Origin: a virus | Taxonomy: Duplodnaviria > Caudoviricetes | DNA: 52,709 nt | IMG/VR virus record: IMGVR_UViG_3300044529_000018 | Span: 1 to 52,709 of that record | Direction: 5' to 3' (one strand) | Shown: positions 1-52,709 of the stretch, piece by piece | How positions within the stretch are numbered: the stretch's first letter is position 1 | How the letters are laid out: every line of letters begins with the position of its first letter | Position numbers and translations under genes: made by a program | The notes under the pieces: model-generated | The model's database searches: none | What the model was told of the DNA's origin: nothing | The model's input: the letters and a program-made list of their open reading frames with translations, nothing else

Positions 1-1488
1 GATTTTGCGGCCCGTGCGCCCAAGGAACCAATCCGGCTGGACCCGACCGCTATCAGATTGAAGACGGATTTGGACCGGGCAAAGATGGAATATGCCAGGG
101 GGCTTGCCGCCGACCGGCTGGCCAACCGCCCTTGGTGGGAAAAGGCGCAGGATACTTTTGTGAAGTGGCGCCGCGGCTTCCTGCTTTCCGGTCCTGTTAC
201 TCTGGCAAAATTGACCAGTGCCGCAGTTCAGAGGATGGCCTTCACCCCGATGGAGGAGGTTATCGGGGCTGAATGGTCAAAGGTATTTCCTGAACTCGCT
301 CGCAAAGCGCACCGTGAGGGAGGAATCAATTCCCGCGCCGAAGCCAGGGCGATCACCCAGGCTGTAACCAAGGGCATGACGGATGCTTGGGATGTTCTGA
401 CCACGGGCCAGAGCGAGTTGGATGTTCTCTACGGTGGACCGAAGGAGGGCTACATTCGTGAAAGCGACGTGCTCCCGCGCTCGGCGATTGATTTCTTTGG
501 CAAGGTCCACGGCGCATTGAAAGCCCCGACCAAACGGGCGGAATTTGCCCGTTCCTTCGAGAAGCGCGCCACCGCCGCCATCCGCGACGGCATTGATGTC
601 ACCGACCCGATGGTGCAGACCCGGATTGCGGCCGAGGCGTACAAGGATGCCAACCGCGCCATCTTCCTTCAGGACAACATGGTTGTCGCCGCCTACAAGC
701 GGGCGCTGACCGCCTTCGAGCAAAAGAGCAAGGTGACCGGAAACGTAAAGCCGGGCGGAAAGGTTGCGGCGACCGTGTCACAATCACTGTTCCCAATCGT
801 GCGCGTTCCGACCAACATTGTCGCCGAGACGTTCCAATACGCGCTTGGACTTCCGTCCGGTCTTTCACGACTGGCCATCGCCAAGGCTTTCGGAAAAGGC
901 GTTGAGGGATTGAAGCCGGAGGAAGCGGACATGATTATGCGCCACCTGAAGAAAGGTTCGCTGGGCGCGGCAGTCCTGTTATTGGGCTATTTCAATCCCA
1001 ACACCATCGGCGGATATTATCAGTCGGGGGGAAAACGAAAGGCCAGCGACGTGAAGGCGGGGAACATCCAGATTTACGGCCACAACATCCCGTCCTACCT
1101 GTTGCACAATCCGTTGCTGGAAACACTTCAATTTGGCGCGACGATCAGGCGGGTATCCGACTCCAAGCTGAGAAAAAAGGACAAAGATACCCAAGGCATA
1201 CCGGCCGGACTCGCCGCTGGCGCGCTTGGACTGGTCGAGGCGGTGCCGTTTGTGCGGGAGCAGATTGAGGCGACCAAGGCGTTCAATCCCAATGAACGCA
1301 CAGATTTCTTTGGCGAACTATCCAAGTCGTTTGTCGTTCCTCAACTGCTGCAATGGGCTGCAACCCAGACCGATAAGGACGCCAAAGGCAATCCCATCCA
1401 GCGCAAGCCCGGCAGCATCCTCGAATACATTGAATCGGGCCTGCCCGGTGCGCGGCAAAATCTCCCTGTCAAAAAACCAAAAAAGTGA
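1..1488 (+). CDS. C-terminal part of a large internal virion/ejection protein (5'-truncated; alternative allele)
   Basis: Frame open from base 1; helical Ala/Lys-rich protein; occupies the same position relative to the 1459 repeat as 48315..52406. Confidence 0.6.
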   Translation, partial: DFAARAPKEPIRLDPTAIRLKTDLDRAKMEYARGLAADRLANRPWWEKAQDTFVKWRRGFLLSGPVTLAKLTSAAVQRMAFTPMEEVIGAEWSKVFPELARKAHREGGINSRAEARAITQAVTKGMTDAWDVLTTGQSELDVLYGGPKEGYIRESDVLPRSAIDFFGKVHGALKAPTKRAEFARSFEKRATAAIRDGIDVTDPMVQTRIAAEAYKDANRAIFLQDNMVVAAYKRALTAFEQKSKVTGNVKPGGKVAATVSQSLFPIVRVPTNIVAETFQYALGLPSGLSRLAIAKAFGKGVEGLKPEEADMIMRHLKKGSLGAAVLLLGYFNPNTIGGYYQSGGKRKASDVKAGNIQIYGHNIPSYLLHNPLLETLQFGATIRRVSDSKLRKKDKDTQGIPAGLAAGALGLVEAVPFVREQIEATKAFNPNERTDFFGELSKSFVVPQLLQWAATQTDKDAKGNPIQRKPGSILEYIESGLPGARQNLPVKKPKK

Positions 1489-1759
1489 TAATATAAAATT
1501 ATGCAAGTCTCAACTGTGACTCGTTCGGGAAAAAGCTGGCAGATTACCTACACCTACGATCTCGGGTCGGGCAAGCGCAAGACCCGTAATTTTGTCGTTA
1601 ATCAAACCTACAAACCTACCCGCTCCGCCGCCATGCGCTACGCGAAAGACGACTTGTGCAGCAATGCCATGCTCGGCCATTCCCGCGGCCAGTACGGCTA
1701 CAAAAACGTCCGCATCACTGCCATCGACCTGTTCGCCCACACCATCCTGAACACCACCA
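1459..1759 (+). repeat. 301-bp direct repeat, copy 1
   Basis: Matches 52409..52709 except at 1483, 1484, 1617 and 1632. Confidence 0.97.
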
Positions 1760-1833
1760 AGCAGGCGCATGGGGTGAAGCCTACCATTATGCAGGTTCCG
1801 ACCACGGCTGGCGAAGGCGCGGATTTTACCTAG
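1501..1833 (+). CDS. Hypothetical protein
   Basis: ATG after an AT-rich leader; both in-ORF differences from the second copy are synonymous (CCT/CCC, GCC/GCG), which supports coding. Confidence 0.8.
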   Translation: MQVSTVTRSGKSWQITYTYDLGSGKRKTRNFVVNQTYKPTRSAAMRYAKDDLCSNAMLGHSRGQYGYKNVRITAIDLFAHTILNTTKQAHGVKPTIMQVPTTAGEGADFT

Positions 1834-1836
1834 CCC

Positions 1837-2577
1837 ATGAACGCCCCGCGTCTGGCCGGCGTGCTCTGCTGGCATTACGATGGGGCCAAGACGTTCAAAC
1901 ACGCAGACGCCCTGGCCGAATTGTGCGCTGTCTGCGATGCCGTATTCGTGCTGGACGACGCCAGCGTTCCGCCGCTGCCAAAACAGGAATTCTTTGACCG
2001 CTACCCGAAACTCCAGTCCGTGGTTCGCCTCGACGAACGCAACCACACCTGGAACGACTGGACCGCCCACAATCATCTGCTGATGGCCGCCGCCAAGGAT
2101 CACTGCGATTACGTCTTTTGGCTCGATGATGATGAGTCCATCTGGCCGCGGGCAGACCGGGCGCTGATTGATCCGCTGCTGATGGAATTGACGGCCAACC
2201 CGGTTGCCGTGGCCATGAACCTGCATTGGGACCATGTTTGGGATGAGCCGGTCCGGATACGAACCGGGACGCCTTGGGCGCACTGGCGAAAATCATTCCT
2301 CCAGAAAAACCCGTTTTACATTTCCGGCTGCATCTGTTTCGCCAACAATCCGCTGACCGAGCTGCATTCGTGGCCGGTCCAGACCGGGGCAATCCTGACG
2401 AGCGACAAGGTGCGCGTGCTGCACTACGCGCTCATGACGGCGGATGACCGGCGTCGATGGCTGGAGAAGTACGACCGGCACGACCCGACCAACCGTTTCA
2501 ACAACCCGCTCTGGAAGGAATACAAGGCTGGGGTGGAACAAACCGACGTGCAAACGATTCGACTGGAGGATTTATGA
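1837..2577 (+). CDS. GT-A fold (family 2-like) glycosyltransferase
   Basis: VFVLDDAS and YVFWLDDDE (DXD) motifs; C-terminal LHY. Confidence 0.7.
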   Translation: MNAPRLAGVLCWHYDGAKTFKHADALAELCAVCDAVFVLDDASVPPLPKQEFFDRYPKLQSVVRLDERNHTWNDWTAHNHLLMAAAKDHCDYVFWLDDDESIWPRADRALIDPLLMELTANPVAVAMNLHWDHVWDEPVRIRTGTPWAHWRKSFLQKNPFYISGCICFANNPLTELHSWPVQTGAILTSDKVRVLHYALMTADDRRRWLEKYDRHDPTNRFNNPLWKEYKAGVEQTDVQTIRLEDL

Positions 2578-3122
2578 GCGAGACCGCAAAACGATTCCCG
2601 GCGCGACATCAGTCCGGCTGGTTTCTCAAATACACGCAAAATCTCGGCATCGACATCGGGTCCGGGATCGACCCAGTTACGCTGGAGGTGGAGAAGTGGG
2701 ATAAGGAACTGGGAAACACCGACGCGACGTTCATGGCCGGCGTGCCGGACAACCATTTCGATTACGTCTATTCCTACCACTGCCTGGAGCATTTGAACGA
2801 CCCGGTGACCGCCATCCGCAACTGGTATCGCATCCTCAAGCCCGGCGGCTGGTTGATCATCGGCGTGCCGCATCGAAATCTCTACGAGAAAAACACACTG
2901 CTGCCGTCCCGCTGGAACCTCGACCACAAAACATTCTGGCTTCCGTTGCATGACGAGCCGCCGTTCACGCTGGGCCTGCTGGACACGGTGATGAAGGCGT
3001 TGGGGCCAATCGAATTGCAATCTCTGGTTGTCTTTGACGATGGCTGTCTCAACACCGACAAACCGATGGAGCACGCCATGGGCGAGTACACCATCGAAAT
3101 CATCGTTCGTAAAACTGCTTGA
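2574..3122 (+). CDS. Class I SAM-dependent methyltransferase (type 11-like)
   Basis: GIDIGSG, FDYVYSYHCLEH and RILKPGG motifs; ATGA overlap with the upstream gene. Confidence 0.85.
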   Translation: MSETAKRFPARHQSGWFLKYTQNLGIDIGSGIDPVTLEVEKWDKELGNTDATFMAGVPDNHFDYVYSYHCLEHLNDPVTAIRNWYRILKPGGWLIIGVPHRNLYEKNTLLPSRWNLDHKTFWLPLHDEPPFTLGLLDTVMKALGPIELQSLVVFDDGCLNTDKPMEHAMGEYTIEIIVRKTA

Positions 3123-3154
3123 CAGTTTTTAGGTCTTCTGTTTGACTTCGTTTT

Positions 3155-3352
3155 GTGACGTTCGACTTCAAATCCGAAGCCCTCAAGTTCGCGCAAGCCA
3201 ACGGCTGTCCGCCCGCCTGCATCATTCAGAGGGCGATGGAGCGAGGGGCGGAACTTGCGGTTGAAAACATGATCGTCCTGATTTCGGGCGAGATGCAGAA
3301 TCGGAAACTGCTGAACGCGACCGGAATCAAGGACGGAGAAAAGGCTGAATGA
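3155..3352 (+). CDS. Hypothetical protein
   Basis: Small ORF in a tightly packed run. Confidence 0.55.
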   Translation: MTFDFKSEALKFAQANGCPPACIIQRAMERGAELAVENMIVLISGEMQNRKLLNATGIKDGEKAE

Positions 3353-3353
3353 T

Positions 3354-3548
3354 ATGACCCACGAAGAACGCGCCATCCAGCTTGGCATCGACATTGGCCA
3401 CAAAATCCTTTCGTCCGGCCGTGAAATCGCCGCCGAGGAAGTGAAGAAGGAAATTCTCAAGGCGTTCAACGCCATCCGCGTGGACGCCATCCTTGAATGC
3501 CAGCAGGTAGTTGACGCACGGCTGACTCACTTGCGGCACACGATTTGA
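3354..3548 (+). CDS. Hypothetical protein
   Basis: Abuts its neighbours. Confidence 0.6.
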   Translation: MTHEERAIQLGIDIGHKILSSGREIAAEEVKKEILKAFNAIRVDAILECQQVVDARLTHLRHTI

Positions 3549-3549
3549 T

Positions 3550-3795
3550 ATGGAACCTCTGACACGAATGCCTTGCCGAGTCTGTGGAGTTGAAACCGCT
3601 TTCCCTGCCACTCACTGCGACAAGCCAAACTCGCTGAACGCATCAATCCCGTCGGAACTGGCGACGATCTTCGACCGCGCCAAGGCCGGCGAATTCAAGT
3701 GCATCGCATTGGAATACGGGCACGGACGACCGGGGAAACCTTTTTGCAAGGTTGGCGTCGTCTGGCCCAAGACTCAACAGGCAACCCTTTTATGA
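3550..3795 (+). CDS. Hypothetical protein with N-terminal CxxC
   Basis: Abuts its neighbours. Confidence 0.55.
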   Translation: MEPLTRMPCRVCGVETAFPATHCDKPNSLNASIPSELATIFDRAKAGEFKCIALEYGHGRPGKPFCKVGVVWPKTQQATLL

Positions 3796-3989
3796 ATACC
3801 GAACAATACCAGCATCACGCCGATCAGATGGATGCCGCGCGCCGGGAATTCAACCGCATCTGGGAAACGGAGATCGTCCCCCATTTGAAGGACACCTGGC
3901 ATTTGCGCCAGAAGGATTTCATGGCCGTCCAGCATTTGTGCTGGGATTTTTTCAGACGGTCCAAGGGGCTGAATACAGTTCCAGATTGA
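3792..3989 (+). CDS. Hypothetical protein
   Basis: ATGA overlap with the upstream gene. Confidence 0.6.
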   Translation: MNTEQYQHHADQMDAARREFNRIWETEIVPHLKDTWHLRQKDFMAVQHLCWDFFRRSKGLNTVPD

Positions 3990-4058
3990 CTTCTGTTTGT
4001 TGTGGTTTCAGATTAGAGACTGTTGCGCATGGAGCGCGGCATTTGACCTGTTACGATT

Positions 4059-4391
4059 ATGACCTATTCTCAAAAATTACGCGACCCTCGTTGGCAAAAA
4101 AAACGGCTCGAAATCTTTACCCGTGACAACTGGACCTGCATTTTCTGCGGGGCCAAGGAAAGAAACCTTCAGTGTCACCATGTCGTCTATCGCAAGCTCG
4201 ACCCATGGGATTATCCTGATGACCTTTATCAGACGGCCTGCGAGTACTGCCATTCCGAGCGCACGGAACTGACGGACAAGATTGTTGATTCGCTTCGTAT
4301 TTCACTGAAGAACATTCCCGCCCAGAGACTTGAAACTGCCGCTGCTCGCCTTATGTCGGAGGCGATGGCTGAGATGGGAAGTGCGCTATGA
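4059..4391 (+). CDS. HNH endonuclease-like protein
   Basis: LRDPRWQKKRLEI..RDNWTCxxC..HH..CxxCH pattern. Confidence 0.8.
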   Translation: MTYSQKLRDPRWQKKRLEIFTRDNWTCIFCGAKERNLQCHHVVYRKLDPWDYPDDLYQTACEYCHSERTELTDKIVDSLRISLKNIPAQRLETAAARLMSEAMAEMGSAL

Positions 4392-6322
4392 GCGATCCGG
4401 CGACGGTCCTTGAAATATCAATGGGGTCTGCCACCAGTGCAGCCATCACCGGAACAATTTCCCCGGAAGCCGCGGTGGAGGGAATTAAAAACCATTTTTG
4501 GGGGGATGAAGTAGCCGCTCTTCGAGGCGCAACCGACCCGGAGGTAAGGGACCGTTTGAAGCGTTCGTTGCCAGCGTTCATCTGGGCCGGAAAGTTCAAG
4601 GAAAGGCGCAGCGCGGCCATTGAGCGGTTTTCCGGCCTTCTGTGCGCCGACATCGACAAGGTGCCTGAACGGATAGCCGAACTGCATGACCTGGCCAGAA
4701 ATGATCCGCACGTCGTCGCCGCCTTCGTGTCGCCATCGGGGACGGGCATCAAGATTGTTTTTCGGGTGCCGGTGCCGGAGGATTTGAAGGGCCATTCTCG
4801 GAATTTCAACGCGGTCAAGGAAAGGCTGGAAACGAATTACAAGGCCCAGGTGGACAAGGCGGCAAGCGATGCGGCGCGGCTCTGTTTTGTGTCTGATGAT
4901 CCGGCCGCGTTCTACAACGCCCAGGCGGTGGCGCTGGCTGTGCCGGCGGATGATCCGTCACCCAAATCAAACGGGAACGGGTATCACCCTGTTATTCCGT
5001 CGTCACGGCGGGATATTGCAACCAAGATCCTTGGCGCCATCGAATGGCAGGACGACGTGACGGGATTCTGCAACTGTCCCGGCGCACACACCCACAGCAC
5101 GCCTACCAAGCCCAAGGACTGCATGTTGAAGCTGGAGGGATCACCGACCATCAAATGCTTCCACGACTCCTGCTCCGGAATCGTGACGGGGGTTAATCAC
5201 GAACTGCGTTCGCAGATTGGAAAGGCTGAATTCAAACCCAGTGCTCCAGCAACACCTGCCCGACGAACCATTGTAAACGAGTACATTCCATCGGAAGAAG
5301 AATCGCAGGAGCATGAACCCAACCTTGTCCTGGAGGTTGTCGATGCCGCCATGTTCATGGCCACGCCGCATCCGGCCCCGCCACAGTTGATCGAGGGCGT
5401 TTTGCATCAGGGTAGCAAGATGAGCATCAGCGGCAACAGCAAGGCGTACAAGACGTGGATTTACGCCGACCTTGCCGTTTCCGTTTCCCATGGACTGCCA
5501 TGGCTGGGATTCAAGACCAATCAGGGCAAGGTGCTTTACCTGAATTTTGAGGTTCAGGACTTCGGGTGGCATGACCGGATAGCCAAACTTTGCGAGGCCA
5601 AGGGTGTCAAAATTAAGCCCAACAAACTCCATTTCTGGAACCTGCGTGGAAAGGCCCGAAGCTTCAGGCAACTGATTCCGATTATTATTGAATTGGCAAA
5701 AAAGGAGGGATATGCCCTGATTGTCATCGACCCCATCTACAAGCTCATGGCCGGCGGTGAAGAAAATTCTGCTGGGGACATCGCTGAAATGCTCAATTCT
5801 TTCGAGCGACTTGCTGTCGAAACTGGAGCCGCCGTCGCCTACGCCCACCATTTCGCCAAGGGCAACGCCTCCGCCAAGGAAGCTATCGACCGCCAATCCG
5901 GTTCTGGCGTATTCGGGCGTGACCCGGATTCCCTCCTGATTTTCACGGCCCATGAGGAAGAAGGCGCTTTTACGGTGGATACCATCCTCAGAAACTTTGC
6001 CCCGATTTCCCAGTTCGTGGTCCGCTGGCACTACCCGATGATGGAGCCGGATGACAATCTTGACCCGTCAAAACTCAAACAGGTTGCCGGCCGGAAGAAG
6101 GAACACGATCCGGCGTTCATTTTGGGCAAAATTGCCAACAATACCGAGGCAAATCCCATCTCCTTGTCCGCCTGGGCCGAACTGACGGGAATGCCCAGAA
6201 CCACCCTCACTGGATATTTGGACGGATTAAGGTCCAAAGGCTGGGTAAAAACAGTCGGTGACGGTATCAGGGCAAAACAGGCAATAACCGCTTCAGGATT
6301 GGCTTTTCTTGATTCAATTTGA
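4388..6322 (+). CDS. Primase-helicase (VirE-N/BT4734-like primase domain + AAA_25/RepA-type helicase + C-terminal HTH)
   Basis: LCADID, FVSPSGTGIK and RLCFVS motifs; Walker A GNSKAYKT; Walker B LIVIDP; HH..K and SGSG motifs. Confidence 0.85.
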   Translation: MSDPATVLEISMGSATSAAITGTISPEAAVEGIKNHFWGDEVAALRGATDPEVRDRLKRSLPAFIWAGKFKERRSAAIERFSGLLCADIDKVPERIAELHDLARNDPHVVAAFVSPSGTGIKIVFRVPVPEDLKGHSRNFNAVKERLETNYKAQVDKAASDAARLCFVSDDPAAFYNAQAVALAVPADDPSPKSNGNGYHPVIPSSRRDIATKILGAIEWQDDVTGFCNCPGAHTHSTPTKPKDCMLKLEGSPTIKCFHDSCSGIVTGVNHELRSQIGKAEFKPSAPATPARRTIVNEYIPSEEESQEHEPNLVLEVVDAAMFMATPHPAPPQLIEGVLHQGSKMSISGNSKAYKTWIYADLAVSVSHGLPWLGFKTNQGKVLYLNFEVQDFGWHDRIAKLCEAKGVKIKPNKLHFWNLRGKARSFRQLIPIIIELAKKEGYALIVIDPIYKLMAGGEENSAGDIAEMLNSFERLAVETGAAVAYAHHFAKGNASAKEAIDRQSGSGVFGRDPDSLLIFTAHEEEGAFTVDTILRNFAPISQFVVRWHYPMMEPDDNLDPSKLKQVAGRKKEHDPAFILGKIANNTEANPISLSAWAELTGMPRTTLTGYLDGLRSKGWVKTVGDGIRAKQAITASGLAFLDSI

Positions 6323-6323
6323 C

Positions 6324-6457
6324 TGACGGAAATCAATTCTCGTCAGTCGTCAGTGGATTTCCGTCATACCCCTATTGACGAGTGACGGTAATCCTATAAG
6401 GTTACCGTCACCGTCAGTGGGTCTGTCGGAAACGTCCAAAACCATTCCCGTCAGTGG
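6324..6457. repeat. Putative replication origin (iteron-like TGACG/CGTCA cluster)
   Basis: Nine TGACG/CGTCA copies, three CGTCAGTGG, and inverted pairs TGACGGAAATC..GATTTCCGTCA and TGACGGTAA..TTACCGTCA, immediately after the primase-helicase. Confidence 0.6.
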
Positions 6458-6627
6458 CCAAAAATAGACAAAATTTTGAGGGCTACAATACGATTAAACG
6501 CCACCCCGAAAAAGGGCTGGCCGGTCGCCCTCCTGGAATTCGCCGAAAAAAGGAATCTCTTTTTCTGGCCGGTCTGGGGATCAAGCCAATGACCGCAATG
6601 TAATTCGCAGTAGGAGCAAGCTAATTA

Positions 6628-6655
6628 TAGTTGCACAACGTCACTTATATCTACA
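6628..6655. other. dif-like (or empty attI-like) recombination site
   Basis: TAGTTGCACAA-CGTCAC-TTATATCTACA, an 11-6-11 geometry in a convergent intergenic region. Confidence 0.35.
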
Positions 6656-6683
6656 TTCAACCACAAGGCAAATGCCTTGTTTA

Positions 6684-7256
6684 TCAACGGTTTAGGTCTG
6701 ATTCAGCCGGTTTATCCTCGGTTATATCCATAACGGCGCCAGTCTCAACACCACAAGACACAACAGGTTGTGGTGTACTGACATCAATCTGATTTAGAGT
6801 GCCGATCTGGACCACGCTCCGAGGGCCGGAGTCTTTGGACCAGCCGAACACCTTATCGCAGGCCGTCGCCAGGGTGTTTACCGTTGCAGTTCGACCAAGA
6901 GCCAAGCAAGATAGCGTTTTTGGCTTGTTTGTGGCGAATAAACGCGCCTGGGCGAGCAACTCGCTCGAAAGCAGGCCCAAAACCTCTTGGCTTTGCGCCT
7001 CTACCTCGCGTGTAATTGTCGAAGCCACGGCATTTTTGACAACACCCCGAGCATTGTCTAATCCCTGTGACCATTGTCCCCGCTCAGCCATTTTGCGGAT
7101 AGCGAACTGGGAAGCGCCCGTTTCCTGTGCAATTCTGGGGGTTTTGATACCGGCGGCGAACATGGCTTGGATTGTCGCTTTGACTTCTTTGGAAATCCGA
7201 GGCCCAGGACCGCGCCGGGTTTGAGCCGCTGGGACATTTTCGGCGGTTTCAACCAT
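6684..7256 (-). CDS. HTH protein, possible terminase small subunit
   Basis: N-terminal HTH ending RGQW, helical middle and acidic tail, as typical of TerS. Confidence 0.45.
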   Translation of the reverse strand: MVETAENVPAAQTRRGPGPRISKEVKATIQAMFAAGIKTPRIAQETGASQFAIRKMAERGQWSQGLDNARGVVKNAVASTITREVEAQSQEVLGLLSSELLAQARLFATNKPKTLSCLALGRTATVNTLATACDKVFGWSKDSGPRSVVQIGTLNQIDVSTPQPVVSCGVETGAVMDITEDKPAESDLNR

Positions 7257-7412
7257 GCGCAACAGATAACCCGAGGCGGGCGCAGTGTCAAGTTCATGCC
7301 AGCAGGCACAACCCGCAAGGCGCGCGCGGCGTCGTCATCATAAGGGAAGCCGAACGTATCAAAGTGGCGGAATGCCTTTGCAATTGATTGCAAGGCAGTG
7401 TAGGCTAATCCA

Positions 7413-7568
7413 ATGAAAGAACCGAAATACCCGAAAGTGAAGTGTCACGAATGCGATCAGGAGTTCAGCCAGCGCCGGCCGTGGAAACGGTATTGCAGCC
7501 AGGCGTGCAACTGGCGAGCGTGGAATAAGCGCAACCCGAGGCAAAAGGCGAATGCAACAGGCAATTGA
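7413..7568 (+). CDS. Small zinc-finger protein (51 aa; not in the ORF track)
   Basis: MKEPKYPKVKCHECDQEF..RYCSQAC. Confidence 0.65.
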   Translation: MKEPKYPKVKCHECDQEFSQRRPWKRYCSQACNWRAWNKRNPRQKANATGN

Positions 7569-8076
7569 ATCAACCCGTTTGCCGGTGTTTGAATTTGGCG
7601 ACCGCAGGCGATGCACCTATTGCGGAGATCCGGCTACCGCGCGCGATCATGTAATCGCCGTTAGTTACCAACAACAAACGCGGACAAAAGCCTTTTCAGA
7701 GTGCGGCCCGTGGACTTGGTCCTGCACGGAGTGCAACACCACCTTGAGCAACCGCTGGTTTGATTCGTTTGACGAGCGTTGCCGATGGGTGAGCTGGCGA
7801 CTTCAAAAGCGCGTCAAACCCATATTGTGGACCGAGGCACAACTTGCCAGACTGGACTTCAAACTGCAAAATCACATCCGGCAACAGACGGCCAAGGCGA
7901 AGTGGAGCCGCTACCGGGCGGACTTCTACGAGAGCCGCGACTATTACTTGAATCTGGAAAGCCTGACTTGGGAGCTTGCAAGACGCGACACCGTCACCGA
8001 CGCGCGCAAATTCCTTGCCGGCTATTTTCGACAGACGTTGATTGAGCTTGCCGGACTTTACAAACCCGCCCGTTGA
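7552..8076 (+). CDS. HNH endonuclease-like protein
   Basis: CTYCG..RDHV..CTECN. Confidence 0.75.
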   Translation: MQQAIESTRLPVFEFGDRRRCTYCGDPATARDHVIAVSYQQQTRTKAFSECGPWTWSCTECNTTLSNRWFDSFDERCRWVSWRLQKRVKPILWTEAQLARLDFKLQNHIRQQTAKAKWSRYRADFYESRDYYLNLESLTWELARRDTVTDARKFLAGYFRQTLIELAGLYKPAR

Positions 8077-8268
8077 ATGTCCTGATTCTGTTCATGCCCA
8101 TTCTCAAGTTGAGACAATGCCAGCTCGAGGTGGGCCGGACAGATCCCGTGCGATATGTCCACGCCGGCCAGGTCTGGGAAACGCCCTATAAACGATTCTA
8201 GCGCGTCCGGCCACAAAACCCAATAAAATCAAGGCTCTGGCGAGCCTGAAAATAAATGAAATAAATGA

Positions 8269-8297
8269 TTGACGTAGCCGCTACGTCGTGCGATGAT
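8269..8297 (+). promoter_or_regulatory. Sigma70-like promoter with overlapping operator palindrome
   Basis: TTGACG-17-GATGAT with an extended TG; perfect palindrome GACGTAGC-C-GCTACGTC at 8271..8287. Confidence 0.55.
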
Positions 8298-8345
8298 GAT
8301 GTCAGTTCGAGGGGCGAAGAGCCTGACGAACAGAACAAAAACAAA

Positions 8346-8606
8346 ATGAAAAATACCGTCATCATCTACGAAATCAAAAACTGGGGCGACACCTTCCAAG
8401 CCGATGGCTACGACCAGGACGGCTGGGCAAAGAATGACCGCGTCGCGAAGCTCGCGAACATGATAATGATTCTGGACAAAGTTGACCTCGCGACGGCGAG
8501 CCGTCGGGCGAATCAATCAATCAAGGATATGGACGGCGATGTCCAAACTGCCTGCGATGTCATCCGTGCCGAACTCATCGGCCAACAAGGGAAGGCGGCC
8601 AAATGA
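8346..8606 (+). CDS. Hypothetical early protein
   Basis: ATG after an A-rich leader downstream of the promoter. Confidence 0.7.
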   Translation: MKNTVIIYEIKNWGDTFQADGYDQDGWAKNDRVAKLANMIMILDKVDLATASRRANQSIKDMDGDVQTACDVIRAELIGQQGKAAK

Positions 8607-8785
8607 ATCCCGAAGTCACAAAATATATGCGCGAGATGCAGGCTCGCTCCGCCAAGAGCCGGTGGAGCGGGCTGACCGCTGCCAAAAAAAGTGCGGCCAT
8701 GAAAAAACTCCGCGCCAAAGGCAAACAAAAAACCAAGCGCGCACTCCGGCGCTCCAACAACGCAGAGCTGACCGATCACCGCTGA
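8603..8785 (+). CDS. Small basic protein, possibly DNA-binding
   Basis: ATGA overlap; its stop lies inside attC-like site 1. Confidence 0.65.
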   Translation: MNPEVTKYMREMQARSAKSRWSGLTAAKKSAAMKKLRAKGKQKTKRALRRSNNAELTDHR

Positions 8786-8879
8786 CCATGACATCCGCCG
8801 ACACGACAATCTCAATGCCGCCCGCGACTCCCGAAACGGAGAGGCGCGGCGGTGATTCGTGTCCAGCGCTTGGTTCGGC
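8755..8879 (-). repeat. attC-like site 1
   Basis: Minus strand GCCGAAC-CAAGC-GCTGGACACGAATCACCGC ... GCGGTGATCGGTCAGC-TCTGC-GTTGTTG; stem with bulged bases. Confidence 0.85.
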
Positions 8880-9030
8880 GGCACGGTCGGATTCACGGAA
8901 ATCGTCAATGAAATCAGGGCTAAAATAAATCCCGAAAAGGTGTTGACAAATCAAAGATAAAATACGATGCTCTAATCGTTCTGAAAAACAGAACAGCCAC
9001 CGGGGGCGACCCGGAAAACAGAAACAACTG

Positions 9031-9480
9031 ATGAAAAATACAGCAAACAAAACGCCGAGCCTCGCGGCACTCCTTGAGGCAACAAACATCCCAACATCAC
9101 TCGTCCGCGCCGTCGTGCGTCAAATGGGTGGCTGGAAATCGTTCAGTGAATCCGCTCCTGACATTACACGCCACGGAATAGACGGCGGCTTCAACGGTTT
9201 CATCTACAACCGCGACACCGAAGCGTTTGCACGTCGCAATCGTGAGTCAATCGCTCAGATGGCCAGCGAGCAGGCTGCCGACTTCGGGAGCGGCGTAATC
9301 GAAATGATTCGCGGCTTTGGCTGCTTTCGGAACGGCACGAAGCCGACCGATGAGGAAATCGGATCGGCGCTGTATGCCGGACGCGATGCGAAAGACGGCC
9401 TACCGGTATTGAACGCGCTTGCGTGGTATGCCGGCGAAGAAGTCGCCCGCGCCTACTGTGACGCATTCGATCCTCAATGA
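9031..9480 (+). CDS. Hypothetical protein (cassette-borne)
   Basis: Preceded by TTGACA at 8943 and a leader hairpin. Confidence 0.8.
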   Translation: MKNTANKTPSLAALLEATNIPTSLVRAVVRQMGGWKSFSESAPDITRHGIDGGFNGFIYNRDTEAFARRNRESIAQMASEQAADFGSGVIEMIRGFGCFRNGTKPTDEEIGSALYAGRDAKDGLPVLNALAWYAGEEVARAYCDAFDPQ

Positions 9481-9481
9481 T

Positions 9482-9778
9482 ATGCCTGCGCCTGAGAAAA
9501 ATCAAAACGCGGTGAAGGACGAGGCCGATGTCGCCTCGTCCTTCCTGCACCTCCGCGTCGTGCCACGCGATAAAGCCGCCTGGGTCAAAGCCGCGAAGCG
9601 GCGGAAGAAGAAGCTGGCTGAGTGGACGACGGAGACGTTGAACCACGCTGCGCTAGTGCCGCCGAACGACCGGCTGGCCGCAACTCGAAAACCGTATGAA
9701 AAAGAAAAACCTCAAGACAGACAAACGCGCTCCAGAACTGAAACGCGGGAAGCCGGTTCGTGTCCAGCGCGTTGTTAG
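9482..9778 (+). CDS. Ribbon-helix-helix-like DNA-binding protein (cassette-borne)
   Basis: FLHLRVVPRDKAAWVKAA..LAEW beta-helix-helix pattern; C-terminus runs through attC 2. Confidence 0.55.
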   Translation: MPAPEKNQNAVKDEADVASSFLHLRVVPRDKAAWVKAAKRRKKKLAEWTTETLNHAALVPPNDRLAATRKPYEKEKPQDRQTRSRTETREAGSCPARC

Positions 9779-9780
9779 GG
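9661..9780 (-). repeat. attC-like site 2 (partly degenerate)
   Basis: GCCGAAC ... GTGTCCAGCGCGTT-GTTAGGG; the right arm resembles sites 1 and 6. Confidence 0.7.
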
Positions 9781-9977
9781 ATGCGACGACACGACTGCTG
9801 CTCGCTGTCTGTCTAAGAGTTCTGGCCGAAGCGCAAAGGGCCGTTGCTGATGGGAAATGGTGCGAGCGTGGAATGGATATCAAAATCAATCGCATCTTGT
9901 GCCCGCAATACTTTCCAATCCGCCGTTGGCGTCGTTTCAAAACAAACCCGCAAACAAGCACGCCAGAAAAATGTTGA
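9696..9977 (+). CDS. Hypothetical protein starting inside attC 2
   Basis: N-terminus (..VQRVVR) is encoded by the attC arm, as in 12895..13257. Confidence 0.5.
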   Translation: MKKKNLKTDKRAPELKRGKPVRVQRVVRDATTRLLLAVCLRVLAEAQRAVADGKWCERGMDIKINRILCPQYFPIRRWRRFKTNPQTSTPEKC

Positions 9978-10001
9978 CACAATCCGCTAAAGCCGCATAA
10001 T
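9974..10001 (+). promoter_or_regulatory. Sigma70-like promoter
   Basis: TTGACA-16-CATAAT directly upstream of the HTH gene. Confidence 0.6.
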
Positions 10002-10009
10002 ACGCAAAT

Positions 10010-10240
10010 ATGAATCTTCCCACCATACCCACCCGCAAGATTGACAGCACCCGAGCCGGCGCCATGATCCGCGCCGCCCGCACCAAGGCGGAAATCTCCC
10101 TTCGCCGGCTGGCCGTGGCGATGGGAAAATCCGCGCCGTATCTGTGCGACCTGGAACTGGGTCGGCGCAACTGGACGCCCGAGCTGTTTTCATGCGCGGA
10201 GTCCAAACTTCAGGAACTAATTGCAGACAAGCACGCATGA
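10010..10240 (+). CDS. XRE/Cro-like HTH regulator
   Basis: IRAARTKAEISLRRLAVAMGKSAPYLCDLELGRR. Confidence 0.85.
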   Translation: MNLPTIPTRKIDSTRAGAMIRAARTKAEISLRRLAVAMGKSAPYLCDLELGRRNWTPELFSCAESKLQELIADKHA

Positions 10241-10461
10241 AACCGATCAAGCCACTTTCAAACCTGATGACCCAGGAGCAGCTGGACGCCGCGCTTAATG
10301 GTCCGCTCTACGATGACCGGAACAGCATGCCTGACATTTTTGTGTCATACAGCGGCGACGAGCAGGAAAAGCGCCCTTGGACTTATCAAATATATTTCCA
10401 CGCCCAACTTTTATGGACGTGCGACCAGTACATCGAGAACCACCAATGGGGGACCAACTGA
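10237..10461 (+). CDS. Hypothetical protein
   Basis: ATGA overlap with the upstream gene. Confidence 0.6.
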   Translation: MKPIKPLSNLMTQEQLDAALNGPLYDDRNSMPDIFVSYSGDEQEKRPWTYQIYFHAQLLWTCDQYIENHQWGTN

Positions 10462-10464
10462 TTT

Positions 10465-11232
10465 ATGAAAAACGCCAACACCGAACTTTTGCCGGCCGTT
10501 CAGACGCCTCAGGACGTTGCCCGACCCGCTCCAACCTCATTGGACATTCTTGATGCCGCCGTGCGTGGTGGGATCACGTCGGAAAATGTTGCCGTCGTCA
10601 AGGAAATCATCGCCATGCGCCGGGAGGAAGTCGCCTTGGAATCGAAAGGCAAATTCAACCGCTCATTCTTTGAACTGAAGCAAGAAATCAGCGGCATGGA
10701 TTTTTATGCGGACAAAGCCGCCAAGACCGATGGCGGGGCGATTGCTTACCGCTATTGCAGCGAGAAGGAACTAGCCGCCGGATTGGAGCCGGTTTTATTC
10801 CGTCACGGCTTCGCAATGCTGTTTGGGCAGCGCGATGAAGGCGAGCGAACCGTAGCCATCATTACCCTGATTCACAAGGACGGCCACGAGGAAACCCGTG
10901 AATACTCCGTGCGATCTGGCGCAACCAACCGCATGAAGGATGCGACCGCCGCCGACACCGGGGCGACCACCAGCGCGTGGCGGCATCTGGTCATAAAAAT
11001 GTTCGGCCTAAAATCGAGGATTCGAGAGGAGGACGACGCCCGAAATCTTGGCGACGGCGGAAAGATTACAGCCGCCCAAGCCGAGGAACTGGAACGCCGC
11101 GTGCATGAAACTAACAGTAATCTGCCGGCGTTTCTGAAGCTGGCCAAGGCAAACAATTTTGCGGAAATACCCGCCATTCAATACGACATTTTGGACGCAT
11201 TGCTGCGGACAAAGGAAGCGAGGGGACGTTGA
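10465..11232 (+). CDS. erf: ERF-family single-strand annealing protein
   Basis: YRY..L..PVLFRHGF..LIHKDGHEE..GATTSAWR..EDDA pattern; adjacent to an exonuclease. Confidence 0.7.
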   Translation: MKNANTELLPAVQTPQDVARPAPTSLDILDAAVRGGITSENVAVVKEIIAMRREEVALESKGKFNRSFFELKQEISGMDFYADKAAKTDGGAIAYRYCSEKELAAGLEPVLFRHGFAMLFGQRDEGERTVAIITLIHKDGHEETREYSVRSGATNRMKDATAADTGATTSAWRHLVIKMFGLKSRIREEDDARNLGDGGKITAAQAEELERRVHETNSNLPAFLKLAKANNFAEIPAIQYDILDALLRTKEARGR

Positions 11233-11936
11233 AAATCCACGACGTTGCTCAAGGCTCCCAGGAATGGCTCAATCTCCGCGCCGGAGTGCCTACCGCCAGC
11301 GAATTCGACGCGCTTGTTTCGCCTACGTTTGAAATACGAAAAGGCGACATGCCGCGCACCTATTTGCACAAAAAGCTGGCCGAATGGTGGCAGGGAGGCC
11401 CGTTGCTGGAATTCAATAGTTTCGACATGGATCAGGGCCAGATTTTGGAAGAATCCGCAAAGCCGAACTTCACGGTCGAAACGGACATTGAGATCCGCAA
11501 CGTCGGCTTTGTCACCACTGATGACGGCAAAATCGGATGTTCCCCGGACGGTCTGATCGGTGAAAACTCCGGCGTGGAAATCAAATGTCCAAAGATTGAA
11601 ACCCACGTCGGCTATTTGCTGACCGGCGTGCTGCCCAAGCAATACGGCGCCCAGGTTCATGGCTCCATGTTTGTCACAGGCGCCAACAGCTGGCGTTTTT
11701 ATTCGTATCGCCGCCGGATGCCCAGTCTCAACCTTTTGATCGAGCGCGACGACAAGGCGCAGGAGGCTCTCAAAGAGGCGCTTGAAATGTTCCTGGCAGC
11801 ATTCGAGATTGGCCAGAAGCGGCTCTGTGAGATAAACGGAGGTCCGCCAGTTCGACGTGTTGCCTTCAAACCGGGAGACTACACTTCCGAACAACTGGCG
11901 CAGGAGCAGGATAGACCTGATATTCCGACGCCGTAA
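11229..11936 (+). CDS. YqaJ/lambda-exonuclease family protein
   Basis: QGSQEWLNLRAGVPTASEF, GCSPDGL, EIKCP and AQVHGSM motifs. Confidence 0.9.
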   Translation: MKIHDVAQGSQEWLNLRAGVPTASEFDALVSPTFEIRKGDMPRTYLHKKLAEWWQGGPLLEFNSFDMDQGQILEESAKPNFTVETDIEIRNVGFVTTDDGKIGCSPDGLIGENSGVEIKCPKIETHVGYLLTGVLPKQYGAQVHGSMFVTGANSWRFYSYRRRMPSLNLLIERDDKAQEALKEALEMFLAAFEIGQKRLCEINGGPPVRRVAFKPGDYTSEQLAQEQDRPDIPTP

Positions 11937-12053
11937 CGCAGAAGTGATCCACGGCGGGGACAACGAGCGATGAACGTAAAACAGACATTGGAATTGCCGA
12001 CAACGGTGGAGCGCAAGACGCACCCGCCGTTGTGCTCCACTGATTTGTTAGAT
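11931..12053 (-). repeat. attC-like site 3
   Basis: CCGTAAC..AGTGATCCACGGCGGG / CCCGCCGTTGTGCTCCACT..GTTAGAT. Confidence 0.85.
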
Positions 12054-12086
12054 GTCCTGCGGCCCGCAATGTGCGAGCGCGAGGAC

Positions 12087-12199
12087 ATCTAACGCCAAGC
12101 TCACGAATCCCGCCGCCGAATGAACTCAACTCCTCCATCGCCAGAAGCCAACCGCCAACCCGCGAGCGCGGCCGGATTACGTGCAGCGTCGGGTTCGGA
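12087..12199 (-). repeat. attC-like site 4
   Basis: ATCTAAC..GCTCACGAATCC / GGATTACGTGCAGC..GTTCGGA. Confidence 0.88.
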
Positions 12200-12644
12200 T
12201 GTCCGGCCCAAGACGCGAGCAAGTGACAAGAGCGTGCGTGACCGCGCTGTGACGGTGCGACTCACCAACGGGCAAATCGTGGTGGAGAATAAAACCTGCG
12301 GCATCCTGTTCAGCTTCCCCGCCGCGTGCTGGCCAGATGACAGCCTCTCCGCGCACCAGCGGATGTGGGTGAACCGCCTGACGCCTTGGTGGGACATGGA
12401 GCAACCGCAATGGTCGCCAACGTCTCAACGCCTCCGCGACTCGTGCCTCGCGGCGATCCGAAAACTTTTCCCGACAGAGCAACCGCTAAACGACCCATCG
12501 GCAACTGTGGGCCGGGACGCATCGGAAGGTGCGTCTGCTGCTCTGCCGGGAAACCAATCTAAAACCAACGGCGTGCTCCGGCATCCGAACGCCGCGCTCT
12601 GCGACCCGGCACACGGGGACGCAGGCAAACCAAAGACCTTATGA
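12120..12644 (+). CDS. Cassette protein, unknown function
   Basis: Starts in attC 4 and ends in attC 5. Confidence 0.6.
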   Translation: MNSTPPSPEANRQPASAAGLRAASGSDVRPKTRASDKSVRDRAVTVRLTNGQIVVENKTCGILFSFPAACWPDDSLSAHQRMWVNRLTPWWDMEQPQWSPTSQRLRDSCLAAIRKLFPTEQPLNDPSATVGRDASEGASAALPGNQSKTNGVLRHPNAALCDPAHGDAGKPKTL

Positions 12645-12692
12645 GCAAATCCCAAGACGCAATGCCGAGTCCGCAGCAGCAAGTGGTTAGGA
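12584..12692 (-). repeat. attC-like site 5
   Basis: TCCGAAC..GCTCTGCGACCCGGCA / TGCCGAGTCCGCAGCAGC..GTTAGGA. Confidence 0.88.
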
Positions 12693-12898
12693 GCAATGGG
12701 TGGGTAATCCTGCATCCAGACGGAAGGATGGAACTGGACTACTACCATGCGGAACTCAGCTACAACAAATACGGCGGACCTACGCTGTCAAAAGAGCAAT
12801 GGATGGAACGATACCGCCCAGACTGCACGCTTCATCGCGTCAACATCGAAATTGCTCCTAACGCCAAGCTCACAGACGGGGCTGGCACAAACGTATGA
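12641..12898 (+). CDS. Cassette protein, unknown function
   Basis: ATGA-coupled at both ends, inside attC sites. Confidence 0.7.
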   Translation: MSKSQDAMPSPQQQVVRSNGWVILHPDGRMELDYYHAELSYNKYGGPTLSKEQWMERYRPDCTLHRVNIEIAPNAKLTDGAGTNV

Positions 12899-12976
12899 AA
12901 GCAAAACGAACATCCAAATTAAAACGAGCGCGAACAGAACGGGCGAAGCCCCGTTCTGTGCAGCGCGTGGTTAGGG
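12856..12976 (-). repeat. attC-like site 6
   Basis: TCCTAAC..GCTCACAGACGGGGCT / AGCCCCGTTCTGTGCAGC..GTTAGGG. Confidence 0.9.
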
Positions 12977-13257
12977 CGAAGACTCTCGAAGAACTCGTGC
13001 TCGACGCCCATGAGAAAGGCTTCGGCGTAGAAGTGAGCCTCGAACCTGTGCTGCGCGTTGAAGTCACCCGCAACATGGAGGCGGAACTGAGCTGGCTAGT
13101 ATCCAGCGGCCTGTTCGGTGGAAGCATCGCCGAAGCGGCGAGACGCATCCTAGAAGAATGGCTGTGGAACAATAAACAGCGTATCGCGGCACTTCGCCCT
13201 AACGCTCGAACTGAGCCACCGCCGACGGGTGACTCAGGAACTCCAAAGACTCTATGA
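12895..13257 (+). CDS. Cassette protein, possible RHH-like C-terminal domain
   Basis: LVSSGLFGGSIAEAARRIL; ATGA-coupled. Confidence 0.65.
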   Translation: MKAKRTSKLKRARTERAKPRSVQRVVRAKTLEELVLDAHEKGFGVEVSLEPVLRVEVTRNMEAELSWLVSSGLFGGSIAEAARRILEEWLWNNKQRIAALRPNARTEPPPTGDSGTPKTL

Positions 13258-13304
13258 ATGAACTCAAAGCGCAATCGGCGGTTGGCTCAAGTGAGTTGTT
13301 GTGT
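13197..13304 (-). repeat. attC-like site 7
   Basis: CCCTAAC..ACTGAGCCACCGCCGA / TCGGCGGTTGGCTCAAGT..GTTGTGT. Confidence 0.9.
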
Positions 13305-13478
13305 GAGTTGGAACTGGCGCTGGACCACGCCAATAACGCCGCTGAATACTTCCGGAAGACCAACTCTCCGCGCTGGTATGGAATGCTACCGATTCTTGAG
13401 AGCCTCCGGGACATGACTAAAGAGTGCGAAATCCGTGCACACAACGCCAAGCCCACCAATCGGGCGTCTGAAACCTGA
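13254..13478 (+). CDS. Cassette protein, unknown function
   Basis: Starts in attC 7 and ends in attC 8. Confidence 0.65.
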   Translation: MNELKAQSAVGSSELLCELELALDHANNAAEYFRKTNSPRWYGMLPILESLRDMTKECEIRAHNAKPTNRASET

Positions 13479-13569
13479 ACCGTCCAACGAAGCTAAAAAC
13501 TATGAGTGAATCAACAACGGAACAAAACTGTGAGCGTAAGCCCGATTGTGGTGCGGCGCATGGTTCGGC
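13439..13569 (-). repeat. attC-like site 8
   Basis: ACACAAC..GCCCACCAATCGGGC / GCCCGATTGTGGTGCGGC..GTTCGGC. Confidence 0.88.
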
Positions 13570-13804
13570 GTCTTACGAGAAATGCCACTGTGGCGCTGAC
13601 TGCGTAAATCTTGGCGACAACCCAAACGAACCGTGCTGGGGCAGAGTGCAAGCAACCGACGTGATGGAAACGGATGATGACGACATCTGGATTCATCACT
13701 GCTCCGGCCACGAGCCAACGCAGGATATACCACCGAAACCATACAGGCCGGAGACGCCGAACGGTGAGATCAGCCACAGCCACCGTGCGAAAACTTTCGT
13801 ATGA
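13502..13804 (+). CDS. Cassette protein, Cys/His-rich
   Basis: CHCGADC..PCWG..HHCSGH. Confidence 0.65.
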   Translation: MSESTTEQNCERKPDCGAAHGSASYEKCHCGADCVNLGDNPNEPCWGRVQATDVMETDDDDIWIHHCSGHEPTQDIPPKPYRPETPNGEISHSHRAKTFV

Positions 13805-13883
13805 AACCTGCCCGAACAAACCTAAAAATGATGCAGCCAACTCCAAGGGGCAGTGGCTGTTGGTCTGCATCGAATTGTTAGAC
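13756..13883 (-). repeat. attC-like site 9
   Basis: GCCGAAC..GATCAGCCACAGCCAC / GTGGCTGTTGGTCTGCATC..GTTAGAC. Confidence 0.88.
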
Positions 13884-13888
13884 GACCT

Positions 13889-14164
13889 ATGACGAGAGAA
13901 ATCATAATACAACCAGTGCTCAACGGCTATGTGTGTGTCGTTGGATGTCAGCGCGTCGCATTCACTGACAAGCAAACGATGCTGGGGCAACTCAGCGAAT
14001 ACCTCGACAAGCCCGATGAAGTGGAACAACGCTACATCGAACGCGCCGTGAACAAAATGGGGCCAGCCGTGCCGCAACCGTGCAGGCCAACCGACTGCTG
14101 TGAGTCCAGCGCGACCCAGCCGTCCGTAGCGATGGGGCGTGTGGAACAATGCCGGCCACAATAA
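13889..14164 (+). CDS. Cassette protein, unknown function
   Basis: MTREIIIQPVLNGYVCVVGCQ; followed by a hairpin at 14172..14202. Confidence 0.7.
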   Translation: MTREIIIQPVLNGYVCVVGCQRVAFTDKQTMLGQLSEYLDKPDEVEQRYIERAVNKMGPAVPQPCRPTDCCESSATQPSVAMGRVEQCRPQ

Positions 14165-14199
14165 CACAAATGACGACCAGGCTCGCAAGGGGTCTGGTC

Positions 14200-14308
14200 G
14201 TCTAACGACGAACTCAAGCACCGGCGCGAATAACCCATGATGCCCGCCACGCCAACGACGCTTGAACTGCCAGCGACCCCGCCGGTTGCTTGCAGTGATT
14301 TGTTAAGC
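14200..14308 (-). repeat. attC-like site 10
   Basis: GTCTAAC..ACTCAAGCACCGGCG / CGCCGGTTGCTTGCAGT..GTTAAGC. Confidence 0.9.
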
Positions 14309-14316
14309 ATCAATTT

Positions 14317-14868
14317 ATGAAACAGAAACTCGATGAAGTCCGCACTCTGGCCATCAAACTGTTCGAGGCCGGCGAGACGGAAAAACGCAAACAGCCGAAG
14401 CGCAGAAAGAACAAAATGAAAATCACAGAAATCACAATCGGAAGACTCTACAACCTCGGCAGCTACGAGCACGTCCGCTACGAACTGACTGCCGAAGTGC
14501 CACAAGGCGAAAGCGCCGCAACCGCAATCATCGGCATGGAGAAAATCCTCGCCGCACTGTCCCCGAAAACCTCAACGCATAGCCGCGATGAACTCGCCCG
14601 CGAAAAGCGGCAGGTCGAAGAAATGCACCGCAAGCTGTCAGACGAAGGGCCGGACGAGTTCCGCCGATACTACGGGCACAGCTTCGTCGGCACGCCGGAA
14701 GAATACATCGGACGCTGCGAACAGTCGCACGCCGACAACGTGGCACGCCGCGAAGCGTGGGAAGCCAGGAGCGCGAAAGCCCGCAAGCTGCTCGAAGACC
14801 TCGGCGGCGCTGCAAACTTCAAAGATGCCAAACTCGATTGGGAGGATGGCGACGACTTTGATGCTTAA
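14317..14868 (+). CDS. Cassette protein, unknown function (alternative start at MKITEI)
   Basis: Its stop codon is the TAA of core GCTTAAC. Confidence 0.75.
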   Translation: MKQKLDEVRTLAIKLFEAGETEKRKQPKRRKNKMKITEITIGRLYNLGSYEHVRYELTAEVPQGESAATAIIGMEKILAALSPKTSTHSRDELAREKRQVEEMHRKLSDEGPDEFRRYYGHSFVGTPEEYIGRCEQSHADNVARREAWEARSAKARKLLEDLGGAANFKDAKLDWEDGDDFDA

Positions 14869-14984
14869 CATAAAAGCTGAGCCGCCGCCTGTGAGCGGTG
14901 GTGATGCGCAAGGAAAACTCTCAAATGAATAACGACATCCAAACGGACAGCGATAAGGCGGTTGGCTCCGGCGCTTTGTTAGGC
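14863..14984 (-). repeat. attC-like site 11
   Basis: GCTTAAC..GCTGAGCCGCCGCCT / AGGCGGTTGGCTCCGGC..GTTAGGC. Confidence 0.88.
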
Positions 14985-15009
14985 ATCAGCGACATAAAAT
15001 CTAACTAAA

Positions 15010-15282
15010 ATGAAAACCGAAACATCTAACACCGAAATGATCCGGCTGTCTGAACTCAACGCGAACCTCGCCAGCGAGCTAAATCAAAACGACTGGAACG
15101 TGCCAATCGAAGGCAGCCTCACGGCACTGCGGCGAACGCTCTCGCGACTGAATGAGCGCGTCCACTCAAGCTACGACTTCAATGCCGACCCCGACCGCAT
15201 GACGCTCGAAGTGGGTGACGCGCTAAGGTGTAACAAAATAGCTGAGCCAAGCCCGGCCAGCGATGCCCGGAAAACAGACTGA
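15010..15282 (+). CDS. Cassette protein, unknown function
   Basis: Ends in attC 12. Confidence 0.6.
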   Translation: MKTETSNTEMIRLSELNANLASELNQNDWNVPIEGSLTALRRTLSRLNERVHSSYDFNADPDRMTLEVGDALRCNKIAEPSPASDARKTD

Positions 15283-15319
15283 CGTGCGTCCGGGCTTTGG
15301 CTCCGGCGTATGGTTAGGC
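15228..15319 (-). repeat. attC-like site 12
   Basis: GTGTAAC..GCTGAGCCAAGCCCGG / CCGGGCTTTGGCTCCGGC..GTTAGGC. Confidence 0.88.
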
Positions 15320-15343
15320 GACGGTAAAAACGAAAGGACAAAT

Positions 15344-15682
15344 ATGAGTAGATGGTATATGACCGATGAAGAAAAACGCGGCTATGCTGCGCAACAGCAG
15401 CATAGCTACCAAAGCGAACATGACGGCGGGCACGACTACCAGCAGGGCTGGCGCGAAGGCGAGCGCGAGGATAGGCGCGAGCGTGAACGCCAAGAGGAGC
15501 GCCGCCAAGAGCAAGAGGCTGAAGAACGCGCCGAAGAACGGCGTCGGCATGAATCGTATATGCGCTCACAAGAGGAAGAACAGGAACAATACGAGCAAAT
15601 GAAACAGCAACCTGAACCACAGGAACAGCCGGTGGTCGAGTCGCCTAACGACCAAGCTCTGCGACTGGAGAACAACCCATGA
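15344..15682 (+). CDS. Cassette protein, E/R/Q-rich coiled coil
   Basis: AAGGA RBS before ATG 15344; ends in attC 13. Confidence 0.7.
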   Translation: MSRWYMTDEEKRGYAAQQQHSYQSEHDGGHDYQQGWREGEREDRRERERQEERRQEQEAEERAEERRRHESYMRSQEEEQEQYEQMKQQPEPQEQPVVESPNDQALRLENNP

Positions 15683-15766
15683 ACATAGACCGCGCAACAG
15701 CCATTCAAGCATCCCAAGGCCGCGCTGCGGGGCGAACCGAAGGTTCGCAGCAGCGCGTGGTTCGGT
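15643..15766 (-). repeat. attC-like site 13
   Basis: GCCTAAC..GCTCTGCGAC / GTTCGCAGCAGC..GTTCGGT. Confidence 0.82.
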
Positions 15767-15957
15767 GCTGTGCGACATGCGCAGAATGGCTCCCAAACAA
15801 GATGGAATGCAAGCACGTCCCGAATGAAGCTGCACCGCCAGAAGCGTCCTGCGGAGGATGGGTGCGGAGGCGAGAACCCAATCGCCCGTGGGACATGTGG
15901 GCGAATGAGAAAGCACCGAACGTGCCGATGAGCGAACCGCCGACCAAAAATCTATGA
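15679..15957 (+). CDS. Cassette protein, Cys-rich
   Basis: CATCAEW..C..CGGW; ATGA-coupled. Confidence 0.65.
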   Translation: MNIDRATAIQASQGRAAGRTEGSQQRVVRCCATCAEWLPNKMECKHVPNEAAPPEASCGGWVRRREPNRPWDMWANEKAPNVPMSEPPTKNL

Positions 15958-16006
15958 AAAACACTGAAGACGCCAACGGCGGTTCGCTCCATCGGGCTGG
16001 TTCTGC
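15915..16006 (-). repeat. attC-like site 14
   Basis: ACCGAAC..CGATGAGCGAACCGCCG / CGGCGGTTCGCTCCATCG..GTTCTGC. Confidence 0.9.
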
Positions 16007-16286
16007 GCCGGACATGGAACTCGAAAGCTTCAAGCGTGAACGGAATGAAGCTCTGCTCTCGCGCGACGCCATCCGCATCCGCGCAATGGTGCGGAAGTGG
16101 AATAAAATCGAAATGCCAGCCGACCCGAAAACCTTCTGGGGCGCAGTCCACAAGGCGATAACCGGAAACCTCGGCCTGCCCCGCGACTTCCGGCTCAAAT
16201 CAAAAGCGTGGCTGACGGAACACAAGCTCACCAGCTTCGACGACGGCGACCTCGATGAGGCGCAGAACGAGAAAGTTCAGGTATGA
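15954..16286 (+). CDS. Cassette protein, unknown function
   Basis: ATGA-coupled at both ends. Confidence 0.75.
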   Translation: MKNTEDANGGSLHRAGSAPDMELESFKRERNEALLSRDAIRIRAMVRKWNKIEMPADPKTFWGAVHKAITGNLGLPRDFRLKSKAWLTEHKLTSFDDGDLDEAQNEKVQV

Positions 16287-16392
16287 GCGTCAAACCAAAA
16301 TGTGAGCACGGATACACTGACCCGGACGAGTTTTGCCCAGAATGCCCGTACCCAAGTGCGCCAAGCGAATTACCTGCAACGCATGGTTCGGC
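16262..16392 (-). repeat. attC-like site 15
   Basis: GCAGAAC..GTTCAGGTA / TACCTGCAAC..GTTCGGC. Confidence 0.8.
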
Positions 16393-16591
16393 GGCATTGG
16401 ATGCGCTTCTTAAAAAATATCCGGCGAATGCCCGACGGCTGCGAGAGAAGCGAGAATACCTTGCAAACCAAATGGCGGATTGGCGAGCACGCGGCCTCGT
16501 CCAATATGGCGGAAATTCTTGGGCTAATGTGCTCATGCCGCCGAACGCTCCGCATGAGCCGCCGGCGGCGAAAAACCAAGACCATGAATAA
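16283..16591 (+). CDS. Cassette protein, unknown function
   Basis: The N-terminal CxH..CxxC is encoded within the attC loop. Confidence 0.6.
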   Translation: MSVKPKCEHGYTDPDEFCPECPYPSAPSELPATHGSAALDALLKKYPANARRLREKREYLANQMADWRARGLVQYGGNSWANVLMPPNAPHEPPAAKNQDHE

Positions 16592-16649
16592 CACTCTGAC
16601 ATCCGAACTGCCAAGCGTTCCGCCGGTTGGCTCCATGCAGTTGTTGGGC
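16540..16649 (-). repeat. attC-like site 16
   Basis: GCCGAAC..GCATGAGCCGCCGGCGG / CCGCCGGTTGGCTCCATGC..GTTGGGC. Confidence 0.9.
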
Positions 16650-17279
16650 CGCGTTTTGGTGGCGTGCGAATTTTCGGGAATAGTCCGTGACGCCTTCGCT
16701 GCTCGCGGGTGGGATGCGTGGTCGTGTGACATACTGCCAACTGACAAACCCGGCCAACACTTCCAAGGTGACGTGCGCGACATCCTGCATGAAAGCTGGG
16801 ACTTGATGATAGCTCACCCGCCATGCACCTACCTATGCAACTCTGGCGTGCGGTGGCTGACCGAAGATGGTCCAGGTCACAACGGATATATCCGACGCAC
16901 GATGATGAGAGAAGGTGCTGAATTTTTCAAGTCGCTGCTCAATGCCGACATCCCGCATATCGCAATCGAAAACCCAATCCCACACAGATATGCGCTGCAA
17001 ATCATCGGCAGGAAATACGACCAAATCATCCAACCGTGGCAGCACGGTCATGGCGAGACAAAGGCAACCTGCCTCTGGCTGAAAAATCTCCCGAAACTGA
17101 AACCGTCAAACGTCGTGGAAGGACGCGAAGGCAAAGTCTGGAAAATGCCGCCAAGCCCTGACCGATGGAAAGAGCGCAGCAGAACCTACACCGGAATAGC
17201 TGAAGCTATGGCCGACCAGTGGACTCGCGCAACGCGGCCCAACACTGTATTATACGACTCCTCCGCAACTAAAAAATGA
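16584..17279 (+). CDS. Phage DNA cytosine methyltransferase-like protein (cassette-borne)
   Basis: VLVACEFSG, WDLMIAHPPC, IAIENP, IIQPWQHGH and RSRTYTGIAEAMADQW motifs. Confidence 0.8.
   Translation: MNNTLTSELPSVPPVGSMQLLGRVLVACEFSGIVRDAFAARGWDAWSCDILPTDKPGQHFQGDVRDILHESWDLMIAHPPCTYLCNSGVRWLTEDGPGHNGYIRRTMMREGAEFFKSLLNADIPHIAIENPIPHRYALQIIGRKYDQIIQPWQHGHGETKATCLWLKNLPKLKPSNVVEGREGKVWKMPPSPDRWKERSRTYTGIAEAMADQWTRATRPNTVLYDSSATKK
17237..17258 (-). other. attI-like site closing the main array
   Basis: Minus strand GTCGTATAA-TACAGTG-TTGGGC; TAA-N7-TT spacing as in attI1; no attC hairpin follows. Confidence 0.6.
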
Positions 17280-17590
17280 TAAACCATTACAATGCAACGA
17301 TAAGGAAAGAAGCCCGCAAGCGATGGTCATTGAACGCCGTTCGCGCAAAGGCTCGCATAAAAGCCGAACGAATGGCCGCGCCGATACTGGATGAACCTCC
17401 GGGGAAAGTATTCGTCCCAAAGCGAACCCGGCCCGACCTGAAAGTGATCCTGGAACGTAAGGACGGGATGAAAGTTCAATACTCGCTGCGCCTGTTTTAC
17501 GGCAAACTGATTGGCCAGCATCTCCAAATGTCACCCAAGCAGTTTGGCCGTAAGCTAGGAGCCATATTCCAACTGTGGGCAACACCATGA
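17276..17590 (+). CDS. Hypothetical basic protein
   Basis: ATGA overlap with the upstream gene. Confidence 0.6.
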   Translation: MINHYNATIRKEARKRWSLNAVRAKARIKAERMAAPILDEPPGKVFVPKRTRPDLKVILERKDGMKVQYSLRLFYGKLIGQHLQMSPKQFGRKLGAIFQLWATP

Positions 17591-17769
17591 AAGTAACCCG
17601 CTCAGGAATAATGTTCCACCCCCAAAGGAAGCGGCCCGAATTTGACGACGAGGAATTGCATCGCCGTTCACTTGCAGAAGAAGCACGCAAAAACAACAAC
17701 AACCGTCCCGCACAAGCTGTCGCAGGACAGCCACAGCGTTCTTTGATCGAAAATCAACAAGATGACTAA
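17587..17769 (+). CDS. Hypothetical protein
   Basis: ATGA overlap with the upstream gene. Confidence 0.5.
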   Translation: MKVTRSGIMFHPQRKRPEFDDEELHRRSLAEEARKNNNNRPAQAVAGQPQRSLIENQQDD

Positions 17770-17832
17770 CCGTCATCCAACAGACAGTTGCCGCCCACTG
17801 TTTCGGGCGGCAGCTTGTGCGGGATAAATTCC

Positions 17833-18183
17833 ATGCAAACCTATGAATTCGACAATGCCAGCGCATCCTTCAAACGGCGAAACCCGCATCTATTTGGTGG
17901 CATGGCATCGGATACCGTCCTGCAACCGAATCCTGAGTATGAGCCAGTGGCAGAGGATGCGAGAGAAATTGTTGACCAAGCTCGCCGTCTTGTGCGCATT
18001 ACGAGCTTCCGCCTTCGGCTCTGTGACGAGCGAAACTTGTGGGATAAACATTTCGTCGATGCACTTGTCGAGGCTGGAATCATCTTTGATGACTCGCCGG
18101 AATTCTGTCAGATTGAAGTCAAACAGGAAGAAGTCAAAGACTGGAGGCTTGAGCGAACAGAAATAACCATTGAACCGATATGA
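17833..18183 (+). CDS. RusA-like Holliday junction resolvase
   Basis: RLCDERNL..KHFVDALVEAGIIFDDS. Confidence 0.7.
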   Translation: MQTYEFDNASASFKRRNPHLFGGMASDTVLQPNPEYEPVAEDAREIVDQARRLVRITSFRLRLCDERNLWDKHFVDALVEAGIIFDDSPEFCQIEVKQEEVKDWRLERTEITIEPI

Positions 18184-18491
18184 CCTACACCACAAAACAA
18201 CTTGAAGCAGCTCTGGCTAAGATGCTGCCGGAGAAAATCTACATCGCTCCAAATGGACTGCTGGCTTGGCGACAGCCCCCGAAGAAAGAGCATCATTATG
18301 ACGACGAGCAGTACAATGTCGATGAGACATCGTTGTTGCAGATTTGTTGGTGGATTGAGGAAAGGCTACTAGGCTTTAAGCCAGAGTGTTATCTAATTCA
18401 ATTAAAGGCGAGTGGAGTTGATGCTTGGCACGCCACATGGCAACAGCGTACAGTCGAACTGGCGAAGGTGAAAGGGGTCGAGATTGCATGA
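18180..18491 (+). CDS. Hypothetical protein
   Basis: ATGA overlaps with both neighbours. Confidence 0.7.
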   Translation: MTYTTKQLEAALAKMLPEKIYIAPNGLLAWRQPPKKEHHYDDEQYNVDETSLLQICWWIEERLLGFKPECYLIQLKASGVDAWHATWQQRTVELAKVKGVEIA

Positions 18492-18694
18492 TGTCGTCGC
18501 ATCGCCAATCCATGACCCCTGAAGAAGGAGCCGCGTTTGTAGAATATCGCAAGGCAGACCAGGCGGCGCGAGCCATCCTGAACGACTTCATAAAATCCTC
18601 ACCAGACTACCAAGCCGCTTACAAACTTTCGCAGTTGAAATATTGGGCCTGGGAATCCATCCACAACAAAAACGAAAAGGCCGGCGAGCACTGA
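18488..18694 (+). CDS. Hypothetical protein
   Basis: ATGA overlap; last gene of the + strand operon. Confidence 0.6.
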   Translation: MMSSHRQSMTPEEGAAFVEYRKADQAARAILNDFIKSSPDYQAAYKLSQLKYWAWESIHNKNEKAGEH

Positions 18695-18720
18695 AACGAA
18701 TGCTCCGCCGGCCCTTTCTT
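18675..18720. terminator. Bidirectional intrinsic terminator
   Basis: AAAA-GGCCGGCGAGCA..TGCTCCGCCGGCC-CTTTCTT between convergent operons. Confidence 0.7.
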
Positions 18721-18727
18721 GGATCAA

Positions 18728-19354
18728 TCAGGAAACCGTTACGGTGAACACGCGAGCCGCTTTCGACGTGCCATCGGTGACGGTCACCGTGACAGCGGAA
18801 ACGCCGGTCTGCGAGGCCACCGGGGTAAACGAGATGGAACCGGACGGGTCGGGGTTGGTGTACACCACGTCAGGATTCGGAACCACATCGGTATTGCTGG
18901 AAACCGCGGTCACGCTCAAGGTTGCTCCCTTGGCCGTGGTGGAGATCCCGGCGATGCCAACGGTCTGAATCCCGGCGTCCTTGGCCACAGGTAGGTCGGC
19001 AATCGCGTCCAAGGTGACGGCGCCCTTCGGGGTAAGGTCGGCAGCAATCTTCGCGGAAACCGTTCCGGCGAGTGCGTTCAACTGGTCGATTTCGGGTTGC
19101 AGCTCAACCGCGCCATTGCTGGCGATAATTGCTGCAATCACGGGGGCGAGAGCGGCTTCGACCGCTGTTTCAACTGCGAGAGGGAGCGCGGCGATAGCAG
19201 CGTCCAGGTCTTGTTTTGTAGCCATAATGTTTAGCCTTTCTTCAATCCGGTGAATGATTTTTTGGTTATTGTGTGCGTTCCACTCAAGAATCTCACGCAG
19301 GACGCGAGTCAAGAGAGAAATTGATTCGGACAATTTGTGTTCCTCATCGTGCAT
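18728..19354 (-). CDS. Protein with helical N-terminus and C-terminal Ig/cadherin-like domain
   Basis: LSVTAVSSNTDVVPNP..GSISFTP..VTVTVTDG..FTVTV. Confidence 0.65.
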   Translation of the reverse strand: MHDEEHKLSESISLLTRVLREILEWNAHNNQKIIHRIEERLNIMATKQDLDAAIAALPLAVETAVEAALAPVIAAIIASNGAVELQPEIDQLNALAGTVSAKIAADLTPKGAVTLDAIADLPVAKDAGIQTVGIAGISTTAKGATLSVTAVSSNTDVVPNPDVVYTNPDPSGSISFTPVASQTGVSAVTVTVTDGTSKAARVFTVTVS

Positions 19355-19409
19355 TCATTGACGTTACCACAAGGATTCCGTTTCACAATGGGGTGTTTAC
19401 CGTATCCGG

Positions 19410-19631
19410 CTATTTACCGGAGGCAATCTGGGCATCCGTTTTCCAGGCATCGGTGCTGGCCTTGGCTATCAGAGCGTCAATGAATGACTTTTCAAGGTCG
19501 GTAGTCCATTCCCCCGTCTGCTTGGCCGCTGAACGAATGGCGGCGATGAAAGCGATGAGACTGGATATTCCAGTCGTGATGGTTGGGATCAGTTGGATGA
19601 GTCCGGGAAGGAGGGCGAGGATTGCGGCCAT
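19410..19631 (-). CDS. Small membrane protein (lysis region)
   Basis: Hydrophobic N-terminal half. Confidence 0.6.
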   Translation of the reverse strand: MAAILALLPGLIQLIPTITTGISSLIAFIAAIRSAAKQTGEWTTDLEKSFIDALIAKASTDAWKTDAQIASGK

Positions 19632-19635
19632 GGCG

Positions 19636-20082
19636 TCAATGGGTTGGAGATTGGACTATCACGACCCAGCTCTGAGCCTGATTGAGAGCGGCCTGAAGGT
19701 CGGCCACGACCTGAATCAGGATGTTGCTATGGGAGGAATTCGATCTGTAAATCACCTTGGCGTCATCCACCATTTTTATCATGGCCAGCCCTCGAGGAAG
19801 CGTATTGGTGGATTCAATGGTGATGGGAGTCCGAATCCATTCGCAGAAGGAATGGAACGCCGGGGCATTCGTCATCCAAAAGTCGCGGTTTGAATTGTCT
19901 AGTTCAACGGCAGTATTGAAAGCTGAAACCGAAACCGTTTCCAACCGCTCCGCATTGACCACCATAGGATCAGACCCCGAGGCGACGGTGGAACAGCCGG
20001 TGGAAATCAGAATTGACGCAACAAAACCAATCATCAGCACGAATACGACAATGACCGGCCAAATGGGTTTGATGAATCTCAT
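19636..20082 (-). CDS. Lipoprotein, possible spanin component
   Basis: Hydrophobic signal ending ISTGC; ATGA overlap with the holin-like gene. Confidence 0.6.
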   Translation of the reverse strand: MRFIKPIWPVIVVFVLMIGFVASILISTGCSTVASGSDPMVVNAERLETVSVSAFNTAVELDNSNRDFWMTNAPAFHSFCEWIRTPITIESTNTLPRGLAMIKMVDDAKVIYRSNSSHSNILIQVVADLQAALNQAQSWVVIVQSPTH

Positions 20083-20315
20083 GGGATGGGGGGCTTGGTT
20101 GGTGGATTGGATGGAGGAACCGCTGGTGCGCTCTGGCTGGAGTCTCCGGCGAACAAGAGGCCCAGACCGGCCAGAATTCCCAGCACCGCAGTGTTCCACA
20201 GCGCCTCAGGGTCGGCTGCCGATTTGTATGAGTAGATGAGGTGAACCACGGAGCCGACTATCATCACAATACCAGCCGATGTGGTCTTCCAGCTTGCCGC
20301 CAGATTTTTAATCAT
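20079..20315 (-). CDS. Holin-like protein (two TM helices)
   Basis: SWKTTSAG..GLGLLFAGD. Confidence 0.6.
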   Translation of the reverse strand: MIKNLAASWKTTSAGIVMIVGSVVHLIYSYKSAADPEALWNTAVLGILAGLGLLFAGDSSQSAPAVPPSNPPTKPPIP

Positions 20316-20346
20316 ATGCGCATTCTATCCTGCAACCACGCCCGTG

Positions 20347-20733
20347 TCAACGGGGAACGAGGTTGGCGATGGTTATGGGGATGATTTCGGGAGCGCCATT
20401 GGTCAGCTCCTTAAGGGTCTTGAACACCGTCTTCTGGTTCTCAATGACCGTGTTCAGGCGGTTGGTGATGATGCTGTTGTCAGACACCAACCAATTGATG
20501 GAAGCCGCATTGGAAGTCACCGCCTCCAGAAGGGTGGTGTGGAATCTGGAATTCTCGGCGCGAAACTGCTCCCCCTCGATTCGGAGCAGCTTAATCTGGT
20601 CCGGGGTCTCGCTTATGTGGACGGCCTTGACCATGCCCACCCACCCTATGCCCATCAAGGTGGCAATGGAGCCGATGGTTACAATCGGCTTCTGCCACTC
20701 CCCAAGTCTTACCCATTTGTGCTTCATACTCAC
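20347..20733 (-). CDS. Membrane-anchored coiled-coil protein
   Basis: One TM segment followed by heptad repeats. Confidence 0.6.
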   Translation of the reverse strand: MSMKHKWVRLGEWQKPIVTIGSIATLMGIGWVGMVKAVHISETPDQIKLLRIEGEQFRAENSRFHTTLLEAVTSNAASINWLVSDNSIITNRLNTVIENQKTVFKTLKELTNGAPEIIPITIANLVPR

Positions 20734-20765
20734 AGTGTCGTCTAGACTGATTTAATTGCGAGCGT

Positions 20766-21422
20766 TCATTCCTTGGCAAATCGGTAGAACATCTTTGGAT
20801 TCGTGGTGTCCACTTCCAGCATGGTAGTGTGTCCATCCACGATCATGTAATTGGACCAGTTCTTCAGGTTCGGACTGGACTGAATCCAATACACATCGCC
20901 GGGCCTGCCGGGGTGGTTCGTGTCATACTCCCAAGCCAGCGTCATCTTGAAAGCGGGCCTGCAGACAATCGCATTGGTCTGCCATGGCGTAGAGTTTGTG
21001 AAAATCGTCTGGGTGCAGCCATTGGAATTCGTGATGGTATAGCCGCTTGGCGGGCGATGATTGACGACCGCAGCCGGACCAATCGACCGCTCGGCCTTCG
21101 GCGGCATCGGCGGCAACGTCATTGTTTTTGGCACACTATTTGTCATTGCCTTCAGGTTGGCGTCCGTCTGGGCTTTCAACTGCGCATCAGTGTCGCTTCC
21201 CTCGCTCTCGGTGTTCAGCTTGAGCACCCAGTTGTCGTGCCTCACGTTTTTTACGTACCACCAGCCATCATCGGTTGGCCTGCTGACGTTCGGCTGTCCT
21301 CCTCGGTCAACACCCGGAGCCACTTCTGAGAAGTTCGGTATTCCGTGAAACCCAGTTGCAGTGCTGCATCCTGATTCAATCATCAGCACCAATCCCAAAA
21401 CGATGTAGCGCAGGAGGGTCAT
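20766..21422 (-). CDS. Lipoprotein, apparent chimera (truncated phosphatase-like N-terminus + ..YWIQSSPNLKNW..FYR C-terminal domain)
   Basis: Signal ending ESGC; GIPNFSEVAPGVDRGGQP but no CX5R catalytic motif. Confidence 0.5.
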   Translation of the reverse strand: MTLLRYIVLGLVLMIESGCSTATGFHGIPNFSEVAPGVDRGGQPNVSRPTDDGWWYVKNVRHDNWVLKLNTESEGSDTDAQLKAQTDANLKAMTNSVPKTMTLPPMPPKAERSIGPAAVVNHRPPSGYTITNSNGCTQTIFTNSTPWQTNAIVCRPAFKMTLAWEYDTNHPGRPGDVYWIQSSPNLKNWSNYMIVDGHTTMLEVDTTNPKMFYRFAKE

Positions 21423-23272
21423 GGAAAAACACCGCTGTACTGGATTTTGTTGGTTATCAGAACACCGCCCACCGAAAGGGTGATATATAAATTTGTACAC
21501 CCCGGCCCTCCGACGCTAAGTACTCCGTAACCAACAAAAGTTGGAGCGGCCAGAGTGTTTGTAGCTATGGCCAGGCTTCCATTCGCAACAAAATTCGATG
21601 CCACAACCGTTCCGGTAGTGGGGGCGGCATCGAAGTAGGTCTGCCCGGCTGGTACAATTGACATTTGAATCTCGTGGTTTTCCAAACCGACAAACTCAAA
21701 GCTTGGAGCCGTTACTGTGCTGGAACCGTACCATCTCCATATCTTATAATGAGGGTCTTGTCTTAGCCCATAACTGCCATACGACGGCTCCAATGTACCG
21801 CTCCCACCACCAATCGTGAATGAATTGGTAAACCCACTCACATGGCTTGGAAAATTAGCAGTTCCCAGCACCGTAAGTTTGTTGAAGAAATCCCCAAACA
21901 ACGGGTCGGTCCCATTACCAGCAGCCGCAAAGTCATGGAAAGAAAAACTTGCGTTCGGCGGAATACAGAAAGGCGGAACATATCCACCAGAGAACACTGG
22001 AACTTCACCACCATTGCAACTGAAGGAACCATTGTAAACCCTGGATTGATCGTCAAAGTCAATAATCGTAGCTCCATTAGCATGGCCCTCACAACACACA
22101 TTTAAATCAACCGATGCGTTCGCTATTCCTGGGGTTATTCCTATATTCGTGCTATTTCTGAACATGTGTCCAAAAACCTTATCGTCGCCACCACCGTAAC
22201 CTACATAAATACCAATGCTGTTGAAGCCACAAGTTACATCTTCTATTTTTAGATGCTCGTTCATCACCACTCCTTTGTTATATCCATATATTTCGGAGTT
22301 TTGCATTACGTTCCCACCGTTATTTTGGCGCACAGGGAACATCACCCCAACAGCATTATATGGACTCGGTGTAATCGTGTTGAAAAATCCAGGGCGGAAG
22401 TCCACTCCAAGTTCACAGTGGTCAATAAACGTCTGACCTCCATATTCTGACCAAATAGCATTAAGTCTAGGCCAGCATGGTTGCAGCAACGCAATGTTTA
22501 TTATGTACAGGTTGACAGATGAGAACTGGCTGACCGGTCCACTTTGACCAAAGATTGAATTATTAGTGGTGTTCAGGGGCGTAGTTGGAACGCAGAAAAT
22601 GACCGAACCAGACCTGACTGGACTCATATTGTTAAAGAACGTGCTATAAGACTGGCGCATTGGTCCTGCACCATAGAATGTTATAGACGAAATCGCATTT
22701 GTTGATGCTTGGTTTGCATTTGGCATCGAAATCATGCTCCACTGATTAGTGCCGGTGTGAATAAGAGGACCGACTAACATGTAGGGACGTGATGAGTTGC
22801 TTAAAACGACTATCGTATTAAAGTTAGTTGAGCAGTAATTGCTGATACTCTGGAAGTTTGTGAGGCTGCTTGTCCCAAAGTTTGCCATTGCCGACTGCGT
22901 TGCGTCAAAAGTAGCTGAATTTGAGATTCCGACATATTGAGAACTTATATAGTCGGTTATCATGCTTAGAACATAGTTTGTATTTGCGGTACTAGTGTAA
23001 ATAAGCATCCACTTTCCCACATCAGATGCCACAAATGGACCACTTGGAGAATAGATTTGGGCTTGTCCGTTTGTACACGAAATGTCGTACAACGTCACCA
23101 TGTCCGCTTTGGCTCCAAACTGCTCAGGTGTTATCGTTGAAACAAGGCTATTCGCCACCTTCGCCGTGTCGGCGTTGCCAGTGAGCGGCCCGTTAAAGTT
23201 TCCCCAGTACGAAATTGCTCCAAACACCGGCATGGAGCACGTTAGAAGTAATGCCATCAGTAGTTTTTTCAT
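21419..23272 (-). CDS. Tailspike-like beta-helix (pectin-lyase-fold) protein
   Basis: ITPEQFGAKAD motif; N/S/T/G-rich; AT-rich relative to the genome; N-terminal signal peptide. Confidence 0.65.
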   Translation of the reverse strand: MKKLLMALLLTCSMPVFGAISYWGNFNGPLTGNADTAKVANSLVSTITPEQFGAKADMVTLYDISCTNGQAQIYSPSGPFVASDVGKWMLIYTSTANTNYVLSMITDYISSQYVGISNSATFDATQSAMANFGTSSLTNFQSISNYCSTNFNTIVVLSNSSRPYMLVGPLIHTGTNQWSMISMPNANQASTNAISSITFYGAGPMRQSYSTFFNNMSPVRSGSVIFCVPTTPLNTTNNSIFGQSGPVSQFSSVNLYIINIALLQPCWPRLNAIWSEYGGQTFIDHCELGVDFRPGFFNTITPSPYNAVGVMFPVRQNNGGNVMQNSEIYGYNKGVVMNEHLKIEDVTCGFNSIGIYVGYGGGDDKVFGHMFRNSTNIGITPGIANASVDLNVCCEGHANGATIIDFDDQSRVYNGSFSCNGGEVPVFSGGYVPPFCIPPNASFSFHDFAAAGNGTDPLFGDFFNKLTVLGTANFPSHVSGFTNSFTIGGGSGTLEPSYGSYGLRQDPHYKIWRWYGSSTVTAPSFEFVGLENHEIQMSIVPAGQTYFDAAPTTGTVVASNFVANGSLAIATNTLAAPTFVGYGVLSVGGPGCTNLYITLSVGGVLITNKIQYSGVFP

Positions 23273-23276
23273 AAAA

Positions 23277-23516
23277 TTATATCCATGATCCGGTCCACAG
23301 CCACAATCGGCTGTTGCTTGTGTCCACCGCAATTCCCAATGTTCCTGCCGGCGGGGTGAACGTTGGAGCGCCGCCGGAATAGTCCGCATACCCGCCCTGA
23401 ATGCCGCCGTTTGTACCACCTCCACCCCCATTGCCAAGGGCTATCAGGATTTTCACCAGTAATTGCCGCTCCGTGTCCGATGTTTGCGGAGTCAGCTTTG
23501 AATAGTTTTCAGCCAT
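23277..23516 (-). CDS. Small virion-associated protein
   Basis: C-terminus paralogous to that of 34062..34349. Confidence 0.65.
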   Translation of the reverse strand: MAENYSKLTPQTSDTERQLLVKILIALGNGGGGGTNGGIQGGYADYSGGAPTFTPPAGTLGIAVDTSNSRLWLWTGSWI

Positions 23517-23517
23517 A

Positions 23518-23673
23518 TCACAGAAGGGTTTTCAAAATTTTGACCAGCAAAATCCTGGTCGGATCAGTGTAAAGCGGGGCGTTGGCGGTGTTTCCCTTGC
23601 TCTGTCCGATCTTGGTGAGAATGCGCGCCCAGAGTTGCCGTTTCGTGTCCCCGATTTGTGGCAGCGTGCTCAC
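23518..23673 (-). CDS. Small protein with two D-x-x-R-x-L-x-x-(K/R)-I-L repeats (not in the ORF track)
   Basis: GTG start; DTKRQLWARIL and DPTRILLVKIL; the same motif occurs in the next gene. Confidence 0.6.
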   Translation of the reverse strand: MSTLPQIGDTKRQLWARILTKIGQSKGNTANAPLYTDPTRILLVKILKTLL

Positions 23674-23676
23674 AGG

Positions 23677-23907
23677 TCAGGAATCCGCAGCTTCTCCGCC
23701 CATCATCGAGGCTTGCATATTCTTGGCTTCATCCTTGAAATCGGGCCGGTATTTGGGCTTTTCCGCGTCATCTGCCTTCACGTCGCCCATCTGCGTCAGG
23801 CAAACCTTGTCACCACACAACTTGAAGCTGCAAACGAGGTCGAATGTTTCCCCATCGGCAGTCCCTTCGGGCACCGCGTTCGGCAGAGGTTTGAATTTGA
23901 TGTCCAT
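23677..23907 (-). CDS. Hypothetical protein
   Basis: Packed ORF downstream of the capsid gene. Confidence 0.65.
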   Translation of the reverse strand: MDIKFKPLPNAVPEGTADGETFDLVCSFKLCGDKVCLTQMGDVKADDAEKPKYRPDFKDEAKNMQASMMGGEAADS

Positions 23908-23909
23908 GA

Positions 23910-24542
23910 TTAACCAATGTTGTTTCTTACCCAATGGTAGCCCTTGCCAATTTTTTCTCCAATTTCACCCCTGGTCAGCATTTGACCATTGTAATCGAGC
24001 CTAACGGTATCGCGCCGGTTTCGGTTCTGAACCGTTTTAGTTGACCATTGGATATTCATAGGCCATTCATGCTTCAAGCATTCTGGACATTGACCGCATG
24101 TATAACCGAGTTCATGATCCTTCCTGTCCAGTGAAAGTAAAACACTGGTTCGAGGCCCAATGATCTGAACGATGTTTTTCGGGCTTTCGGCAATGAATTG
24201 ACATGGCTTTATTCCCCGTCCACCGTAATGCTGATAGCCACTTCGATTTGGGTTTAGACACCGATGCCGCATTGTTACCCAAGACTGAAAAGCGAGATCG
24301 TGCGTCATTCCATGCGTCCGGCAGGCGCTCCATGCCGCCGCCTGAACCTTCTTGAATTTTTCCTTTTGAAAGCAACCGCATGACGTTGTGCTTCCAAGCC
24401 GTAACGAGCTTCCGCGCGTAACTGAGACTTTTCCGCAATCGCATCGGCATTTCCATAAAAGGTTTCTCTTTGCGTCTTTTCCGGCAAACTTAATTACAAC
24501 CAGTCTGCCGAACCGTTTTCCTGTAAGTTCTTTGTTTGACAT
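23910..24542 (-). CDS. HNH-type homing endonuclease
   Basis: LTGKRFGRLVV..WKCRCDCG..HGMT..MRHRC.NP..YGGRGI..SLDRKD..NIQWST..QNRNR. Confidence 0.85.
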   Translation of the reverse strand: MSNKELTGKRFGRLVVIKFAGKDAKRNLLWKCRCDCGKVSVTRGSSLRLGSTTSCGCFQKEKFKKVQAAAWSACRTHGMTHDLAFQSWVTMRHRCLNPNRSGYQHYGGRGIKPCQFIAESPKNIVQIIGPRTSVLLSLDRKDHELGYTCGQCPECLKHEWPMNIQWSTKTVQNRNRRDTVRLDYNGQMLTRGEIGEKIGKGYHWVRNNIG

Positions 24543-24552
24543 ACTGTGAGGG

Positions 24553-24581
24553 ACTTTAACATCCCCCACAAGTTATGTCAA
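24553..24581 (-). promoter_or_regulatory. Promoter for the HNH gene
   Basis: Minus strand TTGACA-17-TAAAGT. Confidence 0.6.
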
Positions 24582-24589
24582 GCTGTAGA

Positions 24590-25954
24590 TTACGAGCATG
24601 TTTGGCACGTCACATTTTGTGGACAGCGCAGGAACAGGAACATCCTTGCATAGTCTGGAAACACGGGCTTAAAGGCGTGCTTATACTGTGCAAAATGCCG
24701 TCCGTATTCGTGGAACGGGTCGGCCACGCCCGCGCAGCCGTCCATGCCAAGGAACGCATCATTGCCGGTGACGAACTTCCATTCGCCGTAATAATCCTGT
24801 GCATTCCACTTCATGCCGGGGGCGGTATTGACCGGGCGAAGGACTTCCTCCTCCATGTTCCACTTGGTCAGGATCGTGGCGGCTTCGACCGCGGCGATGT
24901 TCGGGTTGAGATAATCCGGGTTGGGGATGGCGACCTGGCCTTTGCCAAAGCCGGTGTCCACATTGCCGTTCTGCATGATCCACGGGGAAACGCGAACGAG
25001 CGTCCCGGTGCCATCGGTGATTTTCCAGCGCGGAGGCGTCGCGGTGATGACATGCCGGTAGTTTTTCAGCACCCGGCTGGCACCCAGGCGGAGGATGACT
25101 TCGGCGGTGTCACCGAAACCCTCGTAGGAAAAGCGCAAATCCTCGCGCAATTCGGGGTTATTCAGGGCCAGTTGATTGCTGGCGTCGATGCCGATGAGTA
25201 GCGAGAACACAGGACCGGAGCCAAGCGAGCTGATCCAGCCGCCGGAATCTTCCGCCGTGGCGCCGGCGAGGACCAGAGGATGCACCTGCGAATCCAGCAA
25301 GGACTGGTCGAGTCCGCATTGCGGGGTCGTAACGCCGGTCAAATCAATGGACTGACCGGGAGGCTGGGTATTCGTGTTGCCGGCCGTGATGTTAACGGTG
25401 CCATTCGTATTGCCCGTAACCTTCGTGGCGTAGGAGCCGTACACGTTCTGGATGCGGTTGACGATGGAGCGGGTATTGCGCTGTTCGAGGCGCATGAAAT
25501 ACAGGTTCCAGAAGTCCACCGAGTTCCAGTGCAGGGTGAGGTCGGACTGACAGACCAGCGGCCCGCGCAGCCAGAAGGCTTCCGGGTTGTACTGGCGCTC
25601 CTGATAGCCGACGTTGGTATCCGTGAAATTCTTTATGCACGAACCGATGAATGTTGAGCCAGAATTAACAGTGATAGCCGACCAGCTTTCTTCCTCGGTA
25701 GTAGGCTCGGAACGGCCCACTTCAAAGGATGAACGCACCAGACCGGCGCCGATTGGCCATTCCGTGCGGGGGACGAGGTTAAGCCACGGGTCAAGCCATG
25801 TGGCGCGCTTGTAAAGCCGGGGACCGAGATCCTCGACGCGCATACGGAGCACGTCAAACGGGTTGGGACAAGCCGCGACACGCTTGAGCATCCGACGAGG
25901 AGCAAGACAAAGAATCACCAAATAGGCCAGAAAAGCTAAAAATAAAATGTGCAT
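24590..25954 (-). CDS. Major capsid protein (probable)
   Basis: Size, position downstream of the scaffold-like gene, and GC-rich third codon positions; fold not verified. Confidence 0.68.
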   Translation of the reverse strand: MHILFLAFLAYLVILCLAPRRMLKRVAACPNPFDVLRMRVEDLGPRLYKRATWLDPWLNLVPRTEWPIGAGLVRSSFEVGRSEPTTEEESWSAITVNSGSTFIGSCIKNFTDTNVGYQERQYNPEAFWLRGPLVCQSDLTLHWNSVDFWNLYFMRLEQRNTRSIVNRIQNVYGSYATKVTGNTNGTVNITAGNTNTQPPGQSIDLTGVTTPQCGLDQSLLDSQVHPLVLAGATAEDSGGWISSLGSGPVFSLLIGIDASNQLALNNPELREDLRFSYEGFGDTAEVILRLGASRVLKNYRHVITATPPRWKITDGTGTLVRVSPWIMQNGNVDTGFGKGQVAIPNPDYLNPNIAAVEAATILTKWNMEEEVLRPVNTAPGMKWNAQDYYGEWKFVTGNDAFLGMDGCAGVADPFHEYGRHFAQYKHAFKPVFPDYARMFLFLRCPQNVTCQTCS

Positions 25955-26162
25955 ATCAAAAATTGGTTGTTGTTGCGCGGATGAGTGCCACCACTTTGGG
26001 ACACAAATCTGGCGCTATTTACCGAACACACTGAAGAAATGTGCGGCGTGTGAATCCGCGTCGTTTCCGACATTCAGGCCAACTACCGTCTTGGGTGGCG
26101 CTTGTAGTGCGCGACCTGAATACTACGAGGATAAGAAAGCACGGACGGAAGGGTTTGTCAAA

Positions 26163-26375
26163 TCAGGCAGTTAAAACCCAACCGCTGTTTACTGATGCAC
26201 CGGAGGACCAAACAGCTTCCATCCCAACAGGACGAGCAGGATAAAAAGGAGCAGCGTATTTCCCAATGGGCGGAGTCCGCCGGAAGCCGGCCAGTTTGAC
26301 CACAGCCCGAATACGAGCCACAGCAGCATCAAAATCCAGTAAATTAAAGCGAATGACATGATTCAACTCTACCAT
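26163..26375 (-). CDS. Hypothetical protein
   Basis: Co-oriented ORF between the scaffold and capsid genes. Confidence 0.4.
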   Translation of the reverse strand: MVELNHVIRFNLLDFDAAVARIRAVVKLAGFRRTPPIGKYAAPFYPARPVGMEAVWSSGASVNSGWVLTA

Positions 26376-26409
26376 GCCAACAGCAGAAATAAATGGGGTG
26401 TTTTACTGA

Positions 26410-27618
26410 CTATTCCTGTGTCATCGTCGAGGCAATGTCCTTGATCCATCCCGCAGCCTGGCCGCGACCATCAAGGAAGTTGCTCTTTTTGGCCGGAGGC
26501 TGGCCGGCAGGCTTTTCGGCTCCCTCAGGGCCACCACCACCGCTGCTGGAACGGGGTTGCGCGGCTGTCAATCCGGCGACCTGATCTTCCAATGCCTTGA
26601 TTTTGTCCTGTGCCTCATGGTAGCGGGAAACCATTGCCGGAAGCGCGGCGGCATGAAGCGCGGCCCGCATCAACTGCTCGGGCGGTTGCTGGCCGAACAG
26701 AAGGTCTTTGGCGGATTTCAGGCGATCATCGACGCCCTTGTTCCATTCCTCGTCGCCGTCCCGCTTCTGGAAGATGAAAAGGCTGTCCTTGTCCTTGGGA
26801 TTTTGAAGCGTAGAAACGACGGTTGAAAAAGCGGATTCAGCCTTCTGGATGTTTGTCGCACGGGCGGATTCAGCATCCTTCCGCGCCTTTTCCTGACTGG
26901 CGGTGAAGTCGGTTTTGGCCAGTTGGATTTGGTTTTCCTTGTCCATCTCGATTTCCTGCAACTGATTGAGCACTCCGCCGATGCGGGATTGAGCGATGGG
27001 GGACAGTGTGGTGACAATTTCCTCCAACCGGGCCTGACGATACTCGTTGTCGGGCAGCTTGAGCAGGGATGCGATGGCTTCGGCATTGTCGGCACCGACG
27101 ATTTTCTTGGCCATCTCGACCTGGGCGCCGATTTTCTGGTCGTAGTACGTCTTGAAGCGGGGATGATTGGTGATGTCCACCAGCCGCAGGCGTTCGCTCA
27201 GTTCATCCGCCTGCTGTTGCAATTCGACGACGCGGGGATCATCGCCCGTGGCGTTGGGCTTGGGAGCCTTTTCCAGTTCCGCAATGCGTGCGTTGACCTT
27301 GGCCAGTTCCGACTCCTTTTCCTCGATGCGCTTTTTGTTGGCGGCACGAAAGGCATCCCAGTCCTTTGCCGTGCGCGGCATCTTTTCCTCGGGGGCCGGG
27401 GTTGGCGGAGTTGATTGCACTGCCGTCGCTGGCGGCGTGGCTGTTTCCGGCGGCACAACGGCAGGCTTTTCAACCGGAGGCGCGGGGTCGGGCGGGGGCG
27501 GAGTGGCATCGACATTGAGCGCCGGGAGCGCCTTGGTGAATTCTGCCGCGGCGGAGCGCGGGGAATAGTGCTGTCTGGCCGGCGGCGTGGGAGCGGTGGG
27601 CATGGCTATTTCGGGCAT
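26410..27618 (-). CDS. Capsid scaffolding-like protein
   Basis: Pro-rich N-terminus, long coiled coil, located upstream of the capsid gene. Confidence 0.65.
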   Translation of the reverse strand: MPEIAMPTAPTPPARQHYSPRSAAAEFTKALPALNVDATPPPPDPAPPVEKPAVVPPETATPPATAVQSTPPTPAPEEKMPRTAKDWDAFRAANKKRIEEKESELAKVNARIAELEKAPKPNATGDDPRVVELQQQADELSERLRLVDITNHPRFKTYYDQKIGAQVEMAKKIVGADNAEAIASLLKLPDNEYRQARLEEIVTTLSPIAQSRIGGVLNQLQEIEMDKENQIQLAKTDFTASQEKARKDAESARATNIQKAESAFSTVVSTLQNPKDKDSLFIFQKRDGDEEWNKGVDDRLKSAKDLLFGQQPPEQLMRAALHAAALPAMVSRYHEAQDKIKALEDQVAGLTAAQPRSSSGGGGPEGAEKPAGQPPAKKSNFLDGRGQAAGWIKDIASTMTQE

Positions 27619-27620
27619 AA

Positions 27621-27836
27621 TTATCCTTCAGGGTCGGTTGACGGTTTGATTTGGCCTGGAAATTGGGATGTCGGCGGTCGTATGGCGGGCTGTCCGAGTG
27701 CAGGCGATGCGGCACGCTTCCACAGGAAAGGGAACGAGCGCGGATTGCCGAACACCTCGTTATCGTCCGGCGGCGGGGCTTCACCAAGCTGTGCGCCGGT
27801 TATCGGGGTGTTCTTCGGTTTGATTGGCTCAGTCAT
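27621..27836 (-). CDS. Hypothetical Pro-rich protein
   Basis: Coupled to its neighbours. Confidence 0.55.
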   Translation of the reverse strand: MTEPIKPKNTPITGAQLGEAPPPDDNEVFGNPRSFPFLWKRAASPALGQPAIRPPTSQFPGQIKPSTDPEG

Positions 27837-28054
27837 TTCAATATACGACTGGTGGTCGGATAATCATTGTTCGGCACCATTTGGCGCGCCGCACGTTTGA
27901 GTTGCATTTCGTTCCAGCCGCCCTCGCTGTTTGCGAAGCGTTTAGCCCAGCGGATTAGCCGCTCGGCTGATTGCACCTCGCGGACGCGCTTCGTCAGCGC
28001 ATCGTTGCGTTTTCGCAGGCAGGTTATTTGTCGTTTTAGGACGGCTTGGCTCAT
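27833..28054 (-). CDS. Hypothetical protein in a decayed cassette locus
   Basis: Ends ..VPNNDYPT across an attI-like site. Confidence 0.55.
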   Translation of the reverse strand: MSQAVLKRQITCLRKRNDALTKRVREVQSAERLIRWAKRFANSEGGWNEMQLKRAARQMVPNNDYPTTSRILK

Positions 28055-28148
28055 ACGTTCGGCAATTTGATTTCGGGAGAATGCGCCTCGGGCGTCTGGG
28101 TCAATTCGGATGTTGGTTGGTGGCGCATCTGTGAGCTAATCGTTCACG
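27855..28148 (+). mobile_element. Decayed cassette array remnant (attI-like site + two partial attC)
   Basis: GTCGGATAA-TCATTG-TTCGGC at 27855; GGCTTGGCTCA..GTTCGGC at 28043-28063; AGAATGCGCC..GGCGCATCTGTGAGCTAATC-GTTCACG at 28078-28148. Confidence 0.55.
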
Positions 28149-28566
28149 CTCTTTTCCTTCCCTTCGATGAAAACTCCTCGACCAGCTTCGGGTCAACTTC
28201 CTCATTCAGGAATTCCGACTCCAATGCCTCCGGCGTCGGGTTGTGTCCGCCCATCGACTCGAAATCCGCAAGGGCCATGGTATAGCCTTCGCACCGCGCC
28301 TGCTGCAATGCGCGGGCATTCGTATCGCCGGAGGTCATCACCTGAAACGCCGGATGCGAATTATGTAACACCTGCAACATACGCCGCAAAAGTGGTGAAG
28401 TTAAAGCCCCGTGCGCCTGCTCGGTCAACCCCTTGTCCCCGCGCCATTGATCCAAGGTCAATGAACCGAGTTCGGTTTCCACAATCACAACCCTTCGTTG
28501 CGGCGGCGGTGTGGGACTGGCGGCGGACTTTGGCTTTGGCCACAAATTGAACATTGATGTACTCAA
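28144..28566 (-). CDS. Hypothetical protein (head module)
   Basis: ORF whose stop overlaps the attC core. Confidence 0.65.
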   Translation of the reverse strand: MSTSMFNLWPKPKSAASPTPPPQRRVVIVETELGSLTLDQWRGDKGLTEQAHGALTSPLLRRMLQVLHNSHPAFQVMTSGDTNARALQQARCEGYTMALADFESMGGHNPTPEALESEFLNEEVDPKLVEEFSSKGRKRA

Positions 28567-28585
28567 ACCCTATTTTCATAATCTG

Positions 28586-29119
28586 TCAAGCAGTTTTTAC
28601 GCCCTCAATCACGCTGGTCTGAATATACATGGCTTCGACCTGATTGATTATTGCGCCGTGCCTTTCCACTCCCACCAGCTCAGGGTAATTGGATTCGCCA
28701 AGGCAAACCTCATTGGCGGAGAATCCCCGTGCCGTCAGGCACACCAGCATCGCGTCCACCGTCCAGATGGCCACATGGCCCCAGTCCTCGATGATGGACG
28801 CCAGCGACCCTTCAATGGTTGGCGGGCGGTTGGTCCACGGATTGAATTCTTCCAGATACCGCTTGTTGTAGTGCCGGCAGATTCGCACCGGATCGGGAAA
28901 GGCCATCCGCAGGACGCCGCCAACTTTCAGCACCCGCCGGGCCTCAGCAAAGAATTTCCAGCCCTGTTGCGGGGTGACGTGCTCGATGACGTGCTCGGAA
29001 AACATAAAGTCCACCGAATCATCGGCAAATGGGAGTGGCAAGGTGATGTCCGTTTCCATGTCACGGTTATCCCAGCCCTCAAGTTTGTTTGGCCCGCAAC
29101 CCAGTTGAACTTTTTTCAT
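28586..29119 (-). CDS. SAM-dependent methyltransferase (type 11-like)
   Basis: QLGCG, LPFADDSVD..SEHVIEH and RRVLKVGGVLR motifs. Confidence 0.88.
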   Translation of the reverse strand: MKKVQLGCGPNKLEGWDNRDMETDITLPLPFADDSVDFMFSEHVIEHVTPQQGWKFFAEARRVLKVGGVLRMAFPDPVRICRHYNKRYLEEFNPWTNRPPTIEGSLASIIEDWGHVAIWTVDAMLVCLTARGFSANEVCLGESNYPELVGVERHGAIINQVEAMYIQTSVIEGVKTA

Positions 29120-30420
29120 AACCAGCCTTTCGGAATCTTCACCCTTTCGCCCCGGTTGTAAAGCGCATTATCACGCTGGATGATGCAGTTGGCGTCCAGA
29201 TCGCAGACTTCCTGAATCAGGTTTTTGCCCAATCCGCAGGCAATGGCCATCGGACAGCTCTGGTTTCCGATGAACAGCCGCCCGCCGGCAATGACGCGAG
29301 CCACGTCCAGCAACGTCGGGGTTTCGATGCGTGGAACGAAACCAAACTCGCACACGAATTGTTCATGCTCCTTCGCGGTGCCCACAAAAATCATTTCCTC
29401 ACCGTGACGCTGTACCAGTTCACCCCATTGAAAGCGGTCAGTCCGGTATCGTTCCGACCGGGAAATGACAATCGGCCGGCCCGGAACCTGAACCGGGAAG
29501 TCCACCGTCAGCCACGGCTTGTTCGTCGGACAATCAGTCTTGCACGCCCGCAGTTGCATGTTGAACAGGCTTTCGTCCTTGGCCTTGTTACCATTGACGA
29601 AATACTCACGGAAGCTGTTCATGTCGTAATCCGCATGGCTCAAACCATGATCGGTAAACGAGGCATTCCAGATATAGTCCTGCTTTTGGATGAATCCCAG
29701 GATGTTGCGCGTGCTTTCGATGGTCGGCTTGATTCGGGTTTCCCATTGGCTCGGGGCGATGTAGAACACCCCGCCGCCCAGCGCCTTGACCGCCGCCAGC
29801 CCGTAGATGATGTCCCCGGCGTCCCCTGAATGCTTGAACACCAGCGGACGGTCGGACTTGGCCGGCAGCTTGGTCAGGAACGAATGGAATCCAAACTGGC
29901 CCGTGTATCGCCCGTTTTCTATGGAAAATGCGGATGCGACTTCCGGCGGAGCGAACTTCATGCCGTACTCGGTTTCCAGTGTCAGCCGCCAGTCACGGCA
30001 AATCTTCTCGTCCTCCGGGTAAAACGGTCCTTCAAATCTTTCATCCTGCAATGCTTCCAGCAGCCGACGTGAGCGCAGGGAAAACCCGCCATTGCCAACA
30101 ATCCCATCCGTCCAGATGGCGCCAATGTAATCGTAATCCAGCCATTCGTTTTGCCATGCCTCATCGTTCAGGACATACCCATCCCATTGCGCAATCAGGA
30201 CATGCGTGGTTTGGACGTGCGTGGTTTGGACGTGCGCCAGCAGTTCCTTGATGATGAAGCGGGAGTAGTTTTCCAGCGATACAATCCGTTCCTTGGTTAT
30301 CAGGCAGACAGCGGGGAATCTTGCGTTGGCCGTCGATATTTTGACCGCACGCTTCGCCAATGCGGGTTTTCGGTCATCAATGACGGCAAGGGTGACATTT
30401 GCGATCCGCCGTTTCCATCG
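29116..30420 (-). CDS. DUF5672-like glycosyltransferase domain + GT9-like domain; probably reached by frameshift from the upstream ORF
   Basis: QWDGYV..DYDYIGA..VGNGGFSLRS..EDE..FGFH; then HSGDAGDII..FIGNQS; no ATG start, but the frame is open back to the T9 tract. Confidence 0.7.
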   Translation of the reverse strand, partial: RWKRRIANVTLAVIDDRKPALAKRAVKISTANARFPAVCLITKERIVSLENYSRFIIKELLAHVQTTHVQTTHVLIAQWDGYVLNDEAWQNEWLDYDYIGAIWTDGIVGNGGFSLRSRRLLEALQDERFEGPFYPEDEKICRDWRLTLETEYGMKFAPPEVASAFSIENGRYTGQFGFHSFLTKLPAKSDRPLVFKHSGDAGDIIYGLAAVKALGGGVFYIAPSQWETRIKPTIESTRNILGFIQKQDYIWNASFTDHGLSHADYDMNSFREYFVNGNKAKDESLFNMQLRACKTDCPTNKPWLTVDFPVQVPGRPIVISRSERYRTDRFQWGELVQRHGEEMIFVGTAKEHEQFVCEFGFVPRIETPTLLDVARVIAGGRLFIGNQSCPMAIACGLGKNLIQEVCDLDANCIIQRDNALYNRGERVKIPKGWL

Positions 30421-31433
30421 AAAAAAAAACTCTTTTTGTTCGGAGGGGTGTAAACATCCACCATCCGCTTTTGCAGGTCATCATGCGGAATCTCAATCCA
30501 CGCCGACGCCAGATCATTTATCCCCATCGTCACCAGCCACTTTTCATCCTTCAGCCGGCTACCGCACGGGAACACCACCAGCGGCTTGCTTTTGAACCAG
30601 ATGTCCTGTGGAGAACCAGCCAACAGCGGGTCAGGCGTGTAGCGCGTGATTCGGAATGGCGGCTGGGATTCAAACGCATACGCCCCCATGTAATACCGCC
30701 GATGGTAGGTGGCATCCGGTAGCGAGGAATGGAAGAAGGAAACATATTCGTCACCATCCTTGGTCAGGACCGGCGGGGTGCCGCCCCGGATGGTGCCATA
30801 CTTCCAGTCCAGCGGCTTGTCAGTCGGCGTCTTGTATTCGTGTTCAAACACCCCGGCGGGCGAGAACCGGCAGACAATGTGCGGGTCAGTGGAGTAAACC
30901 ATGTGCAACTGGTCTTGATGAAAGAACCAGAGCCAGTTTTTCTCCGCCCCGATGTCCTTGCCGATGGTGTTTCCGTTGTTGCCGTAGACCGGGTCGATGC
31001 GCTCGTTGGAAATCCAGGTGTTGCGACTCTCCATCCGGCCAATGACGTTCAAAACCTGATGCGCGCCGGTCCAGCCGCGACCACTGTTGATGACGACGAA
31101 ATTGCAGGCGGAAATGTAGGTGACGCCCTTGTGGAAAATCGCACGCGGATCTTCAGAGTGTTCCCGGTCGAAGAAATGGTGAAACTTGGTCTGCACCGCA
31201 TGGACGGGATTCAGGTTCGCATCCAGCAGGAAGCACATGATGTCGTTGAACCCGATTTTGACGCCCTTTTCATTCCGGCTACGTCGGGTGACCAGCCAAA
31301 GACCGTCCGGCCGCTCGGCCAGACCGCAGTTGAAATAGCACACGGTCGGGGATTGCAGCTTGCCGAAGTTGAAGAAACGGCAGGGCCATGCGGTTTGCTG
31401 TGTGATGGATGGATAAACGCGGGTATCGCTCAT
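30300..31433 (-). CDS. Five-bladed beta-propeller glycosidase/phosphorylase-like protein (GH130-like)
   Basis: FNCGL, EDPR, EKNW, RGGTPP, YYMGAY and VVFPCG motifs. Confidence 0.75.
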   Translation of the reverse strand: MSDTRVYPSITQQTAWPCRFFNFGKLQSPTVCYFNCGLAERPDGLWLVTRRSRNEKGVKIGFNDIMCFLLDANLNPVHAVQTKFHHFFDREHSEDPRAIFHKGVTYISACNFVVINSGRGWTGAHQVLNVIGRMESRNTWISNERIDPVYGNNGNTIGKDIGAEKNWLWFFHQDQLHMVYSTDPHIVCRFSPAGVFEHEYKTPTDKPLDWKYGTIRGGTPPVLTKDGDEYVSFFHSSLPDATYHRRYYMGAYAFESQPPFRITRYTPDPLLAGSPQDIWFKSKPLVVFPCGSRLKDEKWLVTMGINDLASAWIEIPHDDLQKRMVDVYTPPNKKSFFFDGNGGSQMSPLPSLMTENPHWRSVRSKYRRPTQDSPLSA

Positions 31434-31450
31434 TTCAGAATCTCATGTGT

Positions 31451-31472
31451 TTTGCATAATGCGTTGTTAGAC
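31451..31472 (+). other. attI-like site
   Basis: TTTGCATAA-TGCGTTG-TTAGAC, with TAA-N7-TT spacing. Confidence 0.55.
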
Positions 31473-31505
31473 AGCCGGGCGCATCCAGGTTGCAATCGTG
31501 AGCCT

Positions 31506-31793
31506 TCATGCGCCGCCTGCATCAGCTTTTTCGTTGGGCAGTAGTTCACTGATACCGTTTATGATTGCAAACCGCGTCAGAACTGCCACGGATGGGTTCC
31601 CTATCTTGAGGCGTGCATTCATGCTGTGGTGTTCCACGGTTTTCGCTGACAGCTTCAGCTCGATGGCGATTTCTTTGACGGTCGCTCCCTCAGAGAGTCG
31701 CTTGACTACTTGCCTTTCGCGCTCCGTCAGGAATGCCGAACCAAGCGGTCGAGCAGATGGGAGGTTCGGGTTTTCGTGAGTTGTCTTTGGCAT
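31506..31793 (-). CDS. LuxR-type HTH regulator (cassette-borne)
   Basis: LTERERQVVKRLSEGATVKEIAIELKLSAKTVEHH; starts in attC 17 and ends in an attC remnant. Confidence 0.88.
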   Translation of the reverse strand: MPKTTHENPNLPSARPLGSAFLTERERQVVKRLSEGATVKEIAIELKLSAKTVEHHSMNARLKIGNPSVAVLTRFAIINGISELLPNEKADAGGA

Positions 31794-31837
31794 AGGGTTG
31801 CTTGGGTTAATCGCCGCTGCTCACCTTGGCGTTACGG
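31735..31837 (+). repeat. attC-like site 17
   Basis: GCCGAAC-CAAGC-GGTCGAGCAG ... CTGCTCACC-TTGGC-GTTACGG; canonical extra C at position 4 of L''. Confidence 0.88.
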
Positions 31838-32134
31838 CGGCAATATCAGCGGGTTCCCATCAATACCATGCAAAGGCTTCCCACCATTGCCGGAACGGAC
31901 GCCGGCACGTTTCCCGCGCTCGATTTCCTCACGCACACGCTGGGCGCGGGTGAACAGGCAGTTTATCTGACGTTCGGTGCTTGAGCCTCGCTCGATGACC
32001 CCGGCGCAAAAGAATCCCGCCGACAGGAACAGGTCGATCATCCACAAGGCTTCCTCTTGAGGGTTGGTCGATGTTTTGATGCGCTCCTGAACCTCGGCGC
32101 TCAGACGGCCTTCAAAGTTTTGTCGTGATTTCAT
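31832..32134 (-). CDS. Hypothetical protein
   Basis: Its stop codon lies in the attC core. Confidence 0.6.
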   Translation of the reverse strand: MKSRQNFEGRLSAEVQERIKTSTNPQEEALWMIDLFLSAGFFCAGVIERGSSTERQINCLFTRAQRVREEIERGKRAGVRSGNGGKPLHGIDGNPLILPP

Positions 32135-32744
32135 AATTCAATCTCTGGCACAACACTCCACCGTCGATGATGAACAGCTTTTGAAAACCCATCCCCGGCA
32201 GCATGGACGAGGCTTTCTTCGCCCATTCGATGTCGTCAAAGTACAGGAAGCCACCTACCCGCACGTTTGTCGCGTAGTGCGTCACGTCGTACACTGATGC
32301 AGGTTCCCCATGGTTTCCGTCAATGTGCAGCAGGTCGATCATGCCGTGCTTTTCAACGACTTCGACGTGATTGAATTCATCGCTTCGGCAGCGGTGGATT
32401 TCCGCGAATGGCCCGACGCCGCGCGCGGCAATCCAGTTGTTCAAATCCCCAAACACCCGTTCATGGTCAACCTTGGCCCACCATTCAAACGAATCCCCGG
32501 TCTGCCCCTCCGCTGAAGCATCCTGGCGCCACGGGTCGATGCCGATGATTTTACCGTGCCCAACCGCCTTCAAAGCCATGGCCATCGGCATGAGCGAGCG
32601 GCCTGCCCAGACTCCGATTTCAATGACCAGCGCCGGACGCATACCGATAATCAGACCGGCCAGCGTGTTCGCCTTTTCAAGCGTACACCAGCCATCCTTG
32701 TGAATGGCCAAATCCGCCTCGATGTCAGCAAATAGTTGTTTCAT
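32112..32744 (-). CDS. SAM-dependent methyltransferase (Methyltransf_24-like)
   Basis: IEIGVWAGRS, GIDPW, IDLLHIDGNH and FDD motifs. Confidence 0.88.
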   Translation of the reverse strand: MKQLFADIEADLAIHKDGWCTLEKANTLAGLIIGMRPALVIEIGVWAGRSLMPMAMALKAVGHGKIIGIDPWRQDASAEGQTGDSFEWWAKVDHERVFGDLNNWIAARGVGPFAEIHRCRSDEFNHVEVVEKHGMIDLLHIDGNHGEPASVYDVTHYATNVRVGGFLYFDDIEWAKKASSMLPGMGFQKLFIIDGGVLCQRLNYEITTKL

Positions 32745-33658
32745 CACATTTCCGAAATCGGTTGAGAGTCGAACCAATCATGCTGGGGATTGTTAAGAAC
32801 CGGAAAAGGCTCGCCGGCCAGCACCTTCGCCCGCAGCGCCCGCATCCCGCCATCATAATAGTTGTCGAAGTAGCTTTGCCCGCTCAAAACGATGTTCAAG
32901 GCGCGGTGCGATTTGTCGTCCGGGGATTTGCCCTTGTCCGTCTTTTTCATCGGCGCATCGACGAAGTGCAGTTCCTCAGATTCGTAGGTCATCATCTTTT
33001 TGTCGTAGAAGAACTTGTACCCGGCATTTTGCATGGTCAATCCCGTCAGGTAGTCCTCGCTGCCCAGACCGTCCGCAAACTCCGTCCAGCCGCCGATGGT
33101 CAGCAATGCTTCAACCGGCATCGCGCAAGAACAGCCGAACAGCCAGCCGCCTTCGCAGGGATGCAGGTCGGATGAGGCAAACCGCCAGCGCGAATCCATG
33201 CCTCCGGGATATTCGGTGAACGACTTCACTTCGCCGTTCTCCACCACCAAATCCTTCACCTTCCGGTAGGTGCCACAGGCGATGTAATTGCCGGCCATGG
33301 CAGCACGCACGCGATCAAGCCAGCCTGGAAGCAGGACGCTGAGATCGTCAACGTAGGCGATGTAGCCGTCAGGTGCAAGGCACAGCGCGGTGTTGCGAGA
33401 GTTGGCGGCGGCGAACCAGTTTTCATTCGTGAGACGATGCTTTCCCTGCCAGACACAAGGCTTTGGTGGAACGGTTTTCACGCCAAGAATTGACTCTCCC
33501 ATCGCGTAGGGAAACGTGTATTCATCGAAATTGATGTCCACCACTACCACAGTGATTCGATCACCGTTCTGAATCTGGCTTTTCAGGGAGTCGAAAAACC
33601 AGCCAATCTTCGAGTCTTTGCGCGACGTGCAATAAGCAATCGTGAGGTGCTGGTTCAT
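32744..33658 (-). CDS. Family 2-like glycosyltransferase
   Basis: VVVVD, SRNTAL, YIAYVDD and GSED motifs. Confidence 0.8.
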   Translation of the reverse strand: MNQHLTIAYCTSRKDSKIGWFFDSLKSQIQNGDRITVVVVDINFDEYTFPYAMGESILGVKTVPPKPCVWQGKHRLTNENWFAAANSRNTALCLAPDGYIAYVDDLSVLLPGWLDRVRAAMAGNYIACGTYRKVKDLVVENGEVKSFTEYPGGMDSRWRFASSDLHPCEGGWLFGCSCAMPVEALLTIGGWTEFADGLGSEDYLTGLTMQNAGYKFFYDKKMMTYESEELHFVDAPMKKTDKGKSPDDKSHRALNIVLSGQSYFDNYYDGGMRALRAKVLAGEPFPVLNNPQHDWFDSQPISEM

Positions 33659-33816
33659 GCCGGATACTCCTTCTGGATGGCCTCGACAAAAACCTTGCTC
33701 TTGCTCACCTTGCGCTTCTTCGCGGCGGCATTGGCCTTGGCGTCGGTAGGCTTGGGAACGTAGATGGTGCTTGCGACTCCGATGGAGCCATCACGAAGTT
33801 TTCGGGTTTGTGCCAT
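33655..33816 (-). CDS. Small RHH-like protein
   Basis: STIYVP..AAAKKRKVSKSKVFVEAI. Confidence 0.55.
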   Translation of the reverse strand: MAQTRKLRDGSIGVASTIYVPKPTDAKANAAAKKRKVSKSKVFVEAIQKEYPA

Positions 33817-33861
33817 TTGCGCGAACCTTCGCACACTGCCAAGCAAACTGTCAAGCAGTTT

Positions 33862-34056
33862 TTAGTAAGATTTTCGCAGCCGCATGGAATGCGACTTCCC
33901 GCCCTTGCTTTTTCCGCCCTTCCCTTTGGTCAGTTGGGGCTTGCCAGACAGCGGTTTGCGCGGCCACGGCACTCCCGCATTAGCCAGCGTGCTGGCTAGA
34001 AATGCCTCCTGCGGGCCGGCGTAGGTTGGTTGTCCGAATCCGTTTTGTTCACTCAT
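33862..34056 (-). CDS. Small basic protein
   Basis: Packed ORF. Confidence 0.5.
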   Translation of the reverse strand: MSEQNGFGQPTYAGPQEAFLASTLANAGVPWPRKPLSGKPQLTKGKGGKSKGGKSHSMRLRKSY

Positions 34057-34061
34057 AAATT

Positions 34062-34349
34062 CTACTGCCAGACGCCGTTGAAATACCACCAGATGCGGCT
34101 ATTGCTGGTGTCAATGGCTATTCCGATGATGCCATTGTTCGGTATCCATGTGGGCGTTCCTGCTGCGTAATCTCCAAAGCGGGCGTCAATCGGACTGTTG
34201 GGCGATGGCGCAGGCGTGGGTGTCGGTGTTGGCGTCGGAGTTGGTGACGGCGCGGGAGTCGGCATGAAGTCGGGGTCGATGTCCACCCGGATGTTATTCG
34301 GGTCAACGGGCACGATGCGCGTGCGTCCTGGTGTTCCATGAATAATCAT
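34062..34349 (-). CDS. Small protein with a Pro-Thr linker
   Basis: PTPAPSPTPTPTPTPTPAP; C-terminus paralogous to 23277..23516. Confidence 0.65.
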   Translation of the reverse strand: MIIHGTPGRTRIVPVDPNNIRVDIDPDFMPTPAPSPTPTPTPTPTPAPSPNSPIDARFGDYAAGTPTWIPNNGIIGIAIDTSNSRIWWYFNGVWQ

Positions 34350-35674
34350 TCCATCACCGTTTCCGGCTCGGGCACATCCTCGGCAAACGGGATGCCCTGC
34401 TTTTCGCCTTCCTTGATGCGCCGCAGCCCTTCCATCAGGGATTCAATCTGCGCCGTTGTATCAAAACCGTTCAACTGCTCGCAATGCTCTTTTACGGCTT
34501 CAATGGCTTCCTCGATGGAGTCCCCAAGGCCGACCACAGCACCTACCTGCTCATTGCCGATTGAATCCGGCTGGCTGACAGCTTCCGGTATCACCTGATA
34601 CGCGCCGTCGCATTGGCAGTAGTTGTAGAGCTTCACCCACCGCTTGATTTCGTCCGGCACGTCCACGGTAAGCCAGTTGGTCTTGGCCCAAGCGGAATAA
34701 AGCATCACCTGAACTCCAAACGGCTTCTCGATTTCCAGCGGGATCAGGTTTCCCTCCGCGCCGTGGTACATGAATGCGCCAAGGTTGGAAACCATCTCCA
34801 TGATGATTTCGCCGGGAGGTGACGGCTGGCGACAGGTGGCGTCGAGGAAGTAATTGTCGCCATCGTCGCCTATTTTGATTTCAGTTCCCCATGCGCTCCG
34901 AAAGAATCGCTCCGCAAGTTTTGGGGCGAACTTCTCGTTTACCACCTTGGCTTCTTGAGGGAATTCGTCATAGGGAACAGCGGTGAGGATGTGGGACATG
35001 GATTTGTCCTCGTATCCCAGAAACCCGTAATCGGAAAACTGCGGCCGGCCATCCGGCGAAGTGACCATGAATCCGTCATACGCAAGCTCCTGCGAGGTGG
35101 CGATGGATTCGCAGACGGTGAAGCGGATCAGTTCCTTGATCGGGCCGTATTTGTACTCCATGCCCTCGATTTTGCGGCGGGACGTGAGCCATTCCTGATG
35201 GTGCCAGGTTTCCCCGTCTCCGCGCATTTCGACCTTGATCCAAAGGTCGTCATGCTCGATGAGGTATCGCTTGAGCGCGGTGAGTCCAACGACGACCTTG
35301 TAAGGGGCAACGGGGAGTCCAACCTGCTTGAGGGTCTTGGCGAACAACTCCCTCTTGTACTCGAAATCCTCGGCGGAACGGGCGCCCCAGACTCGCTTGC
35401 CTCGGCTAACCAGGTCCAGTTGAAGATCGCCGTCGTAGATGTCGGGAAAAATAAACAGGTCAGAATGATGCAGCACCTCGGGATCGAAGAAATCCAGAAC
35501 CCGCTCGACGTTTTCGATTCCATCTCCGACTGCCACGCGAATGGACTCAGGCATTGATGTTTCCCACGGCGCATAGTAGAGGACTCGGCCGAACTCGCGG
35601 GAAAGCCGCTCGGCCAGAGCGATTGAGTTTCCGTAGTCATAAACGCAGCAGGTCAGTTTTGAAATATCGTCCAT
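34346..35674 (-). CDS. ATP-grasp fold ligase (PurD-like)
   Basis: DLFIFPD..RVWG..FEYKR..GLPVAPY..YFLDATCR pattern. Confidence 0.6.
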   Translation of the reverse strand: MDDISKLTCCVYDYGNSIALAERLSREFGRVLYYAPWETSMPESIRVAVGDGIENVERVLDFFDPEVLHHSDLFIFPDIYDGDLQLDLVSRGKRVWGARSAEDFEYKRELFAKTLKQVGLPVAPYKVVVGLTALKRYLIEHDDLWIKVEMRGDGETWHHQEWLTSRRKIEGMEYKYGPIKELIRFTVCESIATSQELAYDGFMVTSPDGRPQFSDYGFLGYEDKSMSHILTAVPYDEFPQEAKVVNEKFAPKLAERFFRSAWGTEIKIGDDGDNYFLDATCRQPSPPGEIIMEMVSNLGAFMYHGAEGNLIPLEIEKPFGVQVMLYSAWAKTNWLTVDVPDEIKRWVKLYNYCQCDGAYQVIPEAVSQPDSIGNEQVGAVVGLGDSIEEAIEAVKEHCEQLNGFDTTAQIESLMEGLRRIKEGEKQGIPFAEDVPEPETVME

Positions 35675-35838
35675 TTTAGGTCCAGCCCAATGCTTTTTGG
35701 TTTTCAGAAACCGTCCATGAGTCGCAATTCATTCGCTGTCCAATTTCGTCCGCCCCTTCCATGTTGGTTATTTGTCTGAAAACCACAATTTTGGACTTTT
35801 CAAAAATCCACTCTCTCTGTTTTTGATGCCATGGGAGT

Positions 35839-36057
35839 TTATCCATGTTTCAAATCTCCCTTTTCAAGAACCTTCATCTCGGGCGGGTCAACCCGATACC
35901 ATCCGTCGCCGTCAAAATCGTAAATATGGCCCTCCGGCATTTTGAGCCATCGCACATCATGGCGCGACGGCATCCGGTTGAGCTTCAGACAGAATCCGAA
36001 TCCGGTTGGCACCATGTTGGCCGGATTGAACTCGTCGGATTCGAGGAAGCGGCTCAT
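35839..36057 (-). CDS. Hypothetical protein
   Basis: ATGA overlap with the upstream gene. Confidence 0.5.
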   Translation of the reverse strand: MSRFLESDEFNPANMVPTGFGFCLKLNRMPSRHDVRWLKMPEGHIYDFDGDGWYRVDPPEMKVLEKGDLKHG

Positions 36058-36446
36058 AGGGCATCGACCTTGGCTCCGTAATCGTCCCAATCTACTTCCA
36101 GATCGTGTGCCACCAGTTCCTCAACGATTGAAGCCAGCCGGTGCTCTTTTCGGTATGGCGAACGCGGGTCATCTCCCGGCTCGTCAGCGGCCTGATGTTT
36201 TCCTTCCGTGCGTTCTTTTTCATAATCCAAATCGAAGTCGGTAGAGGCTTGCAGCGGGATTCCGCGTTTCTCCATCGCCAGAACCTCAACCAGTTCATGC
36301 AATCCAATCAGGGCGTTGTAAAGTTCATTGCCGGTGTCTGAAACGAAAATGTGAAGGTCGCCGGATTCATCCCGACAATAATCGCCAGATGTACTGTACA
36401 ACTGACGATTGTGCGGAATGGTTTCAATGGTAATGAGTTTGCTCAT
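36054..36446 (-). CDS. Hypothetical protein with HExxE motif
   Basis: LIGLHELVE..EPGD..SPY..EH. Confidence 0.7.
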   Translation of the reverse strand: MSKLITIETIPHNRQLYSTSGDYCRDESGDLHIFVSDTGNELYNALIGLHELVEVLAMEKRGIPLQASTDFDLDYEKERTEGKHQAADEPGDDPRSPYRKEHRLASIVEELVAHDLEVDWDDYGAKVDAL

Positions 36447-38686
36447 TGGCTGAACGAACGCATGTTATCGCGGTGGATGCCAGCCGCGGCGGTGGCGTCG
36501 GCAATCTGCAAATCCTGGGCGGCTTGAACCATTTTGAGCCGGTGCTTTTCCTCCGACTGACGCATGGCCGCTTGGGTCTTGGTGTCCTTCAACTGCATAT
36601 CATGCTGAAGTTTGGCCTGCTTCAGTTGAGCGTCGGTCATCGTCGCCTGTTGTTTCTGCTGCTGGCCTTGCTGCTGTTTGGACTGTTTTACGAGCTGCTG
36701 CTTCAGGTTGTCCGAAGCCTGGGCAATCGTTTTCAGATGTTGCGACAGGGCGGTATAGATGCTTTCGCGGGTCGGGTCTTTGGCGAATCGTTGGAGATGC
36801 GCGGCGATGGCTGGACCGCATAGTTGCAGGAAGCGCAAGACTTCGTGCGGATCTCCACCCTGCTGAAGGCTTTGAAGCGACTGGGTTGCGGCCTGGACAA
36901 ATACGAGCGCGTAAATGACGGGATTCTGGCTGGACGATATTTTCGTCGGCATCCCGGTTTTCATCTGAACGACTTGAACCTGGGCTTCGACTTCCTGATC
37001 CGACGCCATGTCCTGCTGTTGCTTTTGCGGGTAGTACCGCAATACGGCGGCTTGACCGGCTTCGGCGGCTATCTTGTCGCGGATGAGGTTGGCCCGACCT
37101 TCCTCGGGCAGTGCGCCGGCCACGGGGAACACCGCGTCGATGGACTGTTTTCGCATGAAACCGTTGCCCTGTCCTACAACCCGTGTGGCTTGAACCTTTT
37201 CCAGCCGGCCAATGGCTTCCTTGGGTACTCCGCGCTTGAGACAGCGTTCCTGAAACGCCTTGGCTATGGGGCAGATGGAATTGAGCTTGGTCAGCCGGCG
37301 ACAGATTTCGACGTAAAGCTGGTCGAGCTGGGTGTAAAAGCGGTTGAACTGGGTCTTGCTCAAGCCAGACTGCATCGAGGCTTCCATCATCTTCTGGTAC
37401 TTCGTCGCCGGATTGCCGGAGGTATTCGACGCCGATGCGACCTGACGATAGTTCCCTAGAACATCAGAATTCAAATCCATGACCAGACCGTACATTTCGA
37501 GGGATTCAGTCATCACGCCGGCAACCGGAGTCTGAACGGCTTCGGTGCCTCGGGGAAGCACGCCGTATTCACCAAACCTTGCCAGTTGCAGCTTTTGGGT
37601 GGCATCCGCCGTGGTCGGTTTGAACAGCATCTTGGGGCTGAACGCCTTGTCTCCAAGGTTGCAAATCAGGCGGTTTTCGTACTCCATCGACCCGTACATC
37701 TTGACGCCAAGGCCGGTGACGGAATGATGATACCCGCCGTTGCCGTGGTCGAAATACATGGGATGGATGACGTTGCAGAACTTGGAATAGCGTCCGATGT
37801 TCAGGTATAGGAATTGCACTTCGACGCCTTCCGAATCATCCCGTTGGACAATGGCGTGCGTGATGCGCCCGTCAAATTCCTTCCAGAATACATGGGCCAG
37901 CCAGCAGATGCGCGTCTCGTCGTAGTACGACAGGGAATTATTCTTCAACTCCTGCTCGTAGAACTCCCATTCGCAGAGCGCGCCGGATTGCGTCCGAAGT
38001 CCGGTGGCGTGGGCAATCACCTTGCGCGTGAACTCCACATCCCAGCCAACCAGCTTGGCGTATTCTGGATCTTTGATGAATTCGTACAGTTCGACGGGAT
38101 AATACGTCGCCTGCACCATCGCGGATTCCCAGTAATAAGTGTCGGACTTGGTGAACTCAGGCACCTTCAAATCCCCGCACAGAAACGCCTTGGGCAGGCA
38201 GCGGTAGGCGTCCTCAAACATCAGCGGCCCGACGCCGTGAAGCACTAGGGAGTCGAGGGAAATGGACATTTCGTAATCCCAGACCGGGGCTTCCTTCAGG
38301 GCGCGGTCGGCTTCCTCGGAAATGATGTTCGACCATGTTTCCTTTTGCTCGTCAGTTCCGTAGGCGGTAAGAATGGTCAGGTATCCAGGAGCTTCGGAAA
38401 ATAAGTCGTAGAAAGAACCGACACCGGATTCCATGTAGGATCGGGCGCGACCCCAGTTGACGTTGCACGCATCTGCCCGCCCGTTCTCTCGAAGTTTGCT
38501 GGACTTGTAAGGCGGCTGACCGTCCACCAATCCATTCAACCTAGCCCGCTTGTATGACCGCTTGGCGTCGTTGTCGATGAGGCGACGGGAGTAGGATTGA
38601 ACCGCCACGGCATCCTTCATCCTTGAAACGGGCGGCTTGAGGGTTTCGGTGTCCAGTGTCGCTAGGGAACCTTGGGCAAAAAGCAT
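36443..38686 (-). CDS. Portal protein
   Basis: 747 aa, downstream of the terminase, with a Q-rich coiled-coil barrel tail as in P22-like portals. Confidence 0.75.
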   Translation of the reverse strand: MLFAQGSLATLDTETLKPPVSRMKDAVAVQSYSRRLIDNDAKRSYKRARLNGLVDGQPPYKSSKLRENGRADACNVNWGRARSYMESGVGSFYDLFSEAPGYLTILTAYGTDEQKETWSNIISEEADRALKEAPVWDYEMSISLDSLVLHGVGPLMFEDAYRCLPKAFLCGDLKVPEFTKSDTYYWESAMVQATYYPVELYEFIKDPEYAKLVGWDVEFTRKVIAHATGLRTQSGALCEWEFYEQELKNNSLSYYDETRICWLAHVFWKEFDGRITHAIVQRDDSEGVEVQFLYLNIGRYSKFCNVIHPMYFDHGNGGYHHSVTGLGVKMYGSMEYENRLICNLGDKAFSPKMLFKPTTADATQKLQLARFGEYGVLPRGTEAVQTPVAGVMTESLEMYGLVMDLNSDVLGNYRQVASASNTSGNPATKYQKMMEASMQSGLSKTQFNRFYTQLDQLYVEICRRLTKLNSICPIAKAFQERCLKRGVPKEAIGRLEKVQATRVVGQGNGFMRKQSIDAVFPVAGALPEEGRANLIRDKIAAEAGQAAVLRYYPQKQQQDMASDQEVEAQVQVVQMKTGMPTKISSSQNPVIYALVFVQAATQSLQSLQQGGDPHEVLRFLQLCGPAIAAHLQRFAKDPTRESIYTALSQHLKTIAQASDNLKQQLVKQSKQQQGQQQKQQATMTDAQLKQAKLQHDMQLKDTKTQAAMRQSEEKHRLKMVQAAQDLQIADATAAAGIHRDNMRSFSQ

Positions 38687-38696
38687 AATCTTTCCT

Positions 38697-39338
38697 TCAT
38701 GGTATCACATTCTTGGTTTGTTTCCAGCATGAGACGGTCTGGCCATCAGGCATCGTGACTTTTACCCCCTTGAATTGCGCCCGCATATCGTCGGTCAATC
38801 CAACGTCAAGGGATTCCAGCGGAACCCAAATCTGGGCGGAATTCTGACAGGCGCAGATGGAGCAGGCGTGCAGGAAGGCGTCCACCGGCAACCCCTGATG
38901 GCCGATGATTTCGTGAACTAGCGTCACCATTTCATTACACCATCCCGTGCAGGGCTTGGAATATCTCTGGTTGAAAGCACAGTTCTTGCAAATCTCTCCG
39001 CGCCGCTCCGATTCCGCCTTGTCCACCAGTTTCCCGCCCTTCATCTTCAAATCAAGGATGACCCGCGTGCCGTGAAGCACGTCGCTGAGCATCAGGTTGC
39101 GCTTGCGAGGTACCGTCATGTCAACTCCGGTGCAGTCCTCGGGGTGCTCCTCGCAGACCCAGTTTTCAATCTCAGTGCGCAGGTCGAGGCCGGACACGGC
39201 GCCGATGGCGACTCGCACGCGGCCGACATTCTGAACCAGTTGATCGAACGTGCTGGCCGATACCCTTACCTTTGTCAGCCGGTCAACAATCATGTAGGTG
39301 CCCGACTGGGGGTTTTGGTTCGGGATGGCGCGCTTCAC
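38697..39338 (-). CDS. Cys-rich hypothetical protein
   Basis: RRGEICKNC..CTGWC..CSICAC. Confidence 0.7.
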   Translation of the reverse strand: MKRAIPNQNPQSGTYMIVDRLTKVRVSASTFDQLVQNVGRVRVAIGAVSGLDLRTEIENWVCEEHPEDCTGVDMTVPRKRNLMLSDVLHGTRVILDLKMKGGKLVDKAESERRGEICKNCAFNQRYSKPCTGWCNEMVTLVHEIIGHQGLPVDAFLHACSICACQNSAQIWVPLESLDVGLTDDMRAQFKGVKVTMPDGQTVSCWKQTKNVIP

Positions 39339-39535
39339 TTTTTGTCAAACGGGCGGATGATGCGGTGAAAGGCTTCTCCGGCGGATGGGGCGGCGAGGAT
39401 TTGAAGATACGCGGACTTGTTCACGTTGGGATAGGTATAGACCTTCCCGTTTTGGAATTCAACCTCCAAGCTGTTGGTGGCGGCATCGTGCGCCATGCTT
39501 TTGATGTGACTGGATTTGATTGGTGTTCGTTCCAT
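39335..39535 (-). CDS. KTSC domain protein
   Basis: SSHIKSMAHD..LEVEFQNGKVYTYPNV..APSAGEAFHRII. Confidence 0.9.
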   Translation of the reverse strand: MERTPIKSSHIKSMAHDAATNSLEVEFQNGKVYTYPNVNKSAYLQILAAPSAGEAFHRIIRPFDKK

Positions 39536-39538
39536 AAG

Positions 39539-41374
39539 TTACATGAACGTCTCCACGCTTTCTTCCATTTCCTCGGGCTGGTAAAGGTTTTCTTCGTGAT
39601 AAATTTCCTGAGACTTTTTGACCTCGGTGTTCCAATCTTCGGCTACAACGGCGGTTTGACCAACGGCGGTCAGTTGAAAGCCTTTCCGCCTTGCCACTTC
39701 CAGCAGCATCACCAGTGAGTCCGCACGGTCGGGCGACTTCCCGCCGTGGTTGGAGCGATAATCCTCCTTGCTCTGGATGACGACTCGGGGCTTGGAGTCG
39801 TCCACTTCCAGCGAGCACATTTCCTTCGCCGTCTCCGCGTCAATGCCCTTCAGCTGGCCGCATTGCAGGGCGGCGCGGGCGTACAGGAACATTTCCGTTC
39901 GTTTGTTGCGGCAGAATTCATTGGCTGGACGGGGATCTTCCAGACTGACCATATCCTTTGATGCCCCGCCGTTGAACTGGATGCGCTGGATATGATGCGA
40001 CCATTCCCGGTAAAGGATGTCGCCCAACCCGCCGTCGCCGGTATCGTCCACGCCAACTGCTTCGGGCGGGCAGGATGTCTGATGGCCGTCGATTTCGACC
40101 CGCTCACACAAGGCGCGTAACTGGCTGGCCAACTGGTAGCGGGCTGGATTCGTTTTATCGTTGGCCTTGATGGTCAGCATTATTGGCGGCAGAGCCTCGA
40201 TGCCGTAGATGCCGGGGCCAATCAGACCCATCTTGCCGCGACGAAGGCACGGATTGTCCCCGCCGCCGTAGGCTTGGTCGAGGGCAGTGATGATGGAATA
40301 CGCTCCATTCTGGAAAGTGTGCTTGTCCGAACCTCCGTGCTTGAGCAGCATGGATTCTGTGAAAACCGTCTTGACCAGACCTTCAGGAGGCCAGAATCCG
40401 CGCTTGTTCGACCACCAGAGCGATGTCTGGCCATTTCCGCTGGCCTTGTAACCCGCCTCGACCTCCTCCTTTTTGGGAAGGTGCCTGGAAACGAGCTTCC
40501 CTTCGGTGATGTTGGGGGACTTCTCAGCATCGAAGGTGATGACGTGCGGTTGGATGCCTCCGCATGGCTCAAATGGCTTCGCATCCCATTCCCCGGTATC
40601 TACTGTGACGGAATTCCATCCCTTTTCCGGTTCGCAGAACAAACCATGCTGGTCAAGGCGTGAATATGGATTCCCGAGCACCATCATGATGAACTCGTCG
40701 GGATAGGTGTACATGTTATTGCACGCCGCATAAATCGCTTCGGGAATGCTCGTCGCCTCATCAATGACGAACATTTGGCGCTGGGTGTGAACTCCCTTGA
40801 TGTCATCGGCCACCTTTTGAGTTGATCCTTCCTCGACCGCCTTGCCGATGATGGCGTGTTTGTCGTCGCCGCGCTGTGCCTGCCAGACCATCCGGCTGTC
40901 CACGAAGTTTCCGAATCTCTCGCCGGCCATGCCGGAGTAAACCTTTTGCACCTCGGACCAACCGCGACGGCGCAGGGCTTTCATGGTGGTCGAAACAAAG
41001 GTGACGGAACTGATTTCAGGAGCGGCCAGCCACCACGCGCACGCGAAGGACGCGGCGTTATAGCTTTTGGCGCTGTTAGAACAGCCTGCATATCCGACCA
41101 GAATGGATTGCTTCGGATCATCCGTCATGACCGGCCTCAGAAAACGCTCCGTCCAGTCATGCCACTCGAAATGTCCCGGCAGCAGGATGTCGGTGTATTT
41201 TTTGAACAGGCGCATCCGTGGTGGTGCTCCGCTGGTTATCGGCTTGCGCCGGGCAAAAGCCGCCATATCGTAACGCACCTGGCTGATGCCGTGGACAAGT
41301 TTGAAACCGTAGGTGTTGATGGGTGCGGAAAATTCCGGCGCAGGTCGGGATGGGGATGATTTTCGACTGGCCAT
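39539..41374 (-). CDS. terL: Terminase large subunit
   Basis: GCSNSAKS (Walker A), FVIDEA (Walker B), LGNP, ALDQAYGGGD, DDTGDG and SPDRADS nuclease motifs. Confidence 0.9.
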   Translation of the reverse strand: MASRKSSPSRPAPEFSAPINTYGFKLVHGISQVRYDMAAFARRKPITSGAPPRMRLFKKYTDILLPGHFEWHDWTERFLRPVMTDDPKQSILVGYAGCSNSAKSYNAASFACAWWLAAPEISSVTFVSTTMKALRRRGWSEVQKVYSGMAGERFGNFVDSRMVWQAQRGDDKHAIIGKAVEEGSTQKVADDIKGVHTQRQMFVIDEATSIPEAIYAACNNMYTYPDEFIMMVLGNPYSRLDQHGLFCEPEKGWNSVTVDTGEWDAKPFEPCGGIQPHVITFDAEKSPNITEGKLVSRHLPKKEEVEAGYKASGNGQTSLWWSNKRGFWPPEGLVKTVFTESMLLKHGGSDKHTFQNGAYSIITALDQAYGGGDNPCLRRGKMGLIGPGIYGIEALPPIMLTIKANDKTNPARYQLASQLRALCERVEIDGHQTSCPPEAVGVDDTGDGGLGDILYREWSHHIQRIQFNGGASKDMVSLEDPRPANEFCRNKRTEMFLYARAALQCGQLKGIDAETAKEMCSLEVDDSKPRVVIQSKEDYRSNHGGKSPDRADSLVMLLEVARRKGFQLTAVGQTAVVAEDWNTEVKKSQEIYHEENLYQPEEMEESVETFM

Positions 41375-41425
41375 TGCTTTTTACCGTTTCGCGTATAAGA
41401 TTAACTGGAATTACGTTTTTATCAA

Positions 41426-44400
41426 GTGCCCACAAATCAAGACCCCAAAAGAGTGTTTGACGGATTTCGAGCCTTGAATGGTGGCGTCGATGCCAACAGT
41501 GATCCAACGCTTCTCGCCACCAATCAGGTTGCTTTCCTTGGTAACATGAGTCTGCGTTCGGACTTTGCCAGCACCCGCCCGCCTTACATCAAGCAGCTGC
41601 TCACCTTCCCCGACACCATCACCAAGGCCAATTACAGCGGAATGTTCCAGGGGGCGTGCTTCTACCAGTCTTTGGAGGACCCGACGTTGAACAGCATAAT
41701 CGTGTCCATCGGTGGTCACCTTTTCCGCATCTTCATCTACCAGAATTTTCTGGTGCAGGAAATCACCCCGGCTCTCCCCGACTTGGTGACGATTCAATTC
41801 ACAGTTCCGGCCGGCGGCGAATCACTAGTGATTGATGTCACTGACAGCACCAGTTTTTCCATCAGCCAAGTGCTGGTGATTGACGGCGGCACCTACACGA
41901 TTACCGCGATTGGGGCGGATGAGTTGACCGTGACTTATAGCGGCGGGGCGCTGAATACAGATTATTCGATTCCGACTGCTTCACGGGTTTATAGCACCCA
42001 AGTGGCATCTGAAACGGTGAACACTGGGGGATTTACAGTCCCCGCACTTGGGGCGACCGTGACCATTCCAATCACAGGACCATCAAGTGATTTCACTGTC
42101 AATGATTACATCGCCATAGCGGGGGGTGAATACAAGGTGACAGCCCTTGGGATCGGCTCCATTGATTGCACTTATGAAGGGAATGCCGGACCGCAGACGG
42201 TTGCGGCCGGTGAAGTGATTTACGCCCAGCTTTTCGTGACGCTCAATGAAAAGGTGACGGTGACGGTGAACATTCCGGTTATCGGAGCTTCCATGAGCCT
42301 GACTGTGACCAATGGAAGTTCGTTTACCGTAGCCCAGGATTTGCTGATAAATGACGGCAGCTACACCATCACTGGAATTGCCTTGAATGTCCTGACTGCC
42401 ACCTACAACGGAGGAGCTTCCAGCGGTTCAATAAATGCGGGCACGGTTATCTTGGGCGCGCAGATTGCAACAGAAACGGTGGTCGACGCGCCCAATCCAA
42501 CCTTGCCCGCATTTGTGGTCCCGGTGATTGGAGCAACGGTGACGATTTATCCAAGCGGTCCCACCACAGACTTCAACCCGGCCGATGTTATTCTTATTTC
42601 CAAGGGAACGTACACGATTACTACCGTAAACGCTGTTTCTCTGGATTGCGTGTATAATGGAGGTTCTTCGGTTGCGGTGGGTGGAACCGTTCCAATCACG
42701 ACTGTCATTTACGGCGCGCAATCGACCGTAACCACGCCGGAGTTGACGACAAATCCATTCACCGTCCCGGCCGTTTCATCCGTTGTCACCATTCCCATCA
42801 CCAGCGATACCGGATTCACCGTCGCCCAGACATTCATCACCGGAGGGGATAATTTCACCGTTACATCGGTTTTGACAGGACTGAATCAGGTCGTGGCAAC
42901 TTATACTGGGGGTGTGGCGCATGTTGTCCTCGGTTCTCAGATTTTGGACACGCTTGGAAACCAGATTGTGTCCTATGCCACCAATCCGCCGACCGCCGAC
43001 TTCGTTTATATGTGGCAGGCTGAAAGGTATGTGATCATCGTCTGCAAGAATCAGAACACGCTTTATTTCGACGGGTCGAATACGCGCCCGATGAGCCAGG
43101 CCAACGACCAGCTTCAAAGCTCCTACGTCGGATGCTATGCGTGGGGGAGGAACTGGCTGGCGCAGGTCAACGGCCATCGCTTCATCGCCAGCGATTTGGT
43201 TGGAGATCCATCCGGCACCTCGGCCAACATCTACATCGACGCCATCCTTTACATGACGGAGAATGATATGCTCAATGGCGGAGGCGCGTTCACCACGCCG
43301 GCCAACCTGGGGCCGATCACCGCCATGTCGGTGTTGTCCCAACTAGACACGTCGCTTGGCATCGGCCCGGTTTTGGTCGGAACGGTGGACAGTATTTTCA
43401 GCGTGCAGGCTCCGGTTGACCGCACGACGTGGCAGAATCTCACCTTTCCAATCCAATCGGTTGCCGTGCAGGGGGCGGGACCGACTGGACCTCGATCAAT
43501 GACTCCCATCAACAGTGATTGCTGGTTTCGTGCGCTCGACGGGCTTCGCTCATTGGTGGCATCCCGGCGGGATTTTCAGACGAACCGATCCAATACGCCC
43601 AACAGCATTGAAATGTCCCCGGTTTTCGACAATGATACCCAAAGCCTGCTTTTCTACGCAACGGTTGAGAGTTTTGACAATCGGATATTTTGCACTTGCA
43701 GTCCTTACCGGACGAAGTACGGCGTGGCGCATCGGGGTCTGGCTGTCATTAATCAGGACTCGATTTCCAGCATCAACAAGGATTCTGCTCCGATTTGGGA
43801 GGGGCTTTGGACCGGGTTGAACATCTTCCAGATTGTCACCGGGATGCTCAACGGCACGAAACACTGTTATGCGTTCGTGCTTAATGACACCAATGGCATT
43901 GACCTTTGGGAATTGCAGCCGGAGGTGGATGATTCATTTTATGATGAAACCAAATCGCTGGTGTCCACTACCAACCTGATTCCAGCAGGAACCCATTACT
44001 TTGGAGCAACTTTTAACATAGAAAGTTTACTTTCCCCTTCCACCACTTATTCGATTTCGTGGGGAGTAAATGATAAATCGCTTACGAATGTAGGCGGAAA
44101 CCCTGCGTACATTGCCAATCCCGGGATAGGGATGATAACCAAGTTCACGACTCCGGCGGTCTTTGTAGGCACCCTCCTTACTGGGAATTTTAACTCTCTT
44201 ATCACCTCGTCGATTTACAATTCTTCCAGCCTTACTCTAAATCGCATTCCGATTGAAAGCTGGCTCGACAGCCGCGCAATGTCGTTTGGCGACCCGGAGC
44301 AGTTGAAGAAGCTAATCATGGGAGAGTTGTATCTGGACGACATCGTGGACGCCGTAGTCATCAAGATTTATTTCCGTCCCGACCAGTACCCGCTCTGGAC

Positions 44401-44749
44401 AGCTTGGACAACTTTGACCATCTGTGCTAATGTCTCGCAGTGTACGTTTACGAGTGATGACGCCGGCACCTGCGTCATGTGGGCGGAAGAACGCAAACAG
44501 TACGGCGCCCGAATCACCCTTCCGCGACCCCCCGAGACGTGCAACAACATAACCGGCAAACCAATGAACCGCGGCTTTGAATTCCAGTTTCGCATGGAAA
44601 TAACCGGGTATTGCCGAATCCGAAAGTTCAAACTCCACGCCCTTGAGGAACAGCAGCAGATGGAGGGAAGCTGCCCGCCATCGACCGCCTGCAAAACCCT
44701 GACTGGATGTTTGCCGGCTTATTTCGGATATTCAAGCTACGGACCCTGA
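41426..44749 (+). CDS. Tail nozzle/stabilisation protein with five inserted beta-rich repeats
   Basis: First gene of the divergent tail operon; C-terminal KKLIMGEL..EFQFRMEITG typical of podovirus nozzle proteins. Confidence 0.6.
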   Translation: MPTNQDPKRVFDGFRALNGGVDANSDPTLLATNQVAFLGNMSLRSDFASTRPPYIKQLLTFPDTITKANYSGMFQGACFYQSLEDPTLNSIIVSIGGHLFRIFIYQNFLVQEITPALPDLVTIQFTVPAGGESLVIDVTDSTSFSISQVLVIDGGTYTITAIGADELTVTYSGGALNTDYSIPTASRVYSTQVASETVNTGGFTVPALGATVTIPITGPSSDFTVNDYIAIAGGEYKVTALGIGSIDCTYEGNAGPQTVAAGEVIYAQLFVTLNEKVTVTVNIPVIGASMSLTVTNGSSFTVAQDLLINDGSYTITGIALNVLTATYNGGASSGSINAGTVILGAQIATETVVDAPNPTLPAFVVPVIGATVTIYPSGPTTDFNPADVILISKGTYTITTVNAVSLDCVYNGGSSVAVGGTVPITTVIYGAQSTVTTPELTTNPFTVPAVSSVVTIPITSDTGFTVAQTFITGGDNFTVTSVLTGLNQVVATYTGGVAHVVLGSQILDTLGNQIVSYATNPPTADFVYMWQAERYVIIVCKNQNTLYFDGSNTRPMSQANDQLQSSYVGCYAWGRNWLAQVNGHRFIASDLVGDPSGTSANIYIDAILYMTENDMLNGGGAFTTPANLGPITAMSVLSQLDTSLGIGPVLVGTVDSIFSVQAPVDRTTWQNLTFPIQSVAVQGAGPTGPRSMTPINSDCWFRALDGLRSLVASRRDFQTNRSNTPNSIEMSPVFDNDTQSLLFYATVESFDNRIFCTCSPYRTKYGVAHRGLAVINQDSISSINKDSAPIWEGLWTGLNIFQIVTGMLNGTKHCYAFVLNDTNGIDLWELQPEVDDSFYDETKSLVSTTNLIPAGTHYFGATFNIESLLSPSTTYSISWGVNDKSLTNVGGNPAYIANPGIGMITKFTTPAVFVGTLLTGNFNSLITSSIYNSSSLTLNRIPIESWLDSRAMSFGDPEQLKKLIMGELYLDDIVDAVVIKIYFRPDQYPLWTAWTTLTICANVSQCTFTSDDAGTCVMWAEERKQYGARITLPRPPETCNNITGKPMNRGFEFQFRMEITGYCRIRKFKLHALEEQQQMEGSCPPSTACKTLTGCLPAYFGYSSYGP

Positions 44750-44752
44750 TTT

Positions 44753-45526
44753 ATGAGCGACATACCAGTGAACTCAGGCACGCTTCCCGGCGGATTCTGC
44801 CCCACCACCTACCAGGAGATGGTTGATGGATTCAGCGCCGTCCAGACCGTAACGCTCCCATCCAGCACGGGCGGCATCACCATCAGCGCGACCAAGCCTT
44901 CCACCACGACGGAAATCTGGTTTCAGATTGACAGCCTTGGGCGGTTTCTACGCACCTACCTTTACGGTCAGGGCGCATGGCTTTCGGCGCATCCATTGGT
45001 GCCAGGGGAAACGGTCTGGTGGTTTGGGCCACTGCCCAATTTCCAGTCTTTCGACGGCGGTGATGCGAATTCCGCCGGCTCTCAATCTGGTCCAATGTGG
45101 CAGCAGGCCAAGGATTCAAATGGCAACGTCATCGCTGCCCAGTTTGCCGTCACTGCCGGAACGCTTCCTAGCGGCGCGGTGCTTCAACTTGGAAACACCG
45201 GAGGCGAGGAGTCCCACCTGCTCACGCCGGCCGAGGCGGGCATTGATCCGCGCCATCAGCACGCGGTTGCGCGGGCGAATTCCAATTATCACCAGATTGC
45301 GCTGCCGACCGGAGGAACGCCAACCTCGATCCCAGGTTACGCCATTGGCGGTTCTGGTGACTCCACGCCATCAGCCCAGGCGGACTATTCCGTGTTCGGC
45401 GCATCGACGCTGCAAACTGATTTGCCCAACAATCCGCAGACGGTAGTGCCCCACAACACCATGCCGCCATACGTTGTTGGTTATCTCATCCAGCGCACCA
45501 GCAGACTTTTTTACGCCGTGACTTGA
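44753..45526 (+). CDS. Short tail fibre / collar-like protein
   Basis: TGGEESHLLT..HQH..PHNTMPPYVVGYLIQRT. Confidence 0.65.
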   Translation: MSDIPVNSGTLPGGFCPTTYQEMVDGFSAVQTVTLPSSTGGITISATKPSTTTEIWFQIDSLGRFLRTYLYGQGAWLSAHPLVPGETVWWFGPLPNFQSFDGGDANSAGSQSGPMWQQAKDSNGNVIAAQFAVTAGTLPSGAVLQLGNTGGEESHLLTPAEAGIDPRHQHAVARANSNYHQIALPTGGTPTSIPGYAIGGSGDSTPSAQADYSVFGASTLQTDLPNNPQTVVPHNTMPPYVVGYLIQRTSRLFYAVT

Positions 45527-45530
45527 TAAT

Positions 45531-46664
45531 ATGCCTCGCATCACCCTTCAGGACGTTCTGAACAGCCGGATTCCGGCGGCAATCGGCTCCTGCTCAACCG
45601 ACACTGATAGCCGGGTTGCGGCAATCATCAATGAGGCGCAACAACGGCTTTTGAGCAAAGGTCTTTGGTGGGATTCTTATGCGAAGTATCGCATTGCGGC
45701 CTACGACTCCACGATTGCCCTTCCGCCACAGCTGGCCACCATTGAATCCGTCGCCATCAATCATGTCCCCGTGCCTTCGCATGATATGTGGTTTGAATTC
45801 CTCGACAACGGATTTGGGACACGCGCCCCAAGCACTGTTGGAACTGCCGGTGGAACCAGCCTTGGCGGTGCGACGGGAGCCTATGGCATCCCCGAGGCGG
45901 ATTTCAGGGGGAACTTTCCGACGTTTCGAGAATTGACCCCCAACAGCAATGCAAAGAAGGTTGTCGTCATCTGCGACCTTCTGGCCGACGTTACGGCGGC
46001 AATCAAGGTGACGGTTTTGGGGTACGATGCCAATGGAAACTGGATTCGAACCCTTGTTGGCGGCAGCTACATTGACGGCGAAGTCATTGCCTTGGCGCAG
46101 ACGCCGGGATCGACTTCGGTGAACACTTTCAGCCGGATAACCGATGTCCGATTTTCCGTTCAGCGCAGCGGTCAGGTGTGGCTTTACGAACTGGACACCG
46201 TTACCAGCGTTCAGACTTTGACGGGTTGGTATCAATGGTTTGAAATGAATCCCTCGTATGGGCGATGGCTGTTTCCTTCCATCGGATGCCCGCAAAGCGG
46301 TTGCACCCCTCCCGCCAACGCAGCGCAGGCGTGGACGACGGGTGAAATTCCCGGTCCGGGGACAACCTGCAATCCTTCGCTTGTCGAGGTGATTGGAAAG
46401 AAGGCGTTCATTCCCGTTTCGCTGCCCACGGATTATCTCATCATTGGAAACATCCCGGCATTGAAGTTCATGGCGCAGGCGGTGCAGAAGGAGGAAGATG
46501 CCGTCAGTCAGGCGGATCTCGGTGAAGCGATTGGATTTGAAACCAAGGCGCTCAAGGAAATGGACGATGAGTTGGATATGTATTTGGGCAGTGGCCGGCG
46601 AATTGGAATGAACATTCAAGGCTCGCTTTGTCCCGGCGGCGACCCTATACCAACATTCATGTGA
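45531..46664 (+). CDS. Head-tail adaptor-like virion protein
   Basis: IINEAQQRLL..IALP N-terminus; position in the tail operon. Confidence 0.55.
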   Translation: MPRITLQDVLNSRIPAAIGSCSTDTDSRVAAIINEAQQRLLSKGLWWDSYAKYRIAAYDSTIALPPQLATIESVAINHVPVPSHDMWFEFLDNGFGTRAPSTVGTAGGTSLGGATGAYGIPEADFRGNFPTFRELTPNSNAKKVVVICDLLADVTAAIKVTVLGYDANGNWIRTLVGGSYIDGEVIALAQTPGSTSVNTFSRITDVRFSVQRSGQVWLYELDTVTSVQTLTGWYQWFEMNPSYGRWLFPSIGCPQSGCTPPANAAQAWTTGEIPGPGTTCNPSLVEVIGKKAFIPVSLPTDYLIIGNIPALKFMAQAVQKEEDAVSQADLGEAIGFETKALKEMDDELDMYLGSGRRIGMNIQGSLCPGGDPIPTFM

Positions 46665-46668
46665 TTTT

Positions 46669-47448
46669 ATGGGATTCTTAAACGCTATTTTTGGTGGAAC
46701 ACCGCAAGTCCCGAAGTGGGACAACATCAGCCTCGACCAGCAACAGCAGCAGGCAACACAGGCAAATCAGGCCGCGCTTCCTGGCATTGAAAAGCTGGCC
46801 ACGGGATTCAATTCTTACAGTCAGGACCAGATTTCCAAGATGCTGGAAAACATCATTCCTGGATGGGCATCCCTGTCGAAGGACATCATCGGAAACATAT
46901 CCTCGGAAGTGAAAGGCCAGATTCCCACCGACGTTTCCAACGCCATTCAGTCCAGCGATGCGGCCCGTGCCTTGACTGGCGGCTTTGGCGGTTCGGGGCT
47001 GGCTGGAAACATGACCGCCCGCGACCTTGGTTTGACCTCGCTCGATCTTACGAGGTCCGGCACGTCATCCTTTGAAAAGTGGACGAGTACGATTGACCAG
47101 CTTTTCGCCCCCGGAATGTTCAACATTTCGTCCATGTTTATCACTCCGGCGCAGGAGTTTGCGGCCACGATGCAGAATCAGGAACAGGCGGTGGCGCAGA
47201 AGTGGATGCAGAATCAGGTCAACGCCATGCCCGACCCCGTGCTGGGAGGCATCAACAGCGAGGTGATGTCGCTGATGTCAGCCTACCTTGGCGGCGGTGG
47301 AAACTTCAGCACCAAGGGCGGCACCGGAAGCCCCGGCGCGGTCCCAAGTTCCAATTTTTCGATGTCTGGTGAAAGCAGCGGGACGAGTGCCCAAAACTCT
47401 TGGAATTCCGGTGAGGCCAAGAGTATGCTTGGAACGGCTTTCTTTTGA
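46669..47448 (+). CDS. Putative ejection (DNA pilot) protein
   Basis: G/S/A/Q-rich; upstream of the large internal protein. Confidence 0.55.
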   Translation: MGFLNAIFGGTPQVPKWDNISLDQQQQQATQANQAALPGIEKLATGFNSYSQDQISKMLENIIPGWASLSKDIIGNISSEVKGQIPTDVSNAIQSSDAARALTGGFGGSGLAGNMTARDLGLTSLDLTRSGTSSFEKWTSTIDQLFAPGMFNISSMFITPAQEFAATMQNQEQAVAQKWMQNQVNAMPDPVLGGINSEVMSLMSAYLGGGGNFSTKGGTGSPGAVPSSNFSMSGESSGTSAQNSWNSGEAKSMLGTAFF

Positions 47449-47450
47449 TT

Positions 47451-48314
47451 ATGGCTGATACTTCAATATGGTCAGAGCAACCCCCGGCTTGGTTGCAGAA
47501 ACGCGCCATCGACCAGAGCGAGCACGGGCAATGGGGGCAGCTTATCGGCTCAGTGGCGGCAGCAGCAACCCAGTCGCTTCACGGAGGAACCAACTTTTTC
47601 GACGCCTTCCACGATGTCCTTGGCCGGCAGCAGGATTCAATGTTTGACGTGAAGCAAAAGTCCGCTTTGCTTTCCGTCGAATCCCAAAAGGCCCAACTGG
47701 ACATGCAGAACATGCAGATTGAGGATCAGCGTCAGGGCGCCAAGGAATTCCCCGAGTGGATGCGGGCGACCGGAGGCGACCCGAATAAGATGATTTCGAC
47801 TCCGTTTACAGGAAGTAGCCAAGCTGCCGCGCAGATGGTTGAAAAGGCGCAGCAGACGGCTTGGATGCGCGTAACCCAGAAAGCGGCGGTTGATGCCAAA
47901 TTGACTGATGCTGATAATAAGGTGAAGATTGCTAATATCAAGGCCCAGACCGATGCCAAGCGCATTCAGGCCATGGGGGATATTGCCGCAATGCACGAAC
48001 GGGCGGCAAAGGCCGGAAAACAGTATGAATTTGAACAGCTTCAGAGCGATTGGAATTCAGCCCAGCAGGAGTTGTCCGTTGAAACCGACCCGACTCGGGC
48101 ATCTGCCTTGACGGTTCGGATGCAGCAGAACGAGGCGCGGATGAGGAAGCTGTCCATGTTTGCGGCACAGGTTCCTTCCACCGCCACCACTGAGTCCACC
48201 ACGACCACCGACCCGGTTGACCCGTATAAAAAGAAAACCGTGACGGTCAAGAAAACCGGGCCGGATGCTTCGGGTACAGTTGACCCAGCTGACCCGCTTG
48301 GGATTTTGAAATGA
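47451..48314 (+). CDS. Putative ejection protein
   Basis: Q/A-rich helical protein; ends DPADPLGIL. Confidence 0.55.
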   Translation: MADTSIWSEQPPAWLQKRAIDQSEHGQWGQLIGSVAAAATQSLHGGTNFFDAFHDVLGRQQDSMFDVKQKSALLSVESQKAQLDMQNMQIEDQRQGAKEFPEWMRATGGDPNKMISTPFTGSSQAAAQMVEKAQQTAWMRVTQKAAVDAKLTDADNKVKIANIKAQTDAKRIQAMGDIAAMHERAAKAGKQYEFEQLQSDWNSAQQELSVETDPTRASALTVRMQQNEARMRKLSMFAAQVPSTATTESTTTTDPVDPYKKKTVTVKKTGPDASGTVDPADPLGILK

Positions 48315-51300
48315 ATGAGCGACACCCTCACAGCGGTCAAGGCGAAGTACCCCGCCTATGCTAACGTCCCCGACGATCAATTAGCCGAGGCGTTGGGAGA
48401 CAAGTACCCCGTCTATCGCCAGAAAGACGACGAATTCAACAAGGAGTATCTTTTCGCCAAGGGCGCGAAGATGAACATTCCGCCCGACAAAACCGATTCC
48501 ACGCCGAAGTTTGCCGCTGTTCCGGGAGTTGGCTTCATTCCGCCAGAAGTCGAATCGCAGACACTAAAACCCCCTGGCGAAACAATCGGCCCGATGAGCG
48601 CATGGGAAGGATTCAAGTTTGCGGCCCAGACGCGGCTTGAAAAGGTGTTCCCCGGCATGAGGGAAAAAAGCAGCCCTTCCCCGGTTGTTGTTGTCAACTC
48701 GGCGGCGATGCTTTTGCCGTTGGGATTACCCGAAACGATGGGCAAACTTTTGATGGTGTATTTCGCCACTCGCACGCTTGCCGAACAACCTGCAATCGTT
48801 CGCCAGATTCACGATGAATTGAAGCGAGGAGATTATTCCGCCGCACAAAAAACCGCCATCGGCGACGTACTTCAAACCGGGATGGTCATTGCCGGAAGTG
48901 CCGGGATGATGCCGGAGAAGCCGCAGATGCAAGGCCCGCTGGCGACCGGCGAAGTGCTCGACATGCCCAAGGGTGCTCATCCAGAAACACGGGCTGAACG
49001 GTATCAAATAGAGCGGGCTTTGCGTGGTGCTGCAAAGGATGTCGCTCAAGCCATTGTCCTGTCCCCATTGACAGCCGTCGCGCCACAGACCGCCGAGGCG
49101 TTGAAGGCGGCTCTCGTTCCAAATGTCGGGGCGAATGCCGATATTGCTGCCGTAATGGGAGAAAGGAATAAATTGGTCATAGCGGGTGCTTCTCAAAACG
49201 ACCCGCGAGTTTTGGCTTTGGATAAACAAGCCGAAAGATTACTTCAGCAGAACAAAGATGCGGCGGTAAAAGAAATTGAGGACAAGGCGAAGGCTGAAAG
49301 AGAAGCGGCGAATGCACCAGCTCCGGCAGAGCCTCCCAAGCCGGAACCCGTTTCTCCGCAGGACATCAAACCAGCCCTGCTCGTCGATGGCAAGCCGGTC
49401 ACCGGAGGCGTATCGCATGAGGAAATCATGCAGAACCATCTTGGCGACGAGAATGGTGACGCCGTGGTTCAAGCCTTTGCCGACGATTCAAAGCATGTGT
49501 TCACCGACAAGGCGGGCAACGTCCTCGACCGATTGCAGGCAGGTCAGGCACTTGGATTGCCGGAGGGAACCGCGTTGCACAGTGAAAAGCTGAATGAGTT
49601 GAAGGCAAACGTGTCAGAAAAAGTACCCAGTATTTCTGACAAGAACGAACCACCTTCCGAGCCTGTAAAAGAACCGTGGCAGATGACCAAGGCGGATTAT
49701 TCAGCGATGGTCAAAAGGGAATACGGGATGCAGGGATTCCCTGATTTAAAATCAAAACAATCTACGGATGCAACTCATGCCAAAGAAGTTTCCGATGCGG
49801 TCAAGGCTGGCAAACCCGTACCGCCTGAAGTGCTGGCCGATTATCCTGAACTGAAACCAGCCTCCGCCCCCGAAATGGTTGGCATGGGTGCTGCCAAAGA
49901 GGGAGAGGTTAAAACCGGATCCGGGGCCGACATTTACGGCGTAGCTCAGCGCGTGCGCGAGGAACGCGCCAAGGCTGGGCAGGCCGACTTGCCGCCCACA
50001 GGCGAAGGAACCACCGCCCCGGAATCGGTTGAGCATGGCCGCGAACTGCTGAACAAGGGCGCGGACGCCGAACAGGTCATGCAGGACTTCGAGCGCAGCA
50101 AAAAGATTTCATCCGATGACATGGCCATTGCCCGCGCCAAGGGAGAGCAACTGGCGCAATCAGCCCGGCGCATCGAAGAAAAGTTTGGCACCGAATCGCC
50201 GGAGTATCTACTGGCTCGGGATGCCCTTTCCAGTTGGGACAAGCGGAGCAAGGCCATGCAAACCGAATGGAGCAAGACCGGACAGGCGCAGCAGGGTGAA
50301 ACGGACATCGACACCGGCAGCTTCACTGGACTCTCCCGTGCCTACCGTCAGGACACAGGCGAGGAACTTCCTAAAAATAAAGTGCCGCAGGCCAAGCGAG
50401 TTGCCGCCGGAGTTTCCGAGGCGGAAAAGAAGGCGGAGACAGCAAAAGAAAAACTGGGCAACGAAATCGCAAAGACTGCCGAGGTCGATCCCATTGTTCA
50501 AAGAGTCGTTGACCGGATGCGCGCCACGGCGAAAACGATGCGCCAAGGTGCCATGGAACGGATTCGGGCACGGCAAGCCATGGGTAAACTGTTCTCCGGG
50601 CCTTTGGACCCGGAGCAACTGGACGACCTTGCCATGGTCGGATTTTCGCACGTCATGGAAGGCGCGGCGGCGGGCGTTGAATGGGGCAACCGAATGGTTT
50701 CCGAGTTTGGGGAGAAAATCCGCCCCTACCTCGATGAGATTTGGAAGCGGACGGACAAACTGGTTTCCGAACAGACCGACAAGGAACTGGGAGTGAAGGG
50801 TCCGGCCAAGGTCAAGTCAACCGTTCAGAAAACGCCCACCGATTTGCCCAGCCAGAAGAAATCATTTGACAATTTTAAATCCGGTAAGCCGATGAATCCG
50901 GCGCAGGTCAAAACGCTCTGGACCCGCGCCCGCGATGAGTACATCAACAAAGGCAATGATGACATGGCCGACATCGTTCACAAGTTAGGAACCGATTTCG
51001 GACTGCTCGACAAGGATGTTTTGAAAGGATTGGCCCAGAACCGGCCCGTCAAGCGGATTGCGGACGACCTTTGGCAAAAGCAAAAAGAGGTTCGTCGCCT
51101 GAAGCAGAACGCCAAGCAATGGCTCAATGATGCCAACCGGGTTTGGGCTTCAAAACTTGTTCCGCAGGCCGCACGAGTGATGTTCGGGATGAAAACCGCC
51201 CTGCATGGCACTGTGGCCATGGGCACACACGCGCCACTGACCGTTTTCACCAACCCAATCGTTTTCGCCCGCAACTTCGGTGAAATGTATCGTCTCGTCG

Positions 51301-52406
51301 CCAGCCCGGAGTATTACGAGATGAAGATGCACGAACTGCAACGCGATCCGAATTACATCGTTGCACAGCGTGGTGGACTCGTGAATGACCCGCACAAGTT
51401 TGAGGACTTCAACAATCCCAAGATGGCGCAGCAGTATCCCTATCTCGCCAAGTATTTTCGCCGGCTGGCGGGAATGGGAAACCGTGGATATTTTGTCCTG
51501 AAACTGCTTCGACAGGACTTGTTTAACCTGCAATGGAACAGGCTTGCGGAATCTGAAAAGACCCCGGAGATGTCCAAGGCAATGTCGGATGCCATCAATC
51601 ATATTACCGGGGTTGTGAAAGCTGGAACGCATCCGTCTGCAAGTCTGGCTTTGTTCGCACCGAAACTTGAACTGTCCCGCGTGTCTGTGCTGGCGGCAGA
51701 CCCAATCAGGGCAGGATTGAGCCTCTTGAAAGGCAGCAATATGACGCCCGCGGAGAGATGGTTTGCAATGAATCAGATAAAGGAAAAGGCCAAGATTGCC
51801 GCCATCTGGACGAGCCTCCTTTTTGCCAACGACCAACTGAACAAACTCACTGGCAGCGGTCAGCAGGTGAATACCACCGACCCGATGAAAAGTGATTGGA
51901 TGAAGTTCAAGGCTTTTGGAATGAACTTTTCATGGGGAGGACCGTTTCTGACAATGATGCGGCTTCCAATGAGGATTGTCCAGATACGCGAAAGCAATGG
52001 TGGAAAACTCAAGAATCTGATTTATCCTGATGAGAATATGTACAACACCGTTGGGCAATACCTGCGCACGCAGATGAGTCCGCTGGCGGGCACTGTGGCT
52101 GATGTTGTGACCAAGGGGGACTATCAGAATCGCCCGCTGCCTGAAATGCCGTTCTCCGGCCCGCCGCTGAAGGTTCCGAAACGGTTGGCCGCTCAAGGCG
52201 TCAAGCCTTACACCTGGCCGGAGTTTATTTCTGAAACCGTGCTACCCATTCCATTTTCGGAAGGCGCAAAAGAGGTTTTCCATTACGGGCTGGGGGCCAC
52301 GCCAGAGCAGCAAAAGGCATTGCAAAAAGCCTTCATCACCATTCTCCTCATGGGAGCAACCGGCGGCCGTGTGGCCGACGATTGGAAGGAGAAAAAACAG
52401 CCCTGA
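48315..52406 (+). CDS. Large internal virion/ejection (polyvalent-type) protein
   Basis: 1363 aa, helical; last gene of the tail operon. Confidence 0.65.
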
Positions 52407-52408
52407 CG

Positions 52409-52709
52409 AATCTCCCTGTCAAAAAACCAAAACCGTGATAATATAAAATTATGCAAGTCTCAACTGTGACTCGTTCGGGAAAAAGCTGGCAGATTACCTA
52501 CACCTACGATCTCGGGTCGGGCAAGCGCAAGACCCGTAATTTTGTCGTTAATCAAACCTACAAACCCACCCGCTCCGCCGCGATGCGCTACGCGAAAGAC
52601 GACTTGTGCAGCAATGCCATGCTCGGCCATTCCCGCGGCCAGTACGGCTACAAAAACGTCCGCATCACTGCCATCGACCTGTTCGCCCACACCATCCTGA
52701 ACACCACCA
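52409..52709 (+). repeat. 301-bp direct repeat, copy 2 (runs to the window end; includes a partial copy of ORF 1501..1833 from 52451)
   Basis: Direct comparison with 1459..1759. Confidence 0.97.

Follow-up and report, generated by a model that had tools for sequence, protein, structure and literature searches.

Genes of a phage cassette array read through attC-like cores in one frame and end beside the next start codon

In a viral record of 52.7 kb, taken whole (52,709 nt, hereafter the window), we found 16 attC-like hairpins on the plus strand, a terminal half-site and a small minus-strand set. Every window ORF that reads through the core of such a site does so in the same frame, with the AAC of the core as an asparagine codon: core crossing in a non-Asn frame was found in none of them. 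The preliminary description of this DNA had reported this frame, together with Asn-frame stops lying on or just before the ATG of the next gene, and its observations on sites, frames and ATGA stops are confirmed. We think it likely that this phage genome carries a CALIN, an integron-type array of cassettes lacking an integrase of its own, in which each cassette would supply the tail and stop of the preceding gene and the start of its own gene, in one fixed frame. The array would belong to a family of phage-borne integrons, probably those of Verrucomicrobiota phages.

The array has two parts, both with genes on the plus strand. The first, set apart at 8603-9977, contains ORFs 8603-8785, 9031-9480 (DUF7222), 9482-9778 and 9696-9977. 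Its site 1 (8751-8883, AAC 8759, GTT 8873) is 96% identical to positions 18300-18406 of L096, and site 2 (9657-9784, AAC 9665, GTT 9774) has a 5' flank complementary to the 3' flank of site 1 at 8/8 positions. Between the two parts lie backbone genes on the plus strand (10465-11936), encoding an Erf-like annealing protein (10465-11232) and a RecE/YqaJ-like exonuclease (11229-11936). The main array is a chain of plus-strand cassette ORFs (12120-17279), for every one of which its own frame is the best on a codon-usage score. The first half of the chain comprises 12120-12644, 12641-12898, 12895-13257, 13254-13478, 13502-13804 and 13889-14164, and the second half 14317-14868, 15010-15282, 15263/15344-15682, 15679-15957, 15954-16286, 16283-16591 and 16584-17279. 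The last of these encodes a DNA methyltransferase (phrog_757, E = 4e-61); no Pfam family was matched by the other 12 of the 13 main-array cassette ORFs, and homologues in other loci are present for only three cassette ORFs of the window.

At 12 of the 16 sites (1, 2, 5-9 and 12-16) AAC is an Asn codon of the long upstream ORF. At three more, a TAA overlapping the core ends the upstream ORF. This TAA belongs to the exonuclease gene at site 3 (11927-12057, AAC 11935, GTT 12047), to the upstream ORF at site 11 (14859-14988, AAC 14867, GTT 14978), and to a 40-aa ORF at site 4 (12083-12203, AAC 12091, GTT 12193), which lies 44 nt from site 3 and so delimits an empty cassette. At site 10 (14196-14312, AAC 14204, GTT 14302) the upstream ORF ends before the core; a leader ORF (14237-14320) has its terminal ATGA at 14317. 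The 14 read-through ORFs of the preliminary description all use the Asn frame, and all 14 of the peptides it had listed were verified, including PNTVL at 17241 and PNEKA in a LuxR/GerE ORF.

The stop of the Asn frame takes the form of ATGA at 9 of the 16 sites. Seven such overlaps had been listed before, and in all of them the TGA is in the Asn frame: 12641 (site 5, 12580-12696, AAC 12588, GTT 12686), 12895 (site 6, 12852-12980, AAC 12860, GTT 12970), 13254 (site 7, 13193-13308, AAC 13201, GTT 13298), 13801 (site 9, 13752-13887, AAC 13760, GTT 13877, which also has a 26-aa leader ORF ending in its 3' arm), 15679 (site 13, 15639-15770, AAC 15647, GTT 15760), 15954 (site 14, 15911-16010, AAC 15919, GTT 16000) and 16283 (site 15, 16258-16396, AAC 16266, GTT 16386). 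The ATGA at 11970 and 12120 is likewise kept in the Asn frame although the ORF upstream of each terminates before it. Sites 11 and 16 have ATGAATAA, with the stop two codons after the ATG (for site 16, 16536-16653, AAC 16544 and GTT 16643, the ATG is at 16584 and the Asn-frame TAA at 16589-16591). It is no more than 25 nt away from the start at sites 1, 8 (13435-13573, AAC 13443, GTT 13563; stop 13476-13478, next ATG 13502), 10 and 12 (15224-15323, AAC 15232, GTT 15313). Site 2 has no stop near the start, and its Asn frame continues to a TAG in the 3' arm.

The same behaviour is seen at the end of the chain and on the other strand. The plus-strand terminal half-site (17233-17279, AAC 17241) has a flank complementary to the 3' flank of site 16 at 8/8 positions, and its Asn-frame tail closes with an ATGA at 17276; a 3' arm was not found for it, and it does not clearly resemble the attI-like junctions of L019, L126, L104 and L115. 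A minus-strand attC-like site (31729-31841, AAC 31833-31831, GTT 31741-31739), 86% identical to L117 2933-3027, terminates its upstream ORF (32134-31832) by a TAA in the core. In its loop starts the minus-strand LuxR/GerE cassette ORF (31506-31793; PF00196, E = 1e-13), which reads the AAC of a core (31535-31533) as Asn and closes its tail with ATGA. The chance of 14/14 falling in one of three frames is approximately 2e-7 assuming independent sites; this and the other p-value below are rough, since independence does not fully hold among the sites of an array. Counted from the loop ATG, GTT is spread 4/6/6 over the three frames at the 16 window sites, which serves as an internal control.

The bias extends to a larger set of 132 automatically called sites from 29 viral records, in which random frame use was not seen: 74 of 81 read-through ORFs are in the Asn frame, against an expectation of one third (p = 1e-27). 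The remaining sites comprise 27 with a TAA and 2 with a TGA in the core, 7 read through in another frame (automated cases, at least one of which is due to a mis-set AAC position), 8 ambiguous ones and 14 without an ORF. GTT frames are uniform in this set (27/36/29), and cores without a preceding T give 47 Asn versus 4 other frames. Among 59 loop starts, 25 are ATGA overlaps and 20 have an Asn-frame stop 1-30 nt upstream. The pattern is absent from bacterial control integrons searched with the same detector, in which an Asn-frame ORF lies on the intI strand at only 2 of 40 sites.

It is conceivable, though rather unlikely, that the frame rule is real and yet not a selected coupling, being instead a by-product of cassette birth or of common descent of an attC-plus-flank module, with tails that are neutral extensions and ATGA overlaps that reflect compact phage operons. 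Phage operons in general are indeed rich in ATGA overlaps, similar 5' arms make for similar tails, and Pro-Asn ahead of the crossover, found in 32 of the 74 cases, suggests a sequence-constrained R box. Yet the gene bodies before the AAC are unrelated and nevertheless enter the core in one frame, while these same genes leave GTT in all three. Besides, an Asn-frame stop left unused by an upstream gene that terminates in the core still sits at the ATG or at most 30 nt before it at 8 of 10 sites, and an unused stop is kept beside the ATG at window sites 3 and 4 as well. Junctions with attI also argue against a by-product: those of L019 and L126 have a stop two codons past the Asn, and in L002 the Asn frame continues to a TAA one base before the ATG of intI.

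All 16 sites pair an inverse core ending in AAC with a partly complementary core starting with GTT, and DNA folds show their R boxes paired. Folds and arm alignments reveal an attC-like grammar of R box, 5-nt unpaired spacer, stem with extra bases on one arm and variable loop. The 5' arms are alike among sites. The AAC-to-GTT spacing of 81-120 nt in the window fits the known attC length range of 57-141 bp (Nivina 2016). Across the 132 viral sites the longer arm is the 3' one in 101, the 5' one in 22 and neither in 9. By alignment reading the extra bases are C and T, the first mostly C, and differ in part from the G and T described for attC, where the extrahelical bases sit opposite AAC on the recombined strand (Nivina 2016). 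The sites also carry a cassette signature, in that the octamer following GTT and the octamer preceding the next AAC are reverse complements at 7/8 positions or better in 13 of 16 adjacent pairs (a count that includes site 16 with the half-site core at 17241), versus 3 of 256 non-adjacent pairs. Complementarity is missing from site 2 to 3 and from site 11 to 12, where the 5' flank of site 12 matches at 4/8, and reaches only 5/8 from site 7 to 8.

These flanks bear on whether the hairpins act in RNA only, as translation or processing signals between cistrons and not as recombination sites, which we hold to be extremely improbable. The start codon does lie in the loop, an upstream ORF reading through the 5' arm would melt the hairpin, and two junctions are spanned by RNA-library contigs, which are unstranded and could stem from DNA. 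But the flanks are complementary end to end across whole cassettes, relatives contain exact cassette duplicates and have integron integrases and attI-like junctions adjoining their arrays, and no Rfam family was matched. An RNA role could exist in addition to recombination.

The strand of the genes was established with the codon-usage score, for which 11 long genes of the window served as the training set. All 17 plus-strand array ORFs score best in their own frame of six, and none of the 10 long minus-strand ORFs does. There is hence next to no probability that the plus-strand ORFs are not genes and that the long minus-strand ones are real, as in a classical array, even if open frames of 198-281 aa are present on that strand and a crude longest-open-frame vote is split 6 versus 7 in the window. 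The minus-strand ORFs span several attC sites, whereas those of the plus (or equivalent) strand include the methyltransferase and the GerE protein, and an array ORF of L019 (4143-4634) carries a putative HNH motif by reading of its translation. On the coding strand AAC lies in the 5' arm and the extra bases in the 3' arm. The core crossed by the ORFs corresponds to classical R' read on the bottom strand, the box in which the recombined strand undergoes crossover, and therefore the genes are opposite in strand to classical integron cassettes.

No match to a tyrosine recombinase (PF00589) was found anywhere in the 52.7-kb record; having at least two attC sites and no intI in the record, the array classifies as a CALIN. 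An intI adjoining the array, the mark of a complete integron, is absent from the window and present in relatives L019, L002, L126 and L144. In these related viral contigs the integron integrase is encoded just downstream of the array, on the gene-carrying strand, with TIGR02249 scores of 265.3 (L019), 281.6 (L126), 353.3 (L144) and 247.2 (L002) for a cut-off of 265; the L002 integrase aligns over its full length with the solved VchIntIA structure 2A3V (E = 1.6e-40). The arm asymmetry on the intI strand of the relatives equals that of bacterial controls L192 (6/8) and L219 (10/11). Polarity relative to intI is hence the same in both, but the genes of the controls are on the other strand, while in the relatives the array lies upstream of intI with genes pointing towards it. 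The relatives do not have intI flipped with respect to attC, as in inverted integron-integrases, nor the classical organisation of a top-strand gene pointing away from intI, which the bacterial controls do show.

Cassette boundaries could be placed by comparing relatives. Duplicated cassettes in L019/L096 (254 nt, 1 mismatch) and in L126 (368 nt, 100% identity) span exactly AAC to AAC, and the homology between the intI-attI platforms of different phages begins exactly at AAC in the pairs L115/L116 and L104/L109. With the boundary placed at the coding-strand AAC, a gene owes its C-terminal tail and stop to the cassette next to it, which bears out the earlier proposal that each tail is set by the neighbour. 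The tail of the L019/L096 duplicate ORF differs between copies; for the exact duplicate in L019 the two tails measure 18 and 2 aa. Window ORFs, too, have homologues in relatives with different tails: 12895-13257 and its L119 counterpart diverge right after the Asn, and so do 8603-8785 and two ORFs of L097.

Single contigs from three peat metagenomes branch from the window at 8759, 13763, 13448 and 14210, with a contig of run X1 branching at 13763 (site 9) and one of run X2 right after the core of site 8. In run X3, one cassette body of the window recurs between two attCs that are both unlike those of the window. For the window, present-day cassette mobility rests on the relatives and on these single-contig branch points. 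Some attC modules are common to cassettes whose flanks differ on both sides; neither this nor the run X3 recurrence is explained by a single crossover at AA/C by itself.

The same comparisons address the classical polarity, with a crossover at G/TT in the 3' arm, by which a cassette would begin directly behind GTT and neighbours would swap an N-terminal leader and not a C-terminal tail. We judge it very unlikely. It is the textbook layout for top-strand genes, and a few homology blocks do end at GTT (L110/L112, and loose ends of run X3 at 8875 and 13876); these blocks favour neither crossover model, because the flank on their other side is unlike as well. Breaks at AAC, however, are seen in both duplicated cassettes and in both comparisons of intI platforms; the uniform GTT frames would put two thirds of random joins out of frame; and the extra bases sit on the arm facing the coding-strand AAC.

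In the explanation that we favour, an integron-type array, crossover would take place within the AAC of the 5' arm, as AA/C, and a cassette would therefore begin with what remains of the 5' arm, continue through the loop, which holds the ATG of its gene, and the 3' arm to the gene body, and close with a short flank ending in AA. A gene would either stop within the core, by a TAA or TGA of its own, or read AAC as Asn, in which case it would borrow 0-36 codons (median 11) together with a stop, from attI or the cassette that follows. This stop would mostly overlap or barely precede the next ATG and, being supplied by the neighbour beside its own start, would give proper termination in any cassette order. 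Termination-reinitiation probably couples the genes along one operon, and the attC-encoded tails are presumably translated. An IntI supplied in trans may move the cassettes of this phage. By reading of the sequence, most genes of the phage have no Shine-Dalgarno motif, and its absence at loop ATGs is for that reason no evidence for coupling.

The array resembles classical integrons in its RYYYAAC/GTTRRRY-type cores, unpaired spacer, variable loop, extra bases opposite the AAC of the recombined strand and complementary flanks at cassette ends; in relatives, the likeness extends to an intI and attI junction adjoining the array, a classical intI-attC polarity and a duplicated cassette beside attI. 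It differs in having its genes on the recombined strand, oriented towards intI, with start codons within the attC loop and a single frame of read-through at the crossover. The complementary flank reaches 8 nt beyond the triplet here versus 4, and the first extra base is, on the alignments, mostly C. Among phages, 17 CALINs with few sites each have been described in 21 genomes (Qi et al., 2023, PMC9892861). They share with the window an attC cluster without integrase and a methyltransferase among the cassettes; the abstract and section 3.4 of that work make no mention of bottom-strand genes, crossover-spanning ORFs or a frame rule. A further parallel is ORF-11/ORF-18 of attI1, whose frame crosses the crossover, the inserted cassette supplying an in-phase stop, and whose termination beside the following start gives translational coupling (PMC8876359). 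In attI1 a single short leader peptide behaves so, read in the classical direction, as against all cassette genes here, at every attC and at attI, read the opposite way. Synthetic attC sites within protein-coding sequence are likewise hairpins that also encode peptide (Nivina et al., 2020, PMC7439510), yet these were engineered and ours are natural and code on both arms, in a single frame on the 5' arm and in any of the three on the 3' arm. Finally, in the inverted integron-integrase group, e.g. of Treponema, intI is flipped relative to attC (Cury et al., 2016, PMC4889954). In that group, as here, intI and cassette genes point the same way, but in the phage family the intI-attC polarity equals that of the bacterial controls and it is the genes that are flipped within their cassettes.

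When the window was searched for AAC and GTT triplets joined by complementary arms, 16 attC-like sites appeared on its + strand between 8.6 and 17.3 kb; they fold as DNA hairpins. Each site, in our reading of folds and alignments, rises from an R box that is paired, through about 5 bases left unpaired per side and 3-4 pairs, to an extra base in the 3' arm; about 5 pairs then separate this base from a second extra one in the same arm, and a longer stem and a variable loop complete the structure. The array comes in two + strand parts, sites 1-2 and sites 3-16 with a terminal core at 17241, separated by an HTH gene and genes for an Erf-like annealing protein and a RecE/YqaJ-like exonuclease; an extra site with a GerE/LuxR cassette lies on the minus strand at ~31.8-31.5 kb. 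No Rfam family reached its gathering score in the whole window, and none appeared at E up to 1 over 8500-17400. The window spans an entire IMG/VR virus record (52,709 bases), which CheckV rates 93% complete, and contains neither a tRNA nor a tyrosine recombinase along its whole length. A blastn search of 11200-17300 against the GenBank phage collection returned only weak methyltransferase matches (11 records, each covering at most 7% of the query), and most large ORFs of the phage match no Pfam or PHROG family. Outside the array, the minus-strand late region (21419-35674) holds glycosyltransferase-like, GH130-like, DUF5672 and pectin-lyase-like ORFs. A 301-nt direct repeat (1459-1759 and 52409-52709, 98.7% identity) follows the stops of a 5'-open ORF (1-1488) and of a 1363-aa ORF (48315-52406), and may represent the same downstream gene behind two tail-fibre-like genes, or an assembly overlap.

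Longest stop-free frames proved too noisy a guide to the coding strand (their vote was 55 vs 30 for the phage clade described below and 6 vs 7 for the window), and for the window they were replaced by a codon-usage log-odds score trained on 11 of its long genes. With this score, 17 of 17 array ORFs on the + strand scored best in their own frame of the six, and 0 of 10 long antisense ORFs did so: the + strand is the coding strand of the array.

The preliminary description had listed 14 ORFs crossing a core in the frame that takes AAC as an Asn codon (the Asn frame), and all 14 peptides were found as listed, including those of the methyltransferase ORF (core at 17241) and the LuxR ORF. Asn-frame reading at the cores is hence confirmed. 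At 12 of the 16 window sites AAC is an Asn codon of a long upstream ORF; at three the upstream ORF ends by a TAA overlapping the core, at site 10 it has already ended before the core, and no ORF crosses a window core in another frame. The proposal that the Asn-frame stop overlaps or closely precedes the next ATG also held: this frame runs without a stop along the 5' arm, then ends in an ATGA, a stop/start overlap, on the next start at 9/16 sites. Two of these overlaps, at 11970 and 12120, are kept although the frame is not in use there, as had been noted. At sites 11 and 16 the stop falls two codons past the ATG; four further sites have it no more than 25 nt from the start, leaving site 2 as the only one with no Asn-frame stop near the start. 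As a control, the loop ATG was compared with GTT at the same 16 sites, where all three frames are used (4/6/6).

Flank complementarity is a mark of circularisable integron cassettes. In the window, the 8 bases after a GTT are the reverse complement of the 8 before the next AAC, at 7/8 positions or better, in 13/16 adjacent pairs (the terminal core at 17241 included), compared with 3/256 non-adjacent pairs; it is missing in pairs 2->3 and 11->12. Sites 3 and 4 are separated, GTT to AAC, by just 44 nt, an 'empty' cassette (12047-12093) whose ends make a 22-nt inverted repeat and within which a contig of the source run branches, at 12053. Around site 11, the summed contig depth over 14680-15013 in run X1, a sequencing run whose contigs match the window, was 152 vs ~27 on each side, which suggests that this site or its surroundings are common to other, more abundant elements of that sample.

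Relatives were reached by two routes: via the window exonuclease, which led to L002, a 75-kb viral contig 100% complete, and via the arm pattern, which led to a second locus, L019. The exact 15-nt arm pattern occurred at 90 loci in viral contigs, approximately the chance level, and among these only L019, L082 and L024/L066 matched the arm HMM; L019, L082 and L024 had no blastn match to the window at E 1e-5. Both L002 and L019 carry an attC-like array followed by an integron integrase on the same strand. On the integron-integrase profile TIGR02249 (cut-off 265) the L019 protein scores 265.3 bits and the L002 protein 247.2, slightly under the cut-off; the latter aligns over its full length with the VchIntIA structure 2A3V, IntI-specific insert included (E 1.6e-40). 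A second tyrosine recombinase in L002 (3518-4463; PF00589, 53.9 bits), 1.3 kb upstream of its integron integrase, is not classed as IntI by NCBIfam. An alignment of the L002 and L019 integrases retrieved 57 viral loci. A FastTree phylogeny of 111 rows groups 28 viral integrases with 10 from genome contigs in a single clade (SH-like support 99). Of those ten contigs, nine belong to Verrucomicrobiota MAGs and the tenth to a Polyangiaceae MAG, so Verrucomicrobiota are the likely hosts, as far as MAG binning can be relied upon; identity to the query alignment does not exceed 41% for integrases from other phyla. The runs holding window DNA are peat metagenomes. Viral contigs L144 and L145 have the Asn-frame layout at 4/7 and 3/3 sites, and their IntI, at 353 bits on TIGR02249, nonetheless falls outside the main phage/Verrucomicrobiota clade (FastTree only). 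In L130, whose IntI is 38% identical to the query, the four attC-like sites detected (11124-12815) are located downstream, not upstream, of intI.

The accessible portion of Nivina et al. 2016 describes the recombined bottom strand as having the AAC triplet in R' and the extrahelical bases on the opposite arm. That of Qi et al. 2023 (PMC9892861) places the junction at G|TT on the top strand, and hence at AA|C on the bottom strand. In our set the extra bases are in the 3' arm of the coding strand, which is the longer arm in 101 of 132 sites. Two bacterial control integrons run through the same detector showed the same arm polarity relative to intI (L192 6/8, L219 10/11), but their longest open frames are on the other strand (7/7 and 8/10, respectively). 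By this comparison, the phage clade keeps the classical intI-attC polarity and has its genes written on the opposite strand, towards intI.

We then asked how far the frame rule extends. Sites were called by a detector of our own (hairpin score of at least 13 and flank complementarity of at least 7/8 to another site, with no ORF information) rather than by a covariance model, because whole-site alignment with MAFFT misaligned the 5' arms. The detector is blind to strand; in the window it missed sites 15 and 16 and mis-set two AAC cores (13819 for 13760, 14211 for 14204). In 29 records (the window plus 28 of the 57 loci) it called 132 sites lying upstream of intI, after exclusion of two copies (L128 of L112, L146 of L144), of sites downstream of intI and of three window matches outside 8-17 kb; 27 loci had no detected site, some of them with little or no sequence upstream of intI. 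Upstream ORFs were counted if open for at least 40 codons and with their end at -2 to +130 nt relative to the AAC. The Asn frame was used at 74/132 sites, a TAA overlapped the core at 27 and a TGA ended on the first A of AAC at 2, while 7 were read through in another frame, 8 were ambiguous and 14 had no ORF. The predicted frame bias is thus borne out: 74 of 81 read-through ORFs use the Asn frame, against an expectation of 1/3 (p = 1e-27, ignoring relatedness). One could suspect that TAA stops, by blocking another frame, create this bias, but it persists at cores not preceded by T (47 Asn vs 4 other), and the TAA block is therefore not its cause. Downstream ORFs at GTT show frames of 27/36/29 (chi-square p = 0.48; 40 unclear). 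On the intI strand of 12 bacterial loci with IntI at most 41% identical, 40 sites gave 2 Asn-frame, 4 other-frame, 2 TAA, 6 ambiguous and 26 without ORF.

A further claim was that the tail and stop in the 5' arm belong to the neighbouring cassette, and the breaks in homology agree with it. L019 contains a 254-nt unit twice, with 1 mismatch; each copy spans AAC to AAC exactly, the sequence differs beyond both ends, and the second copy adjoins an attI-like junction, with the intI ATG 35 nt further on. L126 has a like duplicate (368 nt, 100% identity). Between related phages (L115/L116, L104/L109) homology of the intI platform starts exactly at AAC, with different upstream cassettes. Contigs of three peat metagenomes branch into alternative sequence at 8759, 13763, 13448 and 14210, at or within 4 bases after AAC cores, with one contig behind each case. 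With duplicates, platform breaks and branch points taken together, the cassette boundary is located, on sequence grounds, within the coding-strand AAC of the 5' arm, in line with what is known of attC. No joints skipping a cassette were seen in the contigs matched to the window; cover by run X4, an RNA library, is partial and uninformative on transcription or strand, and uncovered parts carry no meaning. Some attC modules are 96-97% identical between cassettes whose flanks differ on both sides, and one cassette body recurs in run X3 (96%) between attCs both unlike those of the window; these cases are not explained by one crossover point alone. On the reverse strand of L019 (2468-2735 in coordinates of the reverse complement), the flank of one AAC core matches that of the preceding GTT, and its own GTT partner lies ~270 nt on, beyond ~80 ORF codons; either an attC of unusual length or a fusion of two cassettes could account for this.

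The expectation that one cassette gene would bear different C-terminal tails was borne out directly by the L019 copies, in which ...LSPN is followed by 18 aa in one and by 2 aa in the other. Likewise, the product of window 12895-13257 and its L119 homologue (63% identical) agree to ...AALRPN and then diverge, and window 8603-8785 agrees with two L097 ORFs up to the Asn and then differs. Borrowed tails measure 0-36 aa (median 11). At the attI junctions of L019 and L126 the stop comes two codons after the Asn (AAC AAT GAT TAG and AAC AAT GTT TAG, respectively), and in L002, as we read the sequence, the Asn frame continues until a TAA that a single base separates from the intI ATG. Assigned starts lie in the loop in 59 of 87 cases; 25 of these overlap the Asn-frame stop as ATGA and 20 have it 1-30 nt upstream, and, counted from AAC, the phases of the loop ATG are skewed (9/17/33, p = 5e-4). 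Even where the upstream gene stops in the core, an unused Asn-frame stop is present at the ATG or within 30 nt before it at 8/10 sites.

Most likely, a cassette would comprise what remains of a 5' arm, a loop carrying its ATG, the 3' arm, a gene body and a flank ending in AA. IntI, which the window phage would have to obtain from a co-resident relative or the host, would recombine the folded coding strand at AA|C. Since the C is invariant, the split codon would always be Asn, and the next cassette or attI would add a short tail ending in a stop that overlaps or adjoins the following ATG. Whatever their order, cassettes would thereby be terminated and, presumably, coupled in translation within one early operon. 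The sequences show the stop/start geometry, the boundaries and the differing tails; that the sites recombine, that the tails are translated and that coupling occurs is what we infer. The structural part of the preliminary interpretation is supported and its functional part is plausible. On balance, we lean slightly towards regarding these elements as inside-out phage integrons, with genes on the recombined strand forming one operon towards attI/intI, attC serving as site, as tail and stop and as start and leader, and a selected Asn convention keeping every permutation valid and coupled.

If true, this would be a natural solution to gene shuffling without intergenic space. Integrons are promoter-driven arrays of self-contained cassettes. 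In the window the recombination site would itself be coding sequence on both arms, with one crossover frame rule keeping any order translatable, so that site-specific shuffling could coexist with tightly packed, overlapping phage genes. The record of phage integrons grows from a handful to a clade, with at least 28 viral contigs carrying integron integrases, and the frame-locked Pro-Asn end followed by attC offers a bioinformatic handle on cassette birth. The cargo (unknown early genes, a methyltransferase, a regulator) plausibly serves host takeover or anti-defence.

The closest precedents include classical integrons and, from the portions of the sources available, four other systems: the CALINs (clusters of attC sites lacking an integrase) found in phages, 17 of which are described by Qi et al. 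2023 (PMC9892861); the inverted-integrase group of Cury et al. 2016 (PMC4889954); ORF-11/ORF-18 of attI1, where the inserted cassette supplies the stop and translation is coupled (PMC8876359), much as neighbours supply stops in the window; and the attC sites engineered inside coding sequence by Nivina et al. 2020 (PMC7439510), of which the window array would be the natural counterpart, and a natural precedent for recombination sites within coding sequence. A full-text literature search of incomplete coverage returned no account of a crossover frame rule or of cassettes with genes on the recombined strand. Within that coverage, the window array is an integron variant not described before, found in a phage.

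Follow-up and report, generated by a model that had tools for sequence, protein, structure and literature searches.

The question raised by this phage genome is whether a series of hairpins that resemble integron attC sites are indeed such sites and, if so, why the genes between them appear to run in the direction opposite to that of ordinary cassettes. In integrons, cassettes are promoterless, face away from attI and are expressed from Pc, and it is the choice of the attC strand that secures their orientation. The window, by which we mean the whole stretch of DNA that was analysed (52,709 nucleotides, a linear IMG/VR phage record that is 93% complete), contains 17 imperfect hairpins whose length from R' to R'' is 92-131 nt, 16 of them on the plus strand (8754-16650) and one on the minus strand (31734-31839), spaced by approximately 0.3-1 kb and restricted to one strand per arm. 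Based on the sites, their strand and the linkage to intI in related phages, we assign a probability of about 0.8 to the reading that the window carries a cassette array without an integrase (CALIN) from a family of integrons borne by phages, with all 17 hairpins being attC sites and all cassette genes inverted.

Three covariance models were used to define the sites (Table 1). R1 was built from four hand-picked sites of equal length (sites 5, 7, 10, and 16) and recovered the other 12 sites of the plus strand as well as the one on the minus strand, which gives a total of 17 at E ≤ 0.33. R2 was rebuilt from all 17 window sites, which it scores with 43.5-90.2 bits, compared to ≤19.9 bits for the reverse strands. 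R3 was built exclusively from 16 attC sites of bacteria and plasmids, each taken on the strand antisense to its cassette genes, and matched 16 of the 17 window sites at E ≤ 0.05, on the coding strand every time. It is not fully independent, since R2, the phage model, served to locate and align its bacterial sites. In the reciprocal direction, R2 found the attC sites of the class 1 cassettes aac(6')-Il, blaGES-24, and dfrA14 as well as five sites of a cyanobacterial plasmid integron, and all eight of these bacterial and plasmid sites share the strand of intI, the one opposite to their cassette genes. A search against Rfam gave no family match to the hairpins, and a scan for AAC...GTT hairpins by folding energy returned only noise. 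An alignment of whole sites with MAFFT was dropped, as it misaligned the 5' arms, and the seed of four equal-length sites was used instead. The model ends at 8754 and 31839 agree with the span of 8755-31837 that was originally given for the array. "Remnants" of further sites had also been described on the minus arm; the models found none at E ≤ 5, and the sole candidate is the attI-like box in the last row of Table 1. Allowing ≤3 mismatches, an attI-like motif is found three times in the window against 1.5 expected, which is not beyond chance alone.

Table 1. attC-like sites and a possible attI-like box in the window, with model scores in bits ("seed" marks sites from which R1 was built; pairs refer to the canonical register)
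Feature	Start	End	Strand	R1	R2	R3	Details
Site 1	8754	8878	+	16.1	76.2	31.5	AAC at 8759, GTT at 8873; stop of the upstream ORF 24 nt beyond AAC
Site 2	9650	9781	+	19.8	61.9		Degenerate; AAC read at 9665, 5' end of the model at 9650, GTT at 9774; start of a 93-aa ORF in the loop at 9696; sole window site that R3 fails to find
Site 3	11930	12054	+		67.7	16.4	YqaJ-like gene terminates at the TAA of the R' box (CCGTAAC)
Site 4	12086	12200	+		50.9	25.3	13/15 pairs, canonical register; C at 16, T at 23; R' TAA ends a 40-aa ORF; 174-aa ORF begins in the loop at 12120
Site 5	12583	12693	+	seed		23.8	ATGA stop/start overlap in the loop at 12641-12644
Site 6	12855	12977	+	35.7		44.3	15/15 pairs, canonical register; textbook case: CCTAAC / spacer 5 / 3 bp / C bulge / 6 bp / T bulge / stem / GTTAGG
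Site 7	13196	13305	+	seed		33.0	15/15 pairs; A at 16, T at 23
Site 8	13438	13570	+	16.6	71.7	30.7	
Site 9	13755	13884	+	31.3		41.7	AAC at 13763
Site 10	14199	14309	+	seed		40.0	15/15 pairs
Site 11	14862	14985	+	36.5		40.6	15/15 pairs; TAA of R' (GCTTAAC) is the stop of a 183-aa ORF
Site 12	15227	15320	+	25.7		26.8	15/15 pairs
Site 13	15642	15767	+	32.1		37.7	AAC at 15647
Site 14	15914	16007	+	36.4		41.0	T at 23 paired, no T bulge; opposite strand R2 19.9, R3 11.5
Site 15	16261	16393	+	15.2	43.5	33.6	Weak distal stem
Site 16	16539	16650	+	seed		34.1	15/15 pairs; end of the plus-strand array
Site 17	31734	31839	-	25.7	64.0	27.1	Other arm, bottom-strand form, all scores on the minus strand; G at 16, T at 23; ORF 31832-32134 (-) ends with the R' TAA
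Possible attI-like box and leader	27862	27877	-				Weak; 2 mismatches to the consensus of the relatives; likeness to their pre-intI AAC box reaches the start codon; precedes a non-IntI 71-aa ORF (27621-27836, -)

Read on the coding strand, the sites begin with a 5' RYYYAAC, followed by a spacer of 5-6 nt and an L box of 3 bp. A bulge at position 16 and a bulged T at position 23 flank a stem of 6 bp, and the 3' end is formed by GTTRRRY. For the attC bottom strand the text of Nivina (2016, PMC5027507) gives an R' box RYYYAAC, a spacer of 5-6, a first bulge at 16 that is usually a G, a 6-bp stem, a T at 23/24, an R'' box GTTRRRY at the 3' end, and lengths of 57-141, a range within which the window sites fall, their terminal structure being variable. 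In the nine well-formed sites (4, 5, 6, 7, 10, 11, 12, 15, and 16) the spacers are of 5-6 and 5 nt and the 3-bp L box comes next. The A-U pairs of the R'/R'' core are formed in 17/17 and 16/17 sites (the remaining one being G-U) and the C-G pair in 16/17 (the other being U-G), pairing is weaker in the outer 4 bp of the R box, and 81% of the whole helix is paired. As calculated from an alignment fitted to the model, 90.8% of the cells are paired, whereas shuffles give 67.5 ± 1.7% and sliding the partners gives no more than 42.9%, and in the inner helix 15 of 15 pairs are changed on both sides.

The two arms of the hairpins are not equivalent. In a flexible register test bulges placed on the 3' arm of the coding strand beat those placed on its 5' arm in all 16 plus-strand sites. 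In the strict canonical register, with bulges at 16 and 23 and 6 bp between them, 16 window sites could be anchored and the 3' arm scored higher in 14, lower in one, and equal in one, while among 100 distinct phage sites the respective numbers were 92, 3, and 5. At least 13 of 15 pairs are formed in this register by 8 of the 16 anchored window sites and by 66 of the 100 phage sites, every one of which has the T at 23 (8/8 and 66/66), and the base at 16 in these 66 phage sites is C (54), A (7), or G (5). Folding energy did not favor the coding strand (60 versus 50 of 111 sites, p 0.64; 6/17 in the window), and since the energies of both strands are alike, no strand call can be drawn from stability. 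The original prediction of attC-like sites is therefore borne out by anatomy, covariation and reciprocal model matches, and the bulge asymmetry on which it relied was found in both register tests. Together with the strand call by R3, the attC model check that had been proposed, these tests uphold the claim that the recombinogenic (bottom) strand is the coding strand on both arms.

In six frames the window gave no match to TIGR02249 or PF00589 and contains no tyrosine recombinase, and it therefore classes as CALIN, but because the record is linear and 93% complete an integrase could lie in the missing part. An intI and an attI adjoining the array, the feature of a complete integron, were found in relatives and not in the window. 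An integrase of the IntI clade is encoded at 27 viral loci (23 to 24 distinct contigs). One of these integrases, that of G001, matches TIGR02249 with 247.2 bits (E 2.5e-73, profile positions 2-314 of 315), which is below the curated cut-off of 265, and shares 37.5% identity with IntI1 across 98% of its length; the 26 further loci encode relatives at 55-81% identity. The columns R, K, H, R, H, and Y, which we take to be the catalytic residues, are invariant in 13/13 aligned sequences, and the end-to-end alignment with IntI1 conserves the columns K-Y-P, W, P-R-G, and R in one stretch, presumably the IntI-specific insertion. In the tree, 21 phage IntIs and two short Verrucomicrobiota MAG contigs form one clade (support 100/100) that is nested inside IntI (98/93), and the closest cellular IntI relatives are found in Verrucomicrobiota MAGs. 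R2 gave 103 matches at the 27 intI loci, 102 of them on the intI strand, with the arrays upstream of intI, and an invariant attI-like AAC box is present approximately 50 nt upstream of intI in 14/14 aligned loci. From an array upstream of intI on the same strand, with the attI-like box in between, it follows that transcription runs from the attI-distal end towards attI and intI, as had been claimed from the window, whereas the accompanying assumption of a dependence on host integrons has to be changed, since the relatives encode their own IntI-clade integrase. The same design is present in near-complete viral genomes of 52-94 kb on differing backbones. As just one of five intI-bearing viral genomes encodes a distant relative of the window's 747-aa structural protein, the integron is not tied to one phage backbone; among public phage records, none resembles the structural region of the window at the DNA level.

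Contigs of other samples depart from the window close to the AAC cores: a contig of run X1 1 nt past the AAC of site 9 (13763), one of run X2 3 nt past the AAC of site 8, and one of run X3, which has 13876-14210 in common with the window, 4 nt past the AAC of site 10 (parts of the array that are uncovered in runs X3 and X4 are uninformative). Such mosaic breakpoints would fit recombination, short of proof. No cassette-skipping joint was seen in the other-sample contigs examined, and contigs drop rare variants. Among 84 cassette units compared at the DNA level, one pair (L032 and L013) has a common gene body, with edges too diverged to place a crossover, and elsewhere it is mostly the attC parts that match. 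As far as can be judged from these alignments, the direct evidence for a movement of whole cassette units appears thin.

It may be asked whether the hairpins of the window phage act only at the RNA level, in translation start or coupling or as a processing or pause signal, with an attC likeness that is ancestral or incidental and with no recombination. They lie on the sense strand and are thus present in every mRNA, start codons are located in the loop, ATGA stop/start overlaps occur in 9 of the 16 plus-strand sites, G-U pairs occur in the helix, the window is without an integrase, and excision joints are absent from the other-sample contigs. However, such a role leaves unexplained why AAC/GTT is invariant and the bulges lie precisely at positions 16 and 23, why the phage sites and genuine attC sites are recognized by each other's models, why IntI and the attI-like box are so tightly linked to the arrays of the relatives, and why contigs of different samples break at the AAC cores, and we consider it improbable. 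A role of the hairpins in RNA could coexist with recombination.

Assuming that the sites are attC sites, the phage arrays can be compared with bacterial integrons and CALINs (IntegronFinder; Cury et al., 2016), with which they have in common the AAC/GTT cores, the spacer, the L box, the bulges at 16/23, and the variable loop. In the relatives, intI adjoins an attI-like core and shares its strand with the attC bottom strands, as is also the case in class 1, cyanobacterial, Marinobacter, and Opitutaceae integrons. The mutual orientation of intI, attI, and attC is canonical and only the genes differ. Unlike in bacterial integrons, the phage cassette genes are all on the bottom strand, co-directional with intI and overlapping their own attC, they are read as an operon from the attI-distal end and not from Pc at attI, the bulge at 16 is mostly a C, and the window is without intI. 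The canonical cassette, a promoterless ORF on the attC top strand upstream of its own attC, is not what is found here. In the integrons of Treponema and others that Cury et al. (2016) name "inverted integron-integrase", intI likewise shares its direction with the cassette genes, but there the integrase gene is flipped, whereas in the phage family the ORFs are flipped and intI is canonical with respect to attC. The same model matches the intI strand in both phage and ordinary integrons. Single inverted cassettes occur in chromosomal integrons, e.g., toxin-antitoxin cassettes with their own promoters, and have an ORF antisense to the array direction as well. They are a minority within canonical arrays, whereas in the phage family the genes of an entire array are inverted as a rule, in either arm of the window as well as in the related phages that were examined.

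attC clusters are already known from temperate and virulent phages, and phage attC bottom strands recombine with IntI1 (Qi, Rajabal, Ghaly, Tetu and Gillings, 2023; PMC9892861). The main text of that study reports 21 phages, mostly with at least two sites or with host-integron fragments, and methyltransferases are among the cassette genes, as in the window. That text describes neither antisense genes nor a phage-specific IntI clade nor arrays of at least 12 sites, and in the literature as covered here neither a systematic inversion nor a phage IntI clade was found in print. Phages with host-integron fragments being on record (Qi et al., 2023) and the closest cellular IntI relatives being those of Verrucomicrobiota MAGs, the array might be a piece of a bacterial chromosomal integron that was passively captured, as in some Vibrio phages. 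Passive capture would retain the bacterial gene orientation, however, which in the one integron of the host phylum that was checked, that of an Opitutaceae MAG, is ordinary and not inverted (its sites share the strand of intI, and in 11/12 segments the ORFs face the other way), while the genes of the window are all inverted and tile a phage operon. Furthermore, the phage's own recombination genes (ERF/YqaJ) and a methyltransferase of phage type lie within the array, and the design recurs in the near-complete viral genomes with their dedicated IntI clade, so that capture is very unlikely.

The inversion itself depends on which strand is coding. The mere presence of ORFs is ambiguous in this respect (of 120: same strand only 26, opposite strand only 30, both 44, none 20), because the R'' box is a stop on the other strand and shadow ORFs arise in GC-rich DNA, and it was replaced by codon scores, frame openness, and stop avoidance. 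The codon log-likelihood is higher for the site strand in 76/78 segments, and for the inter-site segments of the window the count is 13/13. The reading frame through the 3' arm is open in the gene frame in 84/96 sites, versus 66 and 61 for the other two frames, and an in-frame GTTAG/GTTAA, i.e., an R'' stop, is avoided (3/34 vs. 31/62, Fisher 4e-5). Consistent with the claim that the genes begin in or near their own attC, starts are located inside or just after the own site. The ORF of a DNA methyltransferase (16584-17279, +) begins in the loop of site 16 and matches PHROG 757 (E 4.1e-61, aligned from residue 22), and that of a GerE/LuxR regulator (31506-31793, -) begins in the loop of site 17 (Pfam GerE, E 1e-13). 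Among 24 gene-strand ORFs (22 on the plus strand and two on the minus arm), three have a PHROG family match, namely the methyltransferase, a weak RusA-like protein, and a sigma/LuxR-like regulator, while nine antisense control ORFs in the plus array have none. A reading with the true genes on the other strand, oriented as in ordinary integrons, and with the plus-strand ORFs as mere shadows is hardly credible, since the long minus-strand ORFs of the array (e.g., 13511-14221 and 15566-16231) run straight across sites and have negative codon scores in 12/13 cases, versus positive ones in 19/24 on the plus strand, and since all family matches in the plus array, as well as the 245 homologs of ORF 14317-14868, are on the plus strand.

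In the window read as a CALIN with inverted genes, the cassette ORFs would all belong to the attC bottom strand and be co-oriented with intI, with the start codon mostly in the variable loop of the gene's own attC and the first 10-25 codons probably read across the bulged 3' arm and the R'' box. As ORFs that are co-directional with intI and start in their own attC, they make the whole array one co-directional phage operon, leading from the attI-distal end to attI/intI. IntI could be supplied to the window phage in trans by a co-infecting relative or by the host and would cut between A and C of the 5' AAC on the folded coding strand, and the shuffled unit would be an attC together with the gene that follows it. 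In 11 of the 16 plus-strand sites the upstream ORF overruns the presumed crossover by 18-54 nt into the next site, and therefore the cassette units are not self-contained. For the cause of the inversion we infer two options: either the phage operon needs cassettes and intI to be co-directional, or the inversion serves to place the recombinogenic strand on the non-template and lagging-template strand, where single-stranded DNA would be available. It was also originally proposed that transcription might expose this strand, that the cassettes might fall silent once inside a host integron, and that host arrays might thereby keep a store of phage genes.

A more far-reaching picture, which we offer tentatively and hold to be somewhat less probable than its converse, is that a phage lineage whose hosts are probably Verrucomicrobiota of peat and freshwater uses an integron of its own to shuffle accessory genes and has re-engineered the cassette. 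The sense-strand attC hairpin within coding sequence would then have three roles, as IntI substrate in DNA, as gene boundary with the start codon in the loop, and as hairpin in each mRNA. Transcription, together with lagging-strand or rolling-circle replication, may expose the recombinogenic strand as single-stranded DNA, by which cassette exchange would be coupled to phage expression and replication, and integrase-less relatives such as the window phage might be serviced in trans at co-infection.

If our reading is correct, a phage family keeps the recombination geometry, yet has every gene reversed and fused to its own attC, which would mean that attC sites tolerate translation and that the integron platform can work, or at least persist, under the opposite expression logic. 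The few phage attC clusters on record would be extended to an organized, lineage-wide system with a phage-specific IntI clade and arrays of up to 12 or more cassettes that are rich in unknown genes and likely represent a store of counter-defense and host-takeover functions. The family would also offer a natural system for two questions, the influence of transcription and replication strand bias on attC folding and the birth of cassettes. A promoter scan of the window, which is weakly informative, gave 9 candidates against 4.4 ± 2.4 expected, with the best one on the plus strand at 9974-10001. From the RNA library X4, in which DNA carry-over is possible and the contigs do not give the strand, six contigs lie inside the array with 100% identity.

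In the window, sequence reading and repeat families revealed paired arms about 100 nt apart, of the form ...YYAAC-GCCAAGCT... and ...GC-GC.TGGTTMGG. A first covariance model, seeded with four sites of near-equal length and a hand-written structure, recovered 13 additional sites (E-values for non-seed sites 7e-8 to 0.33), which gives 17 attC-like hairpins, 16 of them on the plus strand and one on the minus strand. In the model-fitted alignment of the 17 sites 90.8% of the cells are paired, versus 67.5 ± 1.7% in shuffled controls and at most 42.9% with the partners slid, and the inner helix has two-sided changes at 15 of 15 pairs. The GTT core is translated in all three codon registers, depending on the gene, and therefore the nucleic acid is conserved and not the peptide. 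The window is an entire IMG/VR virus record (52,709 bp, linear, 93% complete according to CheckV); its genes occupy the plus strand as far as about 18.7 kb, switch to the minus strand until 41.4 kb and return to the plus strand beyond that point. Pfam matches comprise a primase/helicase-type ATPase, an ERF and YqaJ recombination pair, methyltransferases, glycosyltransferase-like proteins and a GerE/LuxR regulator. A Pfam search of the window proteins found no tyrosine recombinase, and six-frame searches of the window with the integron-integrase profile and PF00589 gave zero matches. The coordinates of all features are collected in the table, which also lists a tandem repeat and a near-perfect palindrome; the "cassette" between sites 3 and 4 is nearly empty and holds only the tail of a 40-aa ORF.

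Features of the window and of related phage loci
Feature	Record	Strand	Coordinates	Remarks
attC-like sites 1-16	window	+	8754-16650	
attC-like site 17	window	-	31734-31839	3.9 kb upstream of the attI-like box
attI-like AAC box and leader	window	-	27815-27900	followed by a 71-aa ORF unrelated to IntI
47-nt near-perfect palindrome	window		12047-12093	arms 22 nt, 82% complementary; one end is the site 3 R'' (GTTAGAT...), the other the site 4 R' (...ATCTAAC)
ORF with 245 homologues	window		14317-14868	
A-rich start context (AACAAAATGAAAA...), first copy	window		8337-8364	
A-rich start context, second copy	window		9022-9049	
A-rich start context, third copy	window		14407-14434	start preferred by the 245 homologues
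Stretch in common with X3 contig	window		13876-14210	GTT of site 9 to 4 nt beyond AAC of site 10
High summed contig depth in X1	window		14821-15121	182 vs about 27-35 elsewhere
15-nt tandem repeat, about 2.5 copies	window	-	30198-30240	within DUF5672-family gene
Second tyrosine recombinase of G001	L002		3518-4465	PF00589 E 8e-14; not IntI-like by NCBIfam
attC followed by unrelated gene	L018		8536-8669	about 90-97% alike over about 130 nt among the three loci
attC followed by unrelated gene	L025		8796-8932	
attC followed by unrelated gene	L013		7481-7617	

According to Nivina et al. (2016, PMC5027507), the recombinogenic bottom strand of attC measures 57-141 nt overall, starts 5' with R' (5'-RYYYAAC), finishes 3' with R'' (5'-GTTRRRY) and has a 5-6 nt spacer; close to L'' it has extrahelical bases at 16 (in most cases G) and at 23/24 (a conserved T), with a 6-bp stem between them. 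Site 6, read on the plus strand, matches this published numbering exactly: CCTAAC, 5 nt, 3 bp, a bulged C, 6 bp, a bulged T, then stem, loop and the return to GTTAGG. With a flexible register the bulges favour the 3' over the 5' arm in all 16 plus-strand sites (one anchored 2 nt off), and with a strict register the 3' arm scores higher in 14, lower in one and tied in one of the 16 anchored window sites, and higher in 92, lower in three and tied in five of 100 distinct phage sites. All 66 phage sites having at least 13 of 15 pairs carry T at position 23, and their base at 16 is C in 54, A in seven and G in five; folding energy yielded no strand preference for the sites. On four plasmid integrons, located by searching with the integrase of phage relatives, model R2 (built from all 17 window sites) matches the attC downstream of aac(6')-Il, blaGES-24 and dfrA14, as well as five sites in a cyanobacterial plasmid integron, in every case on the strand of intI, with the annotated cassette genes antisense to them. 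Conversely, model R3, built solely from 16 bacterial and plasmid sites oriented antisense to their cassette genes, matches 16 of the 17 window sites (E 2e-9 to 0.05; none for site 2), although it is not fully independent, as its sites were chosen and aligned by means of R2. It places 15 sites on the plus strand and one on the minus strand, every time the local coding strand, with a sole opposite-strand shadow of 11.5 bits. The original prediction that the attC bottom strand is the coding strand on both genome arms is thus borne out by the strand calls of R2 and R3, and an attC running along the genes in the usual top-strand sense was not found.

A first test of the coding strand by mere presence of ORFs gave an ambiguous result. 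With 16 long core genes from the window as training set, a codon log-likelihood is positive for 19 of 24 plus-strand ORFs in the array and negative for 12 of 13 minus-strand ORFs, the latter passing uninterrupted across the sites. Over all phage arrays the codon score is higher on the site strand in 76 of 78 distinct inter-site segments (13 of 13 in the window), and of the 78, 27 have a fully open frame on the site strand only, five on the other strand only, 29 on both strands and 17 on neither. Family matches concur, with a methyltransferase on the plus and the GerE regulator on the minus strand, as do the 245 homologues of ORF 14317-14868. In 84 of 96 sites no stop interrupts the frame of the downstream gene along the 3' arm and R'', versus 66 and 61 for the two remaining frames, and R'' reads GTTAG or GTTAA in three of 34 sites where the stop would be in frame versus 31 of 62 elsewhere (Fisher 4e-5); the 3' arm of the sites is therefore translated. 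As predicted, the genes begin in or near their own attC: 16 of the 17 window sites contain a start codon, at site positions +15 to +64, the stop of the upstream ORF overlaps the next start within the loop at nine, and the TAA of the R' box is the upstream stop codon at four. For the ORF with 245 homologues, the latter start at an internal Met, which puts the true gene start about 110 nt past the site and outside it. The A-rich start-context copies precede ORFs that are not located in site loops.

An integron-integrase homologue was found in G001, a complete 75-kb viral genome reached via the YqaJ protein. It matches TIGR02249 from end to end (247 bits, cut-off 265, E 2.5e-73) and is 37.5% identical to IntI1, and G001 carries four sites (three on the plus, one on the minus strand) with two tyrosine recombinases among them; the second of these is located 1.3 kb upstream of intI, amid attC-like sites. 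Another 26 relatives of this integrase occur in viral contigs (55-81% identity), and of five relative records checked, four are viral genomes with 91-100% completeness; terminal repeats are present in one. In the 27 intI-bearing loci, which include three mutually duplicate pairs, R2 finds 103 sites, 102 of them on the intI strand, most in arrays of up to 12 immediately upstream of intI; in most loci 157-330 nt separate the last site from the intI start codon. An RYYYAAC box, its AAC invariant, is common to 14 of 14 aligned loci at about 45-60 nt ahead of intI and is a putative attI core in the expected place and polarity. The strands of sites, box and intI agree, so that intI, attI and attC retain their canonical mutual orientation, and judged from sequence it is the ORFs alone that are turned, running towards intI. 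In the tree, a clade (100/100) inside IntI unites the phage IntIs with two short Verrucomicrobiota MAG contigs, and the closest genome matches are from Verrucomicrobiota (54%) and Opitutaceae (46%). The IntI of the Opitutaceae MAG is the most distant among the Verrucomicrobiota IntIs; its integron carries 13 sites on the same strand as intI, and in 11 of 12 segments the ORFs lie on the other strand, whereas in the phage arrays the ORFs run along the intI strand. In the window, the attI-like box and its leader look like the sequence that precedes intI in the relatives, and together with site 17 upstream they may represent a decayed second array or the spot of an intI loss.

Phage CALINs (attC clusters without integrase), phage integrons and recombination by IntI1 have already been reported by Qi et al. 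(2023, PMC9892861), whose searched text makes no mention of genes antisense to attC. The literature on phage-borne or viral integrons and integrons in viral contigs yielded nothing further relevant, so that phage attC clusters are known, but antisense genes in them were not found in the literature searched. In the "inverted integron-integrase" group of Cury et al. (2016) intI is flipped relative to attC, which is not the case for the phage intI. In the phages, the attC anatomy lies on the sense strand and co-directional genes overlap their own sites, and in the relatives the sites are linked with an IntI clade and with an attI-like box. We propose that IntI acts on the sense strand in its folded form, cleaving R' between A and C, and that each unit it exchanges consists of an attC and the gene that follows; for the window phage, without intI, the integrase would be supplied in trans, or the array would be frozen. 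The inversion might arise because cassettes and intI have to share one direction in a phage operon while the recombination geometry is fixed, or because it makes the bottom strand the non-template strand and, where genes and replication are co-oriented, also the lagging-strand template. Both reasons are compatible with the data. Folding and excision are favoured for attC on the lagging-strand template (Loot et al., 2017, PMC5371416). Most sedentary chromosomal integrons are placed the opposite way.

Signs of cassette exchange are found among the phages and across samples. The cassette contents are nearly all distinct, with one gene body in common among 84 units, which occupies different array positions in two phages, and near-identical attC sites stand ahead of unrelated genes. 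Those of L018, L025 and L013, loci of three different phages, are reminiscent of the homogeneous attC families seen in sedentary chromosomal integrons, and they have a bearing on how cassettes are made. Among contigs from sequencing runs of other samples, one of X3 (2,688 nt) has a single site-bounded stretch in common with the window and different flanks, and contigs of X1 and X2 depart from the window 1 nt past the AAC of site 9 and 3 nt past the AAC of site 8, respectively; no deletion joints were seen among the contigs compared. Short X1 contigs match just about 36 nt of site 11 (3' arm and R'') and continue into unrelated AT-rich sequence, and therefore the arm sequence of site 11 is also present in another, more abundant genome of the X1 sample.

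Follow-up and report, generated by a model that had tools for sequence, protein, structure and literature searches.

Clusters of integron attachment sites have already been described in phages. In a screen of 10,705 cultured-phage genomes, Qi et al. (2023, Front Microbiol, PMC9892861) identified 17 CALINs (at least two attC sites with no integrase nearby) in virulent phages as well as temperate ones; in the accessible part of that report, complete integrons are confined to fragments of host or class 1 integrons carried by temperate phages, and IntI1 is described as recombining attC sites from virulent phages. According to Bouvier et al. (2009, PMC2727003), attC sites are 57-142 nt long and have a variable terminal structure, a G usually follows AAC, R-box pairing reaches 9-11 nt in most cassettes, and the first extrahelical base of class 1 and Vibrio sites is a conserved and essential G. 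In the literature searched, no description was found of the architecture reported below or of a phage lineage owning an integrase. Promoter-early stem-loops (PeSLs) of T4-type phages are repeated stem-loops that bound small early genes and for which modular shuffling has been proposed. PeSLs carry promoters and recombine by homology, and to our knowledge they lack AAC/GTT cores, extrahelical bases and an integrase.

The locus analysed here was found in a viral genome from peat (IMG/VR record IMGVR_UViG_3300044529_000018, positions 1-52,709; this whole stretch of 52,709 nucleotides is referred to as the window). It contains 14 attC sites within 4.7 kb, with an integrase nowhere in the 52.7 kb, and is a CALIN by definition. 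Phage CALINs have been known since 2023, and the unusual features of this one are that its genes lie on the attC bottom strand and that their start codons are within the attC loops. It shares with the CALINs of Qi et al. (PMC9892861) the clustering of attC sites without intI and the presence of methyltransferase cassettes. It differs from them, as far as the accessible part of that report describes them, in gene strand and start codon position, in belonging to a viral lineage with its own conserved integrase and attI-like site, and in having 14 cassettes in a row plus three further sites, although larger clusters may be listed in their Supplementary Table S1. The locus is very likely a CALIN of 14 cassettes with genuine attC-type sites that derives from the phage lineage's own integron and has lost intI.

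The putative phage status of the genome rests on the IMG/VR and CheckV label (viral, with an estimated completeness of 93%), on the presence of genes for replication and recombination, and on tail matches that are weak. The backbone genes in the record comprise those for a primase-helicase, an Erf protein, a RecE-like exonuclease and an HNH endonuclease as well as tail-like matches, and PHROGs and Pfam searches of the window identified no capsid, portal or terminase. The features preceding the array are the following:

9974-10001, + strand: promoter-like site TTGACA-16-CATAAT (11/12), at the head of an operon through Erf, exonuclease and array
10465-11232, + strand: backbone gene for an Erf-like single-strand annealing protein (phrog_155, E 1.1e-5)
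11229-11936, + strand: RecE-like exonuclease gene (phrog_149, E 9e-30)

The stop codon of the exonuclease gene supplies the TAA of the first TAAC box, and the array thus begins at the final codon of this gene. Both ends of the array are bridged at full identity by contigs from an independent sample (X2; 10740-12503 and 16990-17921), and no terminator-like sites are listed on the + strand within 11931-17258.

In this range, the initial annotation had described 14 imperfect palindromes of 92-131 nt. A covariance model (R1), trained on 30 intI-linked elements from other viral contigs and on none from the window, recovered all 14 on the + strand with exact ends (19.9-55.1 bits, E 6e-12 to 6e-3). 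Their number, coordinates and lengths were thereby confirmed within the range, and three further sites detected by R1 outside it bring the count for the whole window to 17. The sites are as follows:

8755-8879, + strand: attC site Ea, outside the initially described range (R1 31.1 bits)
9661-9780, + strand: attC site Eb, outside the initially described range (R1 22.7 bits, E 0.0012)
11931-12053, + strand: attC site E1 (R1 39.0 bits, E 8e-8)
12087-12199, + strand: attC site E2 (R1 41.6 bits)
12584-12692, + strand: attC site E3 (R1 45.3 bits)
12856-12976, + strand: attC site E4 (R1 55.1 bits, E 6e-12)
13197-13304, + strand: attC site E5 (R1 41.0 bits)
13439-13569, + strand: attC site E6 (R1 21.5 bits, E 0.0025)
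13756-13883, + strand: attC site E7 (R1 26.0 bits)
14200-14308, + strand: attC site E8 (R1 40.4 bits)
14863-14984, + strand: attC site E9 (R1 29.5 bits)
15228-15319, + strand: attC site E10 (R1 51.2 bits)
15643-15766, + strand: attC site E11 (R1 39.3 bits)
15915-16006, + strand: attC site E12 (R1 45.6 bits; DNA fold z -5.0)
16262-16392, + strand: attC site E13, the weakest (R1 19.9 bits, E 0.0063)
16540-16649, + strand: attC site E14 (R1 39.8 bits)
31735-31837, - strand: solitary attC-like site in a minus-strand operon (R1 35.2 bits, E 7.5e-7)

The best unrelated R1 match in the 52.7 kb scored 11 bits (E 1.2), and the opposite strand of the same sites scored at most 9.7 bits, indicating a strong strand polarity. 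The solitary site at 31735-31837 is located at the junction of ORF 31832-32134, whose stop is the TAA of TAAC, and ORF 31506-31793; all 17 sites, including this one, are co-oriented with transcription. In a Salmonella plasmid, R1 detected five of the six class 1 attC sites seen there (29.7-45.1 bits) on the intI1-coding, i.e. bottom, strand. The model also detects attC sites in bacterial chromosomal arrays, e.g. 22 matches in a 714-kb MAG contig (L128).

The attC architecture that had been proposed, with AAC and GTT boxes, spacers, a stem with an extra base and a variable loop, is supported by the R1 scores and by the alignment of the sites. AAC and GTT are invariant in all 14 sites, the full RYYYAAC heptamer being exact in only four; AACG is present in 12 sites and AACA in the other two (E9 and E10). 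The spacer is non-complementary (best 4-7 nt, mostly 5), and the loops are variable and unalignable. The 3' arm of the stem has an extra base at a distance of 3 bp from the spacer, and a second extra base lies 6 nt beyond the first, e.g. in E4 and in the class 1 control. Arm and position agree with those of known attC sites, but the base itself, on the + strand, is C in 13 of 14 sites (A in E5) instead of the G described for class 1 and Vibrio sites. The extrahelical C is likewise found in the bacterial arrays L122, L128 and L133. Of the 17 pairs predicted in A5, 13 show compensatory changes, and G-U is rare among the covarying pairs. Single-strand folding with DNA parameters, which had been suggested as a check, gave weak support: the + strand folds of three of the 14 sites beat every shuffle, and the energies were otherwise mostly no better than those of shuffles (most z between -2 and +1). 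Because of the position of the extra base and the polarity towards intI, the + (coding) strand corresponds to the attC bottom strand, which reverses the original strand labels; xxxxAAC is therefore R' (crossover AA/C) and GTTxxxx is R''.

Thirteen of the 14 array units are bracketed by an exact inverted match of 8-13 nt (GTTx...x'AAC), the exception being the cassette from E9 to E10, which has ends without a match. In 12 of 13 pairs, the GTT box of one site is exactly complementary to the AAC box of the next over 8-12 nt; the end match of the last cassette is 13 nt long. Within a site, the two boxes are complementary over just 3-6 nt, and 8 nt is reached in two of the 169 other box pairs. The GTT box of Ea has a 12-nt match at Eb's AAC box. 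Cassette 1 (12047-12093) consists almost entirely of a hairpin, with 22-nt arms formed from its own two R boxes and a 12-nt end match. Such cassette-specific end matches are also present in the bacterial contig L128 (18/18), in a class 1 integron (L121; 3/5), and in a phage relative (L115; 8/8). The methyltransferase cassettes of the window and of L102 are homologous and differ in their R boxes, each pair of which stays complementary.

Parts of the array recur in contigs from other samples. Of the 15 loose ends listed for these contigs, seven lie no more than 6 nt from an AAC or GTT core (chance expectation estimated at approximately 0.6 of 15), which is indirect evidence. Homology breakpoints occur at both AAC and GTT boxes, whereas the canonical reaction predicts AA/C breakpoints only. 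No excision joints are listed among the matching contigs from other samples, a type of data that drops rare forms.

The statement in the initial annotation that the genome lacks a tyrosine recombinase gene was corroborated: when the complete record was searched in six frames with PF00589, nothing matched at E<=0.001, and tblastn of a relative's IntI against the window gave a best E of 1.5. The window, from a record with an estimated completeness of 93%, therefore lacks the intI beside the array that characterizes a complete integron. An integron-type integrase is encoded by 27 related viral contigs, and in at least 23 of these arrays of the same type are located immediately upstream. Among the 77 elements upstream of intI (23 of 27 loci), the 3' arm is the longer one in 76, and the two arms are equal in the other. 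The integrase of one relative (L092) matches TIGR02249 over its full length with 247.2 bits, below the NCBIfam curated cut-off of 265; it scores approximately 100 bits with the Xer models (XerD and XerC, in two pieces) and is 37.5% identical to IntI1. The residues R-K-H-R-H-Y and the insert region KYP...W.W..F...DPRxG are invariant in a seven-sequence alignment including IntI1.

In the relatives, a conserved stretch of 30-40 nt separates the last AAC box from the start codon of intI. The end of the array in the window comprises the following:

16584-17279, + strand: gene of the last cassette, a DNA methyltransferase-like ORF (nt identity of 64-75% to methyltransferase genes annotated in phages)
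17231-17243, + strand: lone terminal box AACGCGGCCCAAC, exactly reverse-complementary to the 13 nt that begin with the E14 GTT (16643)
17244-17278, + strand: attI-like remnant, alignable to the stretch that 13 relatives conserve upstream of intI

The terminal box is an x'AAC box without a stem at the end of the last gene and marks the end of the last cassette. The methyltransferase-like ORF, for which a Pfam search gave no match and which has a homologous cassette in L102, starts in the E14 loop and runs beyond this box into the backbone. After the attI-like stretch, an unrelated ORF (17276-17590) is present where the relatives have intI.

The + strand of the array shows a coding signal like that of known genes, with GC at codon positions 1/2/3 of.61/.47/.62 and purine at position 1 of.59, whereas the corresponding values for minus-strand ORFs are.59/.56/.59 and.46. 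The elements do not simply separate ORFs, as had been stated, but straddle the junctions: the upstream ORF terminates at the 5' box or inside it, and the following ATG falls in the loop. The preceding gene usually ends in the attC loop or at the TAA of TAAC. In the relatives, the start codon is in the loop in 54 of 76 cases, ATGA overlaps occur in 37, and the AAC phase is biased (43:24:2). Because starts lie in the loops and the preceding stops usually lie there or at the TAA, the row appears to be read as a tightly packed operon from the promoter-like site near 9974. The suggestion that the cargo is phage-like is weakly testable, the methyltransferase alone resembling phage-annotated genes; 10 cassette ORFs gave no Pfam match and three gave no PHROG match.

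The ancestral order would have been that of the relatives, i.e. array, attI-like stretch and intI on one strand, with intI subsequently lost here, and a single point, flanked by the exonuclease gene and the attI-like sequence, would have received the cassettes. If IntI1 and VchIntIA are taken as models, the + strand of a site is expected to fold into an R box, an unpaired 5-nt spacer, an L stem with extrahelical C and T, and a variable loop, and an integron integrase would cut this hairpin between A and C of the xxxxAA/C box. The cut would excise the cassette as a circle, with its ends paired as an 8-13 bp R box, or insert the cassette at attI. Shuffling in this genome would now require IntI in trans, from a co-infecting relative or the host. 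Unlike in bacterial integrons, the genes lie on the bottom strand and hence are co-directional with intI, each start codon being placed in the loop of its own attC. At the level of the lineage, we tend to favour the view that environmental phages, probably infecting Verrucomicrobiota, own a reversed-orientation integron with bottom-strand cassettes and with starts and stops in the attC loops, so that the early operon can be reshuffled without breaking expression, and that the window represents an intI-less member keeping 14 cassettes and the attI-like site. If this is true, the integrase adds, drops and reorders genes of the early operon while expression stays intact.

The initial annotation had proposed that the host's integron integrase acts in trans; in this other history, the lineage never had an integrase, and a chromosomal IntI of the host built the array and still shuffles it. 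The lack of an integrase in the window agrees with this, as do the reported recombination of virulent-phage attC sites by IntI1 (Qi et al. 2023, PMC9892861) and the existence of bacterial IntI proteins, mostly from Verrucomicrobiota MAGs, that are 50-58% identical to the phage type and are accompanied by attC sites that are built alike and share the extrahelical C. However, in the 27 related viral contigs such arrays are directly followed by an intI of their own, and the attI-like stretch found ahead of intI in these relatives is retained in the window; loss of the lineage's own intI is therefore the simpler history, and a CALIN derived from a phage-borne integron does not require construction by a host IntI. 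Moreover, relative to attC, the bacterial cassette genes occupy the other strand (18/18 in L128), so that the phage cassettes are not just cassettes taken over from a host. We consider the host-built history improbable. It is far less probable still that the contig is a mis-binned or chimeric bacterial chromosomal integron of non-viral origin. The failure to identify capsid, portal and terminase and the very similar attC types in bacterial chromosomes would fit such an origin, but the array sits among the primase-helicase, Erf, exonuclease, HNH endonuclease and tail-like matches, the record is classed as viral and 93% complete by IMG/VR and CheckV, the X2 contigs from an independent sample span both array ends, and the gene orientation is unlike that of bacterial arrays.

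The hairpins might also act only at the RNA level, in processing or translational coupling at the junctions of a polycistronic early mRNA, without any recombination. The co-orientation of 17 of 17 sites with transcription, the loop starts, ATGA overlaps and AAC phase in the relatives, and the finding that contigs from an RNA library cover parts of the array are consistent with this idea, and an RNA role could exist alongside recombination. As the sole explanation it is highly unlikely, leaving unexplained the cassette-specific end matches of 8-13 nt, the cross-detection of class 1 attC sites together with the adjacent integron integrase in relatives, and the rarity of G-U among covarying pairs. 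Selfish hairpins of the REP, MITE or IS200/IS605 kind, spread by an enzyme other than IntI, would likewise appear as imperfect palindromes repeated at gene boundaries, but no such enzyme was found among the ORFs scanned, and integrons are matched in geometry, in polarity and in the gene that neighbours the arrays of relatives, which makes this origin extremely improbable.

Among cellular systems, sedentary chromosomal integrons (L128 and Verrucomicrobiota MAGs), whose IntI identity to the phage type was given above, resemble the phage arrays in having the array upstream of intI, the bottom strand of attC on the strand that codes for intI, and an extrahelical C. They differ in carrying the cassette genes on the other strand in L128 (all 18), in their uniform attC sites (99 nt), and in the sequence upstream of intI, which is unlike the phage type. 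The class 1 integron L121 agrees in R box, spacer and L box, in having an extra base at 3 bp from the spacer with a T 6 nt further on, and in the polarity towards intI, and its attC sites are detected by the phage model; the extra base is G rather than C, top-strand genes are transcribed from Pc away from intI, and attC follows the gene, with no start codon inside. A further viral record, Virus Rctr41k (KX853513.1; L123), encodes an IntI-like protein (35% identity, annotated as xerD) and contains at least six attC-like sites with cassette end matches of 10-11 nt. In this record, the array lies downstream of the integrase gene and has the opposite attC polarity, a layout that we take to be that of 'inverted-integrase' integrons such as those of Treponema.

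The AAC and GTT boxes of each repeat were placed by a script reading positions 11700–17500, and 14 elements of 92–131 nt were identified, all on the plus strand; the ends and lengths agree with those of the 14 palindromes described in the initial annotation. From the outside inwards, each element consists of an xxxxAAC box, a spacer that lacks complementarity and is usually 5 nt long, and then a stem and a variable loop, followed by the other stem arm, a spacer, and a GTTxxxx box. The 3' arm exceeds the 5' arm by 1–3 bases; 13 of the 14 elements have C as the first extra base, which is located 3 bp from the spacer.

Features of the window
8755–8879, plus strand: attC-type element Ea, outside the array
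9661–9780, plus strand: attC-type element Eb, outside the array
11229–11936: RecE-like exonuclease ORF
11931–17258, plus strand: array of 14 attC-type elements (E1–E14)
17244–17278: attI-like stretch, following a lone terminal AAC box (17231–17243)
17276–17590: unrelated ORF
23910–24569, minus strand: HNH endonuclease (phrog_374, E = 1.6e-45), outside the array
28586–29119 and 32112–32777, minus strand: two methyltransferase-like ORFs, outside the array
31735–31837, minus strand: solitary attC-like site (35.2 bits)

Folding energies, a check proposed in the initial annotation, were mostly not significant for the window elements; because they are weak alone, the case rests on comparison. RNAalifold predicted no pairs from a raw alignment of the 14 elements, since their loops misalign, and short-loop relatives were used instead. 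The possibility that the repeat arises from a conserved leader peptide was rejected because the GTT box occurs in all three reading frames, both in the window and in relatives (22/18/14 in the latter). Cassette length of 2 modulo 3, needed for self-closing ATGA frames, is not a family rule either (9 of 14 cassettes in the window, p = 0.017, versus 12 of 32 in relatives, p = 0.37). A 15-mer scan of viral contigs yielded 90 single matches, approximately the chance level, and real arrays were a minority (74 of the 93 loci contained no element at a threshold of 10).

The bases starting at the GTT of one element are the exact reverse complement of those ending at the AAC of the next, over 12, 9, 12, 12, 8, 11, 11, 12, 4, 10, 10, 10, and 12 nt for the 13 successive pairs. 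The two boxes within one element are complementary over 3–6 nt only, and among 169 other box pairs, complementarity of 8 nt or more occurs in only two. The final GTT box (16643) pairs over 13 nt with the sequence ending at 17243, near the 3' end of the methyltransferase gene of the last cassette (16584–17279), and no stem follows. Each gene unit therefore owns inverted ends. Such cassette-specific inverted ends are the pattern of integron arrays, as each array site there is a hybrid of adjacent cassettes; R-box pairing of 9–11 nt in most cassettes has been described (Bouvier et al. 2009, PMC2727003). The same pattern was found in a bacterial chromosomal array (L128, 18/18), a class 1 integron of a Salmonella plasmid (L121, 3/5), and two phage relatives (L115, 8/8; L117, 6/7). 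The methyltransferase cassettes of the window and of locus L102 are homologous, and their box sequences differ while complementarity is kept within each pair.

Several cassettes have individual features. Cassette 1 (156 nt) is near-empty, consisting of little more than a hairpin (12047–12093) formed by its own two R boxes, with 22-nt arms that are 82% complementary; a 40-aa ORF spans this cassette. A GC-rich hairpin (14172–14203) at the 3' end of cassette 7 terminates in the TAAC box of E8, at a junction crossed by no ORF. The loops of E7, E8, and E9 contain short leader ORFs, the stops of which lie just past the GTT box, ahead of the main ATG. The low-complexity cassette ORF at 15345–15682 has a high content of Glu, Arg, and Gln and gave short matches to unrelated contigs of other runs (loose ends at 15452 and 15484). 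Outside the array, the Ea–Eb unit (8873–9667; ~800 nt) has a 12-nt end match and two ORFs. A TTGACA-type promoter-like sequence near 8943 (8941–8975), seen by eye and absent from the promoter-scan list, would give this unit, taken as a cassette, a promoter of its own.

A covariance model (R1) was constructed from 30 aligned short-loop elements of intI-bearing loci, with the window elements excluded. The structure predicted by RNAalifold for this alignment comprises the R box and, beyond an unpaired spacer, an L stem carrying a bulged C; compensatory changes were found in 13 of the 17 predicted pairs, and G–U pairs were few. With filters off, R1, although trained on other viral contigs, recovered every one of the 14 window elements, in each case with the exact ends, at scores from 55.1 down to 19.9 bits. 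It additionally detected 8755–8879, 9661–9780, and 31735–31837 (minus strand); the next match in the window scored 11 bits, and the opposite strand of true sites scored at most 9.7 bits. On the intI1-coding strand of L121, R1 detected the class 1 attC sites of aadA1 (45.1 bits), aadA2 (43.3), cmlA1 (37.0), qacL (34.9), and dfrA12 (29.7), and missed one. It also detected attC sites in a cyanobacterial plasmid integron and in chromosomal arrays in MAGs. The solitary site at 31735–31837 belongs to an operon on the minus strand. On one side of it is a 100-aa ORF that stops at the TAA of TAAC, and on the other is a 95-aa ORF resembling a LuxR-type HTH regulator as judged by eye; the GTT box of the site has no downstream matching partner.

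Using the exonuclease encoded directly 5' of the array as a query, three related viral loci were found. One of these, L092, carries the same elements and a 317-aa tyrosine recombinase, which scored 247.2 bits over the full length of TIGR02249 (‘integron integrase’; cut-off, 265), compared with ~100 bits for Xer models, and shares 37.5% identity with IntI1. When this type of IntI is aligned with IntI1 and with IntIs of bacteria, no variation is seen at the catalytic residues (R, K, H, R, H, and Y) or in the IntI-specific KYP...W.W..F...DPRxG region. A search of viral contigs with the L092 protein yielded 27 loci (55–100% identity), 23 of which contain scanner-detected elements upstream of intI on the same strand; three of the other four have <300 nt of upstream sequence. 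Among the 77 elements upstream of intI, 76 have a longer 3' arm and one has equal arms. L092 also contains a second, generic tyrosine recombinase gene (3518–4465; PF00589 only) between the exonuclease gene and the attC sites.

No homologue of the relatives' integrase was found in the window by a six-frame PF00589 search of the record or by tblastn with a relative's IntI. A conserved stretch of 30–40 nt separates the last lone AAC box from the intI ATG in the relatives. Positions 17244–17278 of the window align with this stretch and are followed by the unrelated ORF and no intI, so the window's intI is read, from this alignment, as lost or replaced. The observation of the initial annotation, including the lack of a tyrosine recombinase in the window, is confirmed, and its interpretation is partly right; its proposal that the array is built and shuffled by the host's IntI is unlikely in that form, as relatives encode their own intI.

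By the usual definition, genes lie on the top strand, and extrahelical bases lie on the R''–L'' arm of the bottom strand (PMC2727003). Because the extra bases are on the 3' arm, the plus strand of the window is the attC bottom strand; the xxxxAAC box, initially labelled R'', is therefore R', with the canonical crossover AA|C. When L121 is turned so that intI1 is on the plus strand, its true attC sites lie upstream of intI1 with extra bases on the 3' arm, i.e. with the arm polarity of the phage family, and its resistance genes are on the opposite strand. Taking AA|C as the boundary gives 14 complete cassettes and a single insertion point between the TAA|C of the exonuclease and the attI-like stretch, whereas G|TT leaves the two ends of the region ragged.

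Codon-position composition identifies the plus strand as coding in the window and in relatives, whereas genes of bacterial arrays are on the strand opposite to the phage arrangement (L128, 18/18; L133, 5/5; L154, 5/6). Because of this difference, the phage cassettes are ‘inverted’, with every gene starting in the loop of its own attC. Relatives contributed 76 distinct elements, of which 54 contain the start of an ATG ORF that is 40 codons or longer, and the start is ATGA in 37. In 43 elements, the upstream ORF reads AAC as an in-frame codon, and in 24 as xAA|C (17 being TAA stops); the third phase occurs in only two, and seven have no qualifying upstream ORF. The presence of a promoter-like site at 9974–10001 and the absence of plus-strand terminator-like sites from the scan fit one long transcription unit.

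The window stretch is present in four peat-metagenome runs, all stored as contigs. In an independent sample (X2), both array ends are bridged at full identity; an RNA library (X4) contains seven identical contigs, four of them inside the array, for which DNA carry-over is possible. Seven of the 15 listed loose ends (8759, 8875, 12053, 13448, 13763, 13876, and 14210) lie no more than 6 nt from an AAC or GTT core, against ~0.6 expected by chance according to our estimate. A 2688-nt contig of run X3, with a depth of 23 that is roughly tenfold that of the phage in the same run, carries cassette 7 (13876–14210) at ~96% identity (13 differences) between different flanks and has only the GTTx...x'AAC part in common. 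Ea and L117 have only the spacer–stem–loop part in common. Breakpoints occur at both boxes, and shared cassettes consequently do not show whether crossover takes place at AA|C or at G|TT. Either crossover can take place at both boxes, or homologous exchange in the conserved arms also contributes to the mosaic; we regard such exchange as plausible because Erf and exonuclease genes adjoin the array. No joints are listed for the peat runs, and contigs alone are uninformative on rare excision.

The record was classed as viral and 93% complete, and it encodes a primase-helicase, Erf, the RecE-like exonuclease, the HNH endonuclease, and weak tail matches. Capsid, portal, and terminase genes were not found using PHROGs and Pfam (~30 large ORFs), phmmer against PDB (a 611-aa ORF), or PF03237 (whole record). 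The closest bacterial relatives of the phage IntI (50–58% identity) are mostly in Verrucomicrobiota MAGs. One such contig (L126, 166 kb) contains a phage-type stretch upstream of intI, with two high-scoring elements (86.8 and 61.6 bits) at 9113–10936 within the long bacterial contig. Judged from these features, the locus may be a prophage of the window's phage family and a clue to its host; a tblastx comparison of the window with 80 bacterial loci carrying IntI relatives gave no match at 1e-8.

Integrons are regarded as bacterial devices. In phages, Qi et al. (2023, PMC9892861) reported small clusters lacking an integrase and fragments captured from host integrons; they describe 17 CALINs with at least two attC sites each in cultured phages, and three complete integrons and one In0 in temperate phages; five of six phage attC sites recombined in an IntI1-dependent manner, and methyltransferase cassettes were noted. 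A phage with an integrase-less attC array is, from that report, already known. A full-text literature search returned no description of a phage lineage possessing an integrase and attI of its own, of a reversed coding strand, or of starts inside attC loops. As a group, the viral contigs identified here possess a conserved integrase, together with an attI-like site and cassette arrays (up to 14 cassettes) placed in an operon of phage genes for replication and recombination. If active, this system would provide phages with a site-specific route for swapping small accessory genes (e.g. methyltransferase genes), account for part of the mosaicism of such regions, and connect phage and bacterial cassette pools. 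Both the reversal of the coding strand and the placement of start codons in attC loops represent a natural test of the coding capacity of attC. The finding as a whole is of relevance to integron research and phage genome evolution.

Virus Rctr41k (GenBank KX853513.1) also contains, at 4680–10100, an IntI-like gene annotated as xerD (35% identity to the L092 IntI) and, downstream of it, at least six unannotated attC-like sites with cassette end matches of 10–11 nt; their attC polarity is opposite to that of the window's family.

Follow-up and report, generated by a model that had tools for sequence, protein, structure and literature searches.

Clusters of attC sites without an integrase (CALINs) are already on record for phages. 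Qi, Rajabal, Ghaly, Tetu and Gillings (Front Microbiol 2023, PMC9892861) obtained 17 CALINs with at least two attC sites from 10,705 NCBI phage genomes, and the text of their survey reports DNA methyltransferases among the cassette genes and proposes phage attC sites as substrates for bacterial IntI. The present case is a variant of these phage CALINs. It lies in the record IMGVR_UViG_3300044529_000018 (a Caudoviricetes virus, 93% complete), of which positions 1 to 52,709, the whole stretch analysed, are referred to below as the window. It shares with the earlier examples the integrase-less attC clusters, a methyltransferase among the cassette genes and attC sites that are proposed substrates of bacterial IntI. 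Set against the text of that survey, the distinguishing features here are a 14-cassette array, cassette ORFs that begin within attC loops and run along the bottom strand of attC, and three putative attI-type ends in an integrase-less genome, with a relative that has its own IntI-like gene. A term search of that text finds neither Verrucomicrobia nor opposite, and its supplementary tables may list relevant array boundaries.

Two other described systems bear on the array ends. The attI1 site, as given by the oligonucleotide in PMC2117344, has two opposed boxes 3 nt apart, TAA-N7-TT spacing and a crossover at G↓TT (the arrow marks the crossover point), and attI1 also carries the accessory integrase-binding direct repeats DR1 and DR2. 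The attG sites and SALINs described by Loot et al. (bioRxiv 10.1101/2022.09.11.507474) place cassettes outside the classical platform, including single-cassette loci, as is seen here.

The window is probably the genome of a phage that holds its accessory early genes as integron-type cassettes, the three sites being attI-type array ends. A short site resembling attI closes each cassette array, and the phage thus seems to share the recombination machinery of its host and to exchange accessory genes through it.

The array behind the exonuclease gene

Array 1 (Table 1) is a real integron-type array, far beyond chance. In 13 of its 14 cassettes the upstream GTTNNNN box is the exact reverse complement (7/7) of the downstream NNNNAAC box, the next 3' arm comes 85-124 nt after the partner R'' box, and in several cassettes the inverted repeats reach 10-13 nt inward. 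An earlier count with rougher coordinates found matches at 47 of the 52 variable positions; within sites the figure was 24 of 52, and none of 100,000 permutations equalled the count. Array 1 is a CALIN in the sense of at least two close attC sites with no intI nearby, having 14 sites in 4.7 kb and no match to the tyrosine recombinase family PF00589 anywhere in the record.

The TAA stop of the exonuclease gene (11934-11936) falls within the first R box of the array, where CCGTAAC is read as the initial annotation had it. Its core GTTACGG is indeed common to two loci: the same 7-mer reappears with its flanks at + 31831-31837 (inverted repeat I4, 28 nt, 79%), where it covers the stop of gene 31832..32134. 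At the opposite end, the methyltransferase gene begins within the attC-like site at 16540-16649, and the end site supplies its last 12 codons and stop. The ATG of the following backbone gene overlaps the TGA that ends this read-through; the gene matched no Pfam or PHROG family and had no relatives among viral contigs. Outside the range first annotated, two further attC-like sites bracket one cassette with gene 9031-9480 (partner boxes GTTCGGC at 8873 and GCCGAAC at 9661), and the R' box of the second site (GTTAGGG, 9774) has no partner.

All 16 + strand sites have inverted terminal boxes, starting NNNNAAC and finishing GTTNNNN; the strict GTTRRRY consensus fits only six of the 16 R' boxes. The arms covary: duplex energy with a site's own arm averages -16.9 kcal/mol, compared with -10.9 kcal/mol for the arms of other sites (0 of 20,000 permutations equal), and the own partner arm is best in nine of 17 sites and among the top three in 14. 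Whole-site folding energy is unremarkable, with z below -2 in only three of 19 sites. In 12 of the 16 window sites most unpaired bases fall in the coding-strand 3' arm, and 27 of the 29 host sites have them on that strand too; the attC oligonucleotide of PMC2117344 carries its extra base in the top-strand 5' arm. This strand bias argues that the sites at 17258, 27855 and 31451 are the attI-side ends and that the complete hairpins stand at the far ends. In a departure from bacterial integrons, the bottom strand of attC carries the cassette ORFs, whose starts lie in the attC loops; ATGA is present in 15 of the 16 window loops.

Table 1. Features of the three arrays and their surroundings
Feature	Position	Strand	Remarks
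YqaJ-type exonuclease gene	11229..11936	+	Pfam YqaJ 1.9e-19, phrog_149 9e-30
Two further attC-like sites	8755-8879, 9662-9780	+	PWM scores 29.5 and 32.1
Array 1	11931..17243	+	14 attC-like sites and 14 cassettes
CCGTAAC, far end of array 1	11931..11937	+	minus (top) strand G↓TTACGG
Array 1 attC-like sites, first seven	11931-12053, 12087-12199, 12584-12692, 12856-12976, 13197-13304, 13439-13569, 13756-13883	+	
Array 1 attC-like sites, last seven	14200-14308, 14863-14984, 15228-15319, 15643-15766, 15915-16006, 16262-16392, 16540-16649	+	
DNA methyltransferase gene, pad-adjacent cassette	16584..17279	+	phrog_757 1.1e-60
attI-like site 1	17237..17258	-	GTCGTATAATACAGTG↓TTGGGC; crossover between 17243 and 17242
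Backbone gene downstream of pad 1, 104 aa	17276..17590	+	ATG overlaps TGA of last cassette's read-through
attI-like site 2	27855..27875	+	GTCGGATAATCATTG↓TTCGGC
73-aa ORF between pad 2 and hairpin	27833..28054	-	direct repeat on both sides
Sole attC-like hairpin of array 2	28057..28148	-	fold -6.9 kcal/mol, z +0.51
attI-like site 3	31451..31472	+	TTTGCATAATGCGTTG↓TTAGAC
Hairpin adjoining pad 3	31473..31539	-	5'-arm PWM 14.8; fold -13.5 kcal/mol, z -1.33
LuxR/GerE-type regulator gene, single array 3 cassette	31506..31793	-	Pfam GerE 1e-13
attC-like site, far end of array 3	31735..31837	-	3'-arm PWM 17.9-19.4

The attI-like sites and the two small arrays

The three end sites, or pads, lie where the initial annotation placed them, site 1 being the reverse complement of + 17237-17258, and the spacing it gave is also correct: TAA-N7-TT, as in the attI1 oligonucleotide of PMC2117344, with N6 in site 2. 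The coding strand has a two-box layout in each, AAC-ACT-GTATTAT in site 1, AAC-AAT-GATTATC in site 2 and AAC-AAC-GCATTAT in site 3. Each thus has the make-up of a simple attI site, with an R box containing G↓TT, an inverted L box 3 nt off and no hairpin. Past this geometry there is no sequence identity with attI1. The position of attI beside intI is not reproduced in the window, where the pads have no neighbouring integrase gene, but it is found in a relative, L002. The position of site 1 is set independently by the partner of the last cassette (GTTGGGC at 16643, GCCCAAC at 17237), the inverted repeat reaching 13 nt, and no 3' hairpin arm was found after it.

ATAAT occurs within 14 nt 5' of GTT at 13 of the 1774 GTT sites of the window. 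With four or five nucleotides between ATAAT and GTT there are five matches in the window (1.6 expected, maximum six in 200 resamplings), three of which are the pads. This statistic is weaker than the signature of array 1. The motif shared by the pads is short and rich in A and T, and its total for the window falls within the resampled range. Read on the coding strand as AA↓C, the crossover sits after TAA or TGAA with the upstream stop codons intact; insertion would therefore leave the upstream gene intact, as had been proposed.

Arrays had been described at all three pads, and for array 1 its exact partners bear this out. Arrays 2 and 3, both small and irregular, do not fit the description, having a flipped R box, a direct repeat and a missing R box; the integron model does not explain why the pad-side R box is flipped. 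Array 2 consists of one hairpin and one ORF between a direct repeat (TGCCGAAC) rather than an inverted one, and the ORF matched no Pfam or PHROG family. Its hairpin resembles site 12856-12976 in the 5' arm (AGCTCACAGA), scores under the 3'-arm PWM threshold and has GCCGAAC at the expected R' position, and its CGTGAAC overlaps the TGA of gene 28144..28566 (GTTCACG at + 28142-28148). Array 3 consists of one cassette and a second hairpin, without its own R box, beside the pad. This hairpin has R'' GCCCAAC (31539 to 31533), and its L box is paired, but an R' box of GTT type is missing, and its L' arm continues into the GTCTAAC of the pad. The flanking boxes of the regulator cassette, GTTCGGC and GCCCAAC, agree at six of seven positions. 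In the site at the far end, R'' CCGTAAC (31837 to 31831) overlaps the TAA of gene 31832..32134, and the site's own arms rank merely 10th of 17. Of the two upstream genes, initially annotated as core, neither 28144..28566 nor 31832..32134 matched a Pfam or PHROG family, and a search for relatives of the latter found none.

Relatives in host integrons and other phages

Matches to the 3'-arm motif cluster in Verrucomicrobiae MAGs. One genome has 257 matches, compared with none for the control, and its arrays adjoin an integron integrase (TIGR02249, 326 bits; cut-off 265). Of 151 genomes sampled from the same order, 53 have this family above its cut-off. The phage attC-like sites are homologous to these arrays beside intI. 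Common to the two are the R boxes, the GAGCC/GGTTGGCTC L box, an extra T in one arm and the cassette signature, and the putative attI sites of both resemble each other in an AT-rich box that lies 1-3 nt away from G↓TT. The systems differ in that host attC copies are near-identical to one another whereas the phage copies have diverged, host cassette ORFs lie on the opposite strand from those of the phage (11 of 13 and nine of 11 cassettes), ATGA is present in none of 29 host loops, and the host integron has intI beside attI, unlike the window.

The initial annotation proposed aligning the pads with the attI sites of Verrucomicrobiota. Sixteen putative host attI sites, lying 129-211 nt from intI with one at 682 nt, bear a family resemblance to the pads in AT-rich box and geometry. 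All 16 were selected by eye, on a short motif rich in A and T; the partner box of the first cassette confirms 12, leaving four without such a partner. Their common form is AAC, 1-3 nt and an AT-rich box (GTTATTA, GTATTAT or GATAATG, for example), and GATAGGC/GTTAGGC repeats lie upstream.

Twelve other viral loci have an inverted 7-mer-type partner for 48 of 64 arms, a biased sample because these loci were found using the motif taken from this window. Array ends of the same kind occur in four phage records, G159, L067, L051 and L002 (two places). Site 3 is homologous to the G159 array end, with AAC-AACGCATTAT-N6-CACATGAGATT in common; site 2 is very like L002 site b (AAC-AATGATTAAACGAAC) and is also like site 1; and site 1 resembles the L067 array end. 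In L002 (record G152, CheckV 100%) a pad precedes, by 28 nt, the ATG of a gene for a full-length IntI-like protein. This protein scores 247 bits to TIGR02249; its best relative of solved structure is VchIntIA (2a3v, 1.6e-40), and it shares 36% identity with an IntI of the host order.

Evidence of cassette movement comes from another peat run, in a 2688-nt contig (depth 23). Its only match to the window, 13876-14210, coincides exactly with a single cassette body and the two R boxes of that cassette; on both sides the contig continues into different sequence. Logan contigs of three runs gave no array joints or variants in cassette content, and the left half of the pad, as a 21-mer, had no match in metagenome contigs. 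Empty sites, which had been suggested as a check on the landing-pad proposal, did not come to light: relatives of the exonuclease (49-78% identity) have plain ATGA/TGA junctions that lack a pad, and are too distant to count against it. The proposal is supported in part: by orientation the pads are attI-side ends, and they resemble other phage ends, but no empty pad was found and sites 2 and 3 adjoin irregular hairpins.

Origin and use of the array ends

The cassettes may be real and the sites nevertheless be leftovers of a single ancestral platform like that of L002, its integrase lost, with pieces of array and their ends spread by homologous or illegitimate recombination and perhaps disused. 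We regard this as unlikely. It would fit the L002 pad directly preceding the IntI-like gene, where the window has an unrelated gene, and the decayed appearance of arrays 2 and 3; off-target and illegitimate recombination are also what the text of Qi et al. (PMC9892861) suggests for phage CALIN boundaries. Within two unrelated genes, arrays 1 and 3 share CCGTAAC together with some 20 nt preceding it (CTGATATT...GCCGTAAC), as well as 79% of 28 nt of the first arm, which resembles a copied block, and arrays could have arrived as blocks. However, the left halves of the pads differ, and each has its closest relative in a different phage (G159, L002 and L067), which speaks for more than one type of site being maintained. 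All three sites, moreover, preserve the reading frame, the TGA stop and the overlap with the ATG.

Entry of cassettes at secondary attG-type sites, that is, at any GWT triplet in a suitable context, would make the likeness to attI incidental. Integrases can insert cassettes outside att sites, giving SALINs and small CALINs (bioRxiv 10.1101/2022.09.11.507474), and arrays 2 and 3 are of such small size. This account is nonetheless very improbable: GTT is present, but the right-hand motif CRGM at positions 6-9 is missing from the three far ends, which have GCGT, GCGG and GCTC instead (the consensus being that of IntI1 in E. coli only), and the AT-rich box 3 nt from the crossover, common to host attI and recurring at the array ends of other phages, is unexpected for random sites. 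It is scarcely credible that hairpins and end sites serve expression alone, through translational coupling, RNA processing or terminators and a -10-like TATTAT box, with no recombination. The ATGA start/stop overlaps in the loops and the likeness of the AT-rich boxes to -10 hexamers would suit such a role, and attC sites are thought to be weak terminators according to the text of Qi et al. (PMC9892861), but this would leave unexplained the exact 7-13 nt inverted repeat around each gene body, the 257-copy arrays of the same repeat family beside bacterial integron integrases and the lone recurrence of one cassette in another context.

Under the preferred reading, that of integron-type cassettes ending at attI-type sites, a cassette would be a gene body with one attC-like hairpin, and a tyrosine recombinase would have linked it to the adjacent cassettes by crossing over at G↓TT, which the coding strand shows as AA↓C. 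The hairpin-free pads, each a GTT box with an AT-rich inverted box 3 nt off, would be the entry points for new cassettes, with recombination probably occurring at them and the three presumably acting as independent landing pads. The far end of an array would retain TTACGG or TTCACG as the right-hand part of the pad that first stood there, of which CCGTAAC at 11931..11937 is a candidate example; the upstream gene would never be harmed by insertion because this retained half is the reverse complement of its stop codon. The left half would give the pad-adjacent cassette its last 12 or so codons and a TGA overlapping the ATG of the next backbone gene. The acting enzyme is most likely the integron integrase of the Verrucomicrobiae host, and a phage-encoded IntI may act in some relatives.

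More tentatively, and as a possibility that we would not put at even chances, phages of Verrucomicrobiae may run an economy of their own: a separate ‘antisense’ pool of cassettes with genes on the recombined (bottom) strand of attC, each with an ATG in its own attC loop, chained into operons through ATGA and inserted by a host or phage IntI at several attI-type pads exactly on backbone stop codons. If so, the pads would be built so that any cassette is translated and its neighbours are unharmed, and integron recombination would be a main source of accessory-gene mosaicism in Verrucomicrobiae phages.

Cassette arrays of the phage genome

The record is linear, with 52,709 bases and an estimated completeness of 93% (CheckV), and its genes lie on the plus strand to about 19.3 kb, on the minus strand to about 41.4 kb and on the plus strand again after that. 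No tyrosine recombinase was found in the whole record, and megablast of positions 9000-20000 gave no match among GenBank phages. When 25 window proteins were compared by tblastn with all fetched loci, Erf alone had real relatives; the cassette ORF 15679-15957 matched one of them (L009) once and weakly, over 31 aa (E 5e-5), and the remaining cassette ORFs had no relatives in these loci. Relatives of the proteins that flank two of the array ends (17276-17590 and 31832-32134) were absent from the viral contigs, and protein 30300-31433 had none in five array-bearing viral records.

Recognisable genes, cassette arrays and array-end sites of the window
Feature	Position	Strand
Primase/helicase	4388-6322	
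Erf-like protein	10465-11232	
YqaJ exonuclease	11229-11936	
Array 1	11931-17243	
Array-end site (pad) 1	17237-17258	minus
DNA methyltransferase	end at 17279	
Array 2	about 27855-28148	
Array-end site (pad) 2	27855-27875	plus
Methyl- and glycosyltransferase cluster	28.6-33.7 kb	
Array 3	about 31451-31837	
Array-end site (pad) 3	31451-31472	plus
RusA-like protein		
HNH endonuclease		

Array 1 consists of 14 repeats of 92-131 nt, each starting with an NNNNAAC (R'') box and ending with a GTTNNNN (R') box, as attC hairpin sites do. The GTTNNNN ahead of the gene body and the NNNNAAC behind it are exact reverse complements in 13 of the 14 cassettes, with the next 3' arm reached 85-124 nt beyond the partner box; the sole exception pairs GTTAGGC at 14978 with GTGTAAC at 15228. 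On rougher, earlier coordinates, the boxes of neighbouring hairpins matched at 47 of 52 variable positions, against 24 of 52 for boxes of the same hairpin, and none of 100,000 permutations reached the neighbour value. Such pairing is the product expected from exchange at G|TT within a folded attC, and to our knowledge no other process gives rise to it. The inverted repeat extends 10-13 nt inside the coding sequence in several cassettes.

The arms themselves behave as hairpin partners. Duplex energy averaged -16.9 kcal/mol for a site's own arms and -10.9 kcal/mol with the arms of other sites, a difference reached by 0 of 20,000 permutations, and the true partner ranked first in 9 of 17 sites and within the top three in 14. 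Whole-site folding energy is unremarkable and uninformative (z below -2 in 3 of 19 sites), and an initial automatic hairpin screen recovered only five of the sites. PWM and duplex tests were applied to the arms. Unpaired bases lie chiefly in the coding-strand 3' arm in 12 of 16 sites. The array loci are genuine integron-type cassette arrays.

The first cassette of array 1 (12047-12093), whose body spans just 33 nt, is in itself a perfect 11-bp stem, GTTAGATGTCC...GGACATCTAAC; it is empty, containing no gene. Two more attC-like sites (8755-9780) lie upstream of the Erf gene, bracketing the gene 9031-9480 (DUF7222), and the second has a GTTAGGG box without a partner. A promoter-like TTGACA-N17-CATAAT is found at about 9973-10003, after an ORF ending at 9977. 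Arrays 2 and 3 sit inside a minus-strand cluster (28586-33658) of two methyltransferases, a DUF5672 protein, a GH130-like protein and a glycosyltransferase, possibly a glycan-modifying accessory module.

Verrucomicrobiae integrons and the coding strand

A motif built from three window 3' arms gave, among the matches listed, clustered matches in Verrucomicrobiae MAGs. One of these, G001, has 257 matches, against none with a reversed control, and they form classical arrays of near-identical attC sites, one of which adjoins an integron integrase (TIGR02249, 326 bits, cut-off 265; N-terminal part in a different frame). Of 151 genomes sampled from the order of G001, here called the host order, 53 have a match to this integrase family above its cut-off, and the phage's own sample also contains short, deep contigs with host-type attC sites (loose ends 13226 and 14957). 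In the viral record G159 an attC (locus L251, 1613-1706, minus strand) is nearly letter for letter the G001 repeat, a likeness that suggests recent exchange or a host of the G001 lineage. Some host genomes (loci L227, L246, L247 and L249) have a second attC type, AAC-CATGCGCTGCAGCGAACC, on the top strand; it corresponds to the GCAGCGCGTGGTT-type 3' arms of the window; the phage array thus combines attC types that occur apart in different host genomes.

In the host arrays the longer open frame is on the strand that does not carry the GGTTGGCTC arm (11 of 13 and 9 of 11 cassettes), whereas the phage genes, judged by methyltransferase homology, operon context and open frames, are on the same strand as this arm. 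The phage cassettes are thus inverted relative to those of the host, their coding strand being the attC bottom strand. The longest-open-frame test is clear in the host arrays but weak in the window (7 cassettes favour the arm strand, 1 the other strand, and 6 are ties) and in other viral loci (28 for, 15 against, 5 ties). An ATGA lies between the R boxes in 15 of 16 window sites (8755-17243), where about 0.47 of same-strand 100-nt stretches would be expected to have one, and in none of 29 host attC sites (locus L218); this ATGA often combines the stop codon of one ORF with the overlapping start codon of the ORF that follows. Read in frame, the R'' box gives x-Asn (P-N-A-K-L-T tails) and the 3' arm codes for N-terminal motifs such as QRVVR and PPVGSxxLL.

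Array ends at stop codons

Taken with the minus strand as the top strand, array 1 reads as a non-hairpin site (17258 to 17244), G|TTGGGC, 14 cassettes with complete attC sites, and G|TTACGG. Read the opposite way, it would have a last cassette without a hairpin and a first site without a partner. The orientation in the initial annotation, with the pads as attI-side ends, is therefore the consistent reading of array 1; the strings quoted there were all found in place when the sequence was read directly.

That annotation had also likened the pads to attI. On the coding strand the three sites read AAC-ACT-GTATTAT, AAC-AAT-GATTATC and AAC-AAC-GCATTAT. The regions upstream of 25 host-order integrase genes and that of G001 yielded 16 putative attI sites. 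Their distance to the integrase match is 129-211 nt, or 682 nt in G001, and in 12 of the 16 the exact partner of the GTTNNNN comes after a further 229-796 nt, with an attC arm behind it. Their bottom strand shows AAC, 1-3 nt and an AT-rich box (GTTATTA, GTATTAT, GATAATG, GATATTC and others), a layout which the window sites resemble, and attI1, as given in PMC2117344, has the same two boxes, likewise 3 nt apart. ATAAT within 14 nt of GTT is rare in the window (13 of 1774), and the position of site 1 had been set by cassette logic before motifs were counted; the overall count of the pad motif, at 5 against 1.6 expected with a maximum of 6, would be insufficient by itself. An attI-type identity is very probable for site 1, probable for site 3 and possible for site 2.

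At the far ends of the arrays, the exonuclease gene ends CCG-TAA-C (11931-11937), the same 7-mer, CCGTAAC, closes gene 31832..32134 on the opposite strand, and gene 28144..28566 ends GCG-TGA-AC. The coding-strand crossover AA|C falls after TAA in the first two and after TGAA in the third, beyond the stop codon in every case, and these genes stay whole, as had been proposed. At the other end, the left halves of all three pads are 32-33 nt long with ATGA at the end, and the frame of the last cassette reads through the pad to TGA, while the overlapping ATG starts the next backbone gene. The last 20 nt or so of the exonuclease gene (11916-11937) and of gene 31832..32134 (31831-31850) are alike, CTGATATT...GCCGTAA, in genes for unrelated proteins; this likeness before the crossover suggests block copying of one or more array ends, in which a short 3' gene end would have travelled along with the array.

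Arrays 2 and 3 are less regular. Array 3 is a single cassette (a LuxR/GerE regulator) whose flanking boxes agree at 6 of 7 positions; its pad-side hairpin combines an R'' box with a paired L box and lacks a GTT-type R' box. Array 2 has one hairpin, with a 5' arm clearly of the attC family; GCCGAAC stands in place of its R' box, which leaves a 73-aa ORF between the two copies of a direct repeat. The flipped box in the attC nearest the pad is common to both arrays; it does not fit the integron model.

Relatives with an empty site, the exonuclease stop joined directly to the pad, had been predicted and none was found: exonuclease relatives have ordinary junctions, and of 10 exonuclease loci in metagenome contigs the most similar (78%) lie on short contigs where the junction is simply ATGA. 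The 21-nt left half of pad 1 has no match in the metagenome contigs, and the site-3-type pattern occurs among viral contigs only in L079. Contigs of three peat runs, compared with 11850-31849, showed no joint in any array, rare excision products being invisible in such assemblies; a joint 26665->28403 was discounted for its low support and 21-nt side. A sign of cassette mobility comes from a third peat run, in which a contig of 2688 nt (depth 23) aligns with the window at 13876-14210 alone, with 13 differences and 4 gaps. The match is one cassette body with its R boxes, flanked on both sides by other sequence; the upstream arm has the unusual AGTGGCTGTTG of the window arm and the downstream arm is different, which is consistent with a cassette made up of an upstream hairpin and a body. 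The best explanation of the pads is that they are landing sites for cassettes, a reading drawn from sequence comparison and not from any observed insertion.

Related phages and the role of the arrays

Many of the viral loci picked up with the 3'-arm motif contain several sites by the 3'-arm PWM, with 11 in one locus (L072), 8 in another (L014) and 4-6 in each of six others, and similar end sites close arrays in other viral loci: of eight clear array ends in other records, five were judged attI-like, two ambiguous and one not. The relative G159 (Erf 69% and exonuclease 49% identical) shares AAC-AACGCATTAT-N6-CACATGAGATT between its array end and site 3, AAC-AATGATTA is common to site 2 and site b of the viral locus L002, and ...ACGACTC to site 1 and the viral locus L067.

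The strongest case for an attI-like array end among the other phages is L002, from a record (G152) of 74,992 b, with CheckV completeness of 100% and an exonuclease 51% identical. A 12-nt inverted repeat flanks the last cassette of its array, and the cassette end, GCCCAAC-AAGGATTATC, lies 28 nt upstream of the start codon (ATG) of an IntI-like protein of 317 aa. This protein matches TIGR02249 over its full length at 247 bits, short of the 265-bit cut-off. Among solved structures it is closest to VchIntIA (2a3v, 1.6e-40), and its identity with a host-order IntI is 36%. The arrangement of integrase, attI and attC is that of a canonical integron, the sole difference being that the cassette genes are on the other strand. 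G152 has two tyrosine recombinase genes 1.3 kb apart (3518-4465 and 5739-6692 of L002), one of them IntI-like; the other fits all integron models poorly and is best matched by a XerA-type model (56 bits). Nine other array-bearing viral records, three of them complete with terminal repeats, gave no match to the integrase family.

The available text of Qi et al. 2023 (PMC9892861) reports integrons or CALINs (attC clusters without an integrase) in 21 of 10,705 phage genomes, IntI1-mediated recombination with attI1 for five out of six phage attC sites, and methyltransferase cassettes, so phage CALINs were already known. The parts described in that text are rare, short clusters, in contrast to the window and at least 11 other viral records, which add long arrays constituting the variable early region of the phage, attC sites of the host's own family and one relative with its own integrase-like gene. 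Neither that text nor the listings from literature searches were found to describe pads at stop codons, multiple attI-type sites in a phage that has no integrase, bottom-strand cassette genes starting in attC loops or the Verrucomicrobiae link. The pads also differ from attG secondary sites, whose right-hand motif, as given in the available part of Loot et al. (bioRxiv 10.1101/2022.09.11.507474), is absent at the far ends of the three arrays.

The inverted gene orientation bears on the origin of cassettes, an open question in integron biology. If the pads work, these phages would have site-specific gene shuffling beside homologous and illegitimate recombination, using recombination sites fused with coding sequence, with stops in R boxes and starts in attC loops, and there would be a direct route for gene flow between host integrons and phages.
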